DNA from: a virus
Taxonomy: Duplodnaviria > Caudoviricetes
Direction: 5' to 3' (one strand)
DNA length: 64,000 nucleotides
IMG/VR virus record: IMGVR_UViG_2716884858_000003
Location: 50,479 to 114,478 of that record
Shown here: one piece after another, positions 1 to 64,000 of the stretch
Layout: every line of letters starts with the position of its first letter
Position numbering within the stretch: position 1 is the stretch's first letter
Position numbers and translations under genes: made by a program
The notes under the pieces: model-generated
What the model was told of the DNA's origin: nothing
The model's database searches: none
Seen by the model: the letters and a program-made list of their open reading frames with translations, nothing else

Positions 1-436
1 GCGGCCAGCGCGACGGCCGGTCCTCCCGTGCCGCTGCTCGCTACGGCCGCCCGACGACCCAGGGCCTGCCACCGTCCAAGTTCACCTAAAGCCTCGGACG
101 CGAGACCCGGACCAGCTCCCGGGCGTCCAGCAGCTCAACAACAGGCTTGCCGACACACCTGTCGCTTGGCAAGGCTCGGGCGTGCGGCGAGGGAATTCCC
201 CGTATGGCTGCGGCCAGCTGCATGCCGGCGACCGGGAAGTGTTGAGGGGGCGGCTTACGGTGTAGAGGAGCGGACTCACCTCCGCTGGCGCGGAGAGCAC
301 TTCGCGACCAGGTGCCACAGGCGGATGAGTTGCGACCCACCTCCGCTCGAGCGGAGGTGAACCGGTCGCCGCGCGTGGCTTCTGGTCCGAAAATGAAAGG
401 TGAGCCCAGGTCCGCGAGGTAGTGGGTGGGGTGTGT

Positions 437-1681
437 TCATGCGGCTTCGATGGGGTCGAAGCGGACGGTGAAGCCGAGGGCGTTGGCCTGCCGGGTGATG
501 CGTCGCATGGCGCGTTCCGGGTTGTGCCTGGCGTAGTAGTCGCCGCCGAGGTCGTGGAAGGCGACGTTGTCGGTGAGGATGTGCCAGACAGCGGTCAGCA
601 GGGTGTGTTCGAGGGCAACGAGGGCTTTCTTCTTGCCGAGACGGGGCACGAGGCGGTGGTAGCGGGCGCCGGGGTAGGTGCTCTTCCTGGTGTGGGAGGC
701 GGCCATGGCGGCGGTGCCGAGCGTGGCGCCCAGCCAGCGGTTTCCGTGGCGCCGACGTCCGGACTTGTGTTTCCCGGCGGACTCATGGTGGCCAGGGCAG
801 ACCCCGGCCCACGAGGCCAGATGGCCCGCGGTGCGGTAACGGGCCATGTCCCCGCCGGTCTCGGCGATGATGACCTCAGCGACGGCCCTGCCGACACCGG
901 GAATGGTCTGCAGCAGCTCAATCTGCTGGGAGAAAGGGAACATCTCGGCCTCGATCCGTGCGGACAGCTCCCCGATCGCCTCGGTGAGATGGTCGATCCG
1001 CTCCAGATGCAGCCGGCACAGGAAAGCGTGATGCTCACCGAAGTTCCCGGTCAGTGCCTCCACCAGTGCGGGGATCTTCGGCCGCATCCGGGCTTTGGCC
1101 ATCCCCGCCAGGGCGTGGACATCGCGCTCCCCCTCGATGAGCGCGTCCAGCATCGCCCGCCCGGAGACGCCCATGATGTCGGTGGCCACGCTGGAGAGCT
1201 TGATGCCCGCGTCCTCCAGCTCCTTCTCCAGGCGCTGGACTTCCCGGGACCGCTCCGCGGTCAGGCTGGCGCGGTAGCGGGTCAGATCCCGTAGGTGCCG
1301 GACCGGCTCGGGCGGCACGAACGACGCCTTGAGCAGGCCGCATTCGCCGAGCTGGCACAACCAGGCGGCATCGGCGACGTCGGTCTTGCGGCCGGGCAGG
1401 CCCTTGGCGTGCGCGGCGTTGACCAGGATCACGTTCAGGCAGTCCTCCAGCAGGTAGAACGCACCTCGCCAGTAGTCGCCCGTCGCTTCCAACACCACGA
1501 GGGTGACCTTCTCGGCGAGCAGCCAGTCCCGCAACTCGAGCAGGGAGTTGGTTACGGTGGCGAACGTACGGATCTCCTGCCGGCGCGAACGCCTGCCGGA
1601 AGGATTCGGGGTGCGGACGCACGCCTTGAGGTCCTTCTTGCCGATATCCAGCGCGGCACACCGCTCATGCAGTACGTCCAC
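437..1681 (-). CDS. IS110 family transposase/recombinase (414 aa)
   Basis: ALDIGK, VLEATG, RKTDVADA, TIPGVG, HHESAG motifs; GTG start at 1681 chosen by alignment with the two neighbouring copies (MDVLHERC). Confidence 0.95.
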   Translation of the reverse strand: MDVLHERCAALDIGKKDLKACVRTPNPSGRRSRRQEIRTFATVTNSLLELRDWLLAEKVTLVVLEATGDYWRGAFYLLEDCLNVILVNAAHAKGLPGRKTDVADAAWLCQLGECGLLKASFVPPEPVRHLRDLTRYRASLTAERSREVQRLEKELEDAGIKLSSVATDIMGVSGRAMLDALIEGERDVHALAGMAKARMRPKIPALVEALTGNFGEHHAFLCRLHLERIDHLTEAIGELSARIEAEMFPFSQQIELLQTIPGVGRAVAEVIIAETGGDMARYRTAGHLASWAGVCPGHHESAGKHKSGRRRHGNRWLGATLGTAAMAASHTRKSTYPGARYHRLVPRLGKKKALVALEHTLLTAVWHILTDNVAFHDLGGDYYARHNPERAMRRITRQANALGFTVRFDPIEAA

Positions 1682-1689
1682 GAATCCCT

Positions 1690-1910
1690 CCCAGGCAACG
1701 ACGTGACATGCCAACGGCACGCCGTCCGGAGGGACCACAGGGCTGAAGAGTCTGGTCCGCGTGCTGCCGCAACAATTGACGGTCCCTGTCAGCGATCCCC
1801 ATCGCCATCCTGACACGCGAGCTCACAAGGCATCACAGTGAAACCGGCGTTCCGGACGGAGCAGACTCATTTTCCCGCCTCCACGGCGGCCCGCGCAGCG
1901 GCCTGGGTTC
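1690..1910 (-). ncRNA. Putative bridge RNA region of IS-a
   Basis: Non-coding end with donor-matching CTGGTCCG (1752-1759) and candidate target guide CTGACACG (1810-1817); RNA boundaries approximate. Confidence 0.6.
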
Positions 1911-1953
1911 CTGGTCCGAAAATAACGTCTGAGCCTCCGCTGGGCAGGCGGTG

Positions 1954-3198
1954 TCATGCGGCCTCGATGGGATCGAAGCGGACGGTGAGGCCGAGGGCGT
2001 TGGCTTGCCGGGTGATGCGGCGGAGGGCTCGTTCGGGGTCGTGCTTGGCGTAGTAGTCGCCGCCGAGGTCGTGGAAGGCGGCGTCATGGGTGAGCATGTG
2101 CCAGACCGCGGTCAGCATCGAGTGCTCCAGGGCGACCAGGGCTTTCTTCTTGCCCAGGCGGGGCATCAGACGCATGTAGCGGGCGCCGAGGTAGGTGCGA
2201 TCGCGGGTGCGGGAGGCGGCCATGGCCGCGGTGCCCAGGGCGGCGCCGAGCCACCGGTTGCCGTGTCGTCTGCGGCCGGACTTCTGTTTGCCGGCGGATT
2301 CGTGGTGGCCGGGGCAGACACCGGCCCAGGAGGCGAGGTGCCCGGCGGTGCGGAAGCGGGACATGTCGGCGCCGGTCTCCGCGATCAACACCTCCGCGAC
2401 GGCCTGCCCGACTCCGGGGATGGTCTGGAGCAGCTCAACCTGGCGGGCAAAAGGGTGCATCTCCTCCTCGATCCGCGCGGAGATCTCCGCGATGGTGGCC
2501 TTGAGGTGGTCGATGCGCTCCAGGTGCAGACGGCACAGGAAGGCGTGGTGCTCGCCGAAGTTCCCGGTCAGCGCCTCCATCAGTTCGGGGATCTTGGGGC
2601 GCATGCGGGCCTTGGCCATCTGGGCCAGGGTGTGCACGTCGCGTTCCCCGTCGATGAGCGCGTCGAGCATGGCCCGGCCGGAGACGCCGAGGATGTCGGT
2701 GGCCACCGCGGAGAGCTTGATGCCTGCGTCCTCGAGTTCCTTCTCCAGCCGCTGGGCCTCGCGGCTCAGCTCGCCGGCGAGGGTGGTGCGGTAGCGGGTG
2801 AGGTCGCGCAGGTGCCGGATGGGCTCCGGCGGCACGAACGAGGCTTTCAGCAGCCCGCACTCGCCCAGCTGGCACAGCCAGGCCGCGTCCGCGACGTCCG
2901 TCTTGCGGCCGGGCAGGCCCTTGGCGTGGGCTGCGTTCACGAGGATGACGTTGAGGCAGTCCTCCAACAGGTAGAACGCGCCGCGCCAGTAGTCGCTGGT
3001 GGCCTCCATGACCACCAGGGTGATGTTCTCCGCGACCAGCCAGTCCCGCAGCTCCAACAGGGCGTTGGTGGTGGTGGCGAAGGTTCGGATCTCCTGGCGA
3101 CGGCTGCGGCGTCCGCTCGGGGAAGGGGTGCGCACGCACGCCTTGAGGTCCTTCTTGCCGATGTCCAGCGCGGCGCACCGCTCGTGCAGCACGTCCAT
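1954..3198 (-). CDS. IS110 family transposase/recombinase (414 aa)
   Basis: Same motifs; closely similar to the IS-a protein. Confidence 0.95.
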   Translation of the reverse strand: MDVLHERCAALDIGKKDLKACVRTPSPSGRRSRRQEIRTFATTTNALLELRDWLVAENITLVVMEATSDYWRGAFYLLEDCLNVILVNAAHAKGLPGRKTDVADAAWLCQLGECGLLKASFVPPEPIRHLRDLTRYRTTLAGELSREAQRLEKELEDAGIKLSAVATDILGVSGRAMLDALIDGERDVHTLAQMAKARMRPKIPELMEALTGNFGEHHAFLCRLHLERIDHLKATIAEISARIEEEMHPFARQVELLQTIPGVGQAVAEVLIAETGADMSRFRTAGHLASWAGVCPGHHESAGKQKSGRRRHGNRWLGAALGTAAMAASRTRDRTYLGARYMRLMPRLGKKKALVALEHSMLTAVWHMLTHDAAFHDLGGDYYAKHDPERALRRITRQANALGLTVRFDPIEAA

Positions 3199-3209
3199 GA
3201 GAGCCCTCC

Positions 3210-3424
3210 CCGTCTACGGCCGACAGCAACAGCGTGCCGTCCGGAGGGGCCACAGGGCTGAAGAGTCTGGTCCGCGTGCTGCAGCAACAATTGACGGTTC
3301 CTGTCAGCGGCCCCCGACGCCATACTGACGCTCGAGCTCATAGGCATCACAGATTCGCCGGCGTCCCGGACGGACACGCCCCCATTTTCCCGGCCTCACG
3401 GCGGCCGCGCAGCGGCCTGGGTTA
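3210..3424 (-). ncRNA. Putative bridge RNA region of IS-b
   Basis: CTGGTCCG (3267-3274) matches own end; CTGACGC (3325-3331) matches its flank at 3425-3431; boundaries approximate. Confidence 0.6.
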
Positions 3425-3516
3425 CTGACGCGTAAATAGATCCTGTTCAGGGTGGGTGTGGGTAGGGCTGGGCGCCCGGTGACCGTGGCGGGGCCGCCGG
3501 GTGTCCGGTTTGTCGG

Positions 3517-4761
3517 TCAGGCTGTGTTCTCCCTCGGGTTGAGGGTGACGGTGTAGCCGAGCTGGTTGAGCTGGTTGATGGCTCGGCGGGTGGCGCGTTC
3601 GGGGTCGCGTTGGGTGAAGTAGGTGCCGCCGAGCTCGTGGTAGGGGACGTTGTCGGTGAGCATGTGCCAGATCGCGGTGATGATCGAGTGCTCGACGGCG
3701 ACCAGTGCCCTGAGCGGGCCGCGGCGGGCGGTCAGACGCTTGTAACGGGCCTGCAGGTAGGTGTCCTTGGTTCTCACCGCGCCGAATGCCGCGAGGCCGA
3801 GGGCGCCTTTGAGGTAGGGGTTGCCGGGCCGGACCTTGGTGTTCTTGGTGCGGCCGGCGGATTCGTGGTGGCCCGGGCAGACCCCGGCCCAGGACGCGAG
3901 GTGCTTGGCCGTCGCGAAGCGGGTCATGTCGCCGCCGGTCTCCGCGACGATCACTTCGGCGGTCGCCTGGTTGATCCCGGGGATGGTGTCGAGCAGGTCG
4001 AGGGCGTCACGAAAGGGAGCCATCGCCTCCTCAACCCGCCCGGAGAGCTGGTCGATCATGGAGGTGAGCTGGTCGTACTGGTTCAGATGCAGGCGTGTCA
4101 GGAACGCGTGGTGCTCGCGGAAGCGTCCGGTCAGGGCCTCGGTGAGTTCGGGGATCTTGTTGCGGAGCTTGCGCTTGGCCAGGTCCGCGAGGACCTGCGG
4201 GTCGGCTTCGCCGCTGATGAGGGCTTCGAGCATGGCCCGGCCGGAGACGCCCATGATGTCGGAGGCGACCGCGGAGAGTTTGATGCCGGTGTCCTCCAGC
4301 AGTTTCTCCAGCCGCTGCACCACGCGGGAGCGTTCGCGGGTGGCGGTGGTCCGGGCCCGGGTGAGGTCGCGTAGTTCACGGACCGGTTCGGGCGGCACGA
4401 AGGAGGGCCTCACCAGGCCGTGGGCACCGAGCTGGGCCAGCCAGGCCGCGTCCGAGACATCCGTCTTGCGGCCGGGCAGGTTCTTGACCTGCCGGGCGTT
4501 GACCAGGATCACGTTCAAGCCCTCGGACAGCACGTAGTAGAACGGCTTCCAGTAGTCCGAGGTCGCCTCGATCACCACCAGCGTCACCCGTGCGGCGAGC
4601 AGATGGTCGCGCAGGGCGAGGACCGCGTTCGTCGTCGATCCCCACGTCGTGGTCTCGGTCGTGAAGGACCCCCGCCGCTTCGTACTCGGAGTACGGACAC
4701 ATGCCTTGGCGTCCTTCTTGCTGATATCGAGGCCCACGCAGCGTTCGTGCAGCACGTCCAC
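3517..4761 (-). CDS. IS110 family transposase/recombinase (414 aa), more divergent paralogue
   Basis: GLDISK, VIEATS, RKTDVSDA, TIPGIN, HHESAG. Confidence 0.95.
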   Translation of the reverse strand: MDVLHERCVGLDISKKDAKACVRTPSTKRRGSFTTETTTWGSTTNAVLALRDHLLAARVTLVVIEATSDYWKPFYYVLSEGLNVILVNARQVKNLPGRKTDVSDAAWLAQLGAHGLVRPSFVPPEPVRELRDLTRARTTATRERSRVVQRLEKLLEDTGIKLSAVASDIMGVSGRAMLEALISGEADPQVLADLAKRKLRNKIPELTEALTGRFREHHAFLTRLHLNQYDQLTSMIDQLSGRVEEAMAPFRDALDLLDTIPGINQATAEVIVAETGGDMTRFATAKHLASWAGVCPGHHESAGRTKNTKVRPGNPYLKGALGLAAFGAVRTKDTYLQARYKRLTARRGPLRALVAVEHSIITAIWHMLTDNVPYHELGGTYFTQRDPERATRRAINQLNQLGYTVTLNPRENTA

Positions 4762-4774
4762 GGCCTTGCTCCCT

Positions 4775-5054
4775 CCCGTGCCGAACAGCCGAGTACGCCG
4801 TTCCGGGAGGGCCAGGGTGAATCAGGAATTCTGACGCACGTGCTCACAACAACACTCCACGGTTCCCGTGGACGGCCCCCAGCACCACGCTGACCTGCGA
4901 GCTCACCGGCATCACAGAAATATCGGTTTCGGCCGGAACGGACACCACCACGATCCCGAACGGCATCACCCCAGGTCAGGGCAGACAGAAGCACCTCCGG
5001 CGCGCACACGGGATTTACCACGCCCCCGGCGCGCACCGAAGGTGCGCTGGATCG
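4775..5054 (-). ncRNA. Putative bridge RNA region of IS-c
   Basis: CTGACGC (4831-4837) matches own end; CTGACCTGCGA (4890-4900) matches flank 5055-5065 at 11/11; boundaries approximate. Confidence 0.65.
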
Positions 5055-5114
5055 CTGACCTGCGAAAAAGGGAAGCTTGAGGCAGGGGCGGGAAGATCGC
5101 GGACGATCCTCAAA

Positions 5115-5162
5115 GGACTCATAATCCGTCGGCCGTGGGTTCGAGTCCCACCCGCCCCACCA
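5115..5162 (+). pseudogene. 3' half of tRNA with CAT anticodon (probably tRNA-Ile2); att-site duplicate
   Basis: GGA-CTCATAA-TCC anticodon arm, GTGGG-TTCGAGT-CCCAC T arm, CCGCCCC-A-CCA end; no canonical D arm upstream. Confidence 0.85.
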
Positions 5163-5464
5163 CAAGCATGCCCTGGCCTGCGGAAACGTTCCTCGTCGGG
5201 TGTTGGAGCGTCAACTTCCGTCCAGCGGACGGAATCCGCTGCTCGCGTGCTTGGGGTCGTAGCGGTCTGTGGCGGTCGGCACTCCGCTGACCTGCGGGGA
5301 CGTATCGATCCGCTCGTGGCCCGAGCCATCGCGGGTCGCCGGTCTGGCGACGGAACGGTGATTTGAGGACGCTGGCAGGTCGCGGGGACCGGAAGTGTCC
5401 TCGAGGGTCGGTGGGTGCGGTGTGTGCCTGCTGTGGAGCGCAAGGTGTTCCTGGCCCTACGGCA

Positions 5465-5499
5465 GGGCCCCGCCGCTCCTGGTGGGTGCGGCGGGGCCC
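5465..5499 (-). terminator. GC-rich hairpin downstream of LamG gene
   Basis: GGGCCCCGCCGC / GCGGCGGGGCCC 12-bp stem. Confidence 0.6.
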
Positions 5500-5516
5500 G
5501 GGTGTCGGTGGTGGGG

Positions 5517-8500
5517 TCAGTGCAGTGCGCCGACCTCGGTTGCTGAGAGCGTCCGTGGGTAGACGTGGAGGTCGGCGACGGAGCCGGGGAAGGCCAGGTA
5601 GGGGCTGGTGGCTGCTGCGCTGTTGACGCAGCCGCCGATGGTCAGGGGCATGGAGGAGTCGTACTGGGGGCTGAGGTTGGTGGCGGTCCCCATGAGGGTC
5701 CCGTTTTGGTAGAGGGCCATCGAGCCGGTGCCGGACTTTCCGGCGACGGGTGCCCGGTAGGCGGCGACGAGGTGGGTCCAGGTGCCGATGGGGCCGGTGT
5801 TGGGGTCTCCTTCTGCGGTGGGGAAGTCGGAGTTCTCGTCGTTGGTGGTGGTGGTCTGGAACATCCAGGCGCCACTGGGTTTGTCGTAGGAGATGTAGAA
5901 CGCCTGGTGTTGGGTGGTGCCCTGGCAGACAGCGGTGGTGCCGAGGGCTGAGTTGATCTTCACCCAGGCGGAGACGGTGTAGTCGCCGAGTGTGTTCACC
6001 GCGCTCTGCTTGCTCTTGAGGAAGCCGGTGTTCCCGTCGAAGGCGACGCTGCCGGCCATCCCGCTCGGTGCGTCGGTGCCGTAGGTGGCGCTGCCGGAAG
6101 CGGTGAACGGGTTGAGGGCGGCGGTGTCGGTCCCGCTGGTGGCGAGCTTCCATTCGTCCTCGGGCATCCCGTTGCCCCAGCCCGCCGGCACGATCACGCT
6201 GTCTGCGCCGGCCTGGTCGCTCGGCATGGCGTACGGGTAGGTGTGAACGTCGGCCACGGAGCCGGGGAAGGCGGCGTACGGCGTGGTCGCGTCGACGCTG
6301 TTGACGCAGCCGCCGATGGTCAGGGGCATGGACGAGTCGTACTGCGGGGTGACGTTGTTGGCCGTCCCCATCAGGGTGCCGTTCTGGTAGAGCGACATCA
6401 CGCCCGTGCTGGAGTCGCCGTCGACCGGGGCCGTGTACGTGACCAGCAGGTGCGCCCAGGTGCCTACGGCGGCGGTGTTGCTGTCTCCCTCTGCGGTGGG
6501 GAAGTCGGCGCTGGCGTCGTTGGTGGTCGTGGTCTGGAACATCCAGCCCTTGTTGCCGCTGTCGTAGCCGATGTAGAGGGCCTGGTGCTGGCTGGTGCCC
6601 TGGCAGATGGCGGTGGCGCCGACATCTGAATTGATCTTCACCCAGGCGGAGATGGTGTAGTCGCCGGAGGTGTTGACGGCGGTGTGGTCGCTCTCCAGGA
6701 ATCCGGTGCTGCCGTCGAACGACGCCGAGCCGGCGCCGGCGTTGACCGCGTTGGGGCCGTCGGAGCTGAAGGTCGCGCTGCCGACTGCGGTGAGCGGGTT
6801 GTCTGTGTTGCTGTCGGTGCCGTCGGTGGCCAGCTCCCAGTCGTCCTCGGGGGTGTCGCTGCCGGTGGCGAGCGGGACGATCAGGTTCGGCTTGATGTCG
6901 ACCACGGTGTTGGTGTCGTTGAGGTACTGGCTGGCGAGGTCGGTGTAGTAGGCGTTGGAGGGGTTGCCGCCTGAGAGGTCGGCCGCTTTCACGGTTGAGG
7001 AGGTGGTGTTGCCGTCCGTGGAGACCGCGGCGGCGAAGTCGATGACCTGGGTGGAGAAGCTGTCGAACAGGTAGCCGTTGACCAGCTGACGTGCGGATTC
7101 CTGGGTTGCTGTGCCTGGGTGGGCGGCGGTGAAGGGCGGGATGGTGGCGAGGTAGACGGTGATGTTGGAGTTCTGGGTGATCGGATTGTTGTTGGCGTCG
7201 TAGGTCTGGCTGTCGTCGGTGTAGTACGAGCTCAGCTGGCTGTTGAGGGAGGCCAGTCCGTTCTCCACGTTGGTGGCGCAGGTTCTGGCGTCGCTGGTGC
7301 AGTTGAGGAGGTCGGCGGCGCCGGTGGAGACGAGGACGGTGCGCACGTTGCCCTGGGCCAGCACGTTGCGGTCCACGGGGTTGAGCGCGTCTTTCGGGAC
7401 GACGCTGTTGGTGATCTGGGGCAGCAGGTTGTTGCTCAGGCTGGTGCTGTTGGTGCCCGCGTTGAGGACGCCGTAGTCCACGGAGTTGTCCCCGTTGGTG
7501 TCACTGACCAGAGCGTTGGTGATGGCGTCGCTGAGGTGGTATGGGCTGTTGCTGCTGCCTGCGGTATCACCGTTGATGCTCTGGTCGCCGTAGAGGACCA
7601 GCGAGCCGGTGGGGGTGGAGGTGGGGGTGTAGCTGGGGGTGGTGACGTCGATGCCGGTGAGGTAGGGCAGACCGGTGTAGGTGGTCTGCGTGTAGTTGGT
7701 GGCGGCGGTGTCACTGGTGCGGTTGGCGGCATCGCTGGCCCAGACGGGGGTCTGGGCCACGGCGTGGCCGGGCATCGCCGACGTTGAGCCGTGCACCTGC
7801 AGGCTGATCAGGACGGTCGCCTGTTGTGTGACGGGCAGGGTCACTGGGTTGCTGGTGGCGTCGCCACCTGCCGGGATGGTGACGGAGGGGGAGGCGGGGG
7901 TGCCGAAGGTCAGCGGGGTCGGGGTTGCGGTCGCGGTGGCGCCGCCTGCTGTGGTGTCCTGCAGTGCGACGGAGGCCGCGTCGAAGGTCACCGGGGTGGT
8001 GCCCATGGCGTTGGACAGGTGGATGCGTACGCCGTTGCCGGTGTCGGTACCGACACTGACGTGCGCTGGGATACGGAGCGTCTGCCCTGCGTTGATGCTG
8101 GCGGTGTTGCCGTTGGACTGCTGCACCTTGGCGGTGTCCTGGACCGAGGCCCAGGTGCCGACCCAGTGCTGGGGGCTTGATCCGCCGGTGAGGGTCATCG
8201 GCCGCAGGCCGAGCCCGAGGACGTGCAGGGAGGGCTGGCCTGCCTGGACGCCGTTGGTGAACAGCGGCAGGGAGATGCTGCTGACGACCGAGCCGGGGCA
8301 TTGCAGCGGGACGCTGATGGCGTAGATCTTGGGGCCGGGGCTCGGGCTGGTCTGTGTGTTGTTGCTGTGGTTCTCGTGGACCAGGCTGATGGAGGCCGCG
8401 GAGGCCGGGCCGGAGAGCCAGTCGGGCACGGTGTCCAGTTGGTAGGGCTGATCGAATGGGTTGTTTTGGTCCGCGCAGTTGTTCTTGGCGTAGGTGATGG

Positions 8501-11500
8501 TGCCGCCGGTGCCCTTGGCGGCGCCGCCGGTGGCGAAGGCGAGGAAGACCAGGGCGTCGCCGGTGTTGACCACTCCGCTGCCCGGCAGGGTGATGGTCTG
8601 GCCGGAGGCCAGCATGTTGTCGTACGTGCCGGTGCCGAACTTCGGCAGTGTGACGGTGGCGCCGTCGACGGTGACGGTCTTGTTGCTCTGCCAGCCCGAC
8701 GTGCTCGTCAGGTCGGATGAGTTGATGCTGTTGCCGGAGCCGTCGGCGTCCGCTGTGCTGGTTGTGGTGGTGAAGGTGCTGGTGGCGGTGTTGTTCAGGC
8801 AGCTGCTGGTGTCGTTGATCGCGCACGTGAGTGCCGAGCCGAGGCGCAGTACGTCGATGCCGGCCTGGTAGCCGGTGGAACTGGGGTTCTTGCCGCTCAG
8901 AGTGAGGGTGAGGGTGTGTACGCCTTGTTTGAGGGTGAGCAGCTGGCCGCCGGCGTCCTTGGGGATGCCGAGGTTGAGGAACTGGGTGGTGGTGTAGGAG
9001 TTGTAGGCGTCGAAGCCGCTGATCAGGGTGGACTGGGTGCTCTGGCCCGCGTCCAGGACCAGGCGGTAGATCCCGTAGTCCTTGCCCTTGGTCAGGTTCG
9101 CTCCGAAGCTCCAGGGGCCGTCCTTGGGGATGTCGAAGCTGAAGGTGGCGCTGTCACCGCTGATGACCTTCGAGGTGGTGCTCTTGTTGGCGAGCATGGC
9201 CTGGTAGCCGTCGGCGAAGTCGTAGCCGCTGAAGGCCGCCTGGCTGATCAGCTGGCCGCCGGTGCTGGTGGTCGTGGCCTTGGGTACGGCAGTGGTGGTG
9301 CCGTCAGTGTTGGTCGCGGTCCAGCCGCTGATCATCTTGTCGCCGTAGGCGTAGGTCGGGGTGCTGGTCCCAGCGTAGAAGACGTAGGACGTCTCGGAGA
9401 GGGACGTCGAGCCGGCCTGGTCCACCGCCTTGGCGTACAGCGTGTGAGGTCCGGCCGAGCCGGGGGCGAAAACGGGGGAGGCACTGCCGTTGAGGACCGA
9501 GGTCCCGGTGCCGGGACCGTTGTCGGACGTGGCGTAGTAGATGTTGCCCTTTGTGATTTTCGTGCTTGCTGTCAAGTGGATGACGCCGCTGCTGGTGTAC
9601 ACCGTGCTGGCGAGTGTGGCGTCCAGGGAGAACAGGTAGCCGGTGATGTTGTTGGTGTGGTTGTTGCCCAGGACGAAGGTGCCCTGGTCGCCGAAGGCGG
9701 CGCCGATCTGCTTGGCGGGGAACTGACTGGAGGTCACCGTGGGGGAGGGTGGGGCGCTGGTGTCCACGGTGAAGGTCTGGGTCTTGGTCCAGATGCCGGA
9801 GCCGGGGCCGACCCAGTAGCCTGCCGCGTTCTGTGCGGTGGCCTTCCAGGTGTAGGTGCCGTCCGGCAGGTGCGGGGTTGTCCAGTCGCTGCCGTTGGTG
9901 TTGTAGCGTGCGCGTTTTTTGGAGTCGAGGTTGGGGCCGAAGCCCTGGCCCACGAGGGTGCCTGAGGAGTTGTAGACGCTGTAGTCGATGCGCACCAGCT
10001 CGCTGCCGCCGGCCAGGTCGGGGTCGACCGCGCGGGCGGACAGCGTCGGGGTGTGGGTGGTGGTCATCGTCTTGCCCGAGCTGACGATGGACGGCTTGAT
10101 GGCGGGGGTACCGGTGCCGTTCTTGAGCTTGGGCCGGTAGCTGTAGGTGACCGACAGGGTGGCGCCCCCGCCGTAGGCGAGCTGCTTCCACTGGTAGGGG
10201 TCGTTCATGTCGGGCGACTGGACCATCAGCGTCATGCTGCTCCAGCTGCCGCCCGCCGCGCTCTGGGCCCGGGAGGTGACATCGAACTCCAGCGACGGCG
10301 GGCTGACCCAGGAGTTGGACCCCTCTTTGACCGGGCAGGTGCCGGCCTCCTTGCTCTTCGGGTCGGTGCCGAGGGCGCCGGTGCGCCCGCCGGGCTCATG
10401 CCCCCAGTACAGCGAGGAGGAGTTCCATCCGGCGGGGCGGTCGGTGCCGTAGACGGCGGCCGGGGTGTCGTCGCAGGAGGCGGCGGAGAGCTGGGTCACG
10501 TACAGCGAGGCATGACTGACCACGGCGCCCTTGATGCCGCTGGTGTTGATCTGGTAGTAGGTGCGGGCGCGCTCACCGTTGCCGGGGGCGGTGTTGTCCC
10601 ATCCCTCCCGGGCGTTGGTCGCTCCGCTGGTGGACGTCGAGTTGTAGACGTTCCACCCGTTGTCGGAGATCCGGGCCCAGTCCAGCTGGGAGGGCCTGCC
10701 GCTCCACTCCGGGTCCACGTAGACCGGGTAGGTGGTGGTCTTGGCGGTGAGCAGGGACTTGTCCAGGCCGAGCAGCTGCTTGCCGTGCTTGAGAGTCACA
10801 TGCACCCGGGCACGGTGCGTGCCGACCCTGGCTGCGGCGGTGTGCTCGGCCCGCGCGGCAGAGACGGTCGCCGTCCGGGCGAGCGCCTTGCCTCCGGCCT
10901 TCTGGCCGGTGCTGTCCCACATCAGCGCGGTGTCGCTGTGGAACACCGTCTTACCGGTCTGCTTGTCGGTGGCCTGGGCGCCGCCGTTCGCGGTGGCGGC
11001 CAGCTTGAGGTTGGCCGCAGTGGTGTTCCATGCGAGGCTTTGCAGCCGCGGATCGGCTGCGGCCTTGGGGGTCTTGACCACCAGGATCGAGGAGTAGCCG
11101 GAGGCGTCCGCGGTCAGCTGGAGGTCGACCCCGGGCAGCACCTCCGGGTAGGTGGCGGTGTCTTTGGAGATCACCGGTTTGGGGAGTGCGCCCGGCCAGG
11201 AGAAGCCCAGCTTGTCGGCCCCGTCGCGCATCGTGACCAGCGCGCCGGAGCCACCGTCGGAGAAGGCCACGTGCGTGACGGCGGCCTTGGGTGCCCAGGT
11301 CCCGTCCGGCTGCCGCACCAGGGTGGTGTCGATGGGGACCCATTTGCCTTGCTGCTGCACACGCTGGGGCATCGAGGTATCGGTCCGGGTGAAGGTGCCG
11401 TCCGGGTTGGCCACCACCTGGGTCCCGGTGCCGGTGAGCTGGTTGATGGTCACCGGCTGGCCGGTCGCCTTCGCCTGCGCGGACGCCGACTCCGTGGGGT

Positions 11501-11696
11501 TGAGGCGCCTGGCCGCGGGCTGGGCGCGGTCGCTTGGCGACGTGGCCTGGTGTGAGGAGGCCGGCGCGTCGGATGCGGCGTGGGCCGGTGCCGTGGCGGC
11601 CAGTGATCCGGCAGCCAGGGTGGCGACGACGGCGGCGGCGATCGGTCTCGACGTGGGGCGTCTGGACGCGTGCACGGTTTTGCGAGAAGCGGACAT
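5517..11696 (-). CDS. Large secreted RHS-associated protein with degenerate SGNH-like domain and two C-terminal LamG-like domains (2059 aa)
   Basis: Signal peptide ending AHA; ANPDGT..W.PIDTTL..YPVYVDP N-region typical of actinobacterial RHS partners; duplicated YTVSAWVK..WTHL..LYQNG..LTIGG domains. Confidence 0.85.
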   Translation of the reverse strand: MSASRKTVHASRRPTSRPIAAAVVATLAAGSLAATAPAHAASDAPASSHQATSPSDRAQPAARRLNPTESASAQAKATGQPVTINQLTGTGTQVVANPDGTFTRTDTSMPQRVQQQGKWVPIDTTLVRQPDGTWAPKAAVTHVAFSDGGSGALVTMRDGADKLGFSWPGALPKPVISKDTATYPEVLPGVDLQLTADASGYSSILVVKTPKAAADPRLQSLAWNTTAANLKLAATANGGAQATDKQTGKTVFHSDTALMWDSTGQKAGGKALARTATVSAARAEHTAAARVGTHRARVHVTLKHGKQLLGLDKSLLTAKTTTYPVYVDPEWSGRPSQLDWARISDNGWNVYNSTSTSGATNAREGWDNTAPGNGERARTYYQINTSGIKGAVVSHASLYVTQLSAASCDDTPAAVYGTDRPAGWNSSSLYWGHEPGGRTGALGTDPKSKEAGTCPVKEGSNSWVSPPSLEFDVTSRAQSAAGGSWSSMTLMVQSPDMNDPYQWKQLAYGGGATLSVTYSYRPKLKNGTGTPAIKPSIVSSGKTMTTTHTPTLSARAVDPDLAGGSELVRIDYSVYNSSGTLVGQGFGPNLDSKKRARYNTNGSDWTTPHLPDGTYTWKATAQNAAGYWVGPGSGIWTKTQTFTVDTSAPPSPTVTSSQFPAKQIGAAFGDQGTFVLGNNHTNNITGYLFSLDATLASTVYTSSGVIHLTASTKITKGNIYYATSDNGPGTGTSVLNGSASPVFAPGSAGPHTLYAKAVDQAGSTSLSETSYVFYAGTSTPTYAYGDKMISGWTATNTDGTTTAVPKATTTSTGGQLISQAAFSGYDFADGYQAMLANKSTTSKVISGDSATFSFDIPKDGPWSFGANLTKGKDYGIYRLVLDAGQSTQSTLISGFDAYNSYTTTQFLNLGIPKDAGGQLLTLKQGVHTLTLTLSGKNPSSTGYQAGIDVLRLGSALTCAINDTSSCLNNTATSTFTTTTSTADADGSGNSINSSDLTSTSGWQSNKTVTVDGATVTLPKFGTGTYDNMLASGQTITLPGSGVVNTGDALVFLAFATGGAAKGTGGTITYAKNNCADQNNPFDQPYQLDTVPDWLSGPASAASISLVHENHSNNTQTSPSPGPKIYAISVPLQCPGSVVSSISLPLFTNGVQAGQPSLHVLGLGLRPMTLTGGSSPQHWVGTWASVQDTAKVQQSNGNTASINAGQTLRIPAHVSVGTDTGNGVRIHLSNAMGTTPVTFDAASVALQDTTAGGATATATPTPLTFGTPASPSVTIPAGGDATSNPVTLPVTQQATVLISLQVHGSTSAMPGHAVAQTPVWASDAANRTSDTAATNYTQTTYTGLPYLTGIDVTTPSYTPTSTPTGSLVLYGDQSINGDTAGSSNSPYHLSDAITNALVSDTNGDNSVDYGVLNAGTNSTSLSNNLLPQITNSVVPKDALNPVDRNVLAQGNVRTVLVSTGAADLLNCTSDARTCATNVENGLASLNSQLSSYYTDDSQTYDANNNPITQNSNITVYLATIPPFTAAHPGTATQESARQLVNGYLFDSFSTQVIDFAAAVSTDGNTTSSTVKAADLSGGNPSNAYYTDLASQYLNDTNTVVDIKPNLIVPLATGSDTPEDDWELATDGTDSNTDNPLTAVGSATFSSDGPNAVNAGAGSASFDGSTGFLESDHTAVNTSGDYTISAWVKINSDVGATAICQGTSQHQALYIGYDSGNKGWMFQTTTTNDASADFPTAEGDSNTAAVGTWAHLLVTYTAPVDGDSSTGVMSLYQNGTLMGTANNVTPQYDSSMPLTIGGCVNSVDATTPYAAFPGSVADVHTYPYAMPSDQAGADSVIVPAGWGNGMPEDEWKLATSGTDTAALNPFTASGSATYGTDAPSGMAGSVAFDGNTGFLKSKQSAVNTLGDYTVSAWVKINSALGTTAVCQGTTQHQAFYISYDKPSGAWMFQTTTTNDENSDFPTAEGDPNTGPIGTWTHLVAAYRAPVAGKSGTGSMALYQNGTLMGTATNLSPQYDSSMPLTIGGCVNSAAATSPYLAFPGSVADLHVYPRTLSATEVGALH

Positions 11697-12034
11697 CGCG
11701 GTTGGGGTCCTTCGCGGGTTTCATGCGGTTCCCCCCGTGGGCCCCGCGCCGCTGTGCATTCTGTGTGGCTGGTGTGTGCGGGGTCCATCGTCCATGGATT
11801 GCCAAGTGCCCGTCTGTGGTTCGTTTTTGACGCATTGGGGTCAACTTGAGTTCCAGTTTGGGTGATTCCTTTGTTCTTCCTGTGGAGATACTTTGCGTAT
11901 CGGGTCGATCTCAGGCCGTAGCGTGAGCCCCCGCGGGGGACTTGATCGACGTGTGCCTCCGTTTTGACGTGCACTCAAATCGCCGCAGTTGAGGGGAACT
12001 TGGGCGGTTCGGGGCTGGGGAGGGGACGCACAGC

Positions 12035-15000
12035 ATGGCGGGGATTTCGGGGTGGAGACGCGGTCGGGCGGCCTGGGCTGCCCGGAGGGTTCGTCGCACG
12101 GCAGTGGTGATGGCCGGTGCCTTGGTGGTGGGCCTGCTGCCCGCCGGCGTGGCCGCGGCCACGCCGGTGAAGCCGCACGTGGCGGCTCCCGCCGCTCCGC
12201 ACAACAAACGGGTTCCCTTGGCCCGGCCCTGGCCCAAGCGGAGTTCATCTCCCAAGCGGTTCAAGCACTTCGACCCCAGCGGGCACACGAAGCTCCCCTC
12301 GCCGGGCAGCGCCGTGGTGACCCTGCCCAACGCGGCTGCCTCCGCGAGCCTGAGCGCCAAGGCGGCTCAGGTACGGGCCGGAAATCTGCCTGTCCTGCTC
12401 GGTGCTGCCGCGGGCTCGCAGGCCCGGTCTGCCGCCGTCATCGGGTCGCAGCGGGTACGGGTGACGATGCTGGCCCAGACGTCCGCGCGCGCGGCCGGTG
12501 TCCACGGTGTGCTGTTCACGCTGCAGCGCACCAGCCCGGGGAGCGGGAAGGTCGCGCTGCGGGTGGACGACTCCTCGTTCCGCTACGCCTTCGGCGGTGA
12601 CTTCGCCTCGCGCCTGCACTTGGTTCAGCTGCCCGCCTGTGCGCTGACCACGCCGAAGCTGGCCAAGTGTCAGGCTCAGGCCGCGGTGCGCACCACCCCC
12701 GGAACGCCGCTGACCGCCCAGGTCTCGGTGCCGGGCTCTTCCGCCGCCTCCGGCACGGGGGTCTCTCCTCGCTCGGCAACGGCTGCGTCCAGTGCGATGG
12801 TCGTCATGGCGGCGACCGCAGGCTCTTCCGGGTCATCCGGTGACTACTCGGCGACCGCTCTGTCGCCGGGCGGCTCCTGGTCGACCTCGGGGAACACCGG
12901 CGCGTTCACCTACAGCTACCCGATCGCCGTGCCGCGGGCGATCGGCGGAGCGGCCCCGAATGTGGACCTGTCGTACAGCTCCGCCAGCCAGGACGCGCGC
13001 ACCGAGGGGACGAACAATCAGCCCTCGTGGCTGGGTGACGGCTGGACCTCGACGGAGAACTACGTCGAGCGCACCTACAAGTCGTGCGACGACGACTCCT
13101 CGTCCGGCGCGCCGAAGAACGACGGCGACGAGTGCTGGGCGGGGCAGATCCTGACCCTGTCGCTGAACGGCACCTCCACCGACATCGTCTATGACGACGC
13201 GACCAAGACCTTCCGTCCCGCCGACGACAACTCCACCACCAAGATCGAGGACCTGAGCAACGGCACGAACGGCACCAAGAACGGTGAGTACTTCAAGGTC
13301 ACCGAGGGTGGCGTGCAGTACTTCTTCGGCCTCAACCGCCTGCCGGGCTGGTCCAGCGGCAAGGACGAGACGAAGTCCGTGTGGACCGTGCCGGTGTACC
13401 ACGCGCACAGCGGAGTGTCCGACTGCCCGGACAGCACCGACTTCGCCTCCACCTCCTGCACGCTGGGCTACCGCTTCAACCTGGACTACGCGGTCGACAC
13501 CCACGGCAACGCCACCGCCTGGTACTACACGCCGGAGACCGGCTACTACGGCGCGGACCTGAAGGACACCGCGGTGCCCTACACCCGCGGCGGCACCCTG
13601 TCCCGCATCGACTACGGCATGACCGCCACAACGATCTACTCCGGCACGGCGCCGGAGCAGATCGTGTTCGACGCCTCCGCCGAACGCTGCATCGCCGGCA
13701 CGCCCTCCGGCAACACCTGCGCGGAAAACCAGTTCACGACCGCCAACGCCGCGTACTGGCCGGATGTGCCGATCGACCTCAACTGCACCAAGGACTCCAC
13801 CACCTGTACCAACCACGGCCCGAGCTTCTGGTCGCGCAAGCGCCTGACGTCGATCACCACCCAGATCCAGACCGGCGGGGCGACCCAGCAGGTCGACAAG
13901 TACAGCTTCATCCAGTCCTTCCCCGACGGCGGCGACCACGCCCCCACTCTGTGGCTGGACTCCATCCAGCACACCGGCCTGGACACTCTCGGCGGTGCAT
14001 CGGGCAGCACCTCCACACCGGCAGTGAACTTCGACCCACCGCTGCAGCTGCCCAACCGGGTCGGAACCATCCCGCAGATGCCGCTGATGTACCACGACCG
14101 CATCCAGACGGTCACCAGCGAGACCGGCGCCCAGACCACCGTCACCTACGACCGTCCCAACTGCTCCAGCGCCCCGGCCAGTGACCCCAACGACCCGACG
14201 GACGCGGCCGCCCGGACCTTCGCGTCGACCAACACACTGTCGTGCTTCCCGGTGTATTGGACGCCCGACGGGCAGCCGGCGCCGTGGATGGACTGGTTCT
14301 ACAAGTACAAGGTCACCGCAGTCGTCACCGAAGATAAGCACAACTCCTATCAGGACGGCACCGAGCCCAAGCTGGAGACGGACTACGCCTACAAGGGCAG
14401 CCCCGGCTGGCACTACGACGACAACGAGGTCGTCAAGGCCAAGTACCGCACCTGGGGACAGTTCCGGGGCTACCCGGAGGTAGACGTCACTACCGGTGAC
14501 CCCAGTGTGTTCCACCTGACCGACGGCGCCAACGTCTACGACCAGAAAACCCTGAGTAAGACCTACTACTTCCTGGGCATGAACGGCGACACTCTGCCCG
14601 GCGGGAAGACCCGCTCGGTGCCGGCGCTGACCAGCCAGGACGGTGCGACCTCCGTCGCGGACGACAAGGCGCTGGCCGGGCAGGTCTTCGAGACCGACAC
14701 CTACGCCAGCGCCACCGGCAGCCTGAATGCAGCCACCGTCACCGTGCCCACGATCATCGGGCCCACGGCCTCCCGGTCCCGCAGCGGCCTGCCGGACCTC
14801 ACAGGGCAGATGGTCCGCACCGTCAAAAGCCTCACCCGGCAGGTGGTCTCCTCCGGCTGGCGCAAGACCGAGACCGACACCTTCTACAACACCACCCTGG
14901 GCAAGCCGACGACCGGCATGCCCGTCCAGGCCGACGACCGCGGCGAGACCGCAGCCAGCGACAACGTCACCAGCTGCACGTACAACCGCTACGTCACCGG

Positions 15001-18000
15001 CAGCGTGGACACCCTCGTACTGCCTGCCGAGACCATCGCCACCGACCAGGACTGTTCCGCAGCCGGAGCGACTCCCGGCGGCACACTGATCTCCGACGTC
15101 CGCACCTCCTACGACAGCAACGCCTTCACCTACGACGGGGACGGCCAGCAGAACCCGACGCTTCCCAAGACCGGTGACGTCACCCTGGTCCAGAAAGCGT
15201 CCGCTGCCACCGGCGCCACCGCGACCGCGTTCGTCGACGAGTCATCCGTCACCTACGACGGCTACGGCCGCGTCACACTGACCACACGCACGCCCCACTC
15301 CACCGCTCCCAACGGCGCCAGCCTGTCCCAAAACACCGCCACCGGCTACACGCCGGCCACGGGAGAGCTCCCGACCGGCATCGTCACCGCCACCCAGGTC
15401 ACCCCCGGAGCCACCTGCACCACCGCCACGACCAGCTCCAAGGACTGCCAGGTCGCCACCAGCACCATGGACCCGGCCCGCGCCCAGCCCACCGCCCAGA
15501 CAAATGCGGCCGGCCGGCTCACCTCACTCACCTACGACGCGCTCGGCCGCCTCAATGGGGCATGGCTACCCAACGAGAGCAAGATCAACGGCGCGCCCGC
15601 GAACACGACCTACACCTACAGCCTGTCCCAGACAGGACCCTCGATCGTTGCCGCCAACTCTCTCCTGGACAACGACAGCTACGCGACCACCGAAACGCTG
15701 TACGACGCCATGCTGCGCCCCCTGCAGACGCAGGCGACCGCAGAGAACTCGAGCATGACGGTCAGCGACACCCAGTACGACTCGCACGGCTGGACCGTTG
15801 TCACCAACAACGCCTACAACGTCGCGGGCAGCCCCCGCAACATCCCGGTCCCCGTCTCCCAGCTGAGCATCCCCGACGCCACCGTCACCGACCACGACGG
15901 AATGGGCCGCGCAGACCTGGTCACCGAGCAGCACAACGGCCTCAAGACCTGGGCCACGACCACCGCCTACACCGGAGACAAGACCACCGTCCTGCCCCCC
16001 AAGGGCGGCGCGGCCACCACCACGGTCGTCAACGCACGCGGCCAGAGCACCGAACTCGACCAGTACAGCACCGCCCCCACCCTCTCCGGCACCGCGGCCA
16101 ACGGGTTCACCGCCACCGGCGGCACCCCCTCACCCACCACCTATGGCTACGACGCCGCCGGACAGCAGCACCAGGTCACCGGCCCCGACCACACCATATG
16201 GACGTTCAACTACGACCTGCTCGGACGCAAGACATCCCAGAACGACCCGGACGTGGGCAAGAGCAGCTACGGCTACGACGACGCCGGCAACCTCGTGTCC
16301 ACCACCGACGACGCCAAGCAGATCGAACTCGACTACACCTACGACCTCCTGGGCCGCAAACTCACCGGCAGCGACAAGTCGAAGTCCAACTTCCAGTTCG
16401 CCTCCTGGCTGTACGACACGAAGCGCATCGGCCTGCCGACCTCCTCGACCCGCTACGTCCAGGGCACCACTGGCGGCTACACGATCGCCGCCACCGGCTA
16501 CACCGCCCTCGGCAAGCCGACCGGCACGACGATCACCCTGCCGGCCTCCGAGACGCCGCTGCCGTCGACCTACACAACGACCTACACCTACACCATCAAC
16601 AACCAGCTGCTCCAGACCCAGACGGACCCGCGTACCCAGGGGCTGACAAGCGAGGGCATCACCTACGACCACGACGTTCTGGGCAACCCGACGAAAACCA
16701 GCAGCAGCGCCAACATCTACGTCGATTCGACCGTCTACACGGACTTCGGTACACCGTCCGTGATCACCCAGGGCGCCTCGACCAACCCGGCCTGGACCAC
16801 CTACGACTACGACGCCCAGACACGCCGACTGACCGACCGCGTGATCAAACGGACCCAGGCTCCCGGCCCGACAGTCGATGACACCAAGTACTTCTACGAC
16901 GCCTCCGGTAATCCGACCTCCATCACCGACCTGCAGTCGGAGACCGGTAACACCGTCACCGACCAGCAGTGCTACAGCTACGACGCCCTGGACCGGCTCA
17001 CGGATGCCTGGACCGGCAATAACTGCACTGTCAACCCGCCCACGGCCGGCACCCTCACCACAACGCCCGGCTCCTACTGGCAGTCCTTCAGCTACGACGC
17101 CATAGGCAACCGCCACCAGAGCGTCGACCACGCCATCGGCAGCTCCGGCACCACCGCCACCACCACCTACAACAACGGGTGCACCGCCAACTGCAACTCC
17201 ACCGGCGCCCAGCCCCACACCCTCACCGCCACCACCGGCGGCACCAACCCCACGACCTTCGGCTACGACGAAAACGGCAACCTGCACACCCGCACCCCCA
17301 CCACCGGACCCGGCCAGACCCTGACCTGGGACGACGAAGGCCACCTGGCCCAGGTGGACACGGGCGGCTCCACCCCCACGACCACCAAGTACCTCTACGA
17401 CGCCGACGGCAACCAGCTCATCCGCCGCGACCCCGGCCAGACCACCCTCTTCGCCGGCGACACCCAGATCGTCGTCAACACCAGCGTCACCCCCAACGTC
17501 CTCCTCGGCGCCGTCCGCACCTACACCCACGGCGGCGCCGGGACCCCCGTGGCCGTCCACTCCAGCCTCGCAAACGGCGGAGTGAAGTACCTCTTCAACG
17601 ACCCCAACGGCACCGCGACCCTCTCGATGGACACCACCACCCAGCAGGTCGCCCGCCAGCAGAACACCCCCTACGGCCAGCCACGAGCCAGCTCCAACAC
17701 CACCACCTGGCCCGACCCCACCCACTCCTACCTCGGCAAACCCCAGGACACCACCACCGGCTACACCGACGTCGGCGCCCGCAAATACGACCCCACCCTG
17801 GGCCGCTTCATCAGCGCCGACCCACTCCTCCAGCCAGCCAGCCCGCAGTCACTCGGCGGCTACACCTACGCAGACGACAACCCCCTCACCAACAGCGACC
17901 CAAGCGGCCTGATGGCCTGCGCAAGCCCTGACGAGTGCGGTGGCGGAGCCCAGTACGGCAACAACACCCCAACCCTGAACAGTGGCGGCAAGGCGCTCAA

Positions 18001-18772
18001 CGACGCTTCCTGGGGCTGCAACGGCTGTGACGTTGTCAACAGCTCCAACAGCGACCCGAACAACCAGGGAGAGGTGGACGCCAGCAGACGCCACGCTGCC
18101 AGCGCTGCCTTCCACAAGAAATACATGGAGATCTACCCGCAGGTCTTCATCCCCCGCAACTGGAAATACGCCAACCAGTTCGCCAAGATCTTCAACCAAG
18201 AGACCGACACCGCGTGCCGGGACTTTGGTTGGGACTGCCTGGCTAACCCGCAGGACGCTTCAGAAGACGAGGCCAACCAGCACATCCTTACCCACCTGAA
18301 ATTCCTCACCTGCGCGGCACTCGGCCACGGAACCGGCTGCCTGGGTAAGACTGGTACCTCCATTGGGATGGCCGCAGCGGCTATCTTCGCACTCACAGGG
18401 GGAGGCGGCGAAGGTCATGGCCTGGGCGGTTTCAAGGTTGGTGTGACCTCGGATGAAATCGCGCAGATAAATCGTGGATTTGGCGGAGAGACGCTTATGG
18501 GTACTGCCTCGCCTACGGGGACAATGCTTACCGCAAGTATGTACGACAGCTTCTGGGATAAGGCGGCGGTTGTGATCCGCGATATTGCTGGAGGGCACAT
18601 GTTCAACAATGGGAATAAGCGGACCGCGCAAGCTACTGTGGAGCGGTTGATGGAGCGCAACGGGATTGTCAGTGGCCCGACCTCGGGCGACCTGCGGAGC
18701 GTTATTGATAGGGTTGGGAAGGGTCAGCTACGCGAAGTGGATGACATTTCGTCCGCGCTGAGGGGCTATTAG
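12035..18772 (+). CDS. RHS/YD-repeat polymorphic toxin with C-terminal Fic/Doc-like domain (2245 aa)
   Basis: Signal peptide, YD repeats, core GARKYDPTLGRFISADP..YADDNPLTNSDPSGL, terminal HMFNNGNKR motif, GC drop in last ~400 bp. Confidence 0.93.
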   Translation: MAGISGWRRGRAAWAARRVRRTAVVMAGALVVGLLPAGVAAATPVKPHVAAPAAPHNKRVPLARPWPKRSSSPKRFKHFDPSGHTKLPSPGSAVVTLPNAAASASLSAKAAQVRAGNLPVLLGAAAGSQARSAAVIGSQRVRVTMLAQTSARAAGVHGVLFTLQRTSPGSGKVALRVDDSSFRYAFGGDFASRLHLVQLPACALTTPKLAKCQAQAAVRTTPGTPLTAQVSVPGSSAASGTGVSPRSATAASSAMVVMAATAGSSGSSGDYSATALSPGGSWSTSGNTGAFTYSYPIAVPRAIGGAAPNVDLSYSSASQDARTEGTNNQPSWLGDGWTSTENYVERTYKSCDDDSSSGAPKNDGDECWAGQILTLSLNGTSTDIVYDDATKTFRPADDNSTTKIEDLSNGTNGTKNGEYFKVTEGGVQYFFGLNRLPGWSSGKDETKSVWTVPVYHAHSGVSDCPDSTDFASTSCTLGYRFNLDYAVDTHGNATAWYYTPETGYYGADLKDTAVPYTRGGTLSRIDYGMTATTIYSGTAPEQIVFDASAERCIAGTPSGNTCAENQFTTANAAYWPDVPIDLNCTKDSTTCTNHGPSFWSRKRLTSITTQIQTGGATQQVDKYSFIQSFPDGGDHAPTLWLDSIQHTGLDTLGGASGSTSTPAVNFDPPLQLPNRVGTIPQMPLMYHDRIQTVTSETGAQTTVTYDRPNCSSAPASDPNDPTDAAARTFASTNTLSCFPVYWTPDGQPAPWMDWFYKYKVTAVVTEDKHNSYQDGTEPKLETDYAYKGSPGWHYDDNEVVKAKYRTWGQFRGYPEVDVTTGDPSVFHLTDGANVYDQKTLSKTYYFLGMNGDTLPGGKTRSVPALTSQDGATSVADDKALAGQVFETDTYASATGSLNAATVTVPTIIGPTASRSRSGLPDLTGQMVRTVKSLTRQVVSSGWRKTETDTFYNTTLGKPTTGMPVQADDRGETAASDNVTSCTYNRYVTGSVDTLVLPAETIATDQDCSAAGATPGGTLISDVRTSYDSNAFTYDGDGQQNPTLPKTGDVTLVQKASAATGATATAFVDESSVTYDGYGRVTLTTRTPHSTAPNGASLSQNTATGYTPATGELPTGIVTATQVTPGATCTTATTSSKDCQVATSTMDPARAQPTAQTNAAGRLTSLTYDALGRLNGAWLPNESKINGAPANTTYTYSLSQTGPSIVAANSLLDNDSYATTETLYDAMLRPLQTQATAENSSMTVSDTQYDSHGWTVVTNNAYNVAGSPRNIPVPVSQLSIPDATVTDHDGMGRADLVTEQHNGLKTWATTTAYTGDKTTVLPPKGGAATTTVVNARGQSTELDQYSTAPTLSGTAANGFTATGGTPSPTTYGYDAAGQQHQVTGPDHTIWTFNYDLLGRKTSQNDPDVGKSSYGYDDAGNLVSTTDDAKQIELDYTYDLLGRKLTGSDKSKSNFQFASWLYDTKRIGLPTSSTRYVQGTTGGYTIAATGYTALGKPTGTTITLPASETPLPSTYTTTYTYTINNQLLQTQTDPRTQGLTSEGITYDHDVLGNPTKTSSSANIYVDSTVYTDFGTPSVITQGASTNPAWTTYDYDAQTRRLTDRVIKRTQAPGPTVDDTKYFYDASGNPTSITDLQSETGNTVTDQQCYSYDALDRLTDAWTGNNCTVNPPTAGTLTTTPGSYWQSFSYDAIGNRHQSVDHAIGSSGTTATTTYNNGCTANCNSTGAQPHTLTATTGGTNPTTFGYDENGNLHTRTPTTGPGQTLTWDDEGHLAQVDTGGSTPTTTKYLYDADGNQLIRRDPGQTTLFAGDTQIVVNTSVTPNVLLGAVRTYTHGGAGTPVAVHSSLANGGVKYLFNDPNGTATLSMDTTTQQVARQQNTPYGQPRASSNTTTWPDPTHSYLGKPQDTTTGYTDVGARKYDPTLGRFISADPLLQPASPQSLGGYTYADDNPLTNSDPSGLMACASPDECGGGAQYGNNTPTLNSGGKALNDASWGCNGCDVVNSSNSDPNNQGEVDASRRHAASAAFHKKYMEIYPQVFIPRNWKYANQFAKIFNQETDTACRDFGWDCLANPQDASEDEANQHILTHLKFLTCAALGHGTGCLGKTGTSIGMAAAAIFALTGGGGEGHGLGGFKVGVTSDEIAQINRGFGGETLMGTASPTGTMLTASMYDSFWDKAAVVIRDIAGGHMFNNGNKRTAQATVERLMERNGIVSGPTSGDLRSVIDRVGKGQLREVDDISSALRGY

Positions 18773-19029
18773 TGGGAGTGCGCGTAATGGATATCGAGCA
18801 GCTTATGGAAAAGCTCGGCCACTGTGGTGTTACCGTAATCCTCAAGATGGATGATGAGAGGATGGCAGAAAATGGTGAGCCGTGGACAGTGGTCATGTCG
18901 GGAAGAGGTCTAGGGGAGCAGGGATTTATCCGGGCTGAATCATCAAGTCTCGATGATTGCCTGGGGCAGGCGCTCGACCGGCTGCGTGCTCGTCCGGGAG
19001 ACTGGGAATGGCTGGGAGAGATTTCATAA
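18772..19029 (+). CDS. Probable immunity protein (85 aa)
   Basis: Small, lower-GC ORF overlapping the toxin stop (TAGTG). Confidence 0.65.
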   Translation: MGVRVMDIEQLMEKLGHCGVTVILKMDDERMAENGEPWTVVMSGRGLGEQGFIRAESSSLDDCLGQALDRLRARPGDWEWLGEIS

Positions 19030-19132
19030 TTGATGCCGAGCGGGCCCAGTGGAAGTTGGGTGCTCTCTAGGAGTCGTCGCAACATGTGGCTGGTTTGATC
19101 AGGCCGCGAGTAGCTTATGCAGGCAGCTCTGC

Positions 19133-19225
19133 TGAAGCTTCCCCTTGATCGTGGACACCTGGAGACTGGGACGTGAGAGCCCAGAGGAAGCAGTGCCAGG
19201 TGTCCACGATCAAGGGGAAGCTTCA
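19133..19225. mobile_element. 93-bp MITE / internally deleted IS3-like element
   Basis: Perfect 30-bp terminal IR TGAAGCTTCCCCTTGATCGTGGACACCTGG with TG..CA ends. Confidence 0.7.
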
Positions 19226-19423
19226 CTCGGCGGCTACACCTACGCCGACGACAACCCCGTCACCAACAGCGACCCGAGCGGCCTGATGGGCTGCGCGTCT
19301 CCTGGCGAATGCGGCGGCGGAGCCCAGTACGGCAACAACACCCCAACCCTGAACAGCGGCGGCAAGGCGCTCAACGACGATTCCTGGGGCTGTAACGGCT
19401 GTGACGTTGTCAACAGCTCCAAC
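19226..19423 (+). pseudogene. Truncated orphan RHS module
   Basis: Near-identical colinear copy of 17852-18049 (LGGYTYADDNP..DPSGL..VVNSSN), ending abruptly. Confidence 0.9.
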
Positions 19424-19530
19424 CGGCCGCCGTCCTCGGCAGGTACCTCCACGAGGAGCAGCGGCGGCCCCTCCAGGGTCTCCAGGCGACCCGTCAGGAC
19501 GTCCCAGTCTATCTCGCCGTTAACGGACAT
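19424..19530 (-). pseudogene. 5' stub of a gene cut at the RHS/prophage junction
   Basis: MSVNGEIDWDVLTGRLE.. runs into the antisense strand of the orphan RHS. Confidence 0.4.
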
Positions 19531-19598
19531 ACCGTCACGATAAAAGCGCGGCAGGGGGCGTGTGTAGGGGATTTGTGAAATGCGCCGGGCGGGGGAGG

Positions 19599-19634
19599 GG
19601 CGCTGGCGGGCAGGGCGTGTACGCCTGCGCCGCC
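19599..19634. repeat. 36-bp palindromic direct repeat, copy 1
   Basis: GGCGCTGGCGGGCAGGGCGTGTACGCCTGCGCCGCC; 35/36 identical to 20743-20778. Confidence 0.9.
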
Positions 19635-19635
19635 G

Positions 19636-20124
19636 TCAGGCAACCGGGGGTGGCTGTGGCGGTTGGGCTTGCCCAGCAGCGTTGGTGGAGAGCCGTGATG
19701 CCCCTGCCACCGCCTTCATATCGTCCGGGTCGCTTCGGCCCAGGACGAAGACCTTGGCGAGAGCGAGCAAGCTCGGACCGCACAGGAGCGTGGACAACCA
19801 CCAGGACTCCGGAGCCACGTATATGCCGCCCCCGAGCATGGCCAATGCGATCACTGCTCCGACGGTCAACTCGATGGTGCGCCGACGGTCCGCCCGCTGC
19901 TGCTGACGCTCCACGTGTTGTCGCTGGTTCTCCTCGCGCTGGAAGTCAAGTTGCGCCATCCGCTGGCGGTGCTCGCGGCGGAGTTCAGGCTCCATGGCGC
20001 GCAGCGCTGCACCAAGCTGCTCGGCCCCAAGGTCCCGCCATTGCATGGCGATACGTGCGCCGGCCGACAGGACGGTGTCCTCGCCAGATGGCTGCTGGGC
20101 AGGCAACTGCCCCTCAGTGCTCAC
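19636..20124 (-). CDS. Membrane protein (coiled coil plus 2 TM, DUF2335-like), moron
   Basis: Charged helical segment followed by two hydrophobic helices. Confidence 0.65.
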   Translation of the reverse strand: MSTEGQLPAQQPSGEDTVLSAGARIAMQWRDLGAEQLGAALRAMEPELRREHRQRMAQLDFQREENQRQHVERQQQRADRRRTIELTVGAVIALAMLGGGIYVAPESWWLSTLLCGPSLLALAKVFVLGRSDPDDMKAVAGASRLSTNAAGQAQPPQPPPVA

Positions 20125-20657
20125 AGCGCTGATCCCCCGCCGCTGCTCGACACGGGAGCGAAGTCTCCGTTTGCGCTCTGGGGCGGAGGGCCGAGCCGCA
20201 GGAACAACCGCGCCAGCGTGTGGTTGATCGTGTCAGCCGTTCGCTCGGCGACGAGCCGTTCGTCTTCCGTGGACAGGTGACCGGCCTCGTCCGCCAGGAG
20301 TTCGGCGTCATCATCGCCCTCGAATTGTCGGGCCTCTTCCACGGCGGCATCTCGAATATCCCCGTAGGGCGGCAGGGGCCCATAAGTAGTCATTGGGCCG
20401 TCGCGAGTGATGACGATGGACCCATTTCCCTGAAACACGGTTGCGCTACCGGAGGCCCTGGCGTGCTGGGTGACTGTGTGATCTTTGCCGCGGGTTCCGG
20501 CCGCGGCGTGCGCAATCAGCGTCACCAGGCGGTCTATGGCCGTCATCAGGCCGTCTACGGCCCGGAGGGGAAGCGTCACCAGGCGGTCCATGACCGTCAC
20601 CGAGCGGTCTATGGCTCGGAGGAGAAACGACACCAGGCGTTCTGAAGTCCCCAACAC
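20121..20657 (-). CDS. Hypothetical protein with short internal DRLVT repeats
   Basis: Stop overlaps start of next gene (GTGA); start uncertain, GTG 20657 has a G-rich SD. Confidence 0.5.
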   Translation of the reverse strand: MLGTSERLVSFLLRAIDRSVTVMDRLVTLPLRAVDGLMTAIDRLVTLIAHAAAGTRGKDHTVTQHARASGSATVFQGNGSIVITRDGPMTTYGPLPPYGDIRDAAVEEARQFEGDDDAELLADEAGHLSTEDERLVAERTADTINHTLARLFLRLGPPPQSANGDFAPVSSSGGGSAL

Positions 20658-20742
20658 GGCGTCCCCCCGAGGGCCGAGACACACGGCACGCGGCCACCAT
20701 ATCCGCGAAGTGGCCAAGGGTGGCAGTACTTCACAAGAGAGA

Positions 20743-20778
20743 GGCGCCGGCGGGCAGGGCGTGTACGCCTGCGCCGCC
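20743..20778. repeat. 36-bp palindromic direct repeat, copy 2
   Basis: See 19599-19634. Confidence 0.9.
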
Positions 20779-20968
20779 CGGGCACTGCATCGGCACTTCC
20801 GCCGGCGCCCGCCTGTCCCCGCTCGGAACCCGGCCCACGCTATCAGTCGCTCGTGATCGAACTCCGGGCGCTGACCTGCACGTTCACGCCCACAGGGGCA
20901 GTCCGGCGGGTGGCCTATCATGCTCCGCCGACCGAAACCGGAAGCATACGTTCCGCCTGGGGGCGACC

Positions 20969-21310
20969 TTGATCCCACTGACCCACCTCGCCCTGCTCGG
21001 GCTGGCCGGCTACCGCGGCACCCAGCTTGCCGTCCACGACACCATCCTCGAACCCGTCCGCGACCGGGTGTTCACGTGGCACGAGCGCCGCCAGGACTCC
21101 GCCATCCGCACCGCCGTGGTGACGCTCATCTCCTGCGTGTACTGCATGGGCTGGTGGATCTCCGGGGCGCTCCTCGCCACGTACCTGCTCGCCCTCGGCA
21201 GCTTCGACGGCACCCCGCTCCTCGTCCACGGCCTGGAGTGGCTGGCAGTCGCCGGCCTGGCCGTCCTGCTCAACCGCCTGGACGACACGCTGGGACGGAT
21301 CCACGGATGA
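20969..21310 (+). CDS. DUF1360-like membrane protein with CVYC motif
   Basis: YRGTQLAVHDTILEPVRD..LISCVYCMGWW; TTG start with GGGGG SD; ATGA overlap with portal. Confidence 0.75.
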   Translation: MIPLTHLALLGLAGYRGTQLAVHDTILEPVRDRVFTWHERRQDSAIRTAVVTLISCVYCMGWWISGALLATYLLALGSFDGTPLLVHGLEWLAVAGLAVLLNRLDDTLGRIHG

Positions 21311-23097
21311 CCGCACCCACCCGGCCGCGCCGCGGGGAGCTGACCGCCTCCGCCGCCCGCTACACCGCACGCCGCCTGCGCAGCAAGCCCGTTGACGGCT
21401 CCTGGCAAGAGCGCGCCTGGCTGTTCTACGACGAGACCCCAGAGGTGCGGTTCGCCGCCCGCTGGTACTCCAACGCCATGAGCCGCGCCAAGCTGTTCGC
21501 CGGCCGCCGGGACGAGGAGGGCAACGTCGTCCCCCTCCCGCCCGACCACCGGGCGACGGAGCTGGTGGCCGAGATCGCCGGCGGCCTCAACGGCCAGTCA
21601 CAGCTCCTCGGTTCCTTCGGCCCCCACCTCGTCGTGCCCGGTGAGGCGTGGATCGTCGTCCGGCCGAAGGAGGACGCCCGCGGCAACGCCGTGGCCGCGG
21701 ACTGGCGGGTGCTGTCCACCCAGGAGGTCAAGCCGCAGGGCAACAAGCTGCTGGCCGAGATCGACGGGGAGGACGTGGCCATCCCCGGCGCGGAGGACGA
21801 CAGCGCCCCCCTGGACAGCGACGAGCCGGTGGCCATCCGCGTGTGGGAGCCCCACCCCCGCCGCCACCTGGAGGCGGACAGCGCCGTACGGTCCAGCCTC
21901 GGCCTGCTGGAGGAGCTGAAGCTCCTCAACGCCGCCGTGGCCGCCATCGCCCGCTCCCGGCTGACCGGCCGGGGCATCGTGCTCGTGCCCCAGGGCACCA
22001 AGTTCCCCACCACGCCCAACCAGGGGGACGAGGAAGACGACCTGATCGAGGTCCTGATGACGGTCGCCGAGACCGCCTACAAGGAACCCGACAGCGCCGC
22101 GGCCACCGTCCCGATCATCCTGGAGGTGCCGGCCGACCAGATCCCCAACATCAAGCGCCTGACGTTCGAGTCCGACTTCGACACGCTCGCCATCCAGTTG
22201 CGCGAGGAGGCCATCACCCGCTTCGCCAACGGCCTGGAGGTGCCAGCGGAGATCCTGCTGGGCCAGGGCGACATCAACCACTGGGGCCAGTGGGCCCTCA
22301 AGGACGAGGCAATCACCCTGGGCGTGGAGCCCAAGCTGGCCACCGTCGCGGACGCCCTGACGGCCCAGTACCTCCAGCCGATTCTGGAGGCCGAGAACGT
22401 CGAGGACGCCCTGGAGTGCCTGGTCTGGTACGACACCAGCCCCCTGCGGGTGCGCACCAACCGCGCCGAGACCGCGCTGAAGGTCCACGAGGCGGGCGCC
22501 ATCTCGGACGCCGCGCTGCGCCGGGAGACCGGGTTCACCGACGCGGACGCCCCCACCGAGGAGGAGCGCGCCCGCCGCAAGCAGCAGCCGGCCGACAACG
22601 GCCAGGACCCGAACCTGCCGGTGGACGAGAGCAACGCCGAACCCGAGCAGCCCGCCAGCGACCCGGCCGAGGAGGGCCCGGACGTGGGCCTGGCCGCCGC
22701 CGTAGTGGTGGAGCCGGTGGACGTGGCCGCGCTGCGCTACCTGGTGGTGCTGGCCGCCATCGACGGCGTGATCCACAACGCCATGTGCATGGTCGGCGAG
22801 AAGATCCGCGTCAAGCCGGCCTGCCCGCGCAGCGAGCGCGGCCGGTCCCGGGAGATCCCGCCAGGGGAGCTGCACACCCACTTCCCCGTCTCGGACGAGC
22901 AGGTCGACCAGTGGCACCTGCTCATCAGCGCTTGGGACCGCGTCCCGGAGATGGCCCAGCGGTACGGGTTCGAGGCGGAATGCCTCATCGACACTCTGGA
23001 CAACTACGCCCGCGCCCTGATTGCCGCCCGCATGAAGCACACCTATGAGGAGACCGTGCGCCTGCTGCGGTCCTCCTGCCTGGGGCTGGCGGCGTGA
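21307..23097 (+). CDS. Portal protein (596 aa)
   Basis: LTASA..WQERAW..RIWEPHP-like..RSRL..NHW motifs of cluster-B-like portals; position. Confidence 0.8.
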   Translation: MTAPTRPRRGELTASAARYTARRLRSKPVDGSWQERAWLFYDETPEVRFAARWYSNAMSRAKLFAGRRDEEGNVVPLPPDHRATELVAEIAGGLNGQSQLLGSFGPHLVVPGEAWIVVRPKEDARGNAVAADWRVLSTQEVKPQGNKLLAEIDGEDVAIPGAEDDSAPLDSDEPVAIRVWEPHPRRHLEADSAVRSSLGLLEELKLLNAAVAAIARSRLTGRGIVLVPQGTKFPTTPNQGDEEDDLIEVLMTVAETAYKEPDSAAATVPIILEVPADQIPNIKRLTFESDFDTLAIQLREEAITRFANGLEVPAEILLGQGDINHWGQWALKDEAITLGVEPKLATVADALTAQYLQPILEAENVEDALECLVWYDTSPLRVRTNRAETALKVHEAGAISDAALRRETGFTDADAPTEEERARRKQQPADNGQDPNLPVDESNAEPEQPASDPAEEGPDVGLAAAVVVEPVDVAALRYLVVLAAIDGVIHNAMCMVGEKIRVKPACPRSERGRSREIPPGELHTHFPVSDEQVDQWHLLISAWDRVPEMAQRYGFEAECLIDTLDNYARALIAARMKHTYEETVRLLRSSCLGLAA

Positions 23098-23306
23098 CCA
23101 CCCCGCCACGCCCGCCGACCGAGCCGCGCCCGGCCGAGGTCAGCGCCTCGGCGGCCAACGTCACCGCCGAATGGTGCAGCAGCTGCAAGGCGTACACGCT
23201 CCTGGCCGGGGAGATCGTCCTGCTCACCCAGGACGGCGTGGCCACGGTCGGCTACTGGGCGTGGTGCGAGACCTGCGACCCCCCGGAGGTATCCCGTGTC
23301 GGCTGA
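23094..23306 (+). CDS. Small zinc-ribbon protein (CSSC..CETC)
   Basis: GTGA-coupled to portal; two CxxC. Confidence 0.7.
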   Translation: MTTPPRPPTEPRPAEVSASAANVTAEWCSSCKAYTLLAGEIVLLTQDGVATVGYWAWCETCDPPEVSRVG

Positions 23307-23523
23307 CCACTGCCCGGACCACGTGGAGCGCCTGGACCTGTGCCCCCAGTGCCAGGGCCTGACCGTCACCGGCATGACCCGCCTGACCGGCGTCACCGAC
23401 GTCCGCATCGACGGTCCGGCCGGGCCCCTCAAGCTCAACGGCCCCGTGGTCATGTACCTGGGCCCCGTGGAGCCGTGCCCGAACAGGGCGGCCCTCGAGG
23501 AAGGAGCTGCCCGCGATGTGTAA
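23296..23523 (+). CDS. Small Cys-containing protein (CPQC)
   Basis: SD GGAGG, overlaps previous gene. Confidence 0.6.
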   Translation: MSADHCPDHVERLDLCPQCQGLTVTGMTRLTGVTDVRIDGPAGPLKLNGPVVMYLGPVEPCPNRAALEEGAARDV

Positions 23524-23898
23524 CCGCCCGAGCCCGCCGCCGAGCACGCCCCGGAGCTGTGGGGGCACTCCGCCTCCGCCCACCGCGTACACGGCTGGTG
23601 CGCGGACTGCCCAGGCCACGACCTGGCAGAGGAGACGGTGGCCTGGCGTGTACGGGAGAACCGCCGCCACGACGCCGAGCAGGCCGCGTTGGCCGCCTCC
23701 GCCGCCAACCGCAACACCGTGGACCTGGCCGCCACCCATGACCACCTGTGCCCCGTGTGCGGCCACGAGGCCCTGACCGTCGTCCGCGTCGCCCTGGTCG
23801 TCGACAGCGGCGAGCAGCGCCCGGCCGGCGGGTGGGCCCACTGCACCGCCTGCGACGCAACACCCCACCCCACGCTGGAGGAGCCCGACCGTGGCTGA
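23516..23898 (+). pseudogene. Small two-module zinc-binding protein, apparent frameshift near 5' end
   Basis: SD AAGGAG plus ATG 23516 out of frame with 23524-23898, which encodes HRVHGWCADC and CPVC..CTAC. Confidence 0.55.
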
Positions 23899-24121
23899 CA
23901 TCACCGAGACCACCCCCAATGGGCGGCCTCCGGAGCGCACCGCGCCGCCCGGACACAGCCTGATCGCCCACCAGGTGCACGGGTGGTGCAGCAAGTGCCC
24001 GGACGTGGAGCTGTGGGAGGAGCTGCTGGCCTGGCGCCAGCGCGAGCGCGCCCGTGTGGACGACGCGCCGTTCACGGACCGCGCCCCGGAGCCGTCCCCG
24101 AAGGTGGCCCGCCATGGATGA
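23891..24121 (+). CDS. Small HGWCxxC protein
   Basis: GHSLIAHQVHGWCSKC, paralogous to upstream module; SD GGAGGAG. Confidence 0.7.
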   Translation: MADITETTPNGRPPERTAPPGHSLIAHQVHGWCSKCPDVELWEELLAWRQRERARVDDAPFTDRAPEPSPKVARHG

Positions 24122-27100
24122 GCTGGAGGAGGCCCTGGCCGCGGCCGAGGAGGACGTTGCGGCCGAAGCGCGGGCTGTACTGGAGGAGGTGGCGGAGGAG
24201 TTCGCCGCCGCCCTCGATGGCGCCACGGAGCTGGTGGCGGCCCGGTTCTCCGTCTCCCGTATCGGGGCGATGTTCCGCCAGCGGGTGCCGCGCCTCGTGC
24301 GCCGGTTGCTGGGCGTCACCGAGCAGGCCGCCGAGTCTGCGGCCGGCCAGGTGGACGCGGAGCTGCCGGACGGGTGGGACGACCTGCCCGGCCGCCAGGA
24401 CCGCGGCGAGGAACTCCCCGACGGCATCGGCCAGTACGTCGACAGCACGGAGCACCTGCTGCGCGCCGTGGGCGACCGCCTCGCCGAGGTGGCCGTGCGC
24501 GAGCTCGCCGCCGGTGTAGACGCGGGGGAGGACCTGGAGGCCCTGCGGGCCCGCCTGCTGGCCGTGTTCGCCCGCGAGGGGGCGCAGCTCGGGGAGGGCC
24601 GGGAGGCGCTGATCTCGACCACCGAGGCGGCCCGCGCCTGGAACACCGCCACCCTGGCCGCCGCCCAGGCCCTCACCGGCCCGGACCGGCCGATCGTCAA
24701 GCAGTGGCAGACCCGCCGCGACACCAAGGTGCGAGACGCCCACCACGACGTGGACGGGTTCGTGCGCATCCTCGACGACGCGTTCGAGGTGGCCGGCGTC
24801 GACATGCAGCACCCCGGAGACCCGAGCGCACCCCCGGCCCTGGTGTGCAACTGCCGGTGCATCCTGCGCCTCCAACACGCCCCGGACCGCAGCGCCTCCG
24901 CCCTTGCAATCCCAGCCGCCGGACCGAGTGACGCTTTCGAAACCACGGCCGCCGCGACCGAGCACACCGGCGCCATGATCGCCCTCGTACCCTCCGCCGC
25001 CGACGTGGAGCGCCTGGCCCTCGACAACGGAGAGCCCGCGGAGGAGCTGCACTGCACCCTGTGGTTCCTCGGCACCGCCGCCGACTGGACCGAGGACCAG
25101 CGCAACGAGCTGATCGCAGGCGTCCGCGCCCGGGCCACCAGCCTGGCCGGGCCCGTGCGGGCGGTGTCGTTCGGAGTCAACCACTGGAACCCGTCCAGCC
25201 CAGACCCCGCCTGGGTGTGGGCCATCGGCGACGACGCCGACGCAGGCGACGAGGACCCGACCCTGCACGAGGCGCGCGCCGTCGCCCAGGACGCCCTGGA
25301 GGACGGCCACAACAACCCGGACCTGCCCCGCCAGCACACCCCTTGGGTCGCCCACACAACCGCTGCCTACACCACGGAGACATGGCCCTTGGAGGCCATG
25401 GCCGACCGCCTGGGCCCGCTCACCTTCGACCGTATCCGCGTCGCGTTCGCCGGCGAGGTCACGGACATCCCACTCGGCCCCGAGGAGGAGCCCCCCATGG
25501 ACAACCCGACCGCCGCGGCCCTGACGGCCGCGCTGCCGGTCCGCACCTGGTCCACCCCGGACGGCGCGGCCCTGGCATTCGAGAACACCGAGACCGGCGA
25601 CGGCCGGATCTTCGCGCCCAAGGCCCTGTACTGGGACGGCTCCGGGCCCTGGCCCCTCCAGTACGCGGAGGAGATGGGCATGGGCCACGAGGGCGCCGAA
25701 CTCGCCGGCGCCATCGGCAAGTACGGCCGGGACGGCGACCGCATCACCGGCAACGGCGTGCTCTACCTCTCCCAGCGCGCCGGATACGACGCCGTGACCC
25801 TGCTGGAGCAGGAGGCCCCCCTGGGCGTGTCCGTCGACCTGGACTCCGTCGACGTGGAGTTCGTGGACAAGACGCTCACCGAGGACGAGGACGGCATGCT
25901 GGTGCTCGCCGCGTCCATCCCATACGCCAGCGTGATGCGCCTGCCTGACGGGGCGTGGGTCATCAACGCCGCCACCAGCGTGGAGGCCACCGCCGCCGGA
26001 ACGTCCTTCACTCGCCGCCAGTCCCTGGCCCAGCTCATCACCGGCCCCGGCGGCCGGATCTCCGCCGCCGCCCTGGCAGTGTTCGACGGGGCCCGCCTGC
26101 CCAAGCTGACGGCCGCCGCCGGCGACCCGGACGACGCGGACGGCGTTGTCCTGCACTCCGAGCAGGCCGGGGACTTCCTGGTCCGCATCACCAAGGCCCG
26201 CGTCCGCGGAGCCACCCTCGTGAGCATGCCCGCCTACGACCAGGCGCGCATCGTGCTGGACCCGCCCGAGGTGGACGGGGAGGCCGCCGCCGCGGTGACG
26301 GCCGCCCTCACCGCCGCCTCCGCCCCGGGGGAGACCCGCCAGCGCGTCATCAAGTACGTACGCGCCTGCCCCGGACCCGTCGGCGCGGGCGAGATCGCCA
26401 AGTCCCTGGGCCTCACCGTGGAGACCGCCCGCAAGCACCTGCGCGCCGCGTCCAAGGACGGCCAATTGGTGCGCCTGGCCGCCGGCCTGTACGTCGGCGC
26501 CTCCACCATCCCGGAGGGCCCGCAGGTCGCCGCCAGCGCGGCCGTGACGGACGGGGAGGACGCGGCCCTGACGGAGCTGGTGGCGTCCGCCTGGACGGCC
26601 ATGCGCGACCTGCCCCCGATGCCCGCTGCCTGGTTCGCGGAGCCCACCGCTGAGGAACTGCCGCCAGGGAGCGGCGGGGTGCACTACGCGGACGGCCGGA
26701 TCTACGGGTGGGTGGCCCAGGCCGGGGAGCCGCACGCCGGGTTCTCCAACCGGAAGCTGACCATCGACAGCCTCGGCGAGATCGACACCACGCACTTCCT
26801 GCGCGCCCGGTTCCGTCTCGACAACGGGGAGACCGTCAAGGCCGGCGCCTTCACCATGAACGCCCCCCACGACCGTGACGGGGCGGAGTGCAACGACGTG
26901 GCGTGCCAGTTCGATGACTCCCGCACCGTCGCCGGCATCGTCACCGTGGGCATGAACGAGCGCGGCATGTGGTTCTCCGGTGCTGCCGCGCCCTGGCTGT
27001 CCGACTGGGACCGCACCGTGTTCATGGGGTGCCAGCCCAGCTATCACATGAAGAAGGGCACAGACGGCCGCTGGCAGCTGCGCGCCGTGCTCTCCGTGCC

Positions 27101-27464
27101 GGTGCCGGGCCACTCCTCGCCGCTGCTCGCCTCCGTCGTGGAGCGTGGCAACCTCGCCCTGGCCGCCAGCGCCGCCGCCGTCCTGGATAACCCGGCGGAC
27201 ACGTCCGGACACGGCGCGGCCCTGTCCGGGCACGCTATCCGGCGCGCTCTGGCGGACGGCCTTGACCTGCCCGGACAGCGCCCGGACACCGTGCCCGGAC
27301 ACGTCCCGGACAACCCGGCTGCCCTGCTCGACGACCCGGCGTTCCTTGACGGCCTGTCCGCCGCCCTGGCCCGCCGGGAGAACGAACGACGCCAGGAGGT
27401 GGAGGCCATGGCCGCCGCCGTCCTCGCGCCCACCACCGACACCAACCCGAAGGGGGACCAGTAG
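24114..27464 (+). CDS. MuF-like minor head / 2H phosphoesterase / capsid maturation protease fusion with wHTH insert
   Basis: WQTRRDTKVRDAH..CNCRC; HCTL and HTTA 2H motifs; TGDGR..HEGA..GVSVD; AGEIAKSLGLTVETARKHL. Confidence 0.8.
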   Translation: MDELEEALAAAEEDVAAEARAVLEEVAEEFAAALDGATELVAARFSVSRIGAMFRQRVPRLVRRLLGVTEQAAESAAGQVDAELPDGWDDLPGRQDRGEELPDGIGQYVDSTEHLLRAVGDRLAEVAVRELAAGVDAGEDLEALRARLLAVFAREGAQLGEGREALISTTEAARAWNTATLAAAQALTGPDRPIVKQWQTRRDTKVRDAHHDVDGFVRILDDAFEVAGVDMQHPGDPSAPPALVCNCRCILRLQHAPDRSASALAIPAAGPSDAFETTAAATEHTGAMIALVPSAADVERLALDNGEPAEELHCTLWFLGTAADWTEDQRNELIAGVRARATSLAGPVRAVSFGVNHWNPSSPDPAWVWAIGDDADAGDEDPTLHEARAVAQDALEDGHNNPDLPRQHTPWVAHTTAAYTTETWPLEAMADRLGPLTFDRIRVAFAGEVTDIPLGPEEEPPMDNPTAAALTAALPVRTWSTPDGAALAFENTETGDGRIFAPKALYWDGSGPWPLQYAEEMGMGHEGAELAGAIGKYGRDGDRITGNGVLYLSQRAGYDAVTLLEQEAPLGVSVDLDSVDVEFVDKTLTEDEDGMLVLAASIPYASVMRLPDGAWVINAATSVEATAAGTSFTRRQSLAQLITGPGGRISAAALAVFDGARLPKLTAAAGDPDDADGVVLHSEQAGDFLVRITKARVRGATLVSMPAYDQARIVLDPPEVDGEAAAAVTAALTAASAPGETRQRVIKYVRACPGPVGAGEIAKSLGLTVETARKHLRAASKDGQLVRLAAGLYVGASTIPEGPQVAASAAVTDGEDAALTELVASAWTAMRDLPPMPAAWFAEPTAEELPPGSGGVHYADGRIYGWVAQAGEPHAGFSNRKLTIDSLGEIDTTHFLRARFRLDNGETVKAGAFTMNAPHDRDGAECNDVACQFDDSRTVAGIVTVGMNERGMWFSGAAAPWLSDWDRTVFMGCQPSYHMKKGTDGRWQLRAVLSVPVPGHSSPLLASVVERGNLALAASAAAVLDNPADTSGHGAALSGHAIRRALADGLDLPGQRPDTVPGHVPDNPAALLDDPAFLDGLSAALARRENERRQEVEAMAAAVLAPTTDTNPKGDQ
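27196..27313 (+). repeat. Phased CCGGACAC-like array inside coding sequence
   Basis: About 7 copies, last four at 11-13-bp spacing, TGACCTGC at 27263. Confidence 0.7.
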
Positions 27465-27466
27465 CC

Positions 27467-27835
27467 ATGGGATGCGCCTGCAACCAGCGCGGCCGTACAC
27501 AGTTCGAGGTGGCCATGGAGGCCGGCCGTGGCCGCGTCGCCTTCACCAGCGGCAGCAAGCCGACCGCCACCACCGTGGCCCAGCGCTACGCCGGCAGCGC
27601 CGTCCGCATCAAGGGCAGCGACGAACTGGTCCACCACACCGAGAAGTACGAGGTGGCCAAGGACGGCGGCACCGGCCCGGTGGTGTTCGCCCACTCCCTC
27701 AAGGCCCAGGCCGTCGCCCACGCCAAGACCCTGGACGGCGCCGTCGTCCGGGAACGGGAGACCGGCAACTTGGTGCACCCCGCACCCGAAACGCCCGCCG
27801 CGGACCTGACCAAGACCGAGCAGGCGCCCGCGTAG
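27467..27835 (+). CDS. Small phage protein, MGCAC N-terminus, two internal repeats
   Basis: FEVA..G.GRVAF and YEVA..G.GPVVF duplication; SD AAGGGGG. Confidence 0.75.
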   Translation: MGCACNQRGRTQFEVAMEAGRGRVAFTSGSKPTATTVAQRYAGSAVRIKGSDELVHHTEKYEVAKDGGTGPVVFAHSLKAQAVAHAKTLDGAVVRERETGNLVHPAPETPAADLTKTEQAPA

Positions 27836-27845
27836 CGCCCTGCCA

Positions 27846-27880
27846 CACGCCCCGGGCGACCACCCTCCGCCCGGGGCGTG
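27846..27880 (+). terminator. Hairpin terminator
   Basis: 13-bp stem CACGCCCCGGGCG/CGCCCGGGGCGTG. Confidence 0.65.
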
Positions 27881-27986
27881 CTGCAAACCTCAGAACCTGC
27901 TCAGAACGTGCACTGGGGACAGCGCGACGGGGGATCCTTCACGCAGCGCGCCTCAATTGGGCGCCAGGCCGGACGGGGGGACCAAC

Positions 27987-28577
27987 ATGTCGGATCCGGA
28001 CAACGTCGCGCGTCTCATCGCCGTAGGCAGTGCCCTTGCTACCGTCGCCAACATGTCGGTGGGCTACGCGAGCTACCGGCGGAAGCGGCCTCGGCTGGGG
28101 GCCAAACTACAGGCGCAACGCCCCGGCTTCGACGTGCAGGGGGAACGCAAGCCAGTCTTTGAGCTCCTGCTGACGAACCGTAGCGAGACGCCGGTACGGA
28201 TCAACTGGGCGTACCTGACCACGCGCGATGCTGCCCCCGCCGCGTTGCCCAGATGGCTTGTGCGAGTGCGCGTGATGACCACAACCGGCTTGGTCTTCCT
28301 GGACGGTAGCCACGTGCGCACCACCTGTGAGTTCCCATTCCAACTCGGTGGCATGGAAGAGGAAGCGGTGACGCTCACCGTCCCTGACTGCCTTGCCTTC
28401 TTGAACGATCCCGTTCAGAAGGAGTGCCGCGTGACCGTTGGGCTGTCCAGCGGCAGGGTTGTGCGCACGGGGTGGGAGCGCAAGAGAAACTATGGATTCG
28501 ACTGTGTGTGCCCTTCCTGCTGCGAGGAGGGGGACGGGCAGCAGCTGAGCTTTGACGACCTTCTACAGGGCAGCTGA
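27987..28577 (+). CDS. Moron, N-terminally membrane-anchored hypothetical protein
   Basis: Atypical codon usage; between terminator and capsid leader. Confidence 0.6.
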   Translation: MSDPDNVARLIAVGSALATVANMSVGYASYRRKRPRLGAKLQAQRPGFDVQGERKPVFELLLTNRSETPVRINWAYLTTRDAAPAALPRWLVRVRVMTTTGLVFLDGSHVRTTCEFPFQLGGMEEEAVTLTVPDCLAFLNDPVQKECRVTVGLSSGRVVRTGWERKRNYGFDCVCPSCCEEGDGQQLSFDDLLQGS

Positions 28578-28645
28578 CGCGCGCCTCGCCCGGCCTACAC
28601 CGCCGCCGGCCACTCCGCCCCAAGACATGCACACCAAGCGGAAGC

Positions 28646-28706
28646 TAGTATTCCGTTTGATCGCTGGTTCAGGGCCGGATCTTCACGCGCATACCGCTGG
28701 AGATCC
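28646..28706 (+). promoter_or_regulatory. Late leader element (capsid)
   Basis: TAGTAT 28646; hairpin GAT-CG-CTGGTT-CAG-GGCCGG-ATC 28659-28681. Confidence 0.75.
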
Positions 28707-28709
28707 CGT

Positions 28710-30368
28710 ATGGACTTCGAGATTCCCGAGGACGTCACCGCTCTCGACGACGAGGCCCTGGCCCAGGCACTGGACGGCGCCCGCGCCGCCTTCGCCACCC
28801 TGTCCGGCCAGGACGTCATCGATGGCGACGCCATGGGCCGCATGCGCGCCCTGGCCGGGTGCGTCGAGGACATCCGTACCGAGCAGACCGCTCGCGTGGA
28901 GGCCGCCACCCAGGCCGCCGCCGAGATCGAGGCACTCGCCGCCCAGGTGCGTGGCGAGGAGGCCACCCCGCAGGCCCCGGCCGCCCCTGCTGCGGAGGGA
29001 GAGGAGCCGGCCGAGCCGGTCGCCGCAGCCACCGAGCAGCCCCCGGCCCCGGAGGCGCCGGCCGCCCCGGAGGCCACGGCGTCCGCCGTCGTCGTCCCGA
29101 CCCGCCCCGCGCTCAACCTGCGCGCCGTACGCCGCGCCCAGCCGCGCGTCCTGCCGGAGGCCCCGCCCCCGGGCACCACCATCACCGCGGCCGTGGACGT
29201 CCCCGGCTACACCCCCGGCTCGGACCTGGTCTTCGACGACGTGGTCAAGGGCATCAACTCCCGCGCCACCGCCCTCAAGACGGCCGGCGGCGGCGTGGGC
29301 CAGGTGATCAGCTATCACCACCCGTACCCGGCGGACACGATCGTCACGGACTCCAGCAGCGCGCCCGAGGGCACCACCGTGGCCATGGTCGCCTCCAGCC
29401 AGTCCCGGCTGCCCCAGGGCGACCTGGTCGCGTCCGGCGGCTGGTGTGCCCCGTCCGAGACGCTCTATGAACTGACGGACACGTCCTGCCCGGACATGCT
29501 GTGGGACGCCCCGGAGATCCAGCTGAGCCGGGGCGGCCTGCGCTACTACAAGCCGCTGTCCCTGGACGTCTCCCAGCTCACGTGGGTGCACACCGAGGCC
29601 GACGACATCGCCGGCAACACCAAGCCGTGTTTCCGCATCCCCTGCCCGGACCCGGTGGAGGTGCGCTGTGACGCGGTCGGCGTCTGCCTGGAGGCAGGCA
29701 TCCTGACCCAGCGTCATTTCCCGGAGCTCATCGCCTGGTACCTGCGCAACAGCATGGTGGCCCACGAGATCCGGCTGCGGCAGGTGCTGTTCCAGAAGGC
29801 GCTGGCGACGGCCACCCCGGTGACCATCCCAGCGTCCATGGCCGCCGTCTCCGCCGTGTTCGGCGCGGTCGCCCTCCAGGCCGCGGACATGATCGAGCGT
29901 CACAGCCTGTGCGACAGCACGGCGCTGGAGGTCGTGTTCCCGTGGTGGTCCAAGAACATGTTCCTGGCGGACCTGGCCAGGAGGAACGGCTGCTGCCCCT
30001 CCGAGGTGAGCGCCCAGGACGTGCAGGACCTGTTCAGCCCGCTGGGCGTGCGCATCCAGTGGGCGCGCGGCCTGGCCCCGGCCGTCCCCACCGACATCGG
30101 CGGCACCACCGCGGCCACCGACTGGCCGTCCACCATCCAGTTCCTCATGTACCCGGCCGGCTCCCTGGTCATCGGGCGCGGCGAGGACGTGAACCTGGGC
30201 GTAATTCACGACTCGACCAAGTTCAGCCGCAACGACTACACGGCCCTCTTCGCCGAAGAGTGCGTGGCGCTTGTTGACAGGTCCGTCGACACGCGCCTCG
30301 TGACCGTGCCCGTCTGCGCGTCCGGTGAGACCGGCGCCCAGACGCTGGTCGCCTGCCCGACCGCCTGA
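28710..30368 (+). CDS. Major capsid protein with N-terminal scaffold-like region (552 aa)
   Basis: LVASGGWCAPSETLYEL motif, acidic helical N-terminus plus PA linker. Confidence 0.88.
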   Translation: MDFEIPEDVTALDDEALAQALDGARAAFATLSGQDVIDGDAMGRMRALAGCVEDIRTEQTARVEAATQAAAEIEALAAQVRGEEATPQAPAAPAAEGEEPAEPVAAATEQPPAPEAPAAPEATASAVVVPTRPALNLRAVRRAQPRVLPEAPPPGTTITAAVDVPGYTPGSDLVFDDVVKGINSRATALKTAGGGVGQVISYHHPYPADTIVTDSSSAPEGTTVAMVASSQSRLPQGDLVASGGWCAPSETLYELTDTSCPDMLWDAPEIQLSRGGLRYYKPLSLDVSQLTWVHTEADDIAGNTKPCFRIPCPDPVEVRCDAVGVCLEAGILTQRHFPELIAWYLRNSMVAHEIRLRQVLFQKALATATPVTIPASMAAVSAVFGAVALQAADMIERHSLCDSTALEVVFPWWSKNMFLADLARRNGCCPSEVSAQDVQDLFSPLGVRIQWARGLAPAVPTDIGGTTAATDWPSTIQFLMYPAGSLVIGRGEDVNLGVIHDSTKFSRNDYTALFAEECVALVDRSVDTRLVTVPVCASGETGAQTLVACPTA

Positions 30369-30381
30369 CCCCCACACAGCA

Positions 30382-30412
30382 GTGCCGGGCCCCCTTCACG
30401 CGGGCCCGGCAC
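30382..30412. terminator. Hairpin between convergent capsid and HNH genes
   Basis: GTGCCGGGCCC/GGGCCCGGCAC. Confidence 0.65.
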
Positions 30413-30446
30413 GCCGCCACCGGAGGAGGTGAGGCAGGTGAACGCG

Positions 30447-31184
30447 TCAGCGCGTCAGCGGCACGCCGCAGTGGAACGGCCGGTCAGCGAACACGTCCCC
30501 GTACTTGCGGAGGCGCTGCTCGTGGCCGTCACACAGCGGCTCCCCGCCGTTGAGGACGACGTACGGCCTGCCGCACCCCTTCACGGAACAACCGTCGTCC
30601 ACCGGACGGCCGTTGCTGGAACGCTCCGCGCTCACGTTGACGGCGTGTGTCACGGCCTTGAGGTGGGCCGGGTTCACACACCGTCGGTGCGGGCACGTGG
30701 GGCCGCCTGCGCACTCCTTCGGGTCATGGCAGGCGTGATCTACCACCAGGCCAGGAGGGATGCTGCCGTGTTGCAGCGAGTAGGCGTAGCGGTGCGCCGG
30801 GGAGTGCAGGAAGCTCCCGTACCCGTGGACCGTGATGGTGCCCTCCCAGGGCCAGCACGCGTCCAGATCGCCGCCCTGGGTGTCGACCAGGGTCCAGAAG
30901 TCGGCGTTGAGATCGCCGGTGTAGTTGAACTGGCGCCGGAGCAGTTCCAGCGTTCCGTTGCGGTACAGCCGGGTGTAGTGCTTGCGGCACAGCCCCTTGG
31001 CGATCGAAGTGCTGCCGCACTCGTCAACCGAGCAGGGCGCGTTAGCCGCCTTGCGTGTGCGTACGGTCAGCGGGTCGCCGGTGCGCTGCCACCGGACGTA
31101 GTGCTTGTTACACCAGCTGCGGGCGATGGGCGGGCGCGGGCAGCGGGCTCCGTTCTCGACAGCGGAACAGGTAACGTCGGCCAA
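30447..31184 (-). CDS. HNH homing endonuclease with Cys/His zinc-binding repeats
   Basis: CWPWEG..AHRYAY..VDHAC..RRCVNPAHL..N; three C..C..CxxH modules. Confidence 0.88.
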   Translation of the reverse strand: MADVTCSAVENGARCPRPPIARSWCNKHYVRWQRTGDPLTVRTRKAANAPCSVDECGSTSIAKGLCRKHYTRLYRNGTLELLRRQFNYTGDLNADFWTLVDTQGGDLDACWPWEGTITVHGYGSFLHSPAHRYAYSLQHGSIPPGLVVDHACHDPKECAGGPTCPHRRCVNPAHLKAVTHAVNVSAERSSNGRPVDDGCSVKGCGRPYVVLNGGEPLCDGHEQRLRKYGDVFADRPFHCGVPLTR

Positions 31185-31315
31185 GGCCGGACTCCTTCTA
31201 TCTACAGGCCGGAAGGGTTCGGTTTGGGTCGGCAGCGTGTGGAGCGCTGTCGACCCTCACACTCTGTTCAACGCGGCAGGTCAGAGCGTCGGTTGCACCC
31301 CGAGGGGGTGAACTG

Positions 31316-32158
31316 ATGCCTGCTGGCCTGCGCCAAGTCGTCCCCGGCATTAGCGGCACGCCACTCCCGCACGGCATCCTCGGCGCCTCATGTACGCAGG
31401 TCATCGACGTCAGCGAGGACGAGATCCACCAGCTCAACGGCGTGGAGTGGCTGGCCATGGGCTGCTGCCCGGCCCGGGACTGGCCGGACCCGTGCGAGGA
31501 CCCCGTGCCCGGGGCCCCGACCGATAAGGAGTTCTGCCACCCCACCACCGAGCACGCCACGCCCATCACCGTCTACGCCGGCGCGGAGTGCTCAGCCCCC
31601 GGGTTCTCGTATGAGGAGGCGCGCGCCCAGGCGCTGGCCTCCCTGGCGCTCGGCGAGCAGCACGCCATTGAGGCCGGGTTCATGCGGACCAAGCTCACGG
31701 CGGACGCGGTGGACATCACCCCGCCCGAGGGGCCGCTGAACATCGCCCAGGGCGTGGCCGCGCTGGAGGGCTGCCTGGCCGAGAACTACGGCGGCCAGGG
31801 CGTGCTGCACGTGCCCGCCGGGGTGGCGGCGCTGCTCGGCTGCTGCAACGTGGTCCGCGAGGACCCCGCCAGCGGCGGCCTGTACACGCTGGCCGGGAAC
31901 TGCGCCGTCATCGGCGCCGGTTACTCCTACCTCAACCAGGGCCCCGGCGGTATCCCCGCCGACCCGGGCGCCGCCTGGCTGTACATCACCGGGCCCCTGG
32001 TGGTGCGCCGCGGCCCGGTCGACGTGATCCCGGACCGCTCCCGCGCGTCCGCCTCCGTGAACATCAGGAACAACGACCGCAGGGTGTTGGCGGAGCGCAC
32101 GGTTGTCGTGGGCACCACCTGCACGATCTGCGCAGTGCAGGTGATGGCGTGTCCATGA
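31316..32158 (+). CDS. Second capsid-type protein (putative pentamer protein, 280 aa)
   Basis: PITVYAG..C, VAALEG..YGGQGVLH..GAGY..WLYITGP; size and position after capsid as in cluster-B-like phages. Confidence 0.6.
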   Translation: MPAGLRQVVPGISGTPLPHGILGASCTQVIDVSEDEIHQLNGVEWLAMGCCPARDWPDPCEDPVPGAPTDKEFCHPTTEHATPITVYAGAECSAPGFSYEEARAQALASLALGEQHAIEAGFMRTKLTADAVDITPPEGPLNIAQGVAALEGCLAENYGGQGVLHVPAGVAALLGCCNVVREDPASGGLYTLAGNCAVIGAGYSYLNQGPGGIPADPGAAWLYITGPLVVRRGPVDVIPDRSRASASVNIRNNDRRVLAERTVVVGTTCTICAVQVMACP

Positions 32159-32625
32159 ACATGATCACTGTCAAGCCCGAGCGGTCCCGGCTCCTCGCGT
32201 TCGCCCGCTGGGCCACCGCCCAGACGCCCAAGGTCGGCACCGTGGGCCTGGGGGAGTTCGGCGTACCGGCGGACCTGTTCGTCCAGGCCCCGGAGGAGGT
32301 GCTGGTGGGCTCCCTCGTGGACGGCCACCGGTACGTGTCCCCGGCCGAGGACGCCGCCAACGGCGTGCCCGAGCCCGGCGACCACGAGCCGGGCCAGGAG
32401 CTGCTGGGCGTCGCCACCCCCGAGGCACTGGTGTCGCCGGCGGAGCGGGCCGGCGACTTCGCGCCGCTCGAGGATGCCCCCGCCGACGACGAGGAGCCCG
32501 GCGGCCAGGACGACGAGCAGGCCGCCGACGACGGCAGCCCCTACGCGTGCGACCTGTGCACCCGAGAGTTCACCACCGAGCGCGGCCGGGACAGCCACCG
32601 CCGCCAGGTCCACCGGGAGGACTGA
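32155..32625 (+). CDS. Phage protein with C-terminal C2H2 finger
   Basis: CDLC..HRRQVH; ATGA coupling. Confidence 0.7.
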   Translation: MNMITVKPERSRLLAFARWATAQTPKVGTVGLGEFGVPADLFVQAPEEVLVGSLVDGHRYVSPAEDAANGVPEPGDHEPGQELLGVATPEALVSPAERAGDFAPLEDAPADDEEPGGQDDEQAADDGSPYACDLCTREFTTERGRDSHRRQVHRED

Positions 32626-32628
32626 CGG

Positions 32629-35600
32629 ATGCCCGTAGAGCCGATCCCCTGCGGACCGGACGGCGGCACCGGCACGCCCGGCGCCTGCTCCTGCTCGCCG
32701 TCCATCGCCTCCAGCCCCCTGTGCCGGGCGGACGGCTCCACCGTGCTGGTGGTGCTGCGCTCCGGGTGCGTGGACTGCTCCGCCACCCCGACCGACCCGG
32801 CCGTCATCGGGTGGGTGGACCCCCTCACCGGAGCGTTCACCGCCGGCCCGGTACCGCCGGACGCCGGCCCCTGCTCCATCGGCTGCTCCTGCTCGCCGAG
32901 CATCGCCACCACGCCCCTGTGCCGCGCGGACGGCTCCACCGTGCTCCTGGTCGTGCGCAACGACTGCGCGGACTGCGACACCCCCGCCCCGGACCCGGTA
33001 GTCGTCGGCTGGCTGGACCCGCTCACCGGCGTGTTCACGCCCGGGGCGGCGCCCCCGGACGCCGGGCCCTGCGACCCCGGGTGTGTGGACACCGTCTGTC
33101 GGCAACTGTGTGACGACACCGACGGCGACGGCCAGCCGGATGCCACCTACAGCGAGCTGTGGTGCATCAAGGCGGACGGCTCCGCCTCCCTCGTCCTCAC
33201 CTACCAGGACGACCCCTCACAGCCGTACACGCCCGTGGCACCGGTCGACTGCACGTATGGCTGCCCCGAGACCGAGACCGTCACCCTGTGCGACGCGTCC
33301 GGGCCGTTCCTGCGCCGCTTCACCTGGCTCGCCGGGGTGGGCACGTACGAGGACGTCGCCCTGGACGGCCAGACACCGCACGTCGTCAACGGCACCGTCG
33401 GGGTGTGCGCCGGCGACAGCGGCACCCCGGGCACGCCGTGCGCCGAGCAGACCACGCCCGCCGCCACGCTCGGCCTGTGCCTGGCGGACGGCACGCCCAT
33501 CGCGGTCATCCTCACCCGCGACTGCGACGGCACGGTCACCCAGGACGGGTGGCTCAACCTCACCACCGGCACCTACAGCGCCGGCGCGCCCCCGGCCGGG
33601 GCCGCCGCGTGCGGAGACTCCCGCGCCTTCGAGCTGGCCGGGCTGCTGTGCGACGTCGACCCGGCAACCGGCGACGTCCTCGGCCTGGTCCTCGTCGAGT
33701 ACGAGTACAACCCGGACGGCAGCCTCGCCCACGTGCGGCTCGTGGACCCCGGCACCGGCAGCACGTACACCCTGCAAGGGGAGCTGCGGTACTGCCCGGC
33801 CGGGACTGCCGAGGCCGCCGCCGACCTGGACCTCACCGTGCTGTGCGACGTCCAGGCGGACGGCACGGTCACCCCGTTCGTACGGGACTACCGGCGCGAC
33901 GCCGTCACCGGCCAGATCAACGGGCACACGGACTACGGCCTGGACGGCACGCCGTACACCCCGACCGGCACCGCCGGCGTCTGCTCCCCGGAGGCGGAGC
34001 CGTGCCGCAACGCCAGCACGCTCCTGCTGTGCGACCTGCCCACCGACGGTGAGCCGGCCCCGACCATCACCGACACCCCCGGCGGGCCGTACTACCCCTA
34101 CACCACGGGCGCGGCTATGGCCGGGGCCCAAACCCTGTGGGACGGCGGCACACTGACCTTGCCGGACGCGGCGGGTCCGCAGCCGGGCACAAGGGGGACC
34201 GTCCGCACCGCCGCGGCGATCATCCAGGCTCCCCGGCCGGTCTGTGACGCCGGCACGGCGCACGTGAAGGTGCAGGTCGACGTCACCCAGCTCGGCCCTG
34301 ACACCGGATGCCGTGCCACCGGTTTCCTCGGCCTCTACAACGGCCCCGGTGACGCGAACCGGGTAGCCCTCGCGCTGGCCCCGCCCGATACGCCTGTCGG
34401 GTGGGCCGGAACGCTCACCGCCGAGGCCGACGTCCCGGCCGCCGATCTCGCCGCCGGGAACATCGTCGTCGTGGTGGCGTTCGACGCCTACGACGACAGC
34501 GGCACAGTCTGCCCGCCGCCGCGCCGCACCGCATGGCAGCTGTCCGCCTTCACCGCGACGACGGTCTACGACCAGACCGGTTGCGACACGCAGTTTCTCC
34601 GCAACGTCATCACCGACTGTGAGACGGGCGCCGTCACCGCCGTCACCGACACCACGCTGGACGGGCAGCCGTACACGCCCACGGGCGCGCCCGGCCAGTG
34701 CACCCCGGACAGCAGCGGCAGCCCGGCCGCCAAGCCGTGCGGGGACACCGAGATTGCGCAGCTGTGTGACCTGACCTACGACCCGCAGGCCCCCATTCCC
34801 ACGCCGGCTGGCGACTTCACGCTGACCGGCAACGTGGTGGCGGCCGACGGCGGCGAGACGCTGTGGTTCGCTCAGGCCAACCAGCCCGCCAACGGCGTGG
34901 CCGAGCTGCTCGTGAGCGGGCTGCTGCCCACCGTGCGGTACGAGTTCCGGTTCGCCTCCGCGTGGATCGGCGCGGGGGCCCCCAACCCGGCCAACAACAA
35001 CGCCATCTATCTGCTGGAGATCCTGGACGGCGCCGCGGTGCTGGCCGCGAGGAATCGGAACGTCTCCAACGGTTCGAACGCTTTCCCGGGCGGCGCGCTG
35101 ACCGAAGACCTGCCGCCGCTGGCGTTCATCGCCCCCGCCACGGGCGCAGTCACCATCCGGTTCACCGACCAGACGACCGGCGGCCCGGTCAACGATCGCG
35201 ACCTGTTCCTGATGCCGCTGGAGGTGCGGACAGAGGCACTGACTGTCAAGCGCACCCCGTTCCTGCGGCGCTTCACCTTCGGCTGCGACGGCGACCTCAC
35301 CTCAACCGAGGATCTTGGCCTGGACGGCATCACGCCGTACGCCGTGCAGGGCGAGGTGGGCTCGTGCGCCGCTGACGGCGAGGCAGCCGGGACGCCGGTC
35401 ACGCCTTGCGACGTGCAGAACGTCTTGGAGGCGTGCCGCTGTGACGACGCCGACGGGGACGGCGTCCCCGAGGTCGGCTACGTGGAGCTGCTCGGCGTCG
35501 ACTGCACCGGCACCGTTACGAGCCTGGGCACATACACCAGCGACCTCACCGGCCCCTACTCGCCGGTCGCCCCGATGGACTGCAACACCGGGGACGACGA

Positions 35601-35886
35601 GGAGGGCGCGGAGCCGGCGTTCGGCGCCCAGGCCCACCGCGTGGAACTCACCGGCACCGCCACCTGGAGCGCCGCCGCCTGGCCGACCCTTCAGTCCGTC
35701 ACCGCCGTTGCCCACGGCGGCACCGGCACCATCACGACCGCTGACGGCCCTTCAACCCTCCACCAGGGCGAGGCAGCCACCTGGAGCATCGCGCGGGACG
35801 AGGACGCCCGCCTTACCGGCCCGCTCGTCATCGCAGCGAGCACCGGCACCGTGACAGTCACCTGGACCCAAGGAGTCACCCTGTGA
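32629..35886 (+). CDS. Cys-rich modular repeat protein, putative virion fibre/decoration (1085 aa)
   Basis: Repeated LCD..FLR..LDG.PYTP.G.VG.C modules, DxDGDG motifs, inserted beta-rich domains. Confidence 0.8.
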   Translation: MPVEPIPCGPDGGTGTPGACSCSPSIASSPLCRADGSTVLVVLRSGCVDCSATPTDPAVIGWVDPLTGAFTAGPVPPDAGPCSIGCSCSPSIATTPLCRADGSTVLLVVRNDCADCDTPAPDPVVVGWLDPLTGVFTPGAAPPDAGPCDPGCVDTVCRQLCDDTDGDGQPDATYSELWCIKADGSASLVLTYQDDPSQPYTPVAPVDCTYGCPETETVTLCDASGPFLRRFTWLAGVGTYEDVALDGQTPHVVNGTVGVCAGDSGTPGTPCAEQTTPAATLGLCLADGTPIAVILTRDCDGTVTQDGWLNLTTGTYSAGAPPAGAAACGDSRAFELAGLLCDVDPATGDVLGLVLVEYEYNPDGSLAHVRLVDPGTGSTYTLQGELRYCPAGTAEAAADLDLTVLCDVQADGTVTPFVRDYRRDAVTGQINGHTDYGLDGTPYTPTGTAGVCSPEAEPCRNASTLLLCDLPTDGEPAPTITDTPGGPYYPYTTGAAMAGAQTLWDGGTLTLPDAAGPQPGTRGTVRTAAAIIQAPRPVCDAGTAHVKVQVDVTQLGPDTGCRATGFLGLYNGPGDANRVALALAPPDTPVGWAGTLTAEADVPAADLAAGNIVVVVAFDAYDDSGTVCPPPRRTAWQLSAFTATTVYDQTGCDTQFLRNVITDCETGAVTAVTDTTLDGQPYTPTGAPGQCTPDSSGSPAAKPCGDTEIAQLCDLTYDPQAPIPTPAGDFTLTGNVVAADGGETLWFAQANQPANGVAELLVSGLLPTVRYEFRFASAWIGAGAPNPANNNAIYLLEILDGAAVLAARNRNVSNGSNAFPGGALTEDLPPLAFIAPATGAVTIRFTDQTTGGPVNDRDLFLMPLEVRTEALTVKRTPFLRRFTFGCDGDLTSTEDLGLDGITPYAVQGEVGSCAADGEAAGTPVTPCDVQNVLEACRCDDADGDGVPEVGYVELLGVDCTGTVTSLGTYTSDLTGPYSPVAPMDCNTGDDEEGAEPAFGAQAHRVELTGTATWSAAAWPTLQSVTAVAHGGTGTITTADGPSTLHQGEAATWSIARDEDARLTGPLVIAASTGTVTVTWTQGVTL

Positions 35887-38800
35887 GTGGATGCTGCGGG
35901 CAGGGGCCCGTCATCGTCAGCCAGGCCGCGGCAGCGACCGCCCGCGTGGACGTGGAGCCGCTGCTCCTGTGTGACGTGCTCCCGGACGGCACGATCGCCG
36001 GCCTCGCGCAGGTGGAGTCCGTCTACGACGCGAACACAGGCGCCCGGCTGAGCACGCGCATCGTCAACCCCACCACCGGGGCGACCTACACCCCCACCGG
36101 CACGCTCGGCCTGTGCTCGCCGCCGGCCGACGAGTGCGCCCGGCAGATCACCCAGGTGACCCGCTGCGACGACACCACCGGCGACGGCGTCGGCGACACC
36201 GAGTATGTCGAGGTGTGGGCCCTGGACCCGTGCGACGGCGGTACGCCCCAACTGGTGGGCACCTACCTCGCCGGGGACTACAGCAGCGCCTACACGCCGA
36301 CCGCGCCCGCCCCATGCCCGACCCAGACGCCGGACACCCCGGTCGTCCTGGGCACCGTCTGCTACGACGACGGCGCTGGCGGCACCGGCACGGCGGCCGT
36401 CCTCAAGTGCGCCGCCTGCGGGGACCCGGCCGTCACGTACCTCGATCTCGCCACCGGCGCCGTGCTGACCGCGCCGGCCATCGTGCCGTGCCCGGCCGCA
36501 GCAGACCGGACGACGCAACTCCTGTGCGACGTCCAGGCCGATGGCACCTCCTCCCCGCTCCTGCGCACGTTCACCACCGACGACACCGGCACCACCACGG
36601 CGGACACGCTCCTCGACGGCACCACGGCCTACACACCGACGGGCACCGTCGGCGTCTGCCTGCCGGTCAACGACTGCGCCTCACCGACCACCCCGACCGC
36701 CACCATCGGCCTGTGCCTGCCGGACGGGACACCGATCGCCGTCACCGTCGTCCGCGACTGCGACGGCGTAGTCACCTCCGAGGGATGGATCAACCTCCAG
36801 ACCGGCGCCTACAGCGCGGGCGCGCCACCGGTCGGCACCGTCGCCTGCGGCAGCTCCCAGAGCGTCCAGGTCTCGGGAACCTTCTGCGACGTCAACGCGA
36901 CCGGCGACGTCGTCGGCCTGGTGCTGATCGAGTACAGCTACGCCGCGGGCGGCACGATCGACAGCGTCCGCCTGGTCGACGCCACCACCGGCGCCACCTA
37001 CACCCCCACCGGCACCGTCACCACCTGCCCGGTCGGCGTCGAGCAGCCGGAACAGGACGTCGTCCAGCTCTGTGACACGGCCGCGGACGGCACCGTCACC
37101 GCGATGGTCCGGGATTACCGGAGGGACGAGACCGGCGCCATCGTCGGGCACTCGGACTACCTCCTCGACGGCAGCCCGTACGTGCCGACGGGCACGGTCG
37201 GGGACTGCCAGCCCGACCCGCAGCCGGAGCGGGACCTGGCCGTCCTGTGCGACGTCCAGGCGAACGGCAGCGTGACGACGTTCCTGCGCGACTACGCCCG
37301 GGATGCGGCCGGCACCGTCACCGGCCACGCGGACTATGCCCTCAACGGCTCCGCCCCGTACGCCCCGACCGGCACCGTGGGCGTCTGCCAGCCGCCGCCC
37401 TGCAAGGACTGCGAGACGCTGCTCCTGTGCGATGACGGGGCCGACGACCCGGCCCTCATCACCGGGACAGCCTCGTCCGGAACCCTCTCCAACGGCGTCA
37501 CCTGGCAGGCAACGGGCCCCTCCCCGTTCTCGCCGGGACGGAACAACGCTGACGGCTCCTGGTGGGGCCTGGGCACCTTCCCCAACTCGGTCACGCCCAA
37601 CACGACATGGACGTTCAACCGGCCGGTCGACGTCGAATTCAGCGTCATCATCCGCCACGCGGGGGGCACCGGGCCCACGGACAACACGGCGCAGATCCCG
37701 GCCGGCGCGGAGGTGGTGAGCCTGCCGTACGGCTACCACTATGACCCGGCCACCCGCATCCTGTCGGCCGACTCCACCGTGACCGACTGCGCGGTCCTCG
37801 CCACCCCCAGCCAGGCAGCAGGCGCACGGTTCCGCCTCACGAACCCCGTCACCTCCTTCAGCCTGCGCTACCTCGGGGCGCGCGTCGCCAACTGCGGCCA
37901 GTTCGGCAACTGGTACTTCGGCGCGATCACGGTCACCTCGTCCGGACAGTTCCTCCGCACCCTGTGCCGCGACTGCACCGGCGCGGTCGTCAGTACCACG
38001 GACACCGGCCTCGACGGCGTCACCCCGTACACGCTCCTCGGCACGCCCGGCCTGTGCGCAGACACCGGCGCGGAAGCGGACAGCGCCGACGTGGACCCGC
38101 TACTCCTGTGCGACACCGACACCGCCGGCACCGTGACGCAGTTCCTACGGCACTACGTGTACGACGGCAGCACCGGCGCTCTCGACAGCTTCCGGGACAC
38201 CGGCCTCGACGGCTCCACCCCCTACGTCCCGAGCACCGGCGGCACGGTGGGCCAGTGCCAGCCCACTGCATGCGAGTTCACCCCGGTCTGCGTCCGCCCC
38301 TCCGGGCGGGTGGAGTTCCTGAGCAACCCGGCCGGGGGCACCAGCGGAGTCGATGCCGACTGGACATGGGGGCAGAGCCTCGCCGGCCCCTGGTTCCCGA
38401 CCTACCGGGTCGGCGTATACCCCGGCTGGACGACCGTCGACCTGGGCACAGCGGAGGGGACGGCGCACTGGATCGCGCCGCACCCGGACAGTCAGCTCGC
38501 GAACACCGGCCAGCCGGGCGAGGGCCCGGCCATCACCGCCGCCACGCCCGACTGGTACGGGCGCGCCTCGTTCCAGCTCCCTTCGTTCGCCGACCCGGCC
38601 ACCATCCGCATCTCGGCGACCGCGCTGAACGCGGACCAGCTCGCCGTCGAGTGGCGGTTGAACGGCGGCGCCTGGCAGCCCGTCAACAGCAGCCACGCCC
38701 AGCCGCCGTACACCCTCGCGCCGACGGCCGTACCCGGGGCGCAGGCGGGCCTTAACGAGATCGTCGTCCACGTCCGGGAGACGGTGTTCCCGACGGGCGC

Positions 38801-39449
38801 GGCCGGGATCCTCCTGCACGTCATCGCCGAGTACGACGTCGACGCCTCCGCCTACCTCCAGTGGACACAGGTCGTCTGCACCGACGGCGCGATGTACTAC
38901 CTCGACGACCTCGGCGCACGACAGGACGCCATCCCCGACGGGGCGACGATCGTGCCATGCCCGGGGAGCACGGAGACGTGCGCGAAGACGGTCATCGAGC
39001 GGTGCGGCTGCGACGACACCGACGGCGACGGCATCGGTGACGTCCAGTACACCGAGCTGTGGGCCGTCGACCCCTGCGACGGCGCCGCCCCGACCCTGCT
39101 GGGTACCTACCTCGACGGCGACCTCACCCAGCCGTACACGCCGGTCTCGCCGGTCGACTGCACCGCGGCGGAGGCGCTGCCGGGGCCGCTGAGCACCGGT
39201 GTACGGGCCGTGACCGGCACGGCGGCGCAAAACATCGCGGGCAGCTTCCCCGGTGTCCAGAGCGTCAGCCTTACCGTCTTGAGTGGGAGCGTCGCGGCCA
39301 CCATGTCGGACGGCTCGGCAGTGCCGATCCCGGCCGGGGTGACGATGACGTGGTCCGTCGCCCAGGACAGTGACACCGCCCTCGCCGCGGCCTCCTTCGC
39401 CGGGGCGACCGCGGCAGCGAGCTACCTCCTGAACTGGACGTACCGCTGA
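35883..39449 (+). CDS. Cys-rich modular repeat protein, paralogue of 32629 (1188 aa)
   Basis: Same modules in different order; GTGA coupling. Confidence 0.8.
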   Translation: MSGCCGQGPVIVSQAAAATARVDVEPLLLCDVLPDGTIAGLAQVESVYDANTGARLSTRIVNPTTGATYTPTGTLGLCSPPADECARQITQVTRCDDTTGDGVGDTEYVEVWALDPCDGGTPQLVGTYLAGDYSSAYTPTAPAPCPTQTPDTPVVLGTVCYDDGAGGTGTAAVLKCAACGDPAVTYLDLATGAVLTAPAIVPCPAAADRTTQLLCDVQADGTSSPLLRTFTTDDTGTTTADTLLDGTTAYTPTGTVGVCLPVNDCASPTTPTATIGLCLPDGTPIAVTVVRDCDGVVTSEGWINLQTGAYSAGAPPVGTVACGSSQSVQVSGTFCDVNATGDVVGLVLIEYSYAAGGTIDSVRLVDATTGATYTPTGTVTTCPVGVEQPEQDVVQLCDTAADGTVTAMVRDYRRDETGAIVGHSDYLLDGSPYVPTGTVGDCQPDPQPERDLAVLCDVQANGSVTTFLRDYARDAAGTVTGHADYALNGSAPYAPTGTVGVCQPPPCKDCETLLLCDDGADDPALITGTASSGTLSNGVTWQATGPSPFSPGRNNADGSWWGLGTFPNSVTPNTTWTFNRPVDVEFSVIIRHAGGTGPTDNTAQIPAGAEVVSLPYGYHYDPATRILSADSTVTDCAVLATPSQAAGARFRLTNPVTSFSLRYLGARVANCGQFGNWYFGAITVTSSGQFLRTLCRDCTGAVVSTTDTGLDGVTPYTLLGTPGLCADTGAEADSADVDPLLLCDTDTAGTVTQFLRHYVYDGSTGALDSFRDTGLDGSTPYVPSTGGTVGQCQPTACEFTPVCVRPSGRVEFLSNPAGGTSGVDADWTWGQSLAGPWFPTYRVGVYPGWTTVDLGTAEGTAHWIAPHPDSQLANTGQPGEGPAITAATPDWYGRASFQLPSFADPATIRISATALNADQLAVEWRLNGGAWQPVNSSHAQPPYTLAPTAVPGAQAGLNEIVVHVRETVFPTGAAGILLHVIAEYDVDASAYLQWTQVVCTDGAMYYLDDLGARQDAIPDGATIVPCPGSTETCAKTVIERCGCDDTDGDGIGDVQYTELWAVDPCDGAAPTLLGTYLDGDLTQPYTPVSPVDCTAAEALPGPLSTGVRAVTGTAAQNIAGSFPGVQSVSLTVLSGSVAATMSDGSAVPIPAGVTMTWSVAQDSDTALAAASFAGATAAASYLLNWTYR

Positions 39450-39703
39450 TGGCCACCCCCCTTCTCCAGACCGCCGACCAGGAGGCGCTGATGAGCGACG
39501 ACACCACCGAGACCACGCCCGGCCCGGCGCCCGGCCCGCGCTACTTCACGAAGGGGGGCGAGAGCGTGCAGGTCGTCTACCACCTGAAGGACCCGGCGCC
39601 GTACTTCGAGCTGGGCTACGAGGAGGTAGACGAGGCCGCCTATCTCGCGAGCCTGCCGGACGTCTTCGCCTCGCCGCTCCCCACCGCCCCGGAGGGCGAC
39701 TGA
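39449..39703 (+). CDS. Small acidic protein (RYF..GYEEVDEAAY)
   Basis: TGATG coupling; alternative start ATG 39491 with AGGAGG. Confidence 0.7.
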   Translation: MATPLLQTADQEALMSDDTTETTPGPAPGPRYFTKGGESVQVVYHLKDPAPYFELGYEEVDEAAYLASLPDVFASPLPTAPEGD

Positions 39704-40350
39704 TGGCGGGGAGCTGCTGCGGGTCAACCCGCGTCGTCCCGCGCCTGGACCCGGCGCCGTGCAACGCGCTCACACAGGCGGCGGCCGGGCTCCTCGTGCC
39801 ACGTGCCGAGGTCGCCGGGATCGCCCCCGGTGGCGCGGTCTCGGCGACGCGCTCGGTCGACGTGGACGTGCAGGCTCCGGCCGCCGGTGCCTGCCCGCAG
39901 ACCTGGACGGTCGGGGCGCGCCTCACCCCGGTCAGCGGTGAAGCCTTCGGAGCGGATGCGAACCTGCAAGCCGTTGCCTCCGGAACGTGGGTGGCAACGA
40001 GTGCCCAGGTCGTGCTGCCCGAGGCGGGGACGTACGCCCTTTCCGCCGACTTCTATTCGCACATTGCCGCGACCACGCCGTGGGCGGTGGCGATCAACGC
40101 CCGTCTGGTCAACGTCACCGCCGGAACGCCCGTGACTGGTAGCACCAGGCGGATTCAGTTCGGCAACATCAACGACGGCGGTGGCACGGTGATGGCGCTG
40201 CAGAACGCCGGCAGCCTCAGCACCGTCCTCACCGTCACCGGGCCGACGACGATCCGCGTGGAAGGGCAGCGGCAGTACGTCGGCTTCAACGACTCCACTC
40301 AGGCGCTCCTCGGAGGACCACGCCTCGGCTTCGTGAAGGTGAGCGACTGA
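39703..40350 (+). CDS. Cassette protein 1: constant N-domain plus variable beta-sandwich, ends KVSD
   Basis: Paralogy with next two genes. Confidence 0.8.
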   Translation: MAGSCCGSTRVVPRLDPAPCNALTQAAAGLLVPRAEVAGIAPGGAVSATRSVDVDVQAPAAGACPQTWTVGARLTPVSGEAFGADANLQAVASGTWVATSAQVVLPEAGTYALSADFYSHIAATTPWAVAINARLVNVTAGTPVTGSTRRIQFGNINDGGGTVMALQNAGSLSTVLTVTGPTTIRVEGQRQYVGFNDSTQALLGGPRLGFVKVSD

Positions 40351-40997
40351 TGGCGGGCGCATGCGGGCGTACGTACCGCGTCGACGCGCCCGTGGACCCG
40401 GCGCCGTGCAACGCCCTCACCCGGACGGCGGCCGGGCTCCTCGTGCCGCACACCGCCCTCCAAGGCATCGCCCCCGGCGGCGCGGTGTCGGCGCAGCGCT
40501 CGGTCGACATCGACGTCACGGCGCCTGCCGCCGGAGCGTGCCCGGAGACGTGGGCGGTCGGCGGCCGGCTCACGCCGGTGAGCGGGCAGACATCCGGAGC
40601 TGTCGGCCTTGGCGCTGCCCCCTTCGACACGTGGACCCCTGTCACCGGGGCCCAGCTGACGCTGCCCGAAGCAGGCGTCTACGAAGTGATCGCTGACATG
40701 CAGGGCGGCGTGATCATGCAGGGCAGTGTCTCCAACGCGTGGCTCCAAGCCCGGCTCTTTGACGTCACTGCCAACGCCGCGGTACCGCTCACTACGCGGA
40801 CCATCACCCTCTTCGCCGCTACGCCCGCAGTCGGCGTCATCCACACCCTCCACGGCAACGCCTCGGCAGCGGCGTTGTACCAGGTGGCGGGGCCGACAAC
40901 GATTCGAGTTGAGGGCCTGAAGCACGTCGACAGCGGAACCACAAGCGGGCAAGCCGTCTGGGCACTGAACTTCCGGTTCAAGAAGGTGAGCGACTAA
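40350..40997 (+). CDS. Cassette protein 2
   Basis: MAGACG..CNAL..GIAPGGAVS..ACPETW.VG.RLTPV; ends KVSD. Confidence 0.8.
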   Translation: MAGACGRTYRVDAPVDPAPCNALTRTAAGLLVPHTALQGIAPGGAVSAQRSVDIDVTAPAAGACPETWAVGGRLTPVSGQTSGAVGLGAAPFDTWTPVTGAQLTLPEAGVYEVIADMQGGVIMQGSVSNAWLQARLFDVTANAAVPLTTRTITLFAATPAVGVIHTLHGNASAAALYQVAGPTTIRVEGLKHVDSGTTSGQAVWALNFRFKKVSD

Positions 40998-41686
40998 TGG
41001 CGGGCGCATGCGGGCGTACGTACCGCATCGACCCGAAGCTGGACCTGGCAACGTGCAACGGCCTGACGCAGACGGCGAGCGGCCTCCTCGCGCCGCGTAC
41101 GCAGGTGGCGGGCATCGCCCCCGGCGGCGCGGTGTCGACGGAGCGCTCGGTAGACGTGGACGTGACGCCCCCGGCCGCCGGGGCGTGCCCGGAGAGCTGG
41201 CAGGTGGGGGCGCGGCTCACGCCCGTGTTCGGGACCCGTAACGCCGGGCAGGCGGACCTCCGCACCTCGGCTCTGGGTCAGCAAGTGGTGCTGCCGAACA
41301 GTCAGGTCCTGCTCCCCGAGCCGGGCGTCTACCGGCTCACCGCCCACCTGTTCGGTATTGCGACCTGGAACTTCAACGGCAGGCACATCGCCTCCATCTC
41401 GGCGCTGTGGTTCAACACCACAACGAACGCCTTCGTCCCCGGCAGCCCGCGGTGGGTGCTCCTCCACGACGCGCCCGGCAGGGTGAGCCCGGAAACCGGC
41501 CTCAAGAGCATCGGCGGGAACGCGGTGTGCGAAGGGGTCGTCACCATCACGGCTCCGACGAGTTACGAGATCCGAGCACTGCGAGGCACTGGCGACGCGG
41601 GAACGCAGGCCAACGCCAACCTCCAGCACTACCTGACCGGCGGCATCCCCCAGCAGGGGATCTTTTGGCAGAAGGTGAGCGACTGA
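40997..41686 (+). CDS. Cassette protein 3
   Basis: Same N-domain; ends KVSD. Confidence 0.8.
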   Translation: MAGACGRTYRIDPKLDLATCNGLTQTASGLLAPRTQVAGIAPGGAVSTERSVDVDVTPPAAGACPESWQVGARLTPVFGTRNAGQADLRTSALGQQVVLPNSQVLLPEPGVYRLTAHLFGIATWNFNGRHIASISALWFNTTTNAFVPGSPRWVLLHDAPGRVSPETGLKSIGGNAVCEGVVTITAPTSYEIRALRGTGDAGTQANANLQHYLTGGIPQQGIFWQKVSD

Positions 41687-42177
41687 TGACGGGAACGGCC
41701 GCGAGTCTCAACCGGGTTGACGGAGCGTGGGCAGAGTCGACCGCGCTCAACTTCCTGCACACGCTCACCGGGGCACTCCGGGCGTGGGAGGCCGTGCCCG
41801 AGGTGCCGTTGCTGACCATCCCGCGCGCCGGCGTGTGGGAGGTAAATATCCAGGTGCGCGGTGTCGCGTCGCTCCCAGCGCCGGGCGCGGCGGCCAGCGA
41901 CACAGGCGTCGTGGCCGGCATGTACAAGAACGGGGCCCTCGTCCCCGGTACGGAGGCCATGGTCATCTACCACAGCGAGGGGGCGGGCGACCAGGGCAAA
42001 CAGATCCAGGCGACGGGCTCGCGGCAGTTCATGCACTTGTTCGCTGCCGGGGACACGGTGGGGCTCGGCGCCTATCGCCTCGGCACGTTCGGCAGCGCCG
42101 CGGTGGTCAGCAACGGGGACGGACGCACGTACATCTCGGCTCACTGGGTCGCTCCGGAAGGAGACACCCCGGCATGA
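41686..42177 (+). CDS. Stand-alone beta-sandwich (C1q/TNF-like) protein
   Basis: TGATG start; LTIPRAGVWEV..F.AGDTV pattern. Confidence 0.7.
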   Translation: MTGTAASLNRVDGAWAESTALNFLHTLTGALRAWEAVPEVPLLTIPRAGVWEVNIQVRGVASLPAPGAAASDTGVVAGMYKNGALVPGTEAMVIYHSEGAGDQGKQIQATGSRQFMHLFAAGDTVGLGAYRLGTFGSAAVVSNGDGRTYISAHWVAPEGDTPA

Positions 42178-42236
42178 CCGGAACAGCAGCCAGTCTCGAC
42201 ACCGGCGGTAGCGGCTTCGCCGCTCTACCGGCATAA
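42174..42236 (+). pseudogene. 20-codon stub of a further MTGTAASL cassette
   Basis: Same first 8 residues as 41686 gene, own SD, early stop. Confidence 0.55.
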
Positions 42237-42263
42237 CCCCTCACCCCTCCTGGAGGTCTCCTC

Positions 42264-42746
42264 ATGTCCGGTACCAGCGGCAGCGTTTCGGCAGCAGCGG
42301 CAGCCGATGCCGAGTACGAGATCCTGTGCGACGTGCAGGTCGATGGCACCAGCACGCCGTTCCTGCGGCACTACACCACCAGCGGCACCGGCGCCCCGGC
42401 CGTCTCGGACACCGCGCTGGACGGCACCACGCCGTACGCGCCGACCGGCACCGTCGTACGCTGCGGCGCCTCGCCCAATCCACAGATCGACTCCTCGGCG
42501 CAGCGGCAGACCGGCGCCGGCAACGTCACCATCACGGCCGGGGCGCGCTCGGTGACGCTGCTGGTGTTCGCCGGCTCGCCCACGGTGGCGATCGGCGGAG
42601 GGGCGGCCGTCGCCTTCCCCGCGGGCAGCTCCGGCACGTGGTCGGTGGACCAGGGCGGGAAGAACGGCGAGAAACTCCAGGACGCTTTCGTGTTCACCGG
42701 GGTGGCGGGCTCGGATTTCATCGTCCTGTCCACGCGCGAGCTGTAA
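42264..42746 (+). CDS. Mini version of the modular proteins (one LCD module plus C-terminal domain)
   Basis: ILCDVQVDGTSTPFLRHY..LDGTTPYAPTGTVVRC; WSVD end domain. Confidence 0.75.
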   Translation: MSGTSGSVSAAAAADAEYEILCDVQVDGTSTPFLRHYTTSGTGAPAVSDTALDGTTPYAPTGTVVRCGASPNPQIDSSAQRQTGAGNVTITAGARSVTLLVFAGSPTVAIGGGAAVAFPAGSSGTWSVDQGGKNGEKLQDAFVFTGVAGSDFIVLSTREL

Positions 42747-42755
42747 CCGCGGCCG

Positions 42756-43064
42756 ATGCCCACGAACGGCACCTACACACCGCCCTCACCGCGCATCGAG
42801 CGCGCGACCGGGGTGACGGACGGCAGCGGGAACGTGACCTTCACCTGGCCCGCCGGGGCGTTCCCCGCTCCGCCTGTGGTGACGCACTCCATTGAGGCGG
42901 CGCCGGTCGGGGTGCGCACCGCGCGGATCACCGCTAACAGCGCGACCGCGACCACCTTCCAGGTGCTCGTCACGACCGGCGTGACCGTGCTCGGGATCAG
43001 CGTCCTGGGCCCCGGTGTCGCCGCGTCCGGGGTCACGGTGCACGCCCACGCTGTCGCCCCCTGA
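42756..43064 (+). CDS. Small beta-rich virion-type protein
   Basis: VTFTWP..F...PVV pattern; phage codon usage. Confidence 0.65.
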   Translation: MPTNGTYTPPSPRIERATGVTDGSGNVTFTWPAGAFPAPPVVTHSIEAAPVGVRTARITANSATATTFQVLVTTGVTVLGISVLGPGVAASGVTVHAHAVAP

Positions 43065-43082
43065 CGGCCGCTCCTCGCGGCC

Positions 43083-43151
43083 TAGACTCGAACTGCACGT
43101 CGCTGGTTTAGGGCCGGACGCGACTCCTCCACCAGGAGCCCCCTCATGGCC
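43083..43151 (+). promoter_or_regulatory. Late leader element
   Basis: TAGACT 43083; CGT-CG-CTGGTT-TAG-GGCCGG-ACG 43098-43120. Confidence 0.75.
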
Positions 43152-45056
43152 AAGTGCTGCGGCGTCCAGCCGTGCAACTGCCGCGTCGTTGCTGGGACCG
43201 GGACCACGGTCACCGGGAACGGCTCCGCGGCGAACCCCTACACGATCAGCGCGGACGGCGCCGGTGCAACCGCGCTCGCCGTCCAGGACACCCCCACCGT
43301 CGATCTCACCCTCACGGGTACCGGCGCGGCCGGCGACCCCTACGAGGTGAGTGCCGCCGTCGTCCTGGACCCCACCCCGCCCCAGGGCGGCACCAACCTC
43401 ATCGGCAGCGGCCCCGAGGGCCTGTTCCTGGAGTGCGCGGATGTACGCGGCTGCATCTCCGCAGGGGACGGAGCGAGCTACGACCTGGCCACCGGGGTGG
43501 TGGAGGCCCGCGTCTCGACGGACGCCGGGAACTCGGTCGCGTTCGGCAGCGACGGAGGCTTGTACGCCCCGCCCGCGAGCGGCGGCGCGCCCAGCGTCGT
43601 CACGGCCGGGGACACCGACACGGCGAACAACACTGTCACCGGCACCGGCGCGGCCGGCGACCCGTACGTGGTCACCACCGACGTCATCGTGGACCCGGCC
43701 CCGCCCGCCGGGGGAATCAACCTGCTCAACGCCGGGCCTGACGGCCTGTACGTGGAGTGCGCGGACTTGCGGCAGTGTTTCTCCGCCGGGGACGGGGCGG
43801 CCTACGACCCGGCCACGGGGGAGATCTCGGCGCGGGTGTCCGCTGACGCGGGCAACACCACGACCATCGGCGCGGACGGCGGCCTCTACACCCCCGCCGC
43901 GGCGACGGCGCTCGTGTCCGCCGACACCCCCACGGTGGACGTGACCGTGACCGGCAGCGGCGCGGCCGGCGACCCGTACCAGGTGGCCGCCGCGGTAATT
44001 CTCGACTCCACCCCACCTGGTGGTGGCAGCAACCTCCTGGAGGAGGGCCCGGGCGGGCTCTACGTGGAGTGCGCCGACGTGCGGCAGTGCTTCTCCGCCG
44101 GGGACGGCGCCGCGTACGACCCGGCCACCGGGGAGTTCTCCGCGCGCCTGTCGACCGACGCCGGCAACACCGTGGCGTTCGGTTCGGACGGCGGCCTGTA
44201 CTCGACCGGCGGCACGCCCACGGCGCTCCAGGCCGCGGACACCCCGACGCTCAACGCCACGGTGACCGGCACGGGGGCCGCGGGGGATCCGTACATCGTC
44301 TCTGGGGACGTCGTGGTCGCCCCGGAGCCCAACGGCGTGGAGGCGGCTGCAAACGGGCTCCTGGTGGCCCCCAGCGCGGACACCGGGAACCGGTTGGCGT
44401 TCGGCGCGGACGGCCGGCTGTTCGTGCCGTCGGTCCCGCCGCCGGAGGTCGGCTGCGGCCTCCAGGGCGACGGCACCGCCGCCTCTCCGCTGGCCGCGTT
44501 TCCCATCGCCGGCTCCCAGTCGTGGACGGACGACTGGAACTGTGACCCGGTCGCCAACAGCACGCTGAAGTGCGACCCGAGCAGCGGCGCCCTGTGGACG
44601 CCGCCCGAGCACAGCTCGGCCGCCGCCACCCTTCAGCAGAACCACCCGCTGGGCACGCCGACCATCGCTGTCACGGGCGGGTTCGTCCTCGTCGACTCCA
44701 CCGCCTGGTCCGAGGGCACCTACACAGCGGACTCCCTGAGCGCCTGCCGTGGCATCAGTTTCTCCACCCGGTTCACCGGCCACGTGGAACTCACCTGGCC
44801 GGCGAACGCTCAGTTCGACCTCGGGTATGCCGTGCAGATCAACGGCGGCGCCCTGGCCGTGCGGCAGACGCACAGCGTTCTCGCCAACGGCCCGGCCCGC
44901 CACGAGCGGTACAGCTTCGGCGTCTCGCAGGCGACTGTCCTGCCCCCGCACACCGGCTACGCGGTGCGCGTCTATCCGGCGATCCGCGTGACGGCCGGCA
45001 CCGTCACGATCAACCAGTGGATCACCGACACCGACCTCATCGCCATGACCCGCTAA
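43146..45056 (+). CDS. Fibre-like repeat protein (636 aa)
   Basis: Repeats of GTGAAGDPY..GLYVECADVR.C.SAGDG..DAGN..G.DGGLY; C-terminal beta domain. Confidence 0.8.
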   Translation: MAKCCGVQPCNCRVVAGTGTTVTGNGSAANPYTISADGAGATALAVQDTPTVDLTLTGTGAAGDPYEVSAAVVLDPTPPQGGTNLIGSGPEGLFLECADVRGCISAGDGASYDLATGVVEARVSTDAGNSVAFGSDGGLYAPPASGGAPSVVTAGDTDTANNTVTGTGAAGDPYVVTTDVIVDPAPPAGGINLLNAGPDGLYVECADLRQCFSAGDGAAYDPATGEISARVSADAGNTTTIGADGGLYTPAAATALVSADTPTVDVTVTGSGAAGDPYQVAAAVILDSTPPGGGSNLLEEGPGGLYVECADVRQCFSAGDGAAYDPATGEFSARLSTDAGNTVAFGSDGGLYSTGGTPTALQAADTPTLNATVTGTGAAGDPYIVSGDVVVAPEPNGVEAAANGLLVAPSADTGNRLAFGADGRLFVPSVPPPEVGCGLQGDGTAASPLAAFPIAGSQSWTDDWNCDPVANSTLKCDPSSGALWTPPEHSSAAATLQQNHPLGTPTIAVTGGFVLVDSTAWSEGTYTADSLSACRGISFSTRFTGHVELTWPANAQFDLGYAVQINGGALAVRQTHSVLANGPARHERYSFGVSQATVLPPHTGYAVRVYPAIRVTAGTVTINQWITDTDLIAMTR

Positions 45057-45068
45057 GGAGCCCTGACC

Positions 45069-45245
45069 GTGCGCTACTTCCTGCACAACAACGGCGGCTG
45101 GCTGACCGTCAGCGGCGACGCCGACGTGTTCAACGTCGTGCCCGACGGCTACCGCGAGGTGACCGAGGCCGAGTACAACGAGGCGGCCGGCGTCATCATC
45201 GTGGAGCTGCCGACCGGCAGCGACGGCGACCAGCCGGCCGCCTGA
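45069..45245 (+). CDS. 58-aa acidic protein (not in ORF track)
   Basis: SD AAGGAG, GTG; MRYF..PDGYREVTEAEY resembles 39449 and 60401 products. Confidence 0.7.
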   Translation: MRYFLHNNGGWLTVSGDADVFNVVPDGYREVTEAEYNEAAGVIIVELPTGSDGDQPAA

Positions 45246-45258
45246 AAGCTGCCTGCTC

Positions 45259-45284
45259 GCGGCCGGGTTCCAGGGCCCGGCCGC
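45259..45284 (+). terminator. Hairpin terminator
   Basis: GCGGCCGGG/CCCGGCCGC stem. Confidence 0.55.
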
Positions 45285-45287
45285 AGC

Positions 45288-45369
45288 TAGACTGAACTCG
45301 CCGCTGGCTTCGGGCCGGGCAACATGTCGCTGGTTGAGGGCCGGGCTTCCTGCACGTAGGAGGCACGGC
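45288..45369 (+). promoter_or_regulatory. Late leader element with two tandem hairpins
   Basis: TAGACT 45288; hairpins 45300-45320 and 45326-45346. Confidence 0.75.
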
Positions 45370-46047
45370 ATGTCCTGCCCGCTCATCGCGAACGCGGACG
45401 TCATGCGCATCACCCGGGTTGACCAGTGTGGCAACCCGATCCCCGGCCCCGACAACGGCTATGTGTTCGACTGCTTTTCGAGCCTGGCCATGAACAACAA
45501 CTCCGACGACGGCGACGACATCGAGTACAAGGCCGCCAACGGCCGCGTCTGCGGCTTCAAGAAGGGCTGCCCCACGTTCCGAGGCTTCGACCTGGAGCTG
45601 AACGTGTACTCCGTCTCCCCGGAGCTGATCGAGATCCTGACCGGCAACCCCGTGGTGCTCGGGTTCGACGGCAAGCCGATCGGTTTCGACACCTGCTCCG
45701 TCAAGTGCGACACCGGTTTCGCGCTGGAGCTGTGGGCGGAGGTGCTGGGCGAGGCGTGTGTCGCGGGCGCCACGGGCCAGTGGATCTACTTCCTCCTGCC
45801 GTGGGTGTCCAACGGCCTGCTGGGCGACCTGGAGATCGGCAGCGAGGCGGTCACCCTCCAGATCACCGGGTCCACCAAGACCGGCGGGAACTGGGGCGTC
45901 GGCCCGTACGACGTCCAGCCGGCGGACGCCGCCAACACCCCCGGCCCGCTCCTCACGCCACTGGACGCCAACTGCCACCGGCGCACGTTCATCACCACCG
46001 TCGCACCCCCGGCGCCGTCCTGTGACTACGTGCCGGTCCCGGTCTGA
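45370..46047 (+). CDS. Major tail (tube) protein
   Basis: MRITRVDQCG..KAANGRVC..FALELW..YFLLPW..WGVGPYDV; SD AGGAGG. Confidence 0.75.
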   Translation: MSCPLIANADVMRITRVDQCGNPIPGPDNGYVFDCFSSLAMNNNSDDGDDIEYKAANGRVCGFKKGCPTFRGFDLELNVYSVSPELIEILTGNPVVLGFDGKPIGFDTCSVKCDTGFALELWAEVLGEACVAGATGQWIYFLLPWVSNGLLGDLEIGSEAVTLQITGSTKTGGNWGVGPYDVQPADAANTPGPLLTPLDANCHRRTFITTVAPPAPSCDYVPVPV

Positions 46048-46115
46048 CCCAATGGCCACCAGTGCAGCCGCGCGGCGCCACGTCGCGCGGCTGCCGCGTA
46101 CCCAGGAGGTAAGGC

Positions 46116-46925
46116 GTGCCGCTCCAGACGACCGCGTGCAATCCGTGGCCGGTGGACCTGTGCTGCGACGTGGAGGGCGTGGAGGCGGCCACCCTGGAGC
46201 GGTGGCAGCGCGTGGCCACCCAGATCCTGTGGCGCTTGTCCGGCCGGCGCATCGGCGTGTGCGACGTGACCGTACGGCCGTGCAGGCGGGCGTGCCTGGA
46301 CTCCGGGCCGATCTCGTTCCAGGCCGGGGTTGGAACCGGCCCGTGGGTGCCGTACATCGGTGTGGATGGCGCCTGGCGCAACGCGTCGGTGTGCGGCTGC
46401 GCGCCGTCCGGCTGCTCCTGCTCGGAGCTGTGTGAGGTCAAGCTCGGCGGGCCCGTCCACTCCGTGGTGCGCGTCAACGTGGACGGGGTGGACCTGGTGC
46501 CGGGGGCGGAGTACCGGGTGGACGCGCCGAGCCTGCTGGTGCGCCTGGGCGGGGAGTGCTGGCCGCAGTGCCAGGAACTCGCCGAACCGGAGGGCGCCCC
46601 AGGCACCTTCACGGTCACCTACCGGTGGGGGATCGAGCCGGACGACTCCGCGGTTGCGGCCGCCTCGGCCATGGTCTGTCACCTCTTGAAGGGGTGCGGT
46701 GGGAACGGTTCGTGCGGATGCCGCGCGAACAGCAAGATCACCAGGCTTCAACGCCAGGGCGTCGAGATGGAGATGCCCGACCCCACCGTGTTCTACAGCA
46801 GCGGCCTGACCGGCATCCCGGAGGTGGACCTGTGGCTTATGACGGTGAACCCGGGACGGCTCTCGCGTCCGTCCCGGGTGTACTCCGTGGACTACAACCG
46901 CCCACGAAGGACGACGTGGCCGTGA
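46116..46925 (+). CDS. Head-to-tail adaptor-like protein
   Basis: LWRLSGRR.G.C.VTVRPC..WP.CQ..RQGV..TGIPEVDLWL..VNP. Confidence 0.7.
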   Translation: MPLQTTACNPWPVDLCCDVEGVEAATLERWQRVATQILWRLSGRRIGVCDVTVRPCRRACLDSGPISFQAGVGTGPWVPYIGVDGAWRNASVCGCAPSGCSCSELCEVKLGGPVHSVVRVNVDGVDLVPGAEYRVDAPSLLVRLGGECWPQCQELAEPEGAPGTFTVTYRWGIEPDDSAVAAASAMVCHLLKGCGGNGSCGCRANSKITRLQRQGVEMEMPDPTVFYSSGLTGIPEVDLWLMTVNPGRLSRPSRVYSVDYNRPRRTTWP

Positions 46926-46927
46926 TG

Positions 46928-47527
46928 TCACTCCACGTGCTTCCACTGCGCGCCTCGAAGGATGTTCGAGACGTTCGAGCGGCTGATGCCGTACTTGTCG
47001 GCGAGGGACTGCTGAGTGACCACACGCGGGACGTACTCCCGCCGAATGGCTCTGACTTGCTCGTCAGTCAGCAGCGCCATTGGCTGCCCCTCGCCCTTGG
47101 ATTGACGACCGGCAGTGTCCCTGTCCGTCATGTTCTGGGCGTGGTCGCCGAGGTAGAGGTGCCTGATGCTGATGCATCCCTCGTCCCCTCGGTGACAGGT
47201 GTGCAGCACCTGAGCCTCACCCGGGTCGCCGTGCGAGATGAGCCAGACCGCGCGGGCAGCCCACATCACCTTGCCGCCCACGTCGGCTTTCGGCCTGCTA
47301 CCACCACGGCTCCTCAACATCACGCACTCGTCAGTGGTAGCAGCAGCCGCGGCGACAAGCTCGGCCTGAAGCTCACCGCTGCGCCGGTGGGGGGTGCGCC
47401 CGTTGGGGTCCCGGCCGTTGTTCCGCCTGCTCCACTCGGTGCACGCGTTGCACCACTTGCTACCCCGAGGTGGGCGGGGGCATCGGGTGCCGTCGGCGAA
47501 GACCACCAGGCACGTAAACTCGGACAA
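46928..47527 (-). CDS. HNH endonuclease with C-terminal HTH
   Basis: VLHTCHRGDEGCISIRHLYLGDHAQN; LADKYGIS. Confidence 0.88.
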   Translation of the reverse strand: MSEFTCLVVFADGTRCPRPPRGSKWCNACTEWSRRNNGRDPNGRTPHRRSGELQAELVAAAAATTDECVMLRSRGGSRPKADVGGKVMWAARAVWLISHGDPGEAQVLHTCHRGDEGCISIRHLYLGDHAQNMTDRDTAGRQSKGEGQPMALLTDEQVRAIRREYVPRVVTQQSLADKYGISRSNVSNILRGAQWKHVE

Positions 47528-47625
47528 GTCGACTCCTACTCAGTCGGCGTTGCCCCCGGGACGGCGCCCACCGCTGTCCTGGGGGTCTGCTATGTCGGGT
47601 TCGACCGTAACGGGAGGGCCTGACA

Positions 47626-48234
47626 ATGGCTTTGCAGGTCAACGCCGTCCAGGACGCGGCGGAGGCGGTGCTGGCATGCGTGTGCGCAGCTCTGCAGGAC
47701 GCGGCTGAAACGGTCGAGGGTCAGCGCGGGTGCCCGTGCCGCGCCTGCCTGGTCCCAGCGATGCCAGCCTGGGACTCCTGTGATGACCCGTGCAACGAGG
47801 CTCCGGCCGGCGGCGCGGGCGGCCAGTTGTCCGTCTCGGTCGCCCGGTTGTTCCCGTCCACGGAGTTCCCCACCCAGGACCGCACCCTGTCCGTCACCCA
47901 GGCGCGGGGCCGGCTCGCCTGTGCCGCGCCCGCGGCCATGGCGGTGGAGCTGGTGGTCACGCTGCTGCGCTGCGCCCCCACGTTCGATGTAGGCGGCTGC
48001 CCGCCGCCTTGCGATGCGCTGGGGGAGGCGGCGCGCATCCTGCATACGGACATGGTGGTCGTGCGCAACGCCGTGGAGTGCTGCCTGCCGACCACGGGCG
48101 AGCAGCGGCGCGGCCGGGTGGTGTTCGTCGGGGAGTCCCGCACGGTCGGCCCACAGGGCGGCTGCGTGGGGTTCGAGCAGCGCGTCACGGTGCAGCTGCC
48201 AGGCTGCGGATGCCCGCAGGAGGACACGCTATGA
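47626..48234 (+). CDS. Cys-rich tail completion/terminator-like protein
   Basis: GGQLSV..LLRCAP..GPQGGCVG; position. Confidence 0.6.
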   Translation: MALQVNAVQDAAEAVLACVCAALQDAAETVEGQRGCPCRACLVPAMPAWDSCDDPCNEAPAGGAGGQLSVSVARLFPSTEFPTQDRTLSVTQARGRLACAAPAAMAVELVVTLLRCAPTFDVGGCPPPCDALGEAARILHTDMVVVRNAVECCLPTTGEQRRGRVVFVGESRTVGPQGGCVGFEQRVTVQLPGCGCPQEDTL

Positions 48235-48608
48235 GCGTGGAGGTACGCATCGACCAGGGCGCCCTGCTGCGCCTGCTGCGGGCTCGTGGCGGGATCGCAC
48301 GGCGCAAGCTCCAGCAGAAGGTGGACCGCGTCGCCCGCATCGCGGAGGCGGAGGCCCCCGGGAGCATGGGCGACTACATCGAGACGGACGTCAGGGAGGG
48401 GCCGCGCGGCCTGGAGGGCGTGGTCACCTGCACCCACCCCAAGGCCCGCCTGGTCCTGGAGGGCACCAGGCCGCACCCCATCCGGCCTCGTCGGCGCAAC
48501 TTTCTGCGGTTCGAGGTCGGCGGCGACGTGGTGTTCACCAAGCTGGTCCGCCACCCCGGGACCAGGCCCAACAACTTCCTGGCCAGGGCGCTGCGCCTGG
48601 GGCGATGA
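48231..48608 (+). CDS. HK97 gp10-like neck protein
   Basis: EGTRPHPIRP..LRF..VRHPGTRPNNFL..AL. Confidence 0.7.
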   Translation: MSVEVRIDQGALLRLLRARGGIARRKLQQKVDRVARIAEAEAPGSMGDYIETDVREGPRGLEGVVTCTHPKARLVLEGTRPHPIRPRRRNFLRFEVGGDVVFTKLVRHPGTRPNNFLARALRLGR

Positions 48609-48629
48609 GGATATCGGCTCTACCGCACG

Positions 48630-49403
48630 TCACATTTCCAGAGCTTTTTGCGCCTCGCGAATGAAATCTCGGACTGCCCTGTCGAACGCGTCGAGCCCCC
48701 TAGAGGAGGGCGCCCAGCCTTGCTGGATGGGGGAGATGAGTGCTTCATAGTCCTGATCTGACAATCGAAGGCGACCGTTAATTTGCTCCATCTGTTGGAC
48801 TATTTCATTCGCTTCGTCGGGGATAATCCGACGGTTACTATTCGGGTGATACTCGGCCCTACGGGACATTACGCGCACGAGCTGTGAACTGAGGTCGCGG
48901 AGGCTGGCCGCGTCTGGCGAGTCCCGTGCCTGTTTCAAGTGGTGGCACACGCGAGTTGATCGCAGCCACTGCGGTTGCATCTTTGACAGGCTGTTCACTC
49001 TTATGTGGACCATGACTGCCGCTTTGGATACCGCCGCGGGTCCTTCGAGTTGCACCACGTTCAACTGCGTGTACGCCACGTGTTCTCGTTGACCTCGCGC
49101 CGAGCGATACTCTGTTAAATCGAGCGTTTCACCCAAAGGTGCGTCTGGGAAGGCGGAGATCGCTTGTTGCCAGTCGTTGATGGCAACGAGGAAGCTGACG
49201 TATGCGTCCCGCATAACGCCCCTTCGCCATTGTCTATGGGCTGCCAGTGCCTGCGAATTGACTGCGTCAAGTGCTGCGGTTGCCTGAGCGCTAGCTGCGT
49301 CAAGGGCAGCGCGCATCTGCCACCGGCCGACCAGGAGAGCTGTGGGCACGCTGACCGCGGCTACAGCGGCGGCCGCGATCGCTCCGACGCCTGCAAGATC
49401 CAT
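48630..49403 (-). CDS. Moron, N-terminal TM hypothetical protein, low GC
   Basis: Opposite strand, atypical composition; start MDLAG inferred. Confidence 0.65.
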   Translation of the reverse strand: MDLAGVGAIAAAAVAAVSVPTALLVGRWQMRAALDAASAQATAALDAVNSQALAAHRQWRRGVMRDAYVSFLVAINDWQQAISAFPDAPLGETLDLTEYRSARGQREHVAYTQLNVVQLEGPAAVSKAAVMVHIRVNSLSKMQPQWLRSTRVCHHLKQARDSPDAASLRDLSSQLVRVMSRRAEYHPNSNRRIIPDEANEIVQQMEQINGRLRLSDQDYEALISPIQQGWAPSSRGLDAFDRAVRDFIREAQKALEM

Positions 49404-49485
49404 GGGCCCAGCATGGCGTAACCACCGCTTTCCCCATCGGTGGTTTCGCAATTGCGCAACGCCCACCTGACGATGTGGCTCGGGC

Positions 49486-49554
49486 TACCCTGATCCTTAC
49501 GCCGACTGGTTGAGGGCCGGGCGAGGTGCGGGAGACGAGGACACACCCCGTGGC
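49486..49554 (+). promoter_or_regulatory. Late leader element
   Basis: TACCCT 49486; CGC-CGA-CTGGTT-GAG-GGCCGG-GCG 49500-49523. Confidence 0.7.
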
Positions 49555-50077
49555 ACAGAAGAACTTCGCTTTCAACACCGAACCTCACGTTGCCACCGTC
49601 AACGGCCATGACCTGCTGTTCCAGGCCGAAGTGATGGGCGATGAGTTCATGGACGCCTTCCAGGAGTTGAAGGACGCCCAGGCGGCGGCCTCCGGGATCG
49701 ACCTGGACGACCTGTCGACGCTGGACCCGGCCAAGCTGCGCGGCGCCGCCCGCGGCCTGCGCCTGTTCGTCGCCCGCCTCATGCTCCCGGAGAGTGCCCA
49801 GGAGTTCCTGGCCGTGGAGGTCGTCAAGGACGGCGTGCTGCTGTCCTCCCACCAGGACTGGGGCGAGGCGCAGCAGGCCGCGGACCAGACGGCGGGCGCG
49901 CGGGTGAAGTGGGCGATGCCCATGCCGGACCGCATCCTGGTCGCCCTCATGGAGTGGGTGACGGAGCTGTACGGAGGTGGGGCAGACAAGCGCCCTCCTA
50001 CGTCACGTGGCGGCTCTGCGAAAGCATCGCCGCGGGCTGGGAAGAGTGGTCCGGCGCGCTCGCGCTCGAAGGGGTAG
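49550..50077 (+). CDS. Tail assembly chaperone (G-like)
   Basis: Upstream of tape measure; ELYG..RPPT then low-complexity tail. Confidence 0.75.
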   Translation: MAQKNFAFNTEPHVATVNGHDLLFQAEVMGDEFMDAFQELKDAQAAASGIDLDDLSTLDPAKLRGAARGLRLFVARLMLPESAQEFLAVEVVKDGVLLSSHQDWGEAQQAADQTAGARVKWAMPMPDRILVALMEWVTELYGGGADKRPPTSRGGSAKASPRAGKSGPARSRSKG

Positions 50078-50328
50078 ACCTCCACGCCTGGCGACTGCGC
50101 ACCATGCTCGCCGCCGCCGAGGCCGCTATCGACGCGTCCGCCAAGGACGACCAGGAGCGGGCGCGCACCCGGGCCAAGCTGTACGCCCCGCCCCGGGGCC
50201 AGCGGCCCCCCGCGCGGTCGGCTGGGCCCGCAGCCAGCGGGCGGGGGATGAGCGTGGCCCAGGCCCAGGCGCTCATGGCCAGCGTGGCCGCCGAAGACGC
50301 CCAGGTCGCTGGCGGTCGTAGCGGATAG
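49993..50328 (+). CDS. Tail assembly chaperone T-like extension (-1 frame)
   Basis: Overlapping -1 frame PSYVTWRL..RAKLYAPP with no clear own start. Confidence 0.65.
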   Translation, partial: PSYVTWRLCESIAAGWEEWSGALALEGVDLHAWRLRTMLAAAEAAIDASAKDDQERARTRAKLYAPPRGQRPPARSAGPAASGRGMSVAQAQALMASVAAEDAQVAGGRSG

Positions 50329-50420
50329 TCTGGGATCACGGCAGGCCCCTCGTGGGGGCCGCCTCTCGCCGACTGGTTAAGGGCCGGGCACCACCACTCA
50401 CTAGTGGGGGCCGCCCGGTG
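50326..50420 (+). promoter_or_regulatory. Late leader element (tape measure)
   Basis: TAGTCT 50326; bulged hairpin 50340-50363; GC-CGA-CTGGTT-AAG-GGCCGG-GC 50368-50389. Confidence 0.7.
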
Positions 50421-53400
50421 GCCGGCGAGGACGAGGATTTCGGCTCGGCATCCGTCCGCATCGTTCTGGACGACGCCGACGCCGTGGCGGACGCCCGGGA
50501 TCTTGGGCTCCGCATCAAGCGGGCCCTGGACCGCGCCACCCGGGACGCCGGCGAGCAGATCCGGGCCAACATCCAGCGCGGCCTGCGGGACGTGTCGGTC
50601 GCCGTCCAGGTGACCCCGGACATGTCCCAGCTCCGGGACAGGATCGAACGAGCGGCGTTCTTCGCCACCGCGGGCGCGGAGCTGCGGGTGCCGGTCCTGC
50701 CGGACCTGGACGACTTCGTCACGCGCATCCGGGCGCTGCTGGCGGGCGAGGAGTTCGAGGTCCGGGTCATCCCGAACCTGGACGACTTCGACGCCCGCAT
50801 TCGGGCGCACCGGGCCCCCACCATCACGGTGGACGTCGAGTTCGACAACGACGGCCTGGTGCGCGCCCTGTCGGGCCTGGGCAAGGTGGCCGGCCGCATC
50901 GGCGGCGTCCTGCTCAACACCCTCAAGTTCGCCGGTATCGGTATCGCCGCCGCCGGGGCCGCGGCAGGGATCGGCAAGTTCGTTGCCGCGCTGGCCCCGG
51001 CGGCCGGGCTCATCGCCGCGGGCCCCGCGGTCATCCTCGGATTTCAGTCCGCCCTGGGCGGCCTCAAGCTCGCGCTGTCCGGCGTCTCCGACGCGTTCAA
51101 GTCGGCGCTGACGGACAACGCGGAGAAGTTCGAGAAGTCGCTAGAGAAGCTCTCGCCCAAGGCCCAGGCGGCGGCGCGCGAGGTCCGCGCCCTCAAGCCC
51201 GCGTTCGAGGACCTGCGCAACACCGTTCAAGACGGGTTCTTCGCCCAGATCGAGGGGCAGATCACCAGCACCGCCAAAGCTCTGGGCGGGCCCCTCAAGA
51301 CCGGGCTGACCGGCATCTCCACCGCGTGGGGCGTGGCGGCCAAGAACGCCCTGGGGTACGTGAAGGGCTCCCAGGGCGTGGCCAACGTCCGCTCCATCCT
51401 GGGCGGTGCGCAGGCGGCGACCGAGGGCCTTTCCCAGACCACCAACCGGCTCACCGCCGGCCTGCTCCAGGTGGCCGCTGTCGTCTCGGACCGGTTCGGC
51501 GCAGAGCTGTCCGGCGGCATCGCCAACCTGGGCCAGCGGATCGGGGACTTCCTCCAGCGGATCGCGTCCGGCGGCCAGGCCGTGGCGTGGGTGGACGGCG
51601 CTCTCAACACCCTGGCCCGTCTCGGCGACATCGCCGGGAACGTCAAGGGCATCTTTACCGGGCTGTTCCAGGCCGGGGAGGGAGCCGGCGCCGGGGTGCT
51701 CAACAACCTCCAGACCGTCACCAAGGCCGTCTCGGAGTTCGTCAACTCCACCCAGGGCCAGACCGCCCTGGGGAACGTCTTCGCCACCGTCGGGCAGGTG
51801 GCCCAGCAACTCGGGCCGATCATCTCTGCCCTGGTGTCGAATCTCGGGCAGATCGCGCCGGCCGTAGCGCCGATCCTGGCCGGGTTCGGCCCTGTGCTGG
51901 TGGGGGTGATCAGCCAGCTCGGTGCCGCCGCCCAGGGGGCGCTGCCGCAACTGTCGGTCGCTCTGCAGCAGATCGGTGCCGCCGCCGTCTCCTTGGGCCC
52001 TGCCCTGCCGCCGCTTGCTGCTGCGGCGGCTGCCTTGGCCCGCTCCGCGGCTGACCTGGTCGTCGCCCTGGCCCCCGCGGTCACGTTGCTCGTCCAGTTG
52101 GTCGCCCCGGTGATCAACCTCGCGGCGCCGTTGATCGTCGCCGGTGCTGCGGTGTTCGGCCTGGTCAAGGTGATCAAGAGCGCCATTGCCATCTTCCGGC
52201 TGCTCCAAGGGGTCTGGCTCGCGCTGAACGCGGCGTTCGTGGCCTCGCCGATCGGCGTCATCATCGTGGCCGTCATCGGCCTGGTGGCGGCCATCTACCT
52301 GCTGTACCAGCGGTTCGCGATCGTCCGCACGGTGGTCGATGCCGTGGGCCGCGCACTGCGGGACGGCTTCCTGGCAGCGGTCGGGTTCGTGAAGTCCGCG
52401 GCCTCCCAGATCGCTGGCTTCTTCGTCGGCGCCTTCAACTCGGCCAAGTCGGCGGTGTCGTCCGGGATCGATGCCGTGGTCGGGTTCTTCACTGGCTTGC
52501 CAGGCAAGATCACTTCCGGGCTGTCGTCGCTGGGTTCCACCACCGGCCAGTTCTTCGTCAGTGCGTTCGAGACCGCCAAGGCCGGGCTGACGACCGCCAC
52601 TCAGGCCGTGGTCGACTTCTTCGTGGCGCTGCCTGGCCGGATCGTGGCCGCCCTGGTCGCGCTGCCCGGGCTGCTGCTCGGGGCCTTCACCAGCGCCGTC
52701 GCGTTTTTGATCATCGGCCTGCTGACCGTTGTCGCCGGGATCGTGTTCGTCTTCACCGAACTGCCCGGCCGGATCTACAACGCCCTGGTCGGTCTGGGTC
52801 AGTTCCTGATCACCGCCTTTGTGGCCGGGTTCAACGCCGTGACGTCCACGGTGTCCGACTGGATCTCGGCCACGGTCGCGTTCTTCCAGGCGCTGCCAGG
52901 CCGGGTGTACTCCGCGCTGGTCTCCATCGGCTCCTTCCTGCTGCGCGCCTTCACAGCCGGGTTCAACGCCACCCGCTCCGCCGTGTCCGGCTGGATCTCC
53001 TCCACCGTCGGGTTCTTCCGAGCCCTGCCCGGCCAGGTCTCCGGCGCGCTGGCGTCCCTGGGCTCGTTCCTGCTGCGGAACTTCACCAGCGCGTTCAACT
53101 CCGCACGGTCCGGGATCACCTCTTTCATCTCGTCCGCCGTGGGGTTCTTCCGGGCCCTGCCCGGCCGAGTCGCCAGCTCCCTGGCCTCCCTGCCCGGGCG
53201 GATCGCCTCCGCGTTCACCAGCGCCGCCGGCCGGGCGCGCACGGCGGTGTCCGGGCTGATCTCCGGGGTGGTCGGCCTCTTCCGCGGCCTGCCCGGCGCC
53301 ATCCTCGGCGCCATCGGCAACATCGGCGGCCAGATCATCGCCAAGGTCAAGTCCGGTATCCCGTCCAGCGTCCGCAAGTACCTGCCGTTCGCCAAGGGCG

Positions 53401-54884
53401 GCATCGTGTACGGGCCCACCCATGCCCTCATCGGTGAGGCCGGGCCCGAGGTCGTCATCCCGCTGACCAACCCCAAGCGCGCCGCCGAGCTCGCCCATCA
53501 GTCCGGCCTGCTCGGCATCCTGGCCAGCCAGACCCGCGGCCTGGCCGCGGCGGCGGCCGCGACGACGAGCAGCAGCGGCGCCCAAGTGGGCGGCGCCGTG
53601 TCCACGCTGCGCTCCCTGCTCGCCGGCATCGGCAGCCTGCTGGACAACGTGGGCGCCAACGTCGTGCAGGGCATGGTCGACGGCATCCGCAACAACGCCG
53701 GCCTGGTCGCCACCGCCGCCACCGAGATGGCCGACACCGCGGCGGTCGCCGCCCGGAACACCCTGGAGATCCACAGCCCCAGCAAGGTTTTCACCAAGAT
53801 CGGCCGGGACGTGGGCCGCGGTTTCGTGGCCGGCCTGACCGGCACTGCCTCCCAGATCAAGAGCACCACGGAGAAGCTGGTCCGTGACATCCAGAACGCT
53901 TTCTCCGGGAAGAAGACCCGGCTGGATGACCGCCTGGTGGCGATGCTCGACGCCGGGAACAAGCGCCTCACCACCCTGGCCGCCCAGCGCGATGCCCTGG
54001 CCAAGAAGATCGCGGACGCGCAGAAGTTCGCCGCGGACACCACCAGCCAGGCGTTGCAGGCGTTCTCCCTCCAGAACCTGTCCCAGGGTCTGGCCGACGG
54101 CCAGGCGCTCACCGCCAAGACCCTGACGGCCAGCCTTCAGGGCGCGGTGGACCAGGTGAAGCGGTTCTCTGCCCAGCTCAACAACCTGGCCGCCCGGGGC
54201 CTGCGTAAGGACCTGCTCCAGCAGCTCGTGGGCCTGGGTCCCCAGCAGGGCGCGGAGCTCGCCACCGCCCTGGCCTCCGCCACCAAGGACCAGTTGAAGC
54301 GGCTTAACAGTGTCCAGGCGGAGCTGACCAAGGCATCCGGCACTCTCGGCAACACCTCCGCCGACGTCTTGTTCGACGCTGGGAAGCAGGCCGGTAAGGG
54401 GTTCCTCACCGGGTTGCAGGGCCAGCGCAAGAGCATTGAAAAGTTGATGCTCGACATCGCCAAGGGGATGCAGAGCGCCATCCGTACGGCGCTCAAGATC
54501 CACAGTCCCTCGCTCGTGATGCGGCGCATCGGCGAGTACACGGGCGCCGGCCTGGAGCTCGGCCTGGTGCAGCGCATGGCCGGGATCATGCGCGCGTCCA
54601 CGGCGGCGGCCCGCTCGATGGTGGACGCGGTCGCCGGACAGTTCGGCCTGCTGCCCGGGCGGGTCTCCTCCTCGCTCGGCGCGGTGGGCGACCTGGGCGC
54701 GGGCGTGGTGCCACTGACCCGGGCGCAGCGCGCCCGCCAGGCCGGGGCCGCGGAGGCCGCAGGAGGCGGCCGGTTCGGGTCCGGAACGACCATCAACAAC
54801 CACTTCGAGATCCGGGAGGTGGGCGACGGGCACGTGACCGCCCACCGCGTCGTCAACCGGCTCGTGTACGCGGCGGGATTGTGA
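50418..54884 (+). CDS. Tape measure protein
   Basis: Long Ala/Gly helical protein, FF.ALPG repeats, FAKGG..GEAGPE, two IHSPS motifs; GTG 50418 inferred. Confidence 0.92.
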   Translation: MAGEDEDFGSASVRIVLDDADAVADARDLGLRIKRALDRATRDAGEQIRANIQRGLRDVSVAVQVTPDMSQLRDRIERAAFFATAGAELRVPVLPDLDDFVTRIRALLAGEEFEVRVIPNLDDFDARIRAHRAPTITVDVEFDNDGLVRALSGLGKVAGRIGGVLLNTLKFAGIGIAAAGAAAGIGKFVAALAPAAGLIAAGPAVILGFQSALGGLKLALSGVSDAFKSALTDNAEKFEKSLEKLSPKAQAAAREVRALKPAFEDLRNTVQDGFFAQIEGQITSTAKALGGPLKTGLTGISTAWGVAAKNALGYVKGSQGVANVRSILGGAQAATEGLSQTTNRLTAGLLQVAAVVSDRFGAELSGGIANLGQRIGDFLQRIASGGQAVAWVDGALNTLARLGDIAGNVKGIFTGLFQAGEGAGAGVLNNLQTVTKAVSEFVNSTQGQTALGNVFATVGQVAQQLGPIISALVSNLGQIAPAVAPILAGFGPVLVGVISQLGAAAQGALPQLSVALQQIGAAAVSLGPALPPLAAAAAALARSAADLVVALAPAVTLLVQLVAPVINLAAPLIVAGAAVFGLVKVIKSAIAIFRLLQGVWLALNAAFVASPIGVIIVAVIGLVAAIYLLYQRFAIVRTVVDAVGRALRDGFLAAVGFVKSAASQIAGFFVGAFNSAKSAVSSGIDAVVGFFTGLPGKITSGLSSLGSTTGQFFVSAFETAKAGLTTATQAVVDFFVALPGRIVAALVALPGLLLGAFTSAVAFLIIGLLTVVAGIVFVFTELPGRIYNALVGLGQFLITAFVAGFNAVTSTVSDWISATVAFFQALPGRVYSALVSIGSFLLRAFTAGFNATRSAVSGWISSTVGFFRALPGQVSGALASLGSFLLRNFTSAFNSARSGITSFISSAVGFFRALPGRVASSLASLPGRIASAFTSAAGRARTAVSGLISGVVGLFRGLPGAILGAIGNIGGQIIAKVKSGIPSSVRKYLPFAKGGIVYGPTHALIGEAGPEVVIPLTNPKRAAELAHQSGLLGILASQTRGLAAAAAATTSSSGAQVGGAVSTLRSLLAGIGSLLDNVGANVVQGMVDGIRNNAGLVATAATEMADTAAVAARNTLEIHSPSKVFTKIGRDVGRGFVAGLTGTASQIKSTTEKLVRDIQNAFSGKKTRLDDRLVAMLDAGNKRLTTLAAQRDALAKKIADAQKFAADTTSQALQAFSLQNLSQGLADGQALTAKTLTASLQGAVDQVKRFSAQLNNLAARGLRKDLLQQLVGLGPQQGAELATALASATKDQLKRLNSVQAELTKASGTLGNTSADVLFDAGKQAGKGFLTGLQGQRKSIEKLMLDIAKGMQSAIRTALKIHSPSLVMRRIGEYTGAGLELGLVQRMAGIMRASTAAARSMVDAVAGQFGLLPGRVSSSLGAVGDLGAGVVPLTRAQRARQAGAAEAAGGGRFGSGTTINNHFEIREVGDGHVTAHRVVNRLVYAAGL

Positions 54885-54891
54885 GGGGCTG

Positions 54892-56211
54892 ATGACGGCC
54901 GAGTGGTACATGGAGTACGGCGGCGTCGAGATCGTGAACCATACGAGGCTCGACCAGTACCTGGAAACGGTGGGCTCCCCGCTGGACACCGGCGGCGGCT
55001 GCGGGTGCCCCACCTTCACCAACGAGGTGCTGGACCAACTGCCCCACACGACACCGGATGACGCGGACAACCCTGCGCCCTGGTACGACCCGGACGTGCC
55101 GGAGTCCAAGGAGTTCGCCGGCGTCATGGTGCTGGACGTCGCCGGCCTGGACGACTACCCCGTGCAGCGCACCGTCACCGGCGGGATCGCAGGCGGCTGC
55201 GCCATCGGCCCCGCGCGGGCCCTGCCGCGCACCATCACCGTGACCGCGATCCTGCTCGGGTCCACCTGCTGCGGCGTGGAGTACGGCCTCCAGTTCCTCG
55301 CCCAGGCCCTCCAGGGATGCGCGGGCGGGGACTGTGAGGGGGACTGCCTGGTCGTGTACGCCTGCTGTCCCGGAGGCGGCCTGACCCCGGCGGAGTTCAA
55401 CCGGCGGCACCGGCGCACGCTGCGCCGTGTCGCCCTCGTGGAGGGCCCCCGAGTCACGGCGCGGGCCGGGACGGGCTGCTCGACGGGGACGTGCCAGTCC
55501 GGGGCGGACATCCTCACCGTGGAATGGGTGATGACCGCCGCGGTGCCGTGGCTGTATACGGACCCCCTGCCCGTCATGGAGGTCACCCCGCCCATGGACC
55601 TGGACGGGTCCTGCGTGGAGTGGTGCCTGCACCCGGCCGGGGACGCGGGCTGCCCGGGCGGCTGCAAGTTCGCCGCCTGCGTGGACCCCACCGCGGCGTG
55701 CGCGGACACCCGCTGCCTCCCGGAGGCCCCACCCCTGCCCGGTGCTCCGCTTTCCACCTGCTTCTGCTTGCCGTTGGCGACGGAGCGCGCCTGCTACCCG
55801 ATGGACCTCACCGGCCGGCCGAACTGGTCCACGGACCTGCCCGTCATCACGGTGCGGTCCGGGTCGACGGAGCTGCGCAACCTCACCATCGCCATCTACG
55901 AGAGCGGCGAGGCGGGCATGACGTGCGACCAGGTCGCAGACTTCAAGCGGTGCACGCCGGTCAACTACTTCCACGTGGCCTACGTGCCGGCCGGAGGCGC
56001 CGTCACCCTGGACGGCCAGACCGGCCGGTCCACCGTGGAGTGCGGCGGCACCTGCGAGTCCAGCCCGGACGTGTACGGCCTGGACGGCATGCCGGTGACC
56101 TTCCAGCCCCTGGACTGCTCGACGTACTGCATCTGCCTGGAAACCGACCTGCAGAGCCCACCCGCGCTTGACGCCCTGGTCACCCTCAACGTCTCGGGCA
56201 GGGGGCGGTAA
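54892..56211 (+). CDS. Distal tail/minor tail protein, Cys-rich
   Basis: Follows tape measure; GGVEIVN..APWYDP; 29 Cys in 439 aa by manual count. Confidence 0.75.
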   Translation: MTAEWYMEYGGVEIVNHTRLDQYLETVGSPLDTGGGCGCPTFTNEVLDQLPHTTPDDADNPAPWYDPDVPESKEFAGVMVLDVAGLDDYPVQRTVTGGIAGGCAIGPARALPRTITVTAILLGSTCCGVEYGLQFLAQALQGCAGGDCEGDCLVVYACCPGGGLTPAEFNRRHRRTLRRVALVEGPRVTARAGTGCSTGTCQSGADILTVEWVMTAAVPWLYTDPLPVMEVTPPMDLDGSCVEWCLHPAGDAGCPGGCKFAACVDPTAACADTRCLPEAPPLPGAPLSTCFCLPLATERACYPMDLTGRPNWSTDLPVITVRSGSTELRNLTIAIYESGEAGMTCDQVADFKRCTPVNYFHVAYVPAGGAVTLDGQTGRSTVECGGTCESSPDVYGLDGMPVTFQPLDCSTYCICLETDLQSPPALDALVTLNVSGRGR

Positions 56212-57251
56212 TGGCGGTCGCCGGCTGCGGCACGCACCAGGCCATGGTGCTGGACAGGAGCGGTGCCACGGTGGCCGTCGCCAACGTGCTCACGTCCGTG
56301 GAGTGGACCCGCGTCCTGGACGGCGTGTCGACGGCCCAGGCCACCATCAACCCGGACGGGGACTGCTGCGGTCGTCTCGGGCGTATCTCCACGTGGCGCT
56401 CCCGCCTGGTCATCTTCCGTGACGGCCAGTACGTGTGGGACGGGCCGATCACCGGCATCACCTGGTCCCTTGGCCAGGTGGAGATCCGCGCCCAGGACGC
56501 CCTGGCGTGGCTCGGGGACCGCGTGCCGCACGAGAACAAGACCTTCACCAACGCGGACCTGTCCGAGATCGCCGAGTGGCTGATCGAGGACGGCTACCGG
56601 CCGGATGACCCGGGCCACACGGTGGAGGTGGTGGGCAAGGCCGGGGTGTCCGGCTCCCGCTCCTACAGCGCCGGTTTCGGCCAGACCCTGGACCACCTGG
56701 GCCAGTTGGCCGAGGCCGGTATCGACTACACGGCCATCGGCTCCAAGATCCTGCTGCTCCCGGAAACGCACCTGGTGCCGGTGGGCCGCCTGTCGGACAC
56801 GGACCTGCCGGACGGCCTGGAGGTGAGCGAGGACGGCACCGGCCTGGCCACCCGCTGGATCGTCGCTGGCAGTGAGGGCAGCGGCGTTATCGGCACGGCC
56901 GGAGGCATCGATCCGTACTACGGGCTGCACGAGCGGTACGTGGAACAGACGGAGATCACCGACCAGGCATCAGCGGACCAGGCGGCCGGGGCGCGGCAGC
57001 GGGCGTCTGGCACGGTGCCGGTGGTGATCGACACCCAGCAGGTCACCATCAGCCCGGAGGCCGCTGTCAACGTGCCTTCCCTTGTGCCCGGCTGGTGCCT
57101 GGACGTCACGTCGGCGTCCACCTGCCGCACCGTGCGCCAGCGGCTGAAGATCACCGGCCTGCGGGTGGCGGAGACCGGCGGGAACGACAACAACCCAGGT
57201 TCCGAGAGCGTGCAGGTGCAGGTAGCGGCGAGCGGAGCGGAGAACCCCTGA
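56211..57251 (+). CDS. Minor tail (hub, Gp37-like) protein
   Basis: VEWTRVLD..FRDG..VWDGPI..LVPGW. Confidence 0.75.
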   Translation: MAVAGCGTHQAMVLDRSGATVAVANVLTSVEWTRVLDGVSTAQATINPDGDCCGRLGRISTWRSRLVIFRDGQYVWDGPITGITWSLGQVEIRAQDALAWLGDRVPHENKTFTNADLSEIAEWLIEDGYRPDDPGHTVEVVGKAGVSGSRSYSAGFGQTLDHLGQLAEAGIDYTAIGSKILLLPETHLVPVGRLSDTDLPDGLEVSEDGTGLATRWIVAGSEGSGVIGTAGGIDPYYGLHERYVEQTEITDQASADQAAGARQRASGTVPVVIDTQQVTISPEAAVNVPSLVPGWCLDVTSASTCRTVRQRLKITGLRVAETGGNDNNPGSESVQVQVAASGAENP

Positions 57252-57718
57252 TGGCCATTCGGACCTCCCCCTCCCGGAGCCTGCCCGGTAACCCGCTGGG
57301 CGGGGTGCTGCGCCACCTGGACGCCCGCTCGAGGATCGCCGGCCGCACCCGCACCACGGGCCTGACGTTCGAGCAGGAAGCACCCCCGGCCGAGGCGCCG
57401 CCCGTGCGCGCGCCTGCATGGCCTGCTGCCGCCGTGCTGACCACCGGCGAGGACGGGCGGGCCCGGTGGGCGTTCCCGGCGCCGTACGGAGCTGCCCCGG
57501 CCGTCTCGGCGCTCGCCCTGGACCCGGCGCCCGAGGACGACGACCGCACGGTGCTCGTCGCCCTGGAGGAGGCCACCACCTGGTGCGTAGTCGTGCGGGT
57601 GTGGCGCACCAGGGGGCGGCGCGGTGCGGGGGTGGCGGAGCCGGCCGGGGCCGGGGTGCGTGTGCACGTGACCGCCCAGGACGTCGCTGCGGCACCGCCC
57701 AACCCCGAGGCAAACTAG
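57251..57718 (+). CDS. Hypothetical phage tail-region protein
   Basis: TGATG coupling. Confidence 0.6.
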   Translation: MAIRTSPSRSLPGNPLGGVLRHLDARSRIAGRTRTTGLTFEQEAPPAEAPPVRAPAWPAAAVLTTGEDGRARWAFPAPYGAAPAVSALALDPAPEDDDRTVLVALEEATTWCVVVRVWRTRGRRGAGVAEPAGAGVRVHVTAQDVAAAPPNPEAN

Positions 57719-57793
57719 GGCGCAACATGCGCAACCCCCGCGAAGGTGGGCACCAGGCGCGGGGGTTGCACTGCCGACTGATTGGGAGTCGAC

Positions 57794-58567
57794 GTGACCC
57801 ACGATAGGGGCCGTGCGCCCGAGGAGGCGCCCGAGCGCGCCTGCGCCATCTGCGGGACGAGCCTGGAGGGCTACCGGAGCCACGCCCGGGTGTGCTCCAG
57901 CAAGGCGTGCCGCAACGCCGCGGCGAGCAAGCTGCCACGGCTGTGGAAGACCGCCAGGCCGAAGCAGTGCACCGTGGTCGAGGACGGCGTGAGGTGCACC
58001 AGGACGGCCACCAAGCGGATGACCACCGACGTGTGGTGCTCGATCCACGACGGCCGCGCCCTCCGTACCGGCAGCCCGCTCGTCCTCAAGGCAGTCCGAC
58101 GACCGCAAGGCGAGGTGCGCGCCCTGCTGGACCAGGCAGCCGCACACGACGGCGACGGGTGTTTCCTTGTGCCCGGCCCTGACGGTGGGCGGCTGTCCGT
58201 CTCGTACCAGGGCCGACCGATGACCGCCGCCCGGGCCGTGTGGATGATCCGCCACGGGGACCCGGGCGACCGGCACGTCCTCCACACCTGCCACCGCGGC
58301 GACGAGGGGTGCGCCAGCGTCGGCCACCTGTACCTGGGCGACCACGAGCAGAACATGGTGGACATGATCGAGTCCGGGCGCAGCACACACGGCGAGCGGC
58401 ACGCCTTCCACCAGCTGACGGAGGAACAGGTGCGGGACATCGTCCGGCGGGCTCGCGCGGGCGAGAAGCAGCGGGTGCTCGCCGCGGAGTTCGGCATCTC
58501 GCAGACGCACGTCTCGAACCTGAAGAACGGCAAGGCGTGGTGGCGCATCACTAGCATGGGCCAGTAG
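57794..58567 (+). CDS. HNH endonuclease with C-terminal HTH, paralogue of 46928
   Basis: VLHTCHRGDEGCASVGHLYLGDHEQN; start GTG 57794 from shared leader. Confidence 0.88.
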   Translation: MTHDRGRAPEEAPERACAICGTSLEGYRSHARVCSSKACRNAAASKLPRLWKTARPKQCTVVEDGVRCTRTATKRMTTDVWCSIHDGRALRTGSPLVLKAVRRPQGEVRALLDQAAAHDGDGCFLVPGPDGGRLSVSYQGRPMTAARAVWMIRHGDPGDRHVLHTCHRGDEGCASVGHLYLGDHEQNMVDMIESGRSTHGERHAFHQLTEEQVRDIVRRARAGEKQRVLAAEFGISQTHVSNLKNGKAWWRITSMGQ

Positions 58568-58616
58568 TCGCTGGTTCAGGGCCGGACTCACTTCGCACCC
58601 GAGGGGTGAGTCCGGT
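58552..58616 (+). promoter_or_regulatory. Late leader element
   Basis: TAGCAT 58552; AGT-CG-CTGGTT-CAG-GGCCGG-ACT 58566-58588. Confidence 0.75.
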
Positions 58617-59337
58617 AGCAGCAGTTTGTGTAGATGACAGCTATTTCGAGGTGGGCGATGACGGGCGGCTGACGCTCGTCCCCGGGCAGCAGGGCCTGCG
58701 TAACGTCCTGTACTTCAAGACTCCGGGGGCTGACACCTTCAAGAAGGCCGACTATCCATGGCTCGCGCGGGTGTTCGTCATGGTTCAGGCCGGTGGGGGA
58801 GGCGCGGCCGGCGCCCGCGCGAACGCCAACCAGTTGGTGGCGCAGCCGGGGGGCTCGGGTGGCGGGTACGCGGAGCGGCTGATCGCGGCGTCCGCGCTCG
58901 GCGCCACGGAGGCCATCGTCGTCGGCGACGCCGGCATCGCGGGCACGCCGACAGGGGACGGCGGCCCGGGCGGTAACTCCTCCTTCGGCGGCCTGTGCAC
59001 CGCGCTGGGCGGCAACCCGGGCCAGGCCGTCATGCCGTCCGGGGCGACGCCCATGTGCCTGTCGGGTACCTCCGGGCCGCTTGCCGGGGTGGGCGATATG
59101 GCGCAGGGCGGGGGCCCCGGGGGCGGAGCCCTGCGGATCAGCGGCGGTGAGGGGCAGAGCGGGGAGGGCGGGGAGTCCCGGCTGGGCCACGGCGGATGGC
59201 AGCGCTCCTCCTCGGGCGGCGGTGGGGCGGGCCGCGGCTACGGCGGCGGCGCGGCCGGCGCCCTGGCCAGGGACGGCGACAGTGTGAACGGCACCCCTGG
59301 CGGTGCGGGCATCGTCATCGTGTACCTGTACGGCTGA
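58606..59337 (+). CDS. Glycine-rich minor tail protein
   Basis: VQAGGGG..GGSGGGYAE..GYGGGAAG..GGAGIVIV. Confidence 0.8.
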   Translation: MSPVAAVCVDDSYFEVGDDGRLTLVPGQQGLRNVLYFKTPGADTFKKADYPWLARVFVMVQAGGGGAAGARANANQLVAQPGGSGGGYAERLIAASALGATEAIVVGDAGIAGTPTGDGGPGGNSSFGGLCTALGGNPGQAVMPSGATPMCLSGTSGPLAGVGDMAQGGGPGGGALRISGGEGQSGEGGESRLGHGGWQRSSSGGGGAGRGYGGGAAGALARDGDSVNGTPGGAGIVIVYLYG

Positions 59338-59341
59338 CCCC

Positions 59342-59474
59342 GTGTCCTGGACGCGTCTGGACACCCGTGTCCGGACAGTGTCCGTGCAGGTCAGCCGTGT
59401 CCGGTGCTCATGTCCCGGATGGTGTCCGCGCGTTGTCCGGACATCGGCCCGGACTTGTCCGCGATGGTGTCCGG
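59342..59474 (-). repeat. Phased CCGGACAC-like array, intergenic, inverted relative to 27196-27313
   Basis: About 9 (G/T/A)TGTCC copies, many 11-13 bp apart; GCAGGTCA at 59386. Confidence 0.75.
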
Positions 59475-59486
59475 GCAGGCCGTCGA

Positions 59487-59557
59487 TAGACTCGACGGTG
59501 CGCCGCTGGTTTAGGTCCGGGCCACGATCAACCCCCAAGGACGGTGGGATCAGTGGC
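59487..59557 (+). promoter_or_regulatory. Late leader element
   Basis: TAGACT 59487; GC-CG-CTGGTT-TAG-GTCCGG-GC 59502-59522. Confidence 0.7.
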
Positions 59558-60389
59558 GAGGTGCGGATGCGCCGGAGGCGCGTGCAACTGCGCGGTGGAG
59601 TCCGGGACCAACGTCAGCGTCAGCGGTTCCGGGTCGGCGGCCAACCCGTACGTCATCAGCGCGGCGATTCCATGCGCGGACGTGAGGGCGTGTCTGTCCG
59701 CCGGGCCCGGCATCAACCTGGACCAGGCCACCGGCGCGATTTCCGCGGACCTGTCCGGGCAGGCAGGCAACAACGTGACGATCGGGCCGGACGGCGGCCT
59801 GTACGTGCCCACGGCCGGCGGCGCGGTGCTCACGGGCTGCGGCCTGGTCGGCAACGGCACCGCGAGCGCCCCCGTCAAGGCAAAGACCGGGACGTGGCCG
59901 TACCCGTGCAGCCTCGACACGTTCGGCGGAGTGGTGGCGTGCGACAGCAACGGCGTCCTGCGGGGCGAGCCGCGCGGCAGGCTCTCGTTCGCGTCCTACT
60001 TCGACAACCGGGACTATCCCGACGTGCCGGTCCCGGCCGCCCAGAACACGGTGCTGGACAACTTCACGGTCAATGTGACCAACCCCGACACGTGCCGCAC
60101 CGCCATGGTGCTGACGGAGCGGGAGGTGGACGTGTATGTCGTGCTGCCAGCCGGGGCCGCCGCGGGCACCGGGCACAGCAATGACGAGATGTACTACATG
60201 CGCAACAGCGGCACGAGCACCATCGTTGGCACGCACGTCCAGACCACGAAGTTCCTGGCGGAGCCGGCCCTGCTCGCCCCCGGCGCGACGATGCCGGTGA
60301 CGCTGACCGCGACCGGTGGCCGCGGCGCGGGCGGCGCCTACTACTACGGCATCAACTTTGTCCTCCGGACCATGATCATCAGCCTGTGA
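59553..60389 (+). CDS. Fibre-like protein, paralogue of 43146
   Basis: MARCGCAGGACNC..GSAANPY..CADVRAC..G.DGGLY. Confidence 0.75.
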   Translation: MARCGCAGGACNCAVESGTNVSVSGSGSAANPYVISAAIPCADVRACLSAGPGINLDQATGAISADLSGQAGNNVTIGPDGGLYVPTAGGAVLTGCGLVGNGTASAPVKAKTGTWPYPCSLDTFGGVVACDSNGVLRGEPRGRLSFASYFDNRDYPDVPVPAAQNTVLDNFTVNVTNPDTCRTAMVLTEREVDVYVVLPAGAAAGTGHSNDEMYYMRNSGTSTIVGTHVQTTKFLAEPALLAPGATMPVTLTATGGRGAGGAYYYGINFVLRTMIISL

Positions 60390-60400
60390 GGAGCGCGACT

Positions 60401-60784
60401 ATGTCCCTGGGACTTCCCGGTCTGCCCGAGTGGCCGTGGCCTGACGGCGATGACCCGACGACGCCGCCCAAGCCGACGACGCATTACGTCCAGTACCCGG
60501 ACGGCCACATCAGCCAGATCACCGCCACCGGCGCGGAACCCGTACTCGCCGAGGGCGCCAAGCTGCTGACGCAGGAGCAGTACGAGGAGACGCGCGCCCA
60601 GATGCTGGAGGCGCATGAGGCGCGCCTGACGGAGCTCCAGGCCGGGGAGGAGGCAGCGCAGCTCCAGCAGTACAAGGACCTGCGGGCGGTGGGCCTGCCG
60701 GAGGCGACCGCGCGGTCCTTGTCCGGCTACACCGGCCAGGCCGTGGCCGGCGACGCCCAAGGCGCTGCACAGACGGCCGGTTAG
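60401..60784 (+). CDS. Small phage protein following fibre gene
   Basis: SD GAGGAG; YPDG..GAKLLTQEQY then coiled coil. Confidence 0.7.
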   Translation: MSLGLPGLPEWPWPDGDDPTTPPKPTTHYVQYPDGHISQITATGAEPVLAEGAKLLTQEQYEETRAQMLEAHEARLTELQAGEEAAQLQQYKDLRAVGLPEATARSLSGYTGQAVAGDAQGAAQTAG

Positions 60785-60851
60785 ACTCCTCAGCAGTCGC
60801 TGGTTCAGGGCCGGACGAGGTACCCCGCTACGGGAGTGATCCGCCTTGTCC
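60782..60851 (+). promoter_or_regulatory. Late leader element (lysis)
   Basis: TAGACT 60782; GT-CG-CTGGTT-CAG-GGCCGG-AC 60796-60816. Confidence 0.75.
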
Positions 60852-60896
60852 CACGACCCCCGCACCAGCAACGTGCCCGGCCGGGACGGCTGCTGA
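60846..60896 (+). CDS. Putative 16-aa leader peptide coupled to endolysin
   Basis: SD GGGAG 60832-60836, TTG 60846, TGATG overlap with endolysin start. Confidence 0.5.
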   Translation: MSHDPRTSNVPGRDGC

Positions 60897-62005
60897 TGTC
60901 CGCCCCGATGACGCCCGCCGACTGGCGGGCCGCCCTCACGGCGGAGGGCGTGCCCTTCACTGAGCTGGAGGGATGGACCACCCGCGGCCGCGACGCCGCC
61001 ACCGGCAAGGTGTTCGGGCCGGTCCACGGCGTCCTCAACCACCACACGGCCGGCCGGGACTCCCTCCAGTCCATCGCCTACCGCGGCCAGAGCGCGGCCG
61101 TCCCGGCCCCGCTCGCCCACGCCCTGCTGCCCAAGACCGGCCGCCTGGTGCTCGTCGCCGACGGCCGCGCCAACCATGCCGGCCTGGCCGCGAAGAACTC
61201 GTTCGACGCGATCGTGGCCGAGAAGCCGATCCCCAAGCCGTCCAAGGCGAGCGGCACGGTGGACGGCAACGATGCCCTGTACGGCCTGGAGGTCGAGAAC
61301 CTCGGGGACGGCAAGGACACGTACACCCGTGCCCAGTACGACAGTTGGGTGCGGTTCAACGCCGCCATCTGCCGCCACCACGACTGGGGTGCCGGGAGCT
61401 GCGCTGGCCACCTGGAGACGAGCGTGGAGGGCAAGCCGGACCCGCTCGGCCCGGTGGAGGGCTACGGCAAGCGCGGGCGATTCCAGTTCACCATGACCCA
61501 GCTGCGGGCCGACGTCGCGGAGCGCCTGGCGCACCCGGCGAGCTGGAGCCCCGAGCAGGCGAGCACCCCCCAGGAGATCAGCGTGGAAGGACCCGCGTAC
61601 GTCAACCTCGGCCTGGAGCACGGCTATGAGCTCGCGCCCGGCCTGTGGGACGAGATCGGTTTCACCGAGGAGTGGAGCGACGAGCTTGGCCAGCACGCCG
61701 CCGACAGCGAGGTGTTCGTCACCGGCGCGGCCCGCTTCACCGGCTCCCTCTCGCTCCGGCTGGAGGGCCTGCCCGCGGGCGACGTCGTCCAGGTCCGCAT
61801 GAGCGAGTGGGAGGGCAGCACCCTCAAGGCCCTGCACCCGATCCACGAGGTGATCGGCACCCCGGGCGGCGCCTACGGCGTGGTGGCCCTGGTCAAGCGG
61901 CTCGGTGCGGGCCGCTCCATGCGCGTCCGGCTGCTCAATCAGGGCGCCGGCCAGGTCGAGGTGGCCAGCGCCGTCCTGACGGCCCTGGTGTGGAAGGAGT
62001 CCTGA
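60896..62005 (+). CDS. Endolysin, N-acetylmuramoyl-L-alanine amidase (amidase_2 type)
   Basis: VLNHHTAG, GRANHAG, GLEVEN, GHLE..KPDP. Confidence 0.9.
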   Translation: MSAPMTPADWRAALTAEGVPFTELEGWTTRGRDAATGKVFGPVHGVLNHHTAGRDSLQSIAYRGQSAAVPAPLAHALLPKTGRLVLVADGRANHAGLAAKNSFDAIVAEKPIPKPSKASGTVDGNDALYGLEVENLGDGKDTYTRAQYDSWVRFNAAICRHHDWGAGSCAGHLETSVEGKPDPLGPVEGYGKRGRFQFTMTQLRADVAERLAHPASWSPEQASTPQEISVEGPAYVNLGLEHGYELAPGLWDEIGFTEEWSDELGQHAADSEVFVTGAARFTGSLSLRLEGLPAGDVVQVRMSEWEGSTLKALHPIHEVIGTPGGAYGVVALVKRLGAGRSMRVRLLNQGAGQVEVASAVLTALVWKES

Positions 62006-62009
62006 CCTC

Positions 62010-62273
62010 ATGAGCCTCAACGGTTTCCAGCTCCCGGACGGCGGAGCGGTCCTGCGCACGGCCGAGACGTACGCGCGCGACCTTTTCGAGCGGGTCCTCA
62101 GCACCGCGGCGGCCGGGTTCGTGGCCGCGTTCATCCCGGCCCAGGCCGCCGACGCTTCCATGTGGTACGCCGCTGGTGGCGCCGCGGTCGGCGCGGTGTA
62201 CTCCCTCATCAAGGGCATGGTGGCCCGGGCAATCGGTGACCCCAACAGTGCCAGCCTGTCCCGAAAGGTGTAG
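62010..62273 (+). CDS. Holin
   Basis: DLFERVLST, two TM helices, after endolysin. Confidence 0.8.
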   Translation: MSLNGFQLPDGGAVLRTAETYARDLFERVLSTAAAGFVAAFIPAQAADASMWYAAGGAAVGAVYSLIKGMVARAIGDPNSASLSRKV

Positions 62274-62276
62274 CGG

Positions 62277-62561
62277 ATGAGCACGCCGGAGGGGGCGGTG
62301 GCCGTCGAACTGGAGCGTCTGCGCGGCGCCGTGGCAACCGGGTTCGCGGAGGTCAAAGGCTCGTTGTCTGTCCTGATGGAGCGGTCCACGCGCACTGAGC
62401 AGGACCTGGCACGGCTGCGTGATGACACGGACAAGGAGATCGACGCCCTCAAGTCGGAGGTGGAGCAGCTCAAGGCCAGACGCTGGCCGCTGGGAGTGCT
62501 CGGAGCCGTGGCTGGCGTTGCTGGCGCTGCGACAGGAGCGATCTCTCTGTTCGTGCGCTGA
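62277..62561 (+). CDS. Lysis-cassette membrane protein (coiled coil plus C-terminal TM)
   Basis: VAVELERLRG..RRWPL plus hydrophobic tail. Confidence 0.7.
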   Translation: MSTPEGAVAVELERLRGAVATGFAEVKGSLSVLMERSTRTEQDLARLRDDTDKEIDALKSEVEQLKARRWPLGVLGAVAGVAGAATGAISLFVR

Positions 62562-62582
62562 CCGCCCCCGGTCGCCCAAGAC

Positions 62583-62620
62583 GGACGCCCGCCCCCTCTG
62601 TGTCCGGGGGGTGGGCGTTC
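62583..62620 (+). terminator. Hairpin ending late operon
   Basis: GGACGCCCGCCCCC / GGGGGTGGGCGTTC. Confidence 0.65.
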
Positions 62621-62716
62621 CTTATGCCATTATGTCCGGCCCGATGAGACGGAGGCGATGGTGACGACCCTTCACCTGGAGCGCGCGGAGTACGCCCGGC
62701 TGGGGGGCGGTGCCCG

Positions 62717-63157
62717 GTGAGCGAGCAGGAGACGGTGGACCGGATCAACGCCATGCTGGCGGAGATGCCGCCGCTGGCCGCCGCGGCCCTGGTCCAGCAG
62801 TGGCACAAGGATGCCACGCGGATGGGCGCCCAGGCGCTGGAGCCGGCGCCCCTGATGCGCGCCCCGGAGTTCCCATGGGGGCTGCACGGCCTCAACGCCA
62901 CGGTGGCCCGGTACGAGTGCCGTCAGCCCGGGTGCTCCACGGTGTACCTGGAGCAGGTGGACGAGCTGCCCGGGCCGCTGACGCTGCCGGCGAACTTCAC
63001 CGCCGATGACGTATCGGCAGCCATCACCGCTCAGGCGAACGAGCGCAGCCAGCTGCGGCTGGACCGCGTACAGCAGGTATTCACCGAGCACTACCGCGCC
63101 GAGCGCCCCGAGGCACTGGAGGAGATCCATGGGACACCGTCCCTGGCCGCGCGTTGA
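62717..63157 (+). CDS. Hypothetical phage protein
   Basis: Typical codon usage; C..C..H residues. Confidence 0.6.
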   Translation: MSEQETVDRINAMLAEMPPLAAAALVQQWHKDATRMGAQALEPAPLMRAPEFPWGLHGLNATVARYECRQPGCSTVYLEQVDELPGPLTLPANFTADDVSAAITAQANERSQLRLDRVQQVFTEHYRAERPEALEEIHGTPSLAAR

Positions 63158-63440
63158 CCGCGCCCGCCGCCAGATCGAGCGGGCGACGGACCTGCACCCG
63201 TGCCCGTGGTGCAAGCACCCGCTCCAGGCCCACGACGTGCAGGCCGGACAGCGGGTGTGCACACGCGGCCATGAGGAGCCGTCCTGCCGGGACTGCCGGA
63301 CGATCCGCAACAAGCTGACGGGCCCGGGGCTTCAACTGTGGACGTTCGCCCGGATCGTGGCGAGTCCGCCCAGCGCGCGGCCGGCGCCGCTGGCGTTCGG
63401 GCGGCCTGTGGCCCGGGCTGGTGTCAGACCCCCCACGTAG
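63129..63440 (+). CDS. Small zinc-binding hypothetical protein
   Basis: SD GGAGGAG; CPWC.H..H..C..CRDC. Confidence 0.55.
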   Translation: MGHRPWPRVDRARRQIERATDLHPCPWCKHPLQAHDVQAGQRVCTRGHEEPSCRDCRTIRNKLTGPGLQLWTFARIVASPPSARPAPLAFGRPVARAGVRPPT

Positions 63441-63443
63441 CGT
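63422..63443 (+). promoter_or_regulatory. PafBC-type (RecA-NDp) promoter
   Basis: TGTCAG-N10-TAGCGT. Confidence 0.55.
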
Positions 63444-63531
63444 GGCAATTGTCCAGATGGCTGGTGCTGCCACTGGCGCATGTGAAGCGCCCCGTCCCGG
63501 CGTGGAAACTCGGAGCGGGGCGCACCCATGA

Positions 63532-63705
63532 TCAGGCAGCCGTGGTCACGTCGTCGCGGGAGAGCTGTGACCACAGCGACAGCAGGTGCCGGTACTTCTC
63601 GGCGCGCGTGGTGGTGGCCGGCTCGTCCATCAGGCGGCGAATGAGGTCGTTGACCTCGTCGAGGGCGCGCGGCACCTGGCCGTCAGGCCCGGAAGAGTGG
63701 GACAT
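63532..63705 (-). CDS. 57-aa protein (not in ORF track), probably leaderless
   Basis: MSHSSGPDGQVPRALDEVNDLIRRLM..YRHLLSLW..VTTAA; ATG 7 nt after -10 box. Confidence 0.65.
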   Translation of the reverse strand: MSHSSGPDGQVPRALDEVNDLIRRLMDEPATTTRAEKYRHLLSLWSQLSRDDVTTAA

Positions 63706-63711
63706 GGCCTC

Positions 63712-63750
63712 ACCGTACGGGGAGGGTCTGACAATCGCGAATGTGTTCTA
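63712..63750 (-). promoter_or_regulatory. PafBC-type promoter with adjacent degenerate LexA-like box
   Basis: Minus strand TGTCAG-N10-TACGGT (63733-63712); TAGAAC-ACAT-TCGCGA (63750-63735). Confidence 0.6.
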
Positions 63751-63799
63751 TTCTTCGTTTGAGGTGACAGTTGCTCGTCGCCCAGAACAGGACACCGAC

Positions 63800-64000
63800 A
63801 TGACGACCCCAGTGCCCCCGATCACGGAACCCGACCCCAGCACCATGGTCTGCCCTGGCAGCCACATCGGGTTGTGCGCGGGATGCCAGCGGCAGACCTG
63901 GCGGTACGGCCCCGGCGGCCTGCCCCTGTGTACCTGGTGCTTTGCTGAGCAGAAGGCGCGGTGGGGGACCGGAGTCCGGTTCACCAGCACCCGCGGCTAG
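63800..64000 (+). CDS. 66-aa zinc-ribbon protein
   Basis: CAGC..YGPGG.PLCTWC. Confidence 0.6.
   Translation: MTTPVPPITEPDPSTMVCPGSHIGLCAGCQRQTWRYGPGGLPLCTWCFAEQKARWGTGVRFTSTRG

Follow-up and report, generated by a model that had tools for sequence, protein, structure and literature searches.

Insertion sequences of the ISa/ISb lineage of the IS110 family probably home on the right ends of ISc-type elements that arrived before them, using the left-target guide of their own putative bridge-type RNA; this reading rests on comparison of an array of three elements in a Streptomyces phage region with its relatives in other genomes. The array lies in an intergenic stretch of a phage-like contig and was analysed within a window of 64 kb, the whole stretch of DNA under study. 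Three intact IS110-family elements (ISa 382-1910, ISb 1911-3424, ISc 3425-5054) follow each other head to tail on the minus strand, joined base-precisely and in a single orientation at a core CTG that is present at all four junctions (382, 1911, 3425 and 5055). The parts of the array are as follows.

372..384, minus strand: presumed right part of the initial target, made up of the copy of the core at 382-384 and the flank, placed from the element boundaries
382..1910, minus strand: ISa, IS110-group element of 1529 nt, right end ...TTTTCGGACCAG (core 382-384), left end starting at 1910; boundaries from comparison with relatives
437..1681, minus strand: ISa transposase/recombinase ORF, 414 aa (Pfam and NCBIfam)
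1911..3424, minus strand: ISb, IS110-group element, 1514 nt, inserted immediately behind the right end of ISc (sequence and alignment)
1954..3198, minus strand: ISb transposase/recombinase ORF, 414 aa (Pfam and NCBIfam)
3425..5054, minus strand: ISc, IS110-group element of 1630 nt, right end ...CTATTTACGCGTCAG (core 3425-3427) (sequence and alignment)
3517..4761, minus strand: ISc transposase/recombinase ORF, 414 aa (Pfam and NCBIfam)
5055..5065, minus strand: original left half-site of ISc, with the core CTG (5055-5057) and 8 further nt, lying 20 nt upstream of a tRNA-like gene

All three 414-aa ORFs carry the Pfam domains DEDD_Tnp_IS110 and Transposase_20, the combination of an N-terminal DEDD/RuvC-like and a C-terminal Tnp domain that marks IS110-group recombinases, and score 259-263 bits against the NCBIfam IS110 equivalog NF033542 (cut-off 140). 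Upstream of each ORF lies a non-coding end of 229-293 nt, the left-end arrangement of the IS110 group, which lacks terminal inverted repeats and carries a short core at both junctions. The elements are 83%, 71% and 68% identical (82.8% for ISa and ISb, 70.9% for ISb and ISc), joined elements of different lineages share 62-64% amino-acid identity, and no further copies were found on the 114-kb contig from which the window derives.

The original prediction, made from the letters of the window, had picked out core-containing segments in the non-coding ends. On rereading, all of its motifs are where it had placed them (CTGGTCCG at 1752 and 3267, CTGACACG at 1810, CTGACGC at 4831, 3325 and 3425, CTGACCTGCGA at 4890 and 5055, CAGAA at 4915 and TTCTG at 380), and the segments do occupy the same columns of the aligned non-coding ends. 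The putative guide segments are listed below.

1752..1759, minus strand: ISa left-donor guide CGGACCAG, identical both to the right end of ISa and to that of ISb
1808..1817, minus strand: ISa left-target guide CGTGTCAG plus GA, the first 2 nt of its own left end
1836..1845, minus strand: ISa segment at the right-target-guide position (...TTTCA then CTG), by homology with the ISc clade
3267..3274, minus strand: ISb left-donor guide CGGACCAG, identical to the right end of ISb
3323..3332, minus strand: ISb left-target guide AGCGTCAG plus TA
3350..3359, minus strand: ISb segment at the right-target-guide position (...GAAT then CTG), predicting A as the first right-flank base
4831..4838, minus strand: ISc left-donor guide TGCGTCAG, of which GCGTCAG equals its own right end
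4888..4900, minus strand: ISc left-target guide TCGCAGGTCAG plus CG, which together reproduce the flank 5055-5065 and the 2 nt that open the ISc left end
4915..4923, minus strand: ISc right-target guide (ATATTT then CTG), complementary to the core plus AA of the far flank 380-384

The donor-type segments of ISa, ISb and ISc equal their own ends, as had been claimed; the ISc target-type segment agrees with the chromosomal flank 5055-5065 at 11/11 positions and that of ISb with the ISc right end at 7/7. Taken with the adjoining TA, the ISb guide GCGTCAG reproduces the junction between the ISc right end and the ISb left end at 9/9. The target guide of ISa matches the ISc end at 7/8, as predicted, but its present flank at just 5/8, and the ISa segment at 1836..1845 has no match to the ISa right flank beyond the core. 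CAGAA and TTCTG do correspond, and the ISc clade shows covariation between the segment holding CAGAA and the right flank, but a match of 5 nt, the core plus 2 nt, is weak in itself. The 11-mer CTGACCTGCGA occurs twice in the window against 0.03 expected, a number reached in none of 100 shuffles, whereas CTGACGC alone has 15 matches in the 64 kb against 21 expected, which is not above chance, so that the ISa and ISb matches are uninformative by letter count. Guides and ends across these elements are moreover alike (xxGxTCAG), so any guide/end pair will match at 5-6 of 8 positions. The weight of the ISa and ISb matches comes solely from their homologous position and from other genomes.

A conserved fold is shared by the left non-coding ends (RNAalifold, 23 left ends), its two multi-branched loops corresponding to a target and a donor loop. 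Pairing is kept in 96.5% of cells, compared with 37-45% when partners are slid, and nine pairs have changed on both sides, the fold and its pair counts being drawn from the same left-end sequences; the covariation score of 0.269 (0.185 in shuffled alignments) was reached by none of 500 shuffles. The ISc clade served as positive control for the guide model: its left-target guide agrees with 4.65 of the 5 variable flank positions (n=51), and for the segment upstream of that guide complementarity to the right flank amounts to 2.78 of 5 positions, shuffled pairings giving 2.15 (0/2000; n=49). Right flanks in the ISa/ISb clade are fitted weakly by the right-target segment (1.58 against 1.21 of 5; 38 of 2000 shuffles reached this value). 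The reading was to be given up if the segments failed to covary with flanks and ends across homologues; the opposite was found, with guides covarying with target flanks and with the elements' own ends, as is characteristic of the IS110 group. These comparisons support the view that the segments behave as bridge-RNA guides; an RNA would be made from the left end and would guide the recombinase. The non-coding ends have no match to Rfam families at E values up to 1. IS110-group elements express their RNA from a promoter rebuilt where the ends of a circular intermediate join, and recombine in an RNA-dependent way; a promoter scan of positions 1-5300, covering the sigma-70 type alone, returned no site, and a -35 box might conceivably be supplied by the ISc end. 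A mutual-information search, dominated by subgroup structure, did not identify a right-donor guide: covariation with the start of the left end was confined to the 2 nt that follow the target guide. One candidate in ISc, GGGATCG, which is complementary to the left-end start, was rejected as it is not kept in relatives.

Recurrence in other genomes carries the case for homing. Independent events were collated by hand, and 8 of 13 Streptomyces insertions of close ISa/ISb relatives adjoin an ISc-type right end (ISb in the window and loci L004, L245, L005, L006, L007, L013 and L263), the partner being a full, a truncated or a 168-nt miniature copy, which bears out the expected enrichment of ISc ends in the flanks of ISa/ISb homologues. 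Three more adjoin the right end of another IS110 element (ISa in the window, L010 and L056), and two occupy non-IS sites (L248 and L008). The guide of ISa itself, CGTGTCAG, is carried by L005 and L007, both at ISc-type ends; L007 has a T in its flank that matches its guide, and at L056 the match is 8/8. Across the wider ISa/ISb clade, 22 of 44 informative unique events have the C-terminus of a same-strand IS110 transposase within 350 nt upstream, and in these 22 tandem events the left-target guide agrees with the end of its own neighbour at 3.5 of 5 variable positions, compared with 2.7 when permuted (0/5000 permutations). The tandem junctions are true termini, because the donor guides of the neighbours equal those ends. 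Agreement reaches 4-5 of 5 positions in 13 of the 22. Counting against homing, it is 3 of 5 or less in the remaining nine, three of which match their own donor guide at 5/5, and at least 11 events of the clade lie at sites without a recognisable IS. Single genomes show the pattern as well: G001 has 9 copies, 8 of them placed behind the same other IS110 type, 8 of whose 11 copies are occupied, and in G003 and G006 occupied ends are seen in 2 of 6 full copies of the 168-nt miniature ISc-type element. Contigs from four sequencing runs were fragmentary metagenome pieces that carry no evidence on the order of insertion, but one isolate contig spans 1911-3438 and continues into sequence that resembles this miniature. 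Across hosts, the terminus of another element is thus entered repeatedly, at one position and in one orientation.

An array of this kind might also be built by homologous recombination, by duplication and divergence, or by chance clustering in a tolerant spot; IS elements do cluster in dispensable DNA, and the array is intergenic on a phage-like contig. This explanation is already disfavoured and extremely improbable, given three intact elements at the identities stated above, base-precise core joins in one orientation, the same junction in unrelated genomes, and the finding that 0 of 68 ISc-clade entries have an IS110 neighbour of the kind seen in the ISa/ISb clade. It is also very unlikely that a single old insertion created a composite whose later spread as a unit accounts for the recurrence. 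The near-identical pairs of E-type and A/B-type elements at eight places in G001 would fit such an origin, but the Streptomyces partners vary by genome (full ISc, a 357-nt remnant, a remnant of ~20-45 nt, the miniature element), outer flanks and guide variants differ among the pairs, solo copies and unoccupied partners exist, and the outer ends of the composite fit no guide pair in either element.

A third alternative assigns all events to donor-type capture, in which a circle recombines with a resident right end through half-matched donor-guide pairing or through the resident's own system, the likeness of the target guide being incidental. The left flanks of ISa, L010 and L185 equal their own donor guides (5/5 variable positions; for ISa the present flank TTTTCGGACCAG agrees at 12/12) and match the target guides poorly, and tandem IS110 modules are described that keep left-donor matches only, half matches being sufficient (10.64898/2026.08.14.744561; 10.64898/2026.08.31.748434). 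A left-donor half-match at the boundary is found for ISa alone in the array, however, with ISb agreeing at 2/5. For ISb and most tandem events the donor guide differs from the end of the neighbour (agreement at 2-3 of 5 positions in 15 events, out of 19 whose donor guide is readable), and the target guide both matches that end in the 13 events given above and shifts with the lineage of the neighbour (C-type, D-type and E-type; A/B-type in L184). Donor-type capture is unlikely to be the only route.

The order of arrival was predicted to be ISc, then ISa, then ISb. The early presence of ISc is supported, but the remainder is not established: the ISa flank equals its own donor guide, so ISa may have entered at the ISb end by a donor-type match, and the right-flank base of ISb would be atypical. 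An A follows the right end in 9 of 10 Streptomyces-group relatives, in a hand count that excludes both copies of the window as well as L153, which duplicates L005, whereas ISb under the predicted order would have a G. The order ISc, ISb, ISa, with a donor-type match in the last step, would fit the sequences at least as well. As for the original site, the left flank matches only CRISPR arrays, in 57 of 301 Streptomyces genomes, and a phage collection holds no match for positions 1-384, just 48-nt matches to the 3' half of the tRNA-like gene; since no empty site was found in either, the contiguity of 384 and 5055 is inferred. The tRNA-like gene was considered as a target of the ISa/ISb type and rejected, as relatives sit elsewhere.

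In the favoured reading, homing by target guide, ISc would insert first, at a site matching its own bridge-type RNA. In the ISa/ISb lineage, the target loop of the left-end RNA would carry the left-target guide GCGTCAG or GTGTCAG (core CAG included), the sequence of the last bases of ISc-type elements, and a circular form would insert in one orientation exactly after the ISc right-end core, leaving a head-to-tail array with hybrid junctions. ISb would have arrived by this target-guide route; ISa may have done so before ISb (the 7/8 match), or later at the ISb right end through the donor guide equal to that end. A guide of 7-8 nt alone cannot explain the preference for such ends, because the 7-mer occurs 15 times in the window; either more of the end is recognised, or other insertions are removed by selection. 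The notion of RNA-guided piggybacking holds for the homing and is not established for movement together. It is conceivable, if doubtful, that this actinobacterial clade is a transposon of transposons, its target guide evolving to follow the donor half-site of the IS110 lineage that happens to be common in a given host; the hybrid right-end/left-end junction would mimic a circle junction and could keep the incomer's RNA and recombinase on, letting pairs spread together.

If homing on sister ends is true, it would be a natural instance of a bridge-type RNA whose programmable target loop is directed at a sister element's donor site. It would give a simple route to nested IS110 arrays, with the ISc-type end as a safe place to land whose copies increase together with the element that bears it, and would explain the frequent tandem or truncated pairs met when annotating these elements in Streptomyces and related genomes. 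Several lineages would also supply natural guide-target pairs with which to test how much of the target these recombinases read, 7-8 matched bases being insufficient for the specificity seen. Two routes into occupied loci, by target guide and by donor guide, are separated here, while current preprints treat copies of one element alone.

The likeness to bridge-RNA recombination of IS621 and the IS110 group, as described in PMC11208160 and PMC11208158, extends to a DEDD plus Tnp recombinase and to a structured RNA, encoded by the left non-coding end, whose longer guide reads as the left flank with the core while a shorter one pairs with the core and the right flank. In both, moreover, the donor guide reproduces the right end, the core stands at both junctions, and extra guide-adjacent bases fit the product junction in a handshake-like manner. 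The core of IS621 is CT, that of the array elements CAG; IS621 has its bottom-strand guide near position 53 and its top-strand guide near 74-82 (PMC11208160, PMC11208158), and on the predicted RNA of the array elements the right-flank-pairing segment lies 5' of the left-target guide. Unlike in the IS621 system of these reports, a right-donor guide was not found in the array elements, and the preferred target is the terminus of another IS110. Nearest among known systems are IS4321/IS5075, which occupy Tn21 ends, and the half-match and tandem IS110 loci of 2026 preprints. IS4321/IS5075, members of the same superfamily, likewise enter the end of another mobile element at a fixed place and with a single orientation, but that end belongs to a Tn3-family transposon, whereas the target here is a sister IS110 and, more precisely, its donor half-site. 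The IS1111 group has subterminal repeats and a guide RNA on the other side of the gene; because the guides lie upstream of the gene here, ISa/ISb elements would work like the IS4321/IS5075 kind and are not IS1111-group members. The preprints on tandem and expanded IS110 loci share repeated insertion into occupied loci, head-to-tail modules and left-donor-half-only boundaries, which fits ISa behind ISb (10.64898/2026.08.14.744561, 10.64898/2026.08.31.748434). The tandem units described there are detected at >= 95% identity, a threshold above the 82.8% of ISa/ISb and the 70.9% of ISb/ISc, and are ascribed to donor recognition by the resident (10.64898/2026.08.14.744561, 10.64898/2026.08.31.748434), whereas in the window different lineages are joined and the matching guide is the target guide of the incoming element. 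The REP-targeting ISPpu9 and ISPpu10, as described, also choose a multi-copy repeat in non-essential DNA (PMC12288879; 10.64898/2026.03.19.712850), but here it is an active transposon of the same family whose end forms the repeat.

Three IS110-family elements, each encoding a 414-aa protein with the domains DEDD_Tnp_IS110 and Transposase_20, fill window positions 382–5054 on one strand and without gaps; all three proteins reach the NCBIfam IS110 equivalog.

ISa: 382–1910, minus strand, complete IS110-family element
ISb: 1911–3424, minus strand, complete IS110-family element
ISc: 3425–5054, minus strand, complete IS110-family element

Nucleotide identity (blastn) is 82.8% between ISa and ISb, 70.9% between ISb and ISc, and 68.4% between ISa and ISc, and the 114-kb contig that holds the window contains no further copies of these elements. 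In the minus-strand reading, a non-coding left end of 229–293 nt is followed by the gene and a short right end, which closes with ...ATTTTCGGACCAG in both ISa and ISb and with ...ATTTACGCGTCAG in ISc. The core CAG is present at all four junctions (plus-strand CTG at 382, 1911, 3425 and 5055), and every motif named in the original prediction was found where it had been placed. The guide-type segments of the three elements occupy homologous columns of the aligned left ends, surrounded by a conserved backbone. The ISc guide (4890) agrees with the chromosomal flank (5055) over 11 bases, far more than chance would give (2 matches vs 0.03 expected); the 7-mer CTGACGC, with 15 matches in the 64-kb window vs 21 expected, does not exceed chance, and the guide matches of ISa and ISb therefore required evidence from other genomes. 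A simple scan for sigma-70-type promoters detected none in the array region.

This evidence was drawn from 153 loci encoding relatives of the ISb and ISc proteins, from 60 stretches that contain a 19-mer conserved in left ends of the ISa/ISb type, and from additional loci in named genomes (L-numbers denote loci, G-numbers genomes). One conserved fold is common to the left ends of 23 diverse members. Its first loop, closed by the stem ACCG/UGGY, carries a variable segment ending in CUG on the 5′ side and a variable 8-mer ending in CAG on the 3′ side, while the second loop, closed by GGGGGCC/GGCCCC, carries a second variable 8-mer on its 3′ side. In a left-end alignment from which the structure was itself derived, 96.5% of cells pair, compared with 37–45% for slid partners, and the covariation score exceeds all 500 shuffles. 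Within the ISc clade, the first 8-mer and the left flank agree at 4.65 of 5 variable positions (n=51), and complementarity of the 5′ segment to the right flank reaches 2.78 of 5, vs 2.15 when shuffled (0/2000; n=49). The second 8-mer is identical to the right end of the same element; the pair of bases following the first 8-mer tracks the opening two bases of that element's left end, and the base following the second 8-mer is in most cases the one that begins the right flank. A right-donor guide was looked for in the left ends of relatives and not found. Covariation with flanks and own ends, combined with the conserved two-loop fold, upholds at the sequence level the notion that the variable segments behave as bridge-RNA-type guides, following the logic of IS621.

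The original prediction had ISa and ISb guided by RNA to the end of ISc, and proposed as its own test that copies in other genomes should sit at ISc-type ends. Close relatives from Streptomyces (at least 84% amino-acid identity to ISb) were collated by hand into 13 independent events, three more loci being left out as uninformative owing to a contig edge or N. An ISc-type right end is adjoined in eight of these:

ISb (window): behind the full ISc
L005: behind a 357-nt ISc-type remnant
L006: behind an ISc-type end that the contig edge interrupts (96% identity in the transposase C-terminus)
L007: behind an ISc-type end that the contig edge interrupts (88% identity in the transposase C-terminus)
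L004 and L245: behind a miniature element of ISc type, 168 nt long
L013 and L263: behind a ~20–45-nt remnant whose far side carries a right flank characteristic of one subgroup of ISc elements

Another IS110 right end is adjoined in three events (ISa, L010, L056), and the remaining two sites (L248, L008) have no recognisable IS, their flanks still being end-like. The predicted homing of the ISa/ISb lineage on ISc-type ends is upheld beyond the window. The 168-nt miniature (L004 3603–3770; L245; L265–L270) combines the start of an ISc-type left end with an ISc-type right end, has flanks that fit the ISc guide, and is a predicted non-autonomous IS110 derivative of ISc type; it is itself a multi-copy repeat, with two of six full copies occupied and four unoccupied in two Streptomyces genomes. 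The upstream partner is frequently reduced to its 3′ part, the last 20–400 nt remaining beside the incomer (L005, L010, L056, L073, L157, L208, L013, L263), which may reflect simple decay or deletions starting at the junction.

The wider ISa/ISb clade yields 51 events after collapsing identical junctions, 44 of them informative. A same-strand IS110 transposase C-terminus lies within 350 nt upstream in 22 of the 44, a lower bound because miniature elements and short remnants count as negative; when the ISc clade is examined in the same way, such a neighbour is seen in 0 of 68 entries (not deduplicated). At least six lineages, 44–83% identical to ISa/ISb, are represented among the partners; wherever a partner's own donor guide is readable, it is identical to the junction sequence, so that the junction is the partner's true terminus. 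The incomer's target guide changes with the partner lineage:

GCGTCAG: C-type (ISc-like) ends
CGTGTCAG: D-type end, 8/8 in L056
CGGTCAG: E-type ends
GGACCAG: A/B-type (ISa/ISb-like) end, L184

Across these 22 events with an upstream partner, guide and partner end agree at a mean of 3.5 of 5 variable positions vs 2.7 for permuted partners (0/5000), with 5/5 in three events, 4/5 in ten and 3/5 or fewer in nine. The outermost of the eight guide positions is usually mismatched, and the effective guide is therefore ~7 bases including the core. Given how often the 7-mer alone recurs in the window (15 times), 7–8 bases cannot explain the preference for IS ends; either more of the end is read, or selection removes insertions elsewhere. 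T-rich bases at −12 to −8 are often shared among the clade's flanks, at some non-IS sites too. In the metagenome-assembled genome G001, eight of nine copies lie behind one other IS110 type, of which eight of 11 copies are occupied; support for the possible co-mobilisation ("piggybacking") that had been proposed is confined to paired copies in this genome. At one locus (L012, ~3580–3770), two right-end-like termini ~60 nt apart follow a single transposase gene; judged by sequence, the non-coding end is repeated in tandem there, as a 2026 preprint has described.

In three of the nine events with a poor match (ISa, L010, L185), the left flank equals the element's own donor guide at 5/5 variable positions, and in ISa the identity extends across all 12 bases. 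These flanks fit a circle inserted at a resident right end via donor-type pairing alone, a type of pairing that two 2026 preprints describe among tandem copies of a single element and in vitro with IS621 (10.64898/2026.08.14.744561, 10.64898/2026.08.31.748434). The order of arrival had been predicted as ISc, ISa, ISb. ISc came first in both of the possible orders, and this part stands. If ISa came second, it entered with a 7/8 guide match and the right flank of ISb began with G; if ISb came second, A was the first right-flank base for both incomers, and A follows the right end in nine of ten Streptomyces-group relatives (a hand count excluding L153, a duplicate of L005, and the two window copies). 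With this A and the donor-guide flank, arrival of ISb ahead of ISa is at least as plausible as the predicted order. An empty insertion site was found neither among 301 Streptomyces genomes nor in the phage collection. One low-depth metagenome contig, in which an ISb-like left end and 13 nt of ISc-type right end are joined to sequence like the 3′ part of the ISa gene (around window 3437 and 449), is a hint that an ISa-like element may carry a terminus of ISc type.

The ORF ending at window position 87, which extends into the contig upstream (L277), is a terminase large subunit (PHROG 2, E 5e-35) and carries a LAGLIDADG homing-endonuclease domain, probably an intein; this ORF and the flagging of the contig as a virus record place the array in a phage or prophage. 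A CRISPR-type repeat of 29–30 nt (271–299), which presumably resembles type I-E repeats, is followed by a 32-nt spacer and a degenerate second copy (~333–362), the pair lying 20 nt away from the array. The stretch matches arrays of ~61-nt period in 57 of 301 Streptomyces genomes, and the 114-kb contig has a single full repeat copy; in this phage-like contig, the pair may represent a mini-array or else solitary repeats. ARAGORN assigns 5085–5162 to a 78-nt tRNA-Met; the best Rfam clan match is below threshold (26.6 bits), and its last 48 nt, on the 3′ side, are matched by 16 phage records, of which 15 are from Mycobacterium phages (Che9d and Yoshi among them). Instead of an intact gene, the stretch may be a hybrid tRNA or the core of a phage attachment site. 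The only Pfam matches in a 2059-aa ORF (5517–11696, minus strand) are two Laminin_G_3 (concanavalin-like) domains at its C-terminus.

As far as the available text of the IS621 papers goes (PMC11208160, PMC11208158), the guide logic of these elements is the same as that of the IS621 bridge RNA; they differ in their core, CAG, and in the segment pairing with the right flank, which lies 5′ of the left-target guide here but 3′ in IS621. A full-text search of the literature, exclusive of supplementary tables that might hold cases, returned no IS110 target loop aimed at the donor end of another IS110. The nearest precedents are IS4321/IS5075 in Tn21 ends (cited in PMC11187229), REP-targeting IS110s (PMC12288879, 10.64898/2026.03.19.712850), and the 2026 preprints, which deal with loci that are expanded or in tandem and with recombination on half matches (10.64898/2026.08.14.744561, 10.64898/2026.08.31.748434).

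Follow-up and report, generated by a model that had tools for sequence, protein, structure and literature searches.

A conserved RNA hairpin in the late-gene leaders of a Streptomyces prophage and its predicted overlap with helices at the ribosome-binding site

Hairpins and oriented repeats in phage leaders

Late-gene control in phages is usually described as transcriptional, being exerted through activators, sigma factors or antiterminators. The nut (boxB) and put RNAs of lambdoid phages provide a small hairpin near the transcription start as a handle for a regulator, and these elements, like HIV TAR, work at one or two sites and affect the elongation of transcription. The stoperators of the L5-like (cluster A) mycobacteriophages are short, asymmetric intergenic sites with one orientation relative to transcription; they occur throughout the genome and serve as DNA targets of the immunity repressor. 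Stoperators are mentioned in a report on cluster K mycobacteriophages (PMC3203893), in which SAS and ESAS are presented as asymmetric repeats that precede many start codons in one orientation and for which a role in translation is suggested. SAS, as described there, is a 13-bp sequence at 3-7 bp from the start codon that includes the Shine-Dalgarno sequence (SD) and belongs to the non-structural arm, and RNA pairing of the ESAS repeats is unsupported (PMC3203893). In phage Mu, according to the part of another account that bears on mom, a short hairpin is directly followed by a translation-inhibition hairpin in which the start codon is held, and binding of Com to the short hairpin, with CC(N)2-3GAG in a hairpin loop as the recognition motif, is proposed to melt the inhibitory hairpin; HIV TAR, a small hairpin just after the transcription start that serves as a regulator handle, is compared in the same part (PMC6483171).

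The phage analysed here is a Streptomyces prophage whose related prophages are widespread. A 64 kb stretch of its provirus record, termed the window, was compared with a set of relatives consisting of the Streptomyces phage TurkishDelight and 49 related loci. As in the Mu arrangement, so far as that account describes it, a short conserved hairpin (H1) lies 5'-adjacent to a second hairpin (H2) that holds the start codon or SD, and both are backed by covariation. Unlike mom, which is one gene, the genes led by H1 number eight in the present phage and 3-10 in relatives, and H1 and H2 share bases. The Com zinc ribbon (PF10122) has a match at E <=1 in none of three records (provirus, TurkishDelight and the lytic cluster BG phage YDN12), and the Com motif, as given in that account, is absent from the H1 loops, which read UUNWG in all copies, or GNUA in variants. 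With SAS and ESAS, as characterised in the cluster K report, H1 has in common that repeats of one orientation stand ahead of many actinophage start codons; however, SAS includes the SD and resides in the non-structural arm, whereas H1 is found in late leaders, mostly 24-35 nt from the start, and the SAS sequence GGGATAGGAGCCC is absent here (one match with two mismatches, inside the capsid gene, against a chance expectation of 2.07). The likeness to stoperators is that of short asymmetric intergenic sites in one orientation; in contrast to them, the element described here is confined to late leaders and displays RNA-type covariation, with U-G on the sense strand only. H1 differs from nut, put and TAR in being tied to the start codon and in sharing bases with the helix at the ribosome-binding site (RBS).

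Distribution and covariation of H1

H1 is an RNA hairpin of 21-22 nt, the core of which is formed by the conserved 15-mer CTGGTTNWGGGCCGG. The 15-mer occurs nine times in the window, always on the + strand, a number that 0 of 100 shuffles reach, and all nine copies lie in late leaders; no copies are present in the remaining 50 kb of the provirus, and the early half is without any. Across the provirus record, TurkishDelight and the 49 related loci there are 257 copies, the reverse-strand matches across those 49 loci amount to one in total, and 28 of the 30 copies in five host genomes adjoin prophage. Of the 250 copies for which a start codon was called, 228 lie 24-35 nt ahead of it. Upstream, 203 of 247 contexts have a -10-like box, TAnnnT, as against 1.6% of background windows, and in 189 contexts the spacer after the box is 10-14 nt. 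From these sequence relationships we infer that TAnnnT is a -10 promoter element, which would place H1 at the 5' end of the transcript; given the 10-14 nt spacer, the predicted transcript start falls within a few nt of the base of H1.

With the 15-mer numbered 1-15, the pairs of H1 are -4:17, -3:16, -2:15, 1:14, 3:13, 4:12 and 5:10, G-1 and U2 are bulged, and the loop comprises four bases. Among 211 contexts, pair -3:16 is C-G in 181, U-A in 22, U-G in 8 and unpaired in none, and pair -2:15 is C-G in 167, U-G in 32, U-A in 7 and unpaired in 5, while -4:17 is paired in 98% and the adjacent -5:18 in only 44%. Of the 192 eligible contexts, 150 were aligned without gaps, and 99.5% of the cells in this alignment pair, versus 15-60% when the partners are slid; double-change cells number 34, compared with 4.2 in shuffles (0 of 500 reach 34), and pair 5:10 is U-G in 145 of the 150. 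At pair 1:14, C-G is replaced by A-U four times and by U-A once, the other copies in those phages being canonical. By these comparative measures H1 is a real and well-supported RNA helix with compensatory changes and tolerance of G-U, and the conserved hairpin proposed in a preliminary description of the window is thereby borne out.

The fixed distance from the -10-like box, the single orientation and the essentially phage-confined occurrence would also suit an element that acts as DNA, be it part of a late promoter or a stoperator-type operator, with the RNA helices incidental. We regard this as improbable, for the U-G pairs tolerated at -2:15, -3:16 and 5:10 would be A-C mismatches on the other strand, the compensatory changes arise at single sites in phages with otherwise canonical sites, the early half of the provirus is devoid of copies, and the element hardly varies between phages that share only 45-55% identity in their chaperone proteins.

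A search of the whole window against Rfam 15, a collection covering RNA thermometers and phage RNAs among others, returned no match at the gathering score, and at E <=1 the sole match over 43000-61000 was an unrelated miRNA at 54078-54133. In the literature searched, no description of the H1 hairpin was found.

Gene-specific helices at the ribosome site

H2 is a hairpin that differs from gene to gene. It begins within the 3' arm of H1 (positions 14-18), has the SD in its own 3' arm and mostly ends 0-6 nt upstream of the start codon. Two partners are available to positions 14-17, namely the 5' flank, as in H1, and the bases just before the start, as in the base of H2, and full H2 and H1 are thus mutually exclusive, the overlap between the two being only 3-5 nt. 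The complement of positions 14-18 stands directly before the start in 32-38% of leaders, a share that falls to 6-7% if the other class of sequence is put in its place. In an alignment that was fitted to the model, favouring pairing, and that contains many mutually related sequences, 88.8% of H2 cells pair versus 77.5% in shuffles (0 of 500 as high) and 37-55% with slid partners, and compensatory changes are seen at 9 of 13 pairs. These comparisons support a predicted arrangement in which the conserved hairpin contributes its 3' arm to the base of a helix particular to each gene, and this helix hides the SD or start codon.

All features of the window's leaders are on the + strand. The capsid leader has a -10-like box TAGTAT (28646-28651) 12 nt upstream of the 15-mer, H1 with 7/7 pairs (28660-28680), and H2 (28677-28706) with 9-bp arms at 28677-85 and 28698-706; bases 28677-80 are shared with H1, and the SD GGAGA (28699-703) lies in the 3' arm of H2, ahead of the ATG at 28710. 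At the 43146 gene, whose product is Cys-rich and tail fibre-like, a TAGACT box (43083-43088) and H1 (43099-43119) are followed by two competing helices within 43112-43151, namely GGCCG (43112-16) with TGGCC (43147-51), covering the ATG at 43146, and CTCCT (43124-28) with AGGAG (43134-38), covering the SD. The major tail gene is preceded by TAGACT (45288-45293) and a tandem pair of H1 copies, the upstream one (45300-45320) being the variant in which position 5 is C and the loop is UUCG, the downstream one at 45326-45346; its H2 (45340-45369) joins GCCG (45340-43) to CGGC (45366-69) and, over the SD, GCTTCCTG (45345-52) to TAGGAGGC (45357-64), directly before the ATG at 45370. The tail-chaperone leader, with TACCCT at 49486-49491, H1 containing one extra A at 49501-49522 and a GTG start at 49550, has no occluding H2, and opening its RBS costs 6.5 kcal/mol. 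In the tape-measure leader TAGTCT (50326-50331) lies 41 nt upstream of the 15-mer, its TAG being the stop of the upstream frame, and H1 (50368-50389) gives way to H2 (50383-50419), which runs from the 3' arm of H1 to the GTG at 50418, has complementary arms at 50383-89 and 50413-19, and carries an SD-like GGGGG in its 3' arm.

The 58606 gene has TAGCAT (58552-58557), H1 (58567-58587) and a 14-bp H2 (58581-58616; arms 58581-94 and 58603-16) that encloses the GTG at 58606, shares 58581-87 with H1 and recurs in the close relatives L140 and L141. At the 59553 gene, the start of which was placed by means of the VARCGCA N-termini of relatives, TAGACT (59487-59492) and a variant H1 with T at position 11 (59502-59522) precede a helix claimed at 59521-59557, GCCAC-GATC (59521-29) with GATC-A-GTGGC (59548-57), over the GTG at 59553. 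The leader labelled 'lysis' has TAGACT (60782-60787), H1 (60796-60816) and a helix (60813-60851) of GGACGAGG (60813-20) and CCTTGTCC (60844-51) over the TTG at 60846; this TTG starts a 16-codon ORF, the remnant of another gene, and the ORF ends in a stop that overlaps the endolysin frame at its ATG (60896).

All five arm pairs that the preliminary description gave by coordinates are fully complementary when G-U is counted, and the helices it gave as words, at the 43146 and 59553 genes, can be read in the sequence. Five of its seven helices appear in the minimum-energy folds; the tape-measure and 59553 folds pair otherwise. Its statement that each leader hides an SD or start is overstated, as the chaperone leader, which it named as the weakest case, hides nothing and the 'lysis' helix belongs to a remnant ORF. 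Against 200 dinucleotide shuffles per leader, the folding z-scores (shuffles as good in brackets) are -3.62 (1) for 58606, -1.80 (12) for capsid, -1.41 (18) for tape measure, -1.08 (28) for 59553, -0.85 (38) for 43146, -0.84 (36) for lysis, -0.70 (44) for major tail and +0.99 (171) for the chaperone. When only the linker was shuffled, the fraction of shuffles with a ribosome site as costly to open as the native one was 0.00 for capsid, 0.02 for 43146, 0.08 for 58606, 0.12 for tape measure, 0.15 for major tail, 0.33 for 59553, 0.73 for lysis and 0.87 for the chaperone.

Taken by itself the window thus responds weakly to shuffling, with one of eight leaders at z < -2 and two of eight beating the linker shuffles at <=0.05, as would be expected if anti-SD helices were the chance product of any leader of 70% G+C. 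With crude gene calls, the non-motif genes of the provirus have a mean RBS opening cost of 11.1 kcal/mol, and the 95th percentile of these genes is attained by no leaders other than those of capsid and tape measure, which likewise suits a chance origin. This explanation is nevertheless already disfavoured, and we consider it very improbable, in view of the covariation, of TurkishDelight and of shuffles at the level of the family. In TurkishDelight, with annotated starts and comparison genes preceded by a gap of 40 nt or more, opening costs average 17.0 kcal/mol for the 6 motif genes versus 8.2 for 56 others (Mann-Whitney p 9e-5). Across the family, the RBS is harder to open than in linker shuffles in six of the eight larger gene groups: tape measure (23.7 native versus 14.2 kcal/mol), capsid (19.8 versus 12.1), minor tail (19.3 versus 14.0), a second minor tail group (15.5 versus 11.5), major tail (16.5 versus 11.8) and Cys-rich fibre (15.9 versus 11.8). 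The chaperone group (41 distinct leaders; 8.9 native versus 9.2 kcal/mol shuffled) and the 58606-type group (26 leaders; 11.5 versus 10.7) have no excess occlusion. By computation, full H2 makes the ribosome site more costly to open than in shuffled controls, by about 4 kcal/mol, and once H1 is imposed the excess is gone (9.66 native versus 9.53 kcal/mol in shuffles).

A possible switch in late translation

The energy model favours full H2, the occluded form, by about 10 kcal/mol, and the probability it assigns to H1 is about 0.34 when it is folded alone and about 0.02 within full leaders, so that an ON state would need something beyond what was seen. The preliminary description held late mRNAs to be OFF by default and turned ON by a phage factor stabilising the hairpin. 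The computed occlusion and its relief by imposed H1 fit the pattern expected for the OFF state, as does the architecture resembling Com/mom, and we give an even chance to the proposal that the eight late-gene leaders are two-hairpin RNA modules, OFF at equilibrium and ON while H1 is held. H1 would be transcribed first, at the mRNA 5' end after the -10 element; at equilibrium full H2 would form, bury the SD or start codon and turn translation OFF; and an H1-binding factor, from phage or host, would keep the leader ON by holding H1. Alternatively, the leader may be transiently ON, since H1 is transcribed before H2. As a model, the idea of a switch for virion protein synthesis looks structurally supported.

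The chaperone and 58606-type leaders, however, keep H1 in the absence of excess occlusion, so that H1 must have some role beyond unmasking. H1 might instead be a general 5' tag of late transcripts, giving protection from 5'-end-dependent decay or loading an RNA polymerase factor in the manner of nut or put, with H2 setting a fixed, gene-specific level of translation and no switching. The 41 chaperone leaders without an occluding helix are in keeping with such a tag, as are the predicted transcript start near the base of H1, the tandem copies (the major tail leader here and two genes in TurkishDelight) and the presence in YDN12 of a variant H1 at only three genes. We nonetheless hold it to be rather unlikely, given that the base of H2 is built from the 3' arm of H1 and tracks its sequence class, that the excess in RBS occlusion is entirely dependent on this arm, and that no U-run follows H2, ruling out a terminator awaiting antitermination.

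Under the switch model, H1 may tentatively be seen as the address tag of a dedicated late-translation activator, a phage protein or a hijacked host factor, which would bind H1 on each of the virion-gene mRNAs, hold it shut and thereby unzip the base of the RBS helix. No RNA-binding candidate emerged among 20 provirus ORFs scanned against Pfam, and outside the virion genes only an HNH endonuclease and a small membrane protein are shared with both isolated phages. Were H1 such an address tag, the synthesis of capsid, tail, tape-measure and fibre proteins would be licensed after transcription as one regulon, a translational counterpart of the late transcription activators.

In this widespread group of Streptomyces prophages, a whole set of virion genes thus bears one RNA tag wired to the ribosome site, and the tag is found in variant form also in the isolated phages TurkishDelight and YDN12. 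If it operates as a switch, it would extend to an entire regulon a mechanism known from one gene of Mu, and would offer a portable, phage-specific element of translational control for Streptomyces engineering.

Virion genes and the motif ahead of them

The provirus (114,478 bp; rated complete in IMG/VR) ends with the window as its final 64 kb, a region of about 70% G+C whose siphovirus virion module lies at 20.9-62 kb. The module encodes a portal, a MuF/protease fusion, the major capsid protein (ATG 28710), the major tail protein (ATG 45370), a tail assembly chaperone (GTG 49550), the tape measure protein (GTG 50418), minor tail proteins, a fibre-assembly-like protein (GTG 58606) and an endolysin. 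Among isolated phages, the temperate Streptomyces phage TurkishDelight is closest, with 77.6% DNA identity in the capsid gene; cluster BG phages, e.g. YDN12, are more distant.

A conserved 15-mer, CTGGTTNAGGGCCGG, occurs in nine copies in the window at up to two mismatches, exclusively on the + strand, a count reached in 0 of 100 shuffles, and no further copy was found elsewhere in the provirus. TurkishDelight carries CTGGTTNTGGGCCGG ahead of the same genes, doubled in tandem at the major tail and tape-measure genes. Relatives gathered via the chaperone protein (14 loci from IMG/VR and 35 from prophages, almost all of Streptomyces origin, with one Kitasatospora and one Embleya record) brought the total to 257 copies, and the 49 related loci together held a single reverse-strand match. 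Of the 250 copies for which a start codon was called, 228 have 24-35 nt between the end of the motif and that codon. A hexamer TAnnnT (mostly TAnnCT) is present within positions -32 to -5 in 203 of 247 distinct contexts, as compared with 1.6% of random windows, and in 189 of these 203 it ends 10-14 nt upstream of the motif. Exact copies in five complete host genomes fall in a prophage neighbourhood in 28 of 30 cases.

Several features were noted around these leaders. The annotated start of the TurkishDelight tailspike gene (30557; leader at L001 30551-30592) falls within the motif's hairpin, and ATG 30590, which yields MARCGCAGD, agrees with the family spacing. Several tail genes led by the motif have Cys-rich N-termini, MAKCCGVQPCNC and VARCGCAGGACNC in the window (genes at 43146 and 59553) and LSDCGCSRRCSC in relatives. 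G+C-rich hairpins, read from the sequence, lie just 5' of several -10 boxes (43066-43082, 45262-45285, 49421-49448 and 50344-50366) and could be terminators separating late transcription units; in the tape-measure leader one such hairpin stands between the -10 box and the motif's own hairpin. The 215-nt gap before the -10 box of the 59553 gene holds a cluster of GTGTCCGG-like repeats (59338-59486), exact at 59367, 59397 and 59467 and otherwise degenerate; the exact word is not enriched window-wide (13 observed, 8.3 expected).

The provirus carries other genes besides. Three IS110-family transposase genes stand in tandem on the - strand (437-1816, 1954-3198 and 3517-4761), adjoined by a tRNA-Met gene (5085-5162). 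Between the packaging and portal genes, two giant divergent ORFs occupy 5517-18772, one (2059 aa) with a concanavalin-like lectin domain at its C-terminus and the other (2245 aa) bearing an RHS repeat and, C-terminally, a weak Fic-like match below the cut-off; no counterpart of either was found in TurkishDelight, and they therefore look like cargo. Outside the window, genes for QueD, radical-SAM and GTP cyclohydrolase I type enzymes (L179 5431-10567) directly precede a terminase homologue, which from its length of 883 aa and its LAGLIDADG domain probably carries an intein. A 99-aa ORF, also outside the window (L177 11670-11969), matches the Acb2/Tad1 hairpin domain at 25.6 bits, below the cut-off of 27, and could encode an anti-defence sponge.

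A covarying hairpin around the motif

Conservation extends from -4 to +17, where 1-15 are the 15-mer positions and negative numbers its 5' flank, and the conserved segment forms a hairpin designated H1. Across 211 distinct contexts, pair -3:16 is C-G in 181, U-A in 22 and U-G in 8 and is never unpaired; pair -2:15 is C-G in 167, U-G in 32, U-A in 7 and unpaired in 5; and pair -4:17 is formed in 98%, against 44% for the adjacent control -5:18. At pair 1:14, C-G gives way to A-U in four leaders, those of the major tail gene in L144 and L168 and of the capsid gene in L154 and L169, whereas U-A takes its place in the tape-measure leader of L164. The remaining copies in each of these phages are canonical. 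In the loop, U..G is replaced by G..A at six sites, accompanied in YDN12 by U5 to C.

Covariation was assessed in an ungapped alignment fitted to no structure, comprising 150 of 192 eligible contexts (every one of the 24 variants and 126 canonical ones picked at random, with one-extra-A forms left out). Pairing was seen in 99.5% of cells, compared with 15-60% when partners were slid; double changes numbered 34 against 4.2 in shuffles, and the covariation score was reached by 0 of 500 shuffles. RNAalifold independently recovered the lower stem from the major tail group, and all nine window copies form 7/7 pairs. A register pairing 1:15 and 2:14 had been considered and was replaced, since 1:14 and the lower stem proved to covary. 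Tolerance of U-G pairs together with strict use of a single strand point to H1 acting as RNA rather than as duplex DNA. YDN12, which is lytic, also carries H1 (L176 13642, 16840 and about 4180), in the diverged form CTGGCGTTAGGCCGG ahead of the capsid and major tail genes and as another variant ahead of the tape-measure gene, so the element is not confined to temperate phages.

Occlusion of the ribosome site and its dependence on H1

A preliminary description had proposed that in each leader a helix mutually exclusive with the conserved hairpin hides the Shine-Dalgarno sequence or start codon, forming a translational switch like that of Mu Com/mom. The five arm pairs located by position are fully complementary, and the two helices described as words alone can be read in the sequence. 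Folding compared with shuffles in the window was weak, with a z-score of -3.62 for the 58606 leader and values from -1.80 to +0.99 for the others (capsid -1.80, tape measure -1.41, 59553 -1.08, 43146 -0.85, 'lysis' -0.84, major tail -0.70, chaperone +0.99). When the linker was shuffled with motif and ribosome site held fixed, only the capsid (fraction of shuffles reaching native 0.00) and 43146 (0.02) leaders stood out, with chaperone at 0.87 and 'lysis' at 0.73. By the comparison with G+C-matched shuffles that the preliminary description had itself proposed as a refuting test, this one genome would not be enough to sustain the claim.

The same alignment-free test was applied to 216 distinct leaders of the family, scored as the cost in kcal/mol of unpairing -15 to +3 around the start codon. 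Native cost exceeded shuffled cost for tape measure (23.7 versus 14.2; n = 33), capsid (19.8 versus 12.1; n = 11), minor tail group 1 (19.3 versus 14.0; n = 19), major tail (16.5 versus 11.8; n = 36), Cys-rich fibre genes (15.9 versus 11.8; n = 36) and minor tail group 2 (15.5 versus 11.5; n = 10). No difference was found for the chaperone (8.9 versus 9.2; n = 41) and 58606-type (11.5 versus 10.7; n = 26) groups, so that occlusion extends to six gene groups but not to each leader. Individually, 46% of the 216 leaders reached 0.05 or below. In TurkishDelight, with deposited start codons, six motif genes had a mean opening cost of 17.0 kcal/mol; 56 other genes of comparable G+C, each preceded by a gap of 40 nt or more, averaged 8.2 (Mann-Whitney p = 9e-5). 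The seventh motif gene has its annotated start within H1 and was misclassified as a result.

The occluding structure, H2, is a gene-specific hairpin with the Shine-Dalgarno sequence in its 3' arm. In the tape-measure leaders (33 distinct sequences) it is long, beginning in the final bases of H1 and extending up to the nucleotide before the GTG, with stems that vary from phage to phage. When the tape-measure, chaperone and major-tail groups were run through MAFFT and RNAalifold, inner stems were misaligned and the outer stem or H1 alone was recovered; a covariance model built from the tape-measure leaders was therefore used to realign 53 leaders, including 14 from other gene groups. In this alignment, itself fitted to the model, 88.8% of H2 cells are paired, against 77.5% in shuffles (0 of 500) and 37-55% with partners slid, and 9 of 13 pairs show compensatory changes.

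H1 and H2 share positions 14-17. In all 45 rows of the tape-measure set, position 15 is paired with the base preceding the start codon; the single row with A at position 15 has U as the partner and likewise U at -2. Of 19 leaders with A at position 16, 32% have a perfect complement to 14-18 (G-U allowed) between -12 and +3 relative to the start, and of 188 with G there, 38% do; substituting the other class's sequence reduces this to 6-7%. With H1 imposed, the opening cost fell from a mean of 15.7 kcal/mol to 9.6, and native leaders (9.66) then became indistinguishable from linker shuffles (9.53) in every group; the whole selected excess of occlusion therefore needs the 3' arm of H1 to be free.

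The energy model favours full H2: in full leaders, forming the H1 core of five pairs costs about 10 kcal/mol and its mean probability is 0.02, compared with 0.34 when folded alone (the core was scored, as the exact structure with its bulged register gave an uninformatively low value). That H1 is kept by covariation yet disfavoured at equilibrium suggests that it is either held by something or active while the RNA is nascent.

Chaperone leaders keep H1 perfectly with no competing helix, RNAalifold finding H1 only, and H1 must therefore do something besides unmasking. The 14-bp helix of the 58606 leader is lineage-specific; it recurs in two related loci, L140 and L141, whose 58606-type gene also begins VSP with its GTG inside the helix. 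The 'lysis' leader in fact heads a Cys-rich fibre-type gene, full-length in relatives and cut here to 16 codons (H1-led; 60836-60898, from TTG 60846); overlap of its TGA with the endolysin-frame ATG 60896 (TGATG) suggests that the endolysin is now coupled in translation to the remnant.

Candidate activators and known systems

A Pfam scan of 20 provirus ORFs found no RNA-binding candidate, the annotated matches being transposases, RHS/Fic-like and lectin-fold proteins, queuosine-type enzymes, an HTH protein and the weak Acb2/Tad1-like ORF. By tblastn against TurkishDelight and YDN12, the only genes outside the virion set common to all three encode an HNH endonuclease and one small protein, a membrane protein by sequence. 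No Com-type protein or Com homologue was found in the three phages. The architecture is the same as in the Com/mom model (PMC6483171), but the leaders do not belong to that system, both the Com protein and its binding motif being absent. The nearest named start-associated repeats in actinophages are the SAS/ESAS of cluster K, which (PMC3203893) differ from H1 in place and sequence and show no RNA pairing; the SAS sequence is absent here. No Rfam family matched the leaders, and no description of the H1 motif surfaced in the literature searched, mostly non-subscription papers without supplementary files.

H1, H2 and their overlap are very probably real, selected RNA features. A trans-acting activator of the H1 leaders is put forward as a proposal, and the best explanation of the leaders, with about an even chance of being right, is that they would serve as a translational switch.

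Follow-up and report, generated by a model that had tools for sequence, protein, structure and literature searches.

The leaders of late genes in a Streptomyces prophage carry a repeated hairpin motif, which most likely marks the late messages of this prophage and its relatives for a shared regulator. Our best guess is that the hairpin is a factor-binding site gating translation or stability.

Repetition of the hairpin in late-gene leaders

The window, i.e. the whole 64,000-nt stretch of DNA analyzed here, was scanned with the pattern CTGGYTNNGGKCCGG. The scan resulted in nine exact matches on the + strand and none on the − strand, with cores starting at 28664, 43103, 45304, 45330, 49506, 50373, 58571, 59506 and 60800. 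By chance 0.05 matches are expected, and none of 100 shuffles reached nine (maximum 1). The whole 114,478-b provirus record contains no copy beyond these nine, and the reversed-pattern control gave 0 matches in it. When two mismatches were allowed, 31 matches were found versus 20.7 ± 5.0 expected, a count reached in 4 of 100 shuffles; the extra matches are at chance level only. A previous sequence-only reading had reported nine hairpins, all on the + strand, with outer stems that change sequence but keep pairing. The flanked starts we obtained are identical to those of that reading, all of its outer stems are present, and each copy possesses at least two flanking pairs. The observation of a repeated hairpin motif is confirmed.

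All nine copies reside in late-gene leaders. Copy 1 (28659..28681, core 28664-28678, outer stem of the GAUC/GAUC type) is part of the major head protein gene's leader (ATG 28710; phrog_777). Copy 2 (43098..43120) precedes a 636-aa gene with no assigned function (ATG 43146), the product of which resembles at its C-terminus the product of gene 59544. The major tail protein (ATG 45370; phrog_792) has a tandem pair, consisting of the distal copy 3 (45300..45320), which displays the loop variant CUUCGGG, and the proximal copy 4 (45326..45346), 25 nt before the ATG. Copy 5 (49500..49523), with a 2-nt bulge (GA), belongs to a tail assembly chaperone-like gene (GTG 49550; phrog_12617), a label that also follows from the annotation of TurkishDelight gp26. 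Copy 6 (50368..50389), itself preceded by a G+C-rich hairpin, belongs to the leader of the tape measure gene (GTG 50418; phrog_305), and copy 7 (58566..58588) to that of a gene for a glycine-rich tail fibre-like protein (GTG 58606; phrog_863, PF21722). Copy 8 (59502..59522; loop variant U11) precedes a 281-aa gene with no assigned function (GTG 59544), and copy 9 (60796..60816) an amidase endolysin gene with an uncertain start at GTG 60836 or ATG 60896 (phrog_880, PF01510). Among genes that are not homologous, 50 distinct proximal leaders have the start codon 23–35 nt beyond the end of the proximal copy.

The motif is a family spread over related phages and prophages. Further copies were found in phage and prophage genomes. 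TurkishDelight has nine, 9/9 on the + strand, at 12.9–30.6 kb of its 93.6 kb, and related IMG/VR phages have 4–10 each (for instance seven in G006, six in G008, and nine plus one weak other-strand match in G002). In Streptomyces prophages the motif clusters on one strand. Five Streptomyces genomes, picked because the pattern scan had already matched in them, gave 7, 7, 1, 7 and 1 model matches, and in the three genomes with seven, all but one were located on a single strand of a single contig. Woodruffvirus phages carry a loop variant of the hairpin. No Rfam family matches the hairpin, and we found no description of it in print, in agreement with the earlier reading, which had not recognised it as a described family.

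Covariation and fold of the element

To assess the pairing of the flanks, we compared 42 distinct copies. The three variable flanking pairs were occupied by 118 Watson-Crick, 8 G-U and 0 other combinations in 126 cells. Pair 8-28 is GC in 34, AU in 7 and GU in 1 of the copies, pair 9-27 is CG in 20, UA in 20 and UG in 2, and pair 10-26 is CG in 34, UG in 5 and UA in 3. The covariation score was reached by 0 of 500 shuffles. When the partner was slid, pairing was seen in 18–46% of cells compared to 92.9%, and permutation of the flanks gave a mean stem of 1.89 ± 0.11 bp versus the observed 2.6 bp, with 0 of 5000 permutations as high. A model-based alignment of 60 distinct copies resulted in the same covariation picture. 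Since G-U is the sole non-Watson-Crick pair and would be C.A on the other strand, a sense-strand RNA is favoured. The element is very probably a structured sense-strand RNA, and the covariation across relatives upholds the earlier preference for an RNA over a duplex-DNA operator.

Such an operator, of the stoperator kind, would allow a phage repressor bound at about +1 to +25 to silence the late promoters in the lysogen. The motif is indeed asymmetric and intergenic, always faces the same way with respect to transcription, and extends over the predicted start; its 15-bp core is invariant apart from free bases in the centre. These are temperate phages: the annotation of TurkishDelight lists an immunity repressor, Cro and an integrase, and the window's record encodes an integrase and a Cro/CI-type HTH protein. 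Moreover, late promoters with good host-type −10 boxes must somehow stay silent. However, an operator would predict neither the covarying flank pairs nor G-U as their sole exception. The early region, where the immunity repressor must act, is devoid of copies: the first 78 kb of the record contain none, and at 31–93 kb of TurkishDelight no site exceeds the weight-matrix threshold. The distance between the −10-like box and the core is also variable (over all phages mostly 10–14 nt, and in addition 17–18 and 22 nt), and the bulge differs in length by one base. We therefore consider a DNA operator very unlikely.

The stoperators of Cluster A mycobacteriophages are duplex-DNA repressor sites distributed across early and late regions, and they share with our motif that they are short asymmetric repeats in small intergenic gaps of temperate actinophages, oriented with transcription (PMC4351075). 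In contrast, the copies described here are confined to late leaders and their flanks covary as base pairs. Short conserved repeats in one orientation before a subset of actinophage genes are a further likeness, as in the start-associated sequences SAS and ESAS. The SAS of Cluster K mycobacteriophages is described as occupying the ribosome-site position itself, and deviations in the ESAS, according to the authors, lend no support to RNA pairing (PMC3203893). Our repeat is instead located 23–35 nt upstream of the start, downstream of a distinct −10 box whose distance varies, and departures within the hairpin do support pairing. Related intergenic repeats are described in Cluster O phages (PMC4351075) and in Microbacterium Clusters EC, EF, EG and EI, where the EC motif starts with TAGaCT and lies 21–30 bp before start codons (PMC7302621).

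The inner part of the hairpin differs from what had been drawn before. The sequence-only reading had proposed a 6-bp inner stem depending on G-U pairs, which is not the best register: the GGTCCGG copies have U.U at positions 5/11, which do not covary, and the 42 copies contain three C.A mismatches in this register compared to none in a bulged one. We thus replaced it with a bulged stem and a 7-nt loop. The change of C1 to A is paired with that of G14 to U (ATGG...CCTG in four G008 copies), and G15 to A is accompanied by U at −2 in 3/3 CCGA copies; based on these co-changes the bulged-stem register is preferred. The better model, as read from the aligned copies, would consist of the outer stem, a bulged G, C1-G14, a bulged U2, G3-C13, G4-C12 and the loop. 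The outer stem comprises 3–5 bp, the 5′ bulge 1–2 nt, the 7-nt loop is rich in invariant letters (YUNWGGK), and the element spans about 23 nt. Invariant in all 42 distinct copies are G(-1), C1, U2, G3, G4, U6, G9, G10, C12, C13 and G14. Single-sequence folding of eight leaders was unremarkable (z −1.0 to +1.95), and in most leaders the hairpin is missing from the minimum-free-energy structure. The evidence for structure is comparative rather than thermodynamic.

The fold is reminiscent of the coat-protein operators of MS2 and PP7, which are single repressor sites in RNA genomes, placed over the start codon of one gene. They likewise have a short stem, close to the ribosome site, in which a base bulged out on the 5′ side is conserved, as is the loop, whereas here a dsDNA phage has many sites 23–35 nt upstream of the start. 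ANTAR targets, known in Actinobacteria, are paired hairpins with 6-nt loops, and they resemble our element as small leader hairpins with a 3′ side overlapping a downstream inhibitory helix. The differences are the 7-nt loop, the single copy in six of eight leaders, the absence of an ANTAR domain from the record and the lack of an Rfam match.

Promoter-like boxes and the predicted 5′ end of late messages

The TANNNT boxes noted by the sequence-only reading are present as described. Seven of the nine copies have one within −30..−3 (10–14 nt before the core), compared to 1.2% of 20,000 random window positions (binomial P ~1e-12). All are on the + strand: TAGTAT at 28646..28651 (12 nt before the core of copy 1), TAGACT at 43083..43088 (14 nt, copy 2), 45288..45293 (10 nt, copy 3), 59487..59492 (13 nt, copy 8) and 60782..60787 (12 nt, copy 9), TACCCT at 49486..49491 (14 nt, copy 5) and TAGCAT at 58552..58557 (13 nt, copy 7). 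No box in this range precedes the second tandem copy or the tape-measure copy; for the latter the box, TAGTCT at 50326..50331 (+ strand), lies further upstream, with the G+C hairpin between box and copy 6, again as had been stated. With all phages pooled, 44 of 67 copies have a TANNNT box. As the box-to-core distance is mostly 10–14 nt, the usual start, 6–8 nt past the box, falls at the stem foot. No full sigma-70-type promoter was found at 42000-61999 (0 versus 0.9 expected). The capsid leader class has an AAGACA −35-like hexamer 18 nt upstream of its −10-like box, and at the major tail leader a strong G+C hairpin (about 45262-45287; −26.2 kcal/mol, z −2.4 to −3.1) adjoins the TAGACT at 45288 and fills the −35 position.

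A hairpin at the predicted 5′ end could act as a passive stabiliser against 5′-end-dependent RNases with no specific partner, its sequence being kept merely by the copying of promoter-leader cassettes within a phage lineage. The location of the stem foot fits this explanation, and the element precedes genes of the most abundant virion proteins. Pairing alone would suffice for such a role, however, and the invariant loop and bulges would not be needed. The stem is weak, neither the second copy of a tandem nor the tape-measure copy is terminal, and the core letters are invariant among relatives whose boxes, spacers, outer stems and coding sequences have diverged (proteins 38–88% identical). Passive stabilisation is thus unlikely.

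The copies sit between genes in a single long block of co-oriented genes, and their loop and bulges are conserved, which would also fit an RNA processing site where a host or phage endoribonuclease cuts a long late transcript into segments of different stability. Long T7 transcripts are cut into segments in this way by RNase III. Yet RNase III substrates have a far longer helix, and the strong TANNNT enrichment just upstream indicates initiation over cutting. No candidate nuclease is common to all the phages, and a PHROG labelled 'Rnase E' is located directly before the large terminase, in the usual slot of the small terminase. Of the explanations considered we regard processing as the least probable.

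The small conserved hairpin right behind each promoter-like box could also be a processive antitermination site of the lambda nut/boxB type with N or of the HK022 put type, where the nascent hairpin, with or without a phage protein, modifies the polymerase for read-through of G+C-rich hairpins between units. Strong hairpins of this kind exist, e.g. the one before the major tail box, with weaker ones before three other boxes (z −1.3 to −2.0), and some leaders have tandem copies. The nut and put sites act in early operons, with two sites per genome located tens to hundreds of bases from the start; nut has boxA as a partner, and put is a larger two-stem RNA. The likeness is that of small promoter-proximal RNA hairpins, more than one per phage, acting in cis on the transcribing complex. 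In contrast, our element lies at the predicted 5′ end of late units, the aligned flanks contain no boxA-like second conserved linear element, and canonical terminators are not enriched (3 versus 4.5 ± 2.1 in shuffles, 42000-61999). In addition, the G+C hairpins between units have no U-tracts, the order of box, G+C hairpin and motif in the tape-measure leader is wrong for a nut site, and a search of all frames of the record gave no Q-type antiterminator domain. With its own promoter-like box, each unit does not obviously require read-through, and the fixed 23–35 nt spacing to the start codon is left unexplained. Antitermination therefore appears improbable.

A predicted downstream helix and a possible trans-acting factor

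As a tentative explanation, possible but far from assured, the hairpin would gate translation of the late messages via a trans-acting factor. Eight late units (capsid, two fibre-like genes, major tail, tail chaperone, tape measure, glycine-rich fibre and endolysin) would each be read by the host RNA polymerase from a −10-only TANNNT promoter, as their upstream sequences suggest, and the cis-acting structured RNA would lie at, or within a few bases of, their 5′ ends. The hairpin would be the recognition site for one factor, probably phage-encoded and late-acting, which may bind it and switch the late messages on after transcription has started. The 3′ arm and the 3′ outer strand of the hairpin would also serve, in the leaders of the capsid, major tail and tape measure genes, as the base of a stable helix burying the Shine-Dalgarno sequence and start region. 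A closed hairpin would open this occluding helix, as proposed for Com of phage Mu at mom, and a terminal hairpin would additionally shield the mRNA 5′ end.

Helices of this kind are predicted on the + strand of the window. At 28674..28709 (−17.5 kcal/mol, z −3.3), the copy 1 3′ arm and an anti-SD stretch would pair with the capsid GGAG, and accessibility would rise from 0.15 to 0.51 on withdrawal of the hairpin. At 45340..45369 (−19.7 kcal/mol, z −3.5; 0.09 to 0.43), the copy 4 3′ arm and CUUCCU would face AGGAGG and pre-start bases of the major tail gene, and at 50383..50420 (−23.6 kcal/mol, z −2.9), the copy 6 3′ arm would pair with bases up to and into the tape-measure GTG. Here the change is 0.17 to 0.21 in this window, compared to 0.03–0.14 to 0.22–0.46 in the other seven orthologous leaders of the class.

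Across 50 leaders, which represent about eight orthologous classes and are not independent, the stretch from 3′ arm to start codon has a mean z of −1.97, with z < −1 in 29/50 and values of −2.4 to −6.4 in capsid, major-tail and tape-measure leaders. Pairing of the 3′ arm with pre-start bases is modestly enriched (30/50 versus 20.7 expected in G+C-rich shuffles). Withdrawal of the whole hairpin up to +18 increased ribosome-site accessibility from 0.295 to 0.477, and the 26 leaders starting below 0.3 reached a mean of 0.45; the gain is small overall relative to shuffles (+0.18 versus +0.14). Forcing the three inner pairs alone gave 0.295 to 0.339, below shuffled spacers (0.394 to 0.517). A stable downstream helix is absent (z > 0) in 17/50 leaders, including all tail-chaperone and 59544-family leaders, and occlusion is thus insufficient as a full explanation.

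The Mu system, where protein binding to a hairpin is proposed to melt a translation-inhibition helix, resembles our case in its layout: immediately 5′ of the helix that hides the start, the phage mRNA forms a short hairpin whose loop is sequence-specific (PMC6483171). The account of Mu concerns one target versus eight leaders per genome here (PMC6483171), our record has no Com-type zinc ribbon, and occlusion is found in some leader classes only. Among the phages compared, no shared non-structural gene with an RNA-binding domain was found, and no candidate binding protein for the hairpin emerged; all frames of the record were negative for ANTAR, Com zinc ribbon, cold-shock domain, Q-type antiterminator, sigma region 2 and CAT_RBD.

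The motif in the late block and in related phages

The 114,478-b IMG/VR provirus record, with the window as its right-hand 64 kb, has a G+C content of about 70%. From 20.9 kb onward the window carries a siphophage late block that lies entirely on the + strand and comprises portal, MuF/protease fusion, major head protein, major tail protein, a tail chaperone-like gene, tape measure, minor tail and fibre-like genes and an amidase endolysin with holin. Of the named relatives, Streptomyces phage TurkishDelight is the closest (late proteins show 37-67% identity over their full length), followed by the Woodruffvirus (BD-cluster) phages TP1604 and phiSAJS1.

The pattern CTGGYTNNGGKCCGG matched nine times in the window (28664-60800), always on the + strand, where 0.05 matches were expected, and no further copies were found elsewhere in the 114-kb record. 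Every copy lies in a non-coding gap ahead of a late gene, and 6 of the 8 leaders hold a single copy. A -10-like TANNNT box was present within 30 nt upstream of 7 of the 9 copies, compared with 1.2% of random positions (P ~1e-12). One of the two copies without a near box is the second member of a tandem pair; the other belongs to the tape-measure leader, where the box lies further upstream, behind a G+C hairpin. The coordinates, stems and boxes given in the sequence-only reading were all correct on rechecking. The motif is real, and the genes that it marks form a defined regulon for capsid, tail, tape measure, fibre and lysis. An HNH endonuclease ORF (57782-58567) is inserted among the tail genes and ends a few bases before the seventh hairpin copy.

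The distance from box to core is mostly 10-14 nt. Since actinobacterial transcription usually starts 6-8 nt after a TANNNT box, the transcription start is predicted at the foot of the hairpin stem. A look-up of sequencing runs with 42501-51500 listed none of RNA. A scan of 42000-61999 found no full -35/-10 promoter. As no sigma region 2 was found in any frame of the 114-kb record, the late boxes are likely read by the host polymerase. A WhiB-family gene is present in the window's phage, TurkishDelight, TP1604 and phiSAJS1, and we speculate that its product could serve promoters without a -35 element. A strong G+C hairpin at ~45262-45287 (GCGGCCGGG...CCCGGCCGC; -26.2 kcal/mol, z -2.4 to -3.1) directly adjoins the -10 box of the major tail leader, at the -35 position, and is kept in relatives with other loops. 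This hairpin may serve the preceding unit as a U-less terminator.

An exact-pattern scan of IMG/VR returned several contigs with multiple copies. Allowing at most one mismatch, six other proviruses or phages (G001-G006) have 4-10 copies on one strand and 0-3 on the other, compared with 0-1 for a reversed-pattern control; in G006 all 7 copies share a strand. TurkishDelight has 9 copies, all + and all within 12.9-30.6 kb, which precede the genes for capsid, major tail (2 copies), chaperone, tape measure (2 copies), minor tail protein, membrane protein and tailspike. In a weight-matrix scan of six whole genomes, copies above threshold were confined to the late blocks, except for one weak match in G002.

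Searched against 506,783 b of related phage DNA, a covariance model built from 42 copies matched 61 times at E ≤ 1. In five Streptomyces genomes, which were picked for pattern-scan matches, it gave 7, 7, 1, 7 and 1 matches; where there were 7 (three genomes), one strand of one contig held all but one of them. Matches were present in 11 of 151 Streptomyces species genomes (two of the 151 picked for pattern-scan matches), and 4 of these 11 have one-strand clusters of 4 to 8 matches within tens of kb. Among the matches listed from a pattern scan of genome contigs, most single ones are due to chance. Because model matches in Streptomyces genomes fall mostly in prophage-like clusters, on one strand of one contig and not chromosome-wide, a host regulon is unlikely and the reading as a host element was rejected. 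Searched for in actinophage and prophage genomes, as had been proposed from the sequence alone, the motif recurs in TurkishDelight, IMG/VR contigs and prophage-like clusters of Streptomyces.

No exact copy was found in TP1604 or phiSAJS1. Their capsid and major-tail leaders carry CTGGCG[GT]TAGGCCGG after TATCAT, TACACT or TATGAT boxes, and in their tape-measure leaders a TAGACT box is followed by a related but changed form. Read by eye, this Woodruffvirus form has the same CUGG/CCGG frame as the motif and a different 7-nt loop (CGKUAGG). A resemblance to anticodon loops or T-loops, also noted by eye, was dropped because the Woodruffvirus loop does not fit it. The motif is thus present in isolated, culturable phages, as such in TurkishDelight and as a variant in TP1604 and phiSAJS1, which makes its function directly testable.

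TP1604 (L156) and phiSAJS1 (L157) also have a second repeated leader type, in which TAAGCTGGT is followed after ~20-25 nt by GAAGGGA before the start codon. These leaders precede other genes (e.g. TP1604 7730 and 19975; phiSAJS1 2944, 8034 and 22771), have no hairpin, and look like a separate promoter class. An otherwise unrelated provirus, G007, has a single tandem hairpin pair after a TAGAAT box (L143 10499-10563), which precedes a 36-codon hydrophobic ORF adjoining the integrase gene; a TROVE (Ro60-like) gene lies just beyond.

Covariation and register of the hairpin

As the core is nearly invariant, the distinction between RNA and DNA rests on the flanks. Among 42 distinct copies, the three variable pairs beside the core are GC34/AU7/GU1, CG20/UA20/UG2 and CG34/UG5/UA3, with 0 of 126 cells unpaired; a fourth outer pair forms in only 21 of the 42. 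Cells paired in 92.9% of cases, compared with 84.3 +/- 1.1% in shuffles and 18-46% with slid partners. The covariation score was reached by 0 of 500 shuffles, and on permuting 5' against 3' flanks of 55 distinct copies the mean stem of 2.6 bp (1.89 +/- 0.11 in permutations) was reached in 0 of 5000, counts that overstate independence since the copies share ancestry. A given flank pair nevertheless varies among paralogous leaders within a genome as well as among orthologous leaders across genomes. G-U pairs, which are C.A on the opposite strand, are the sole non-Watson-Crick pairs in the flank stem. The covariation of the flanks, the complete pairing of their cells and G-U as the only exception favour RNA over a DNA operator, as the sequence-only reading had supposed. 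A Chi-like or packaging signal in DNA was rejected because of the leader-only placement and the pairing covariation.

The DNA alternative would be a duplex operator of the stoperator kind. Cluster A stoperators are described as asymmetric short sites, oriented with transcription, whose duplex DNA is bound by the repressor (PMC4351075). The motif resembles them in its asymmetry and orientation (9/9 copies + in the window, 9/9 in TurkishDelight, 7/7 on one strand in G006). Stoperators are however spread across early and late regions, including the early lytic promoter, whereas the motif is restricted to the late block in the 114-kb record, and TurkishDelight has no copy above the weight-matrix threshold outside 12.9-30.6 kb. 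Flank covariation with G-U pairs speaks against a duplex reading as well, and we regard an operator of this kind as improbable.

Within the core (positions 1-15), changes in relatives are coupled: C1 to A goes with G14 to U (4 copies, in the provirus G008), and G15 to A goes with U at -2 (3/3 copies). Positions 5 and 11 display no covariation and form U.U in the GGTCCGG copies, and the loop is therefore taken as 7 nt (YUNWGGK). These changes fit a register with C1-G14, a bulged U2, and -2 paired with 15. The sequence-only reading had been largely right about a covarying hairpin; its inner register, a 6-bp G-U-rich stem with C1-G15 and U2.G14, leaves three C.A cells as well as the U.U at 5/11 and was replaced by the bulged one. 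G008 (L148/L149) has both core forms, with 4 copies of ATGG...CCTG and 2 of CTGG...CCGG (L148/L149 5470-5504, 7422-7456 and 18054-18088; L149 5734-5768). If one factor reads both, pair 1-14 would be read as a pair and not as letters.

The hairpin is weak alone. Folds of single leaders were no better than shuffles, and the free-energy minima of most leaders do not contain it. A search of the whole window against Rfam 15 at gathering thresholds gave no match, and permissive E-values in 43000-50500 gave five weak matches (E 0.4-4), none at a motif copy, in line with the earlier impression that the element belongs to no described family. A literature search, with supplements and subscription papers outside it, found no published description; an earlier mention is possible, e.g. 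in phiC31-era work or phage database notes. We infer that the element is an RNA at the 5' end of the message, with an invariant loop and bulges that are read by something.

Start-codon distance, predicted downstream helix and possible action

Start codons were assigned by a fixed rule, which took the first ATG, GTG or TTG that had an SD-like 4-mer and opened a frame of ≥55 codons with a GC3 of ≥0.8. With starts so assigned, 23-35 nt separate the end of the proximal copy from the start codon in 50 distinct leaders. The genes behind these leaders are non-homologous, and the leaders have their own separate SD-like purine runs. The rule returned no start for three copies, and for the window's endolysin an uncertain one 81 nt from the motif. 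The annotated GTG start of TurkishDelight gene 33 (tailspike), at 30557, lies inside a hairpin copy (L133 30551-30565); an ATG 24 nt past the motif, preceded by a GAGG run, is more likely.

The motif is one of the general kind of repeated leader motifs found in actinophages. Others are the SAS/ESAS repeats of Cluster K, where departures in ESAS do not support RNA pairing according to the authors' text (PMC3203893), a 17-bp palindrome described for Cluster O (PMC4351075), and the EC, EF, EG and EI motifs described for Microbacterium phages (PMC7302621). The SAS/ESAS repeat sits at the ribosome-binding site just before the start codon, whereas the motif ends 23-35 nt before it; this spacing, a separate upstream -10 box and pairing covariation distinguish it from the other leader motifs. 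No mechanism accompanied the reports of SAS/ESAS, of the Cluster O and EG repeats or of the EC motif; for the present motif, comparative data speak for a structure in RNA rather than a site in DNA.

Compared with shuffles, the segment that begins with the motif's last five bases and runs to the start codon folds more stably (mean z -1.97, 50 leaders), with z below -1 in 29 leaders and above 0 in 17. Capsid, major-tail and tape-measure leaders reach z -2.4 to -6.4. In the helix predicted for them, the 3' arm of the motif, the 3' outer strand and an anti-SD run form pairs with the SD and with bases reaching to the start codon, and loops and stem letters vary among orthologues (CUUCCU/AGGAGG, ACUCCU/AGGAG, ACUCCUG/CAGGAGU). 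Folding of the 50 leaders showed no occluding helix in those of chaperone genes or of the 281-aa gene with GTG 59544 and its relatives. Pairing between the 3' arm and pre-start bases occurred in 30 of 50 leaders, a modest excess over the 20.7 expected.

A simple switch, in which only the three inner pairs are forced, was rejected, as accessibility of the ribosome site rose from 0.295 to 0.339 compared with 0.394 to 0.517 in shuffles. With the whole hairpin withdrawn up to +18 it rose from 0.295 to 0.477 (0.391 to 0.534 in shuffles), and the 26 most occluded leaders had a mean of 0.45 after withdrawal. A clear effect thus appears only when the whole hairpin including the 3' outer strand is withdrawn, and only in some leader classes.

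What is established here is a conserved, strand-specific, covarying hairpin in late leaders, where it neighbours -10-like boxes and keeps a fixed spacing to start codons. Our preferred reading, which we hold tentatively and with a confidence somewhat short of even, is a site for a trans factor that would license late messages after initiation. The host polymerase would start the late message at the foot of the stem, and the factor would bind the 5' hairpin and, by the likeliest route, open or bypass the helix that occludes the ribosome site; protection of the 5' end by the terminal hairpin would be a by-product. Opening is also what is proposed for phage Mu Com, which acts at mom on a hairpin that immediately precedes a helix masking the start signals (PMC6483171). 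An occluding helix is predicted for the capsid, major-tail and tape-measure leaders and is absent (z > 0) in 17 of 50 leaders. No Com zinc ribbon (PF10122) was matched in six frames of the 114-kb record at E ≤ 0.1.

The same hairpin could instead act in antitermination. At the lambda nut site a boxB hairpin lies in the transcript past the promoter with a linear boxA beside it, and N, an arginine-rich protein, allows terminators to be read through. The motif shares with nut a small, covariation-supported hairpin past promoter-like TANNNT boxes, here predicted in the promoter-proximal transcript. Unlike at nut, terminators are not enriched in the late block (3 terminator-like sites compared with 4.5 +/- 2.1 in shuffles, 42000-61999), and the G+C hairpins between units lack U-tracts. 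In alignments of 42-60 copies, the flanks show by inspection no further conserved block that could correspond to boxA. We consider antitermination unlikely. A passive stabiliser, in which protection of the 5' end would be the function and not a by-product, is about equally doubtful, and a processing site would be the least probable of these alternatives. ANTAR targets consist of two tandem hairpins with 6-nt loops, together with an ANTAR-domain protein; the motif differs in its 7-nt loop, in its single copy in 6 of 8 leaders and in the absence of PF03861 from the record. In its working principle the motif comes closest to Com/mom, boxB/N or coat-protein operators, without showing the full set of defining features of any of them.

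A more specific form of the licensing reading, possible and somewhat less probable than licensing as such, is an RNA-based late switch, in which one phage protein without a known RNA-binding domain would bind the 5' hairpin of every late message and license translation or elongation. Pfam and PHROG scans of ~50 proteins found no RNA-binding domain; no ANTAR, cold-shock, Q-type antiterminator or CAT_RBD domain was found in any frame of the 114-kb record; and comparisons of gene content, Pfam and PHROG found no non-structural gene with an RNA-binding domain common to the motif-bearing phages. In blastp comparisons of ORF sets, the window's phage, TurkishDelight, G006 and G008 share outside the structural block only an exonuclease, a 258-aa protein, part of a 515-aa protein and a small post-lysis ORF, and the sole non-structural matches to Woodruffvirus phages are HNH and WhiB. 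Atlas look-ups in the search for a partner gave unnamed clusters only. N-like arginine-rich RNA-binding peptides are short and hard to detect by homology, and the partner could also be a general host factor.

To our knowledge, late-gene activation in actinobacteriophages is largely unknown. With an RNA-based late switch, this large group of temperate Streptomyces phages would set its late timing after transcription has begun, and not through a late promoter activator. Such a switch would be the first mechanism of late-gene control to be defined for phages of Streptomyces, and a counterpart of Com/mom or N/boxB with many targets. A dedicated binding protein, if it exists, would represent a new RNA-binding family and provide a compact hairpin-protein pair for gene control in Streptomyces.

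Further genes of the prophage

Between terminase and structural genes there are three paralogous ORFs of 414-459 aa (437-4821, - strand). A domain scan of one of them (437-1816) identified an IS110-family transposase by its DEDD_Tnp_IS110 and Transposase_20 domains, and all three are ~30% identical to TurkishDelight gp49. A tRNA-Met gene (CAT anticodon) is located within the prophage at 5085-5162. Two giant ORFs lie between terminase and portal: 5517-11696 (-) encodes 2059 aa with two Laminin_G_3 domains, and 12035-18772 (+) an RHS-repeat protein of 2245 aa. The C-terminus of the latter matches Fic/DOC weakly, below threshold, and the protein looks like cargo of the polymorphic-toxin type. Both ORFs have an unusually low first-codon-position G+C (0.55-0.56), and G002 has homologues.

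Two further genes lie outside the window, in the left part of its record (G000). A 99-aa ORF at 11670-11969 (L153) has a weak match to the Acb2/Tad1 hairpin domain of the anti-defence sponge family (25.6 bits, below the 27-bit cut-off). A 6-pyruvoyl-tetrahydropterin synthase (QueD-like) gene at 45431-45883 (L155 5431-5883; E 3e-26) is located near ParB-like genes, and the corresponding place in TurkishDelight holds genes for a methyltransferase and an amidotransferase, which suggests a 7-deazaguanine-type DNA modification module.
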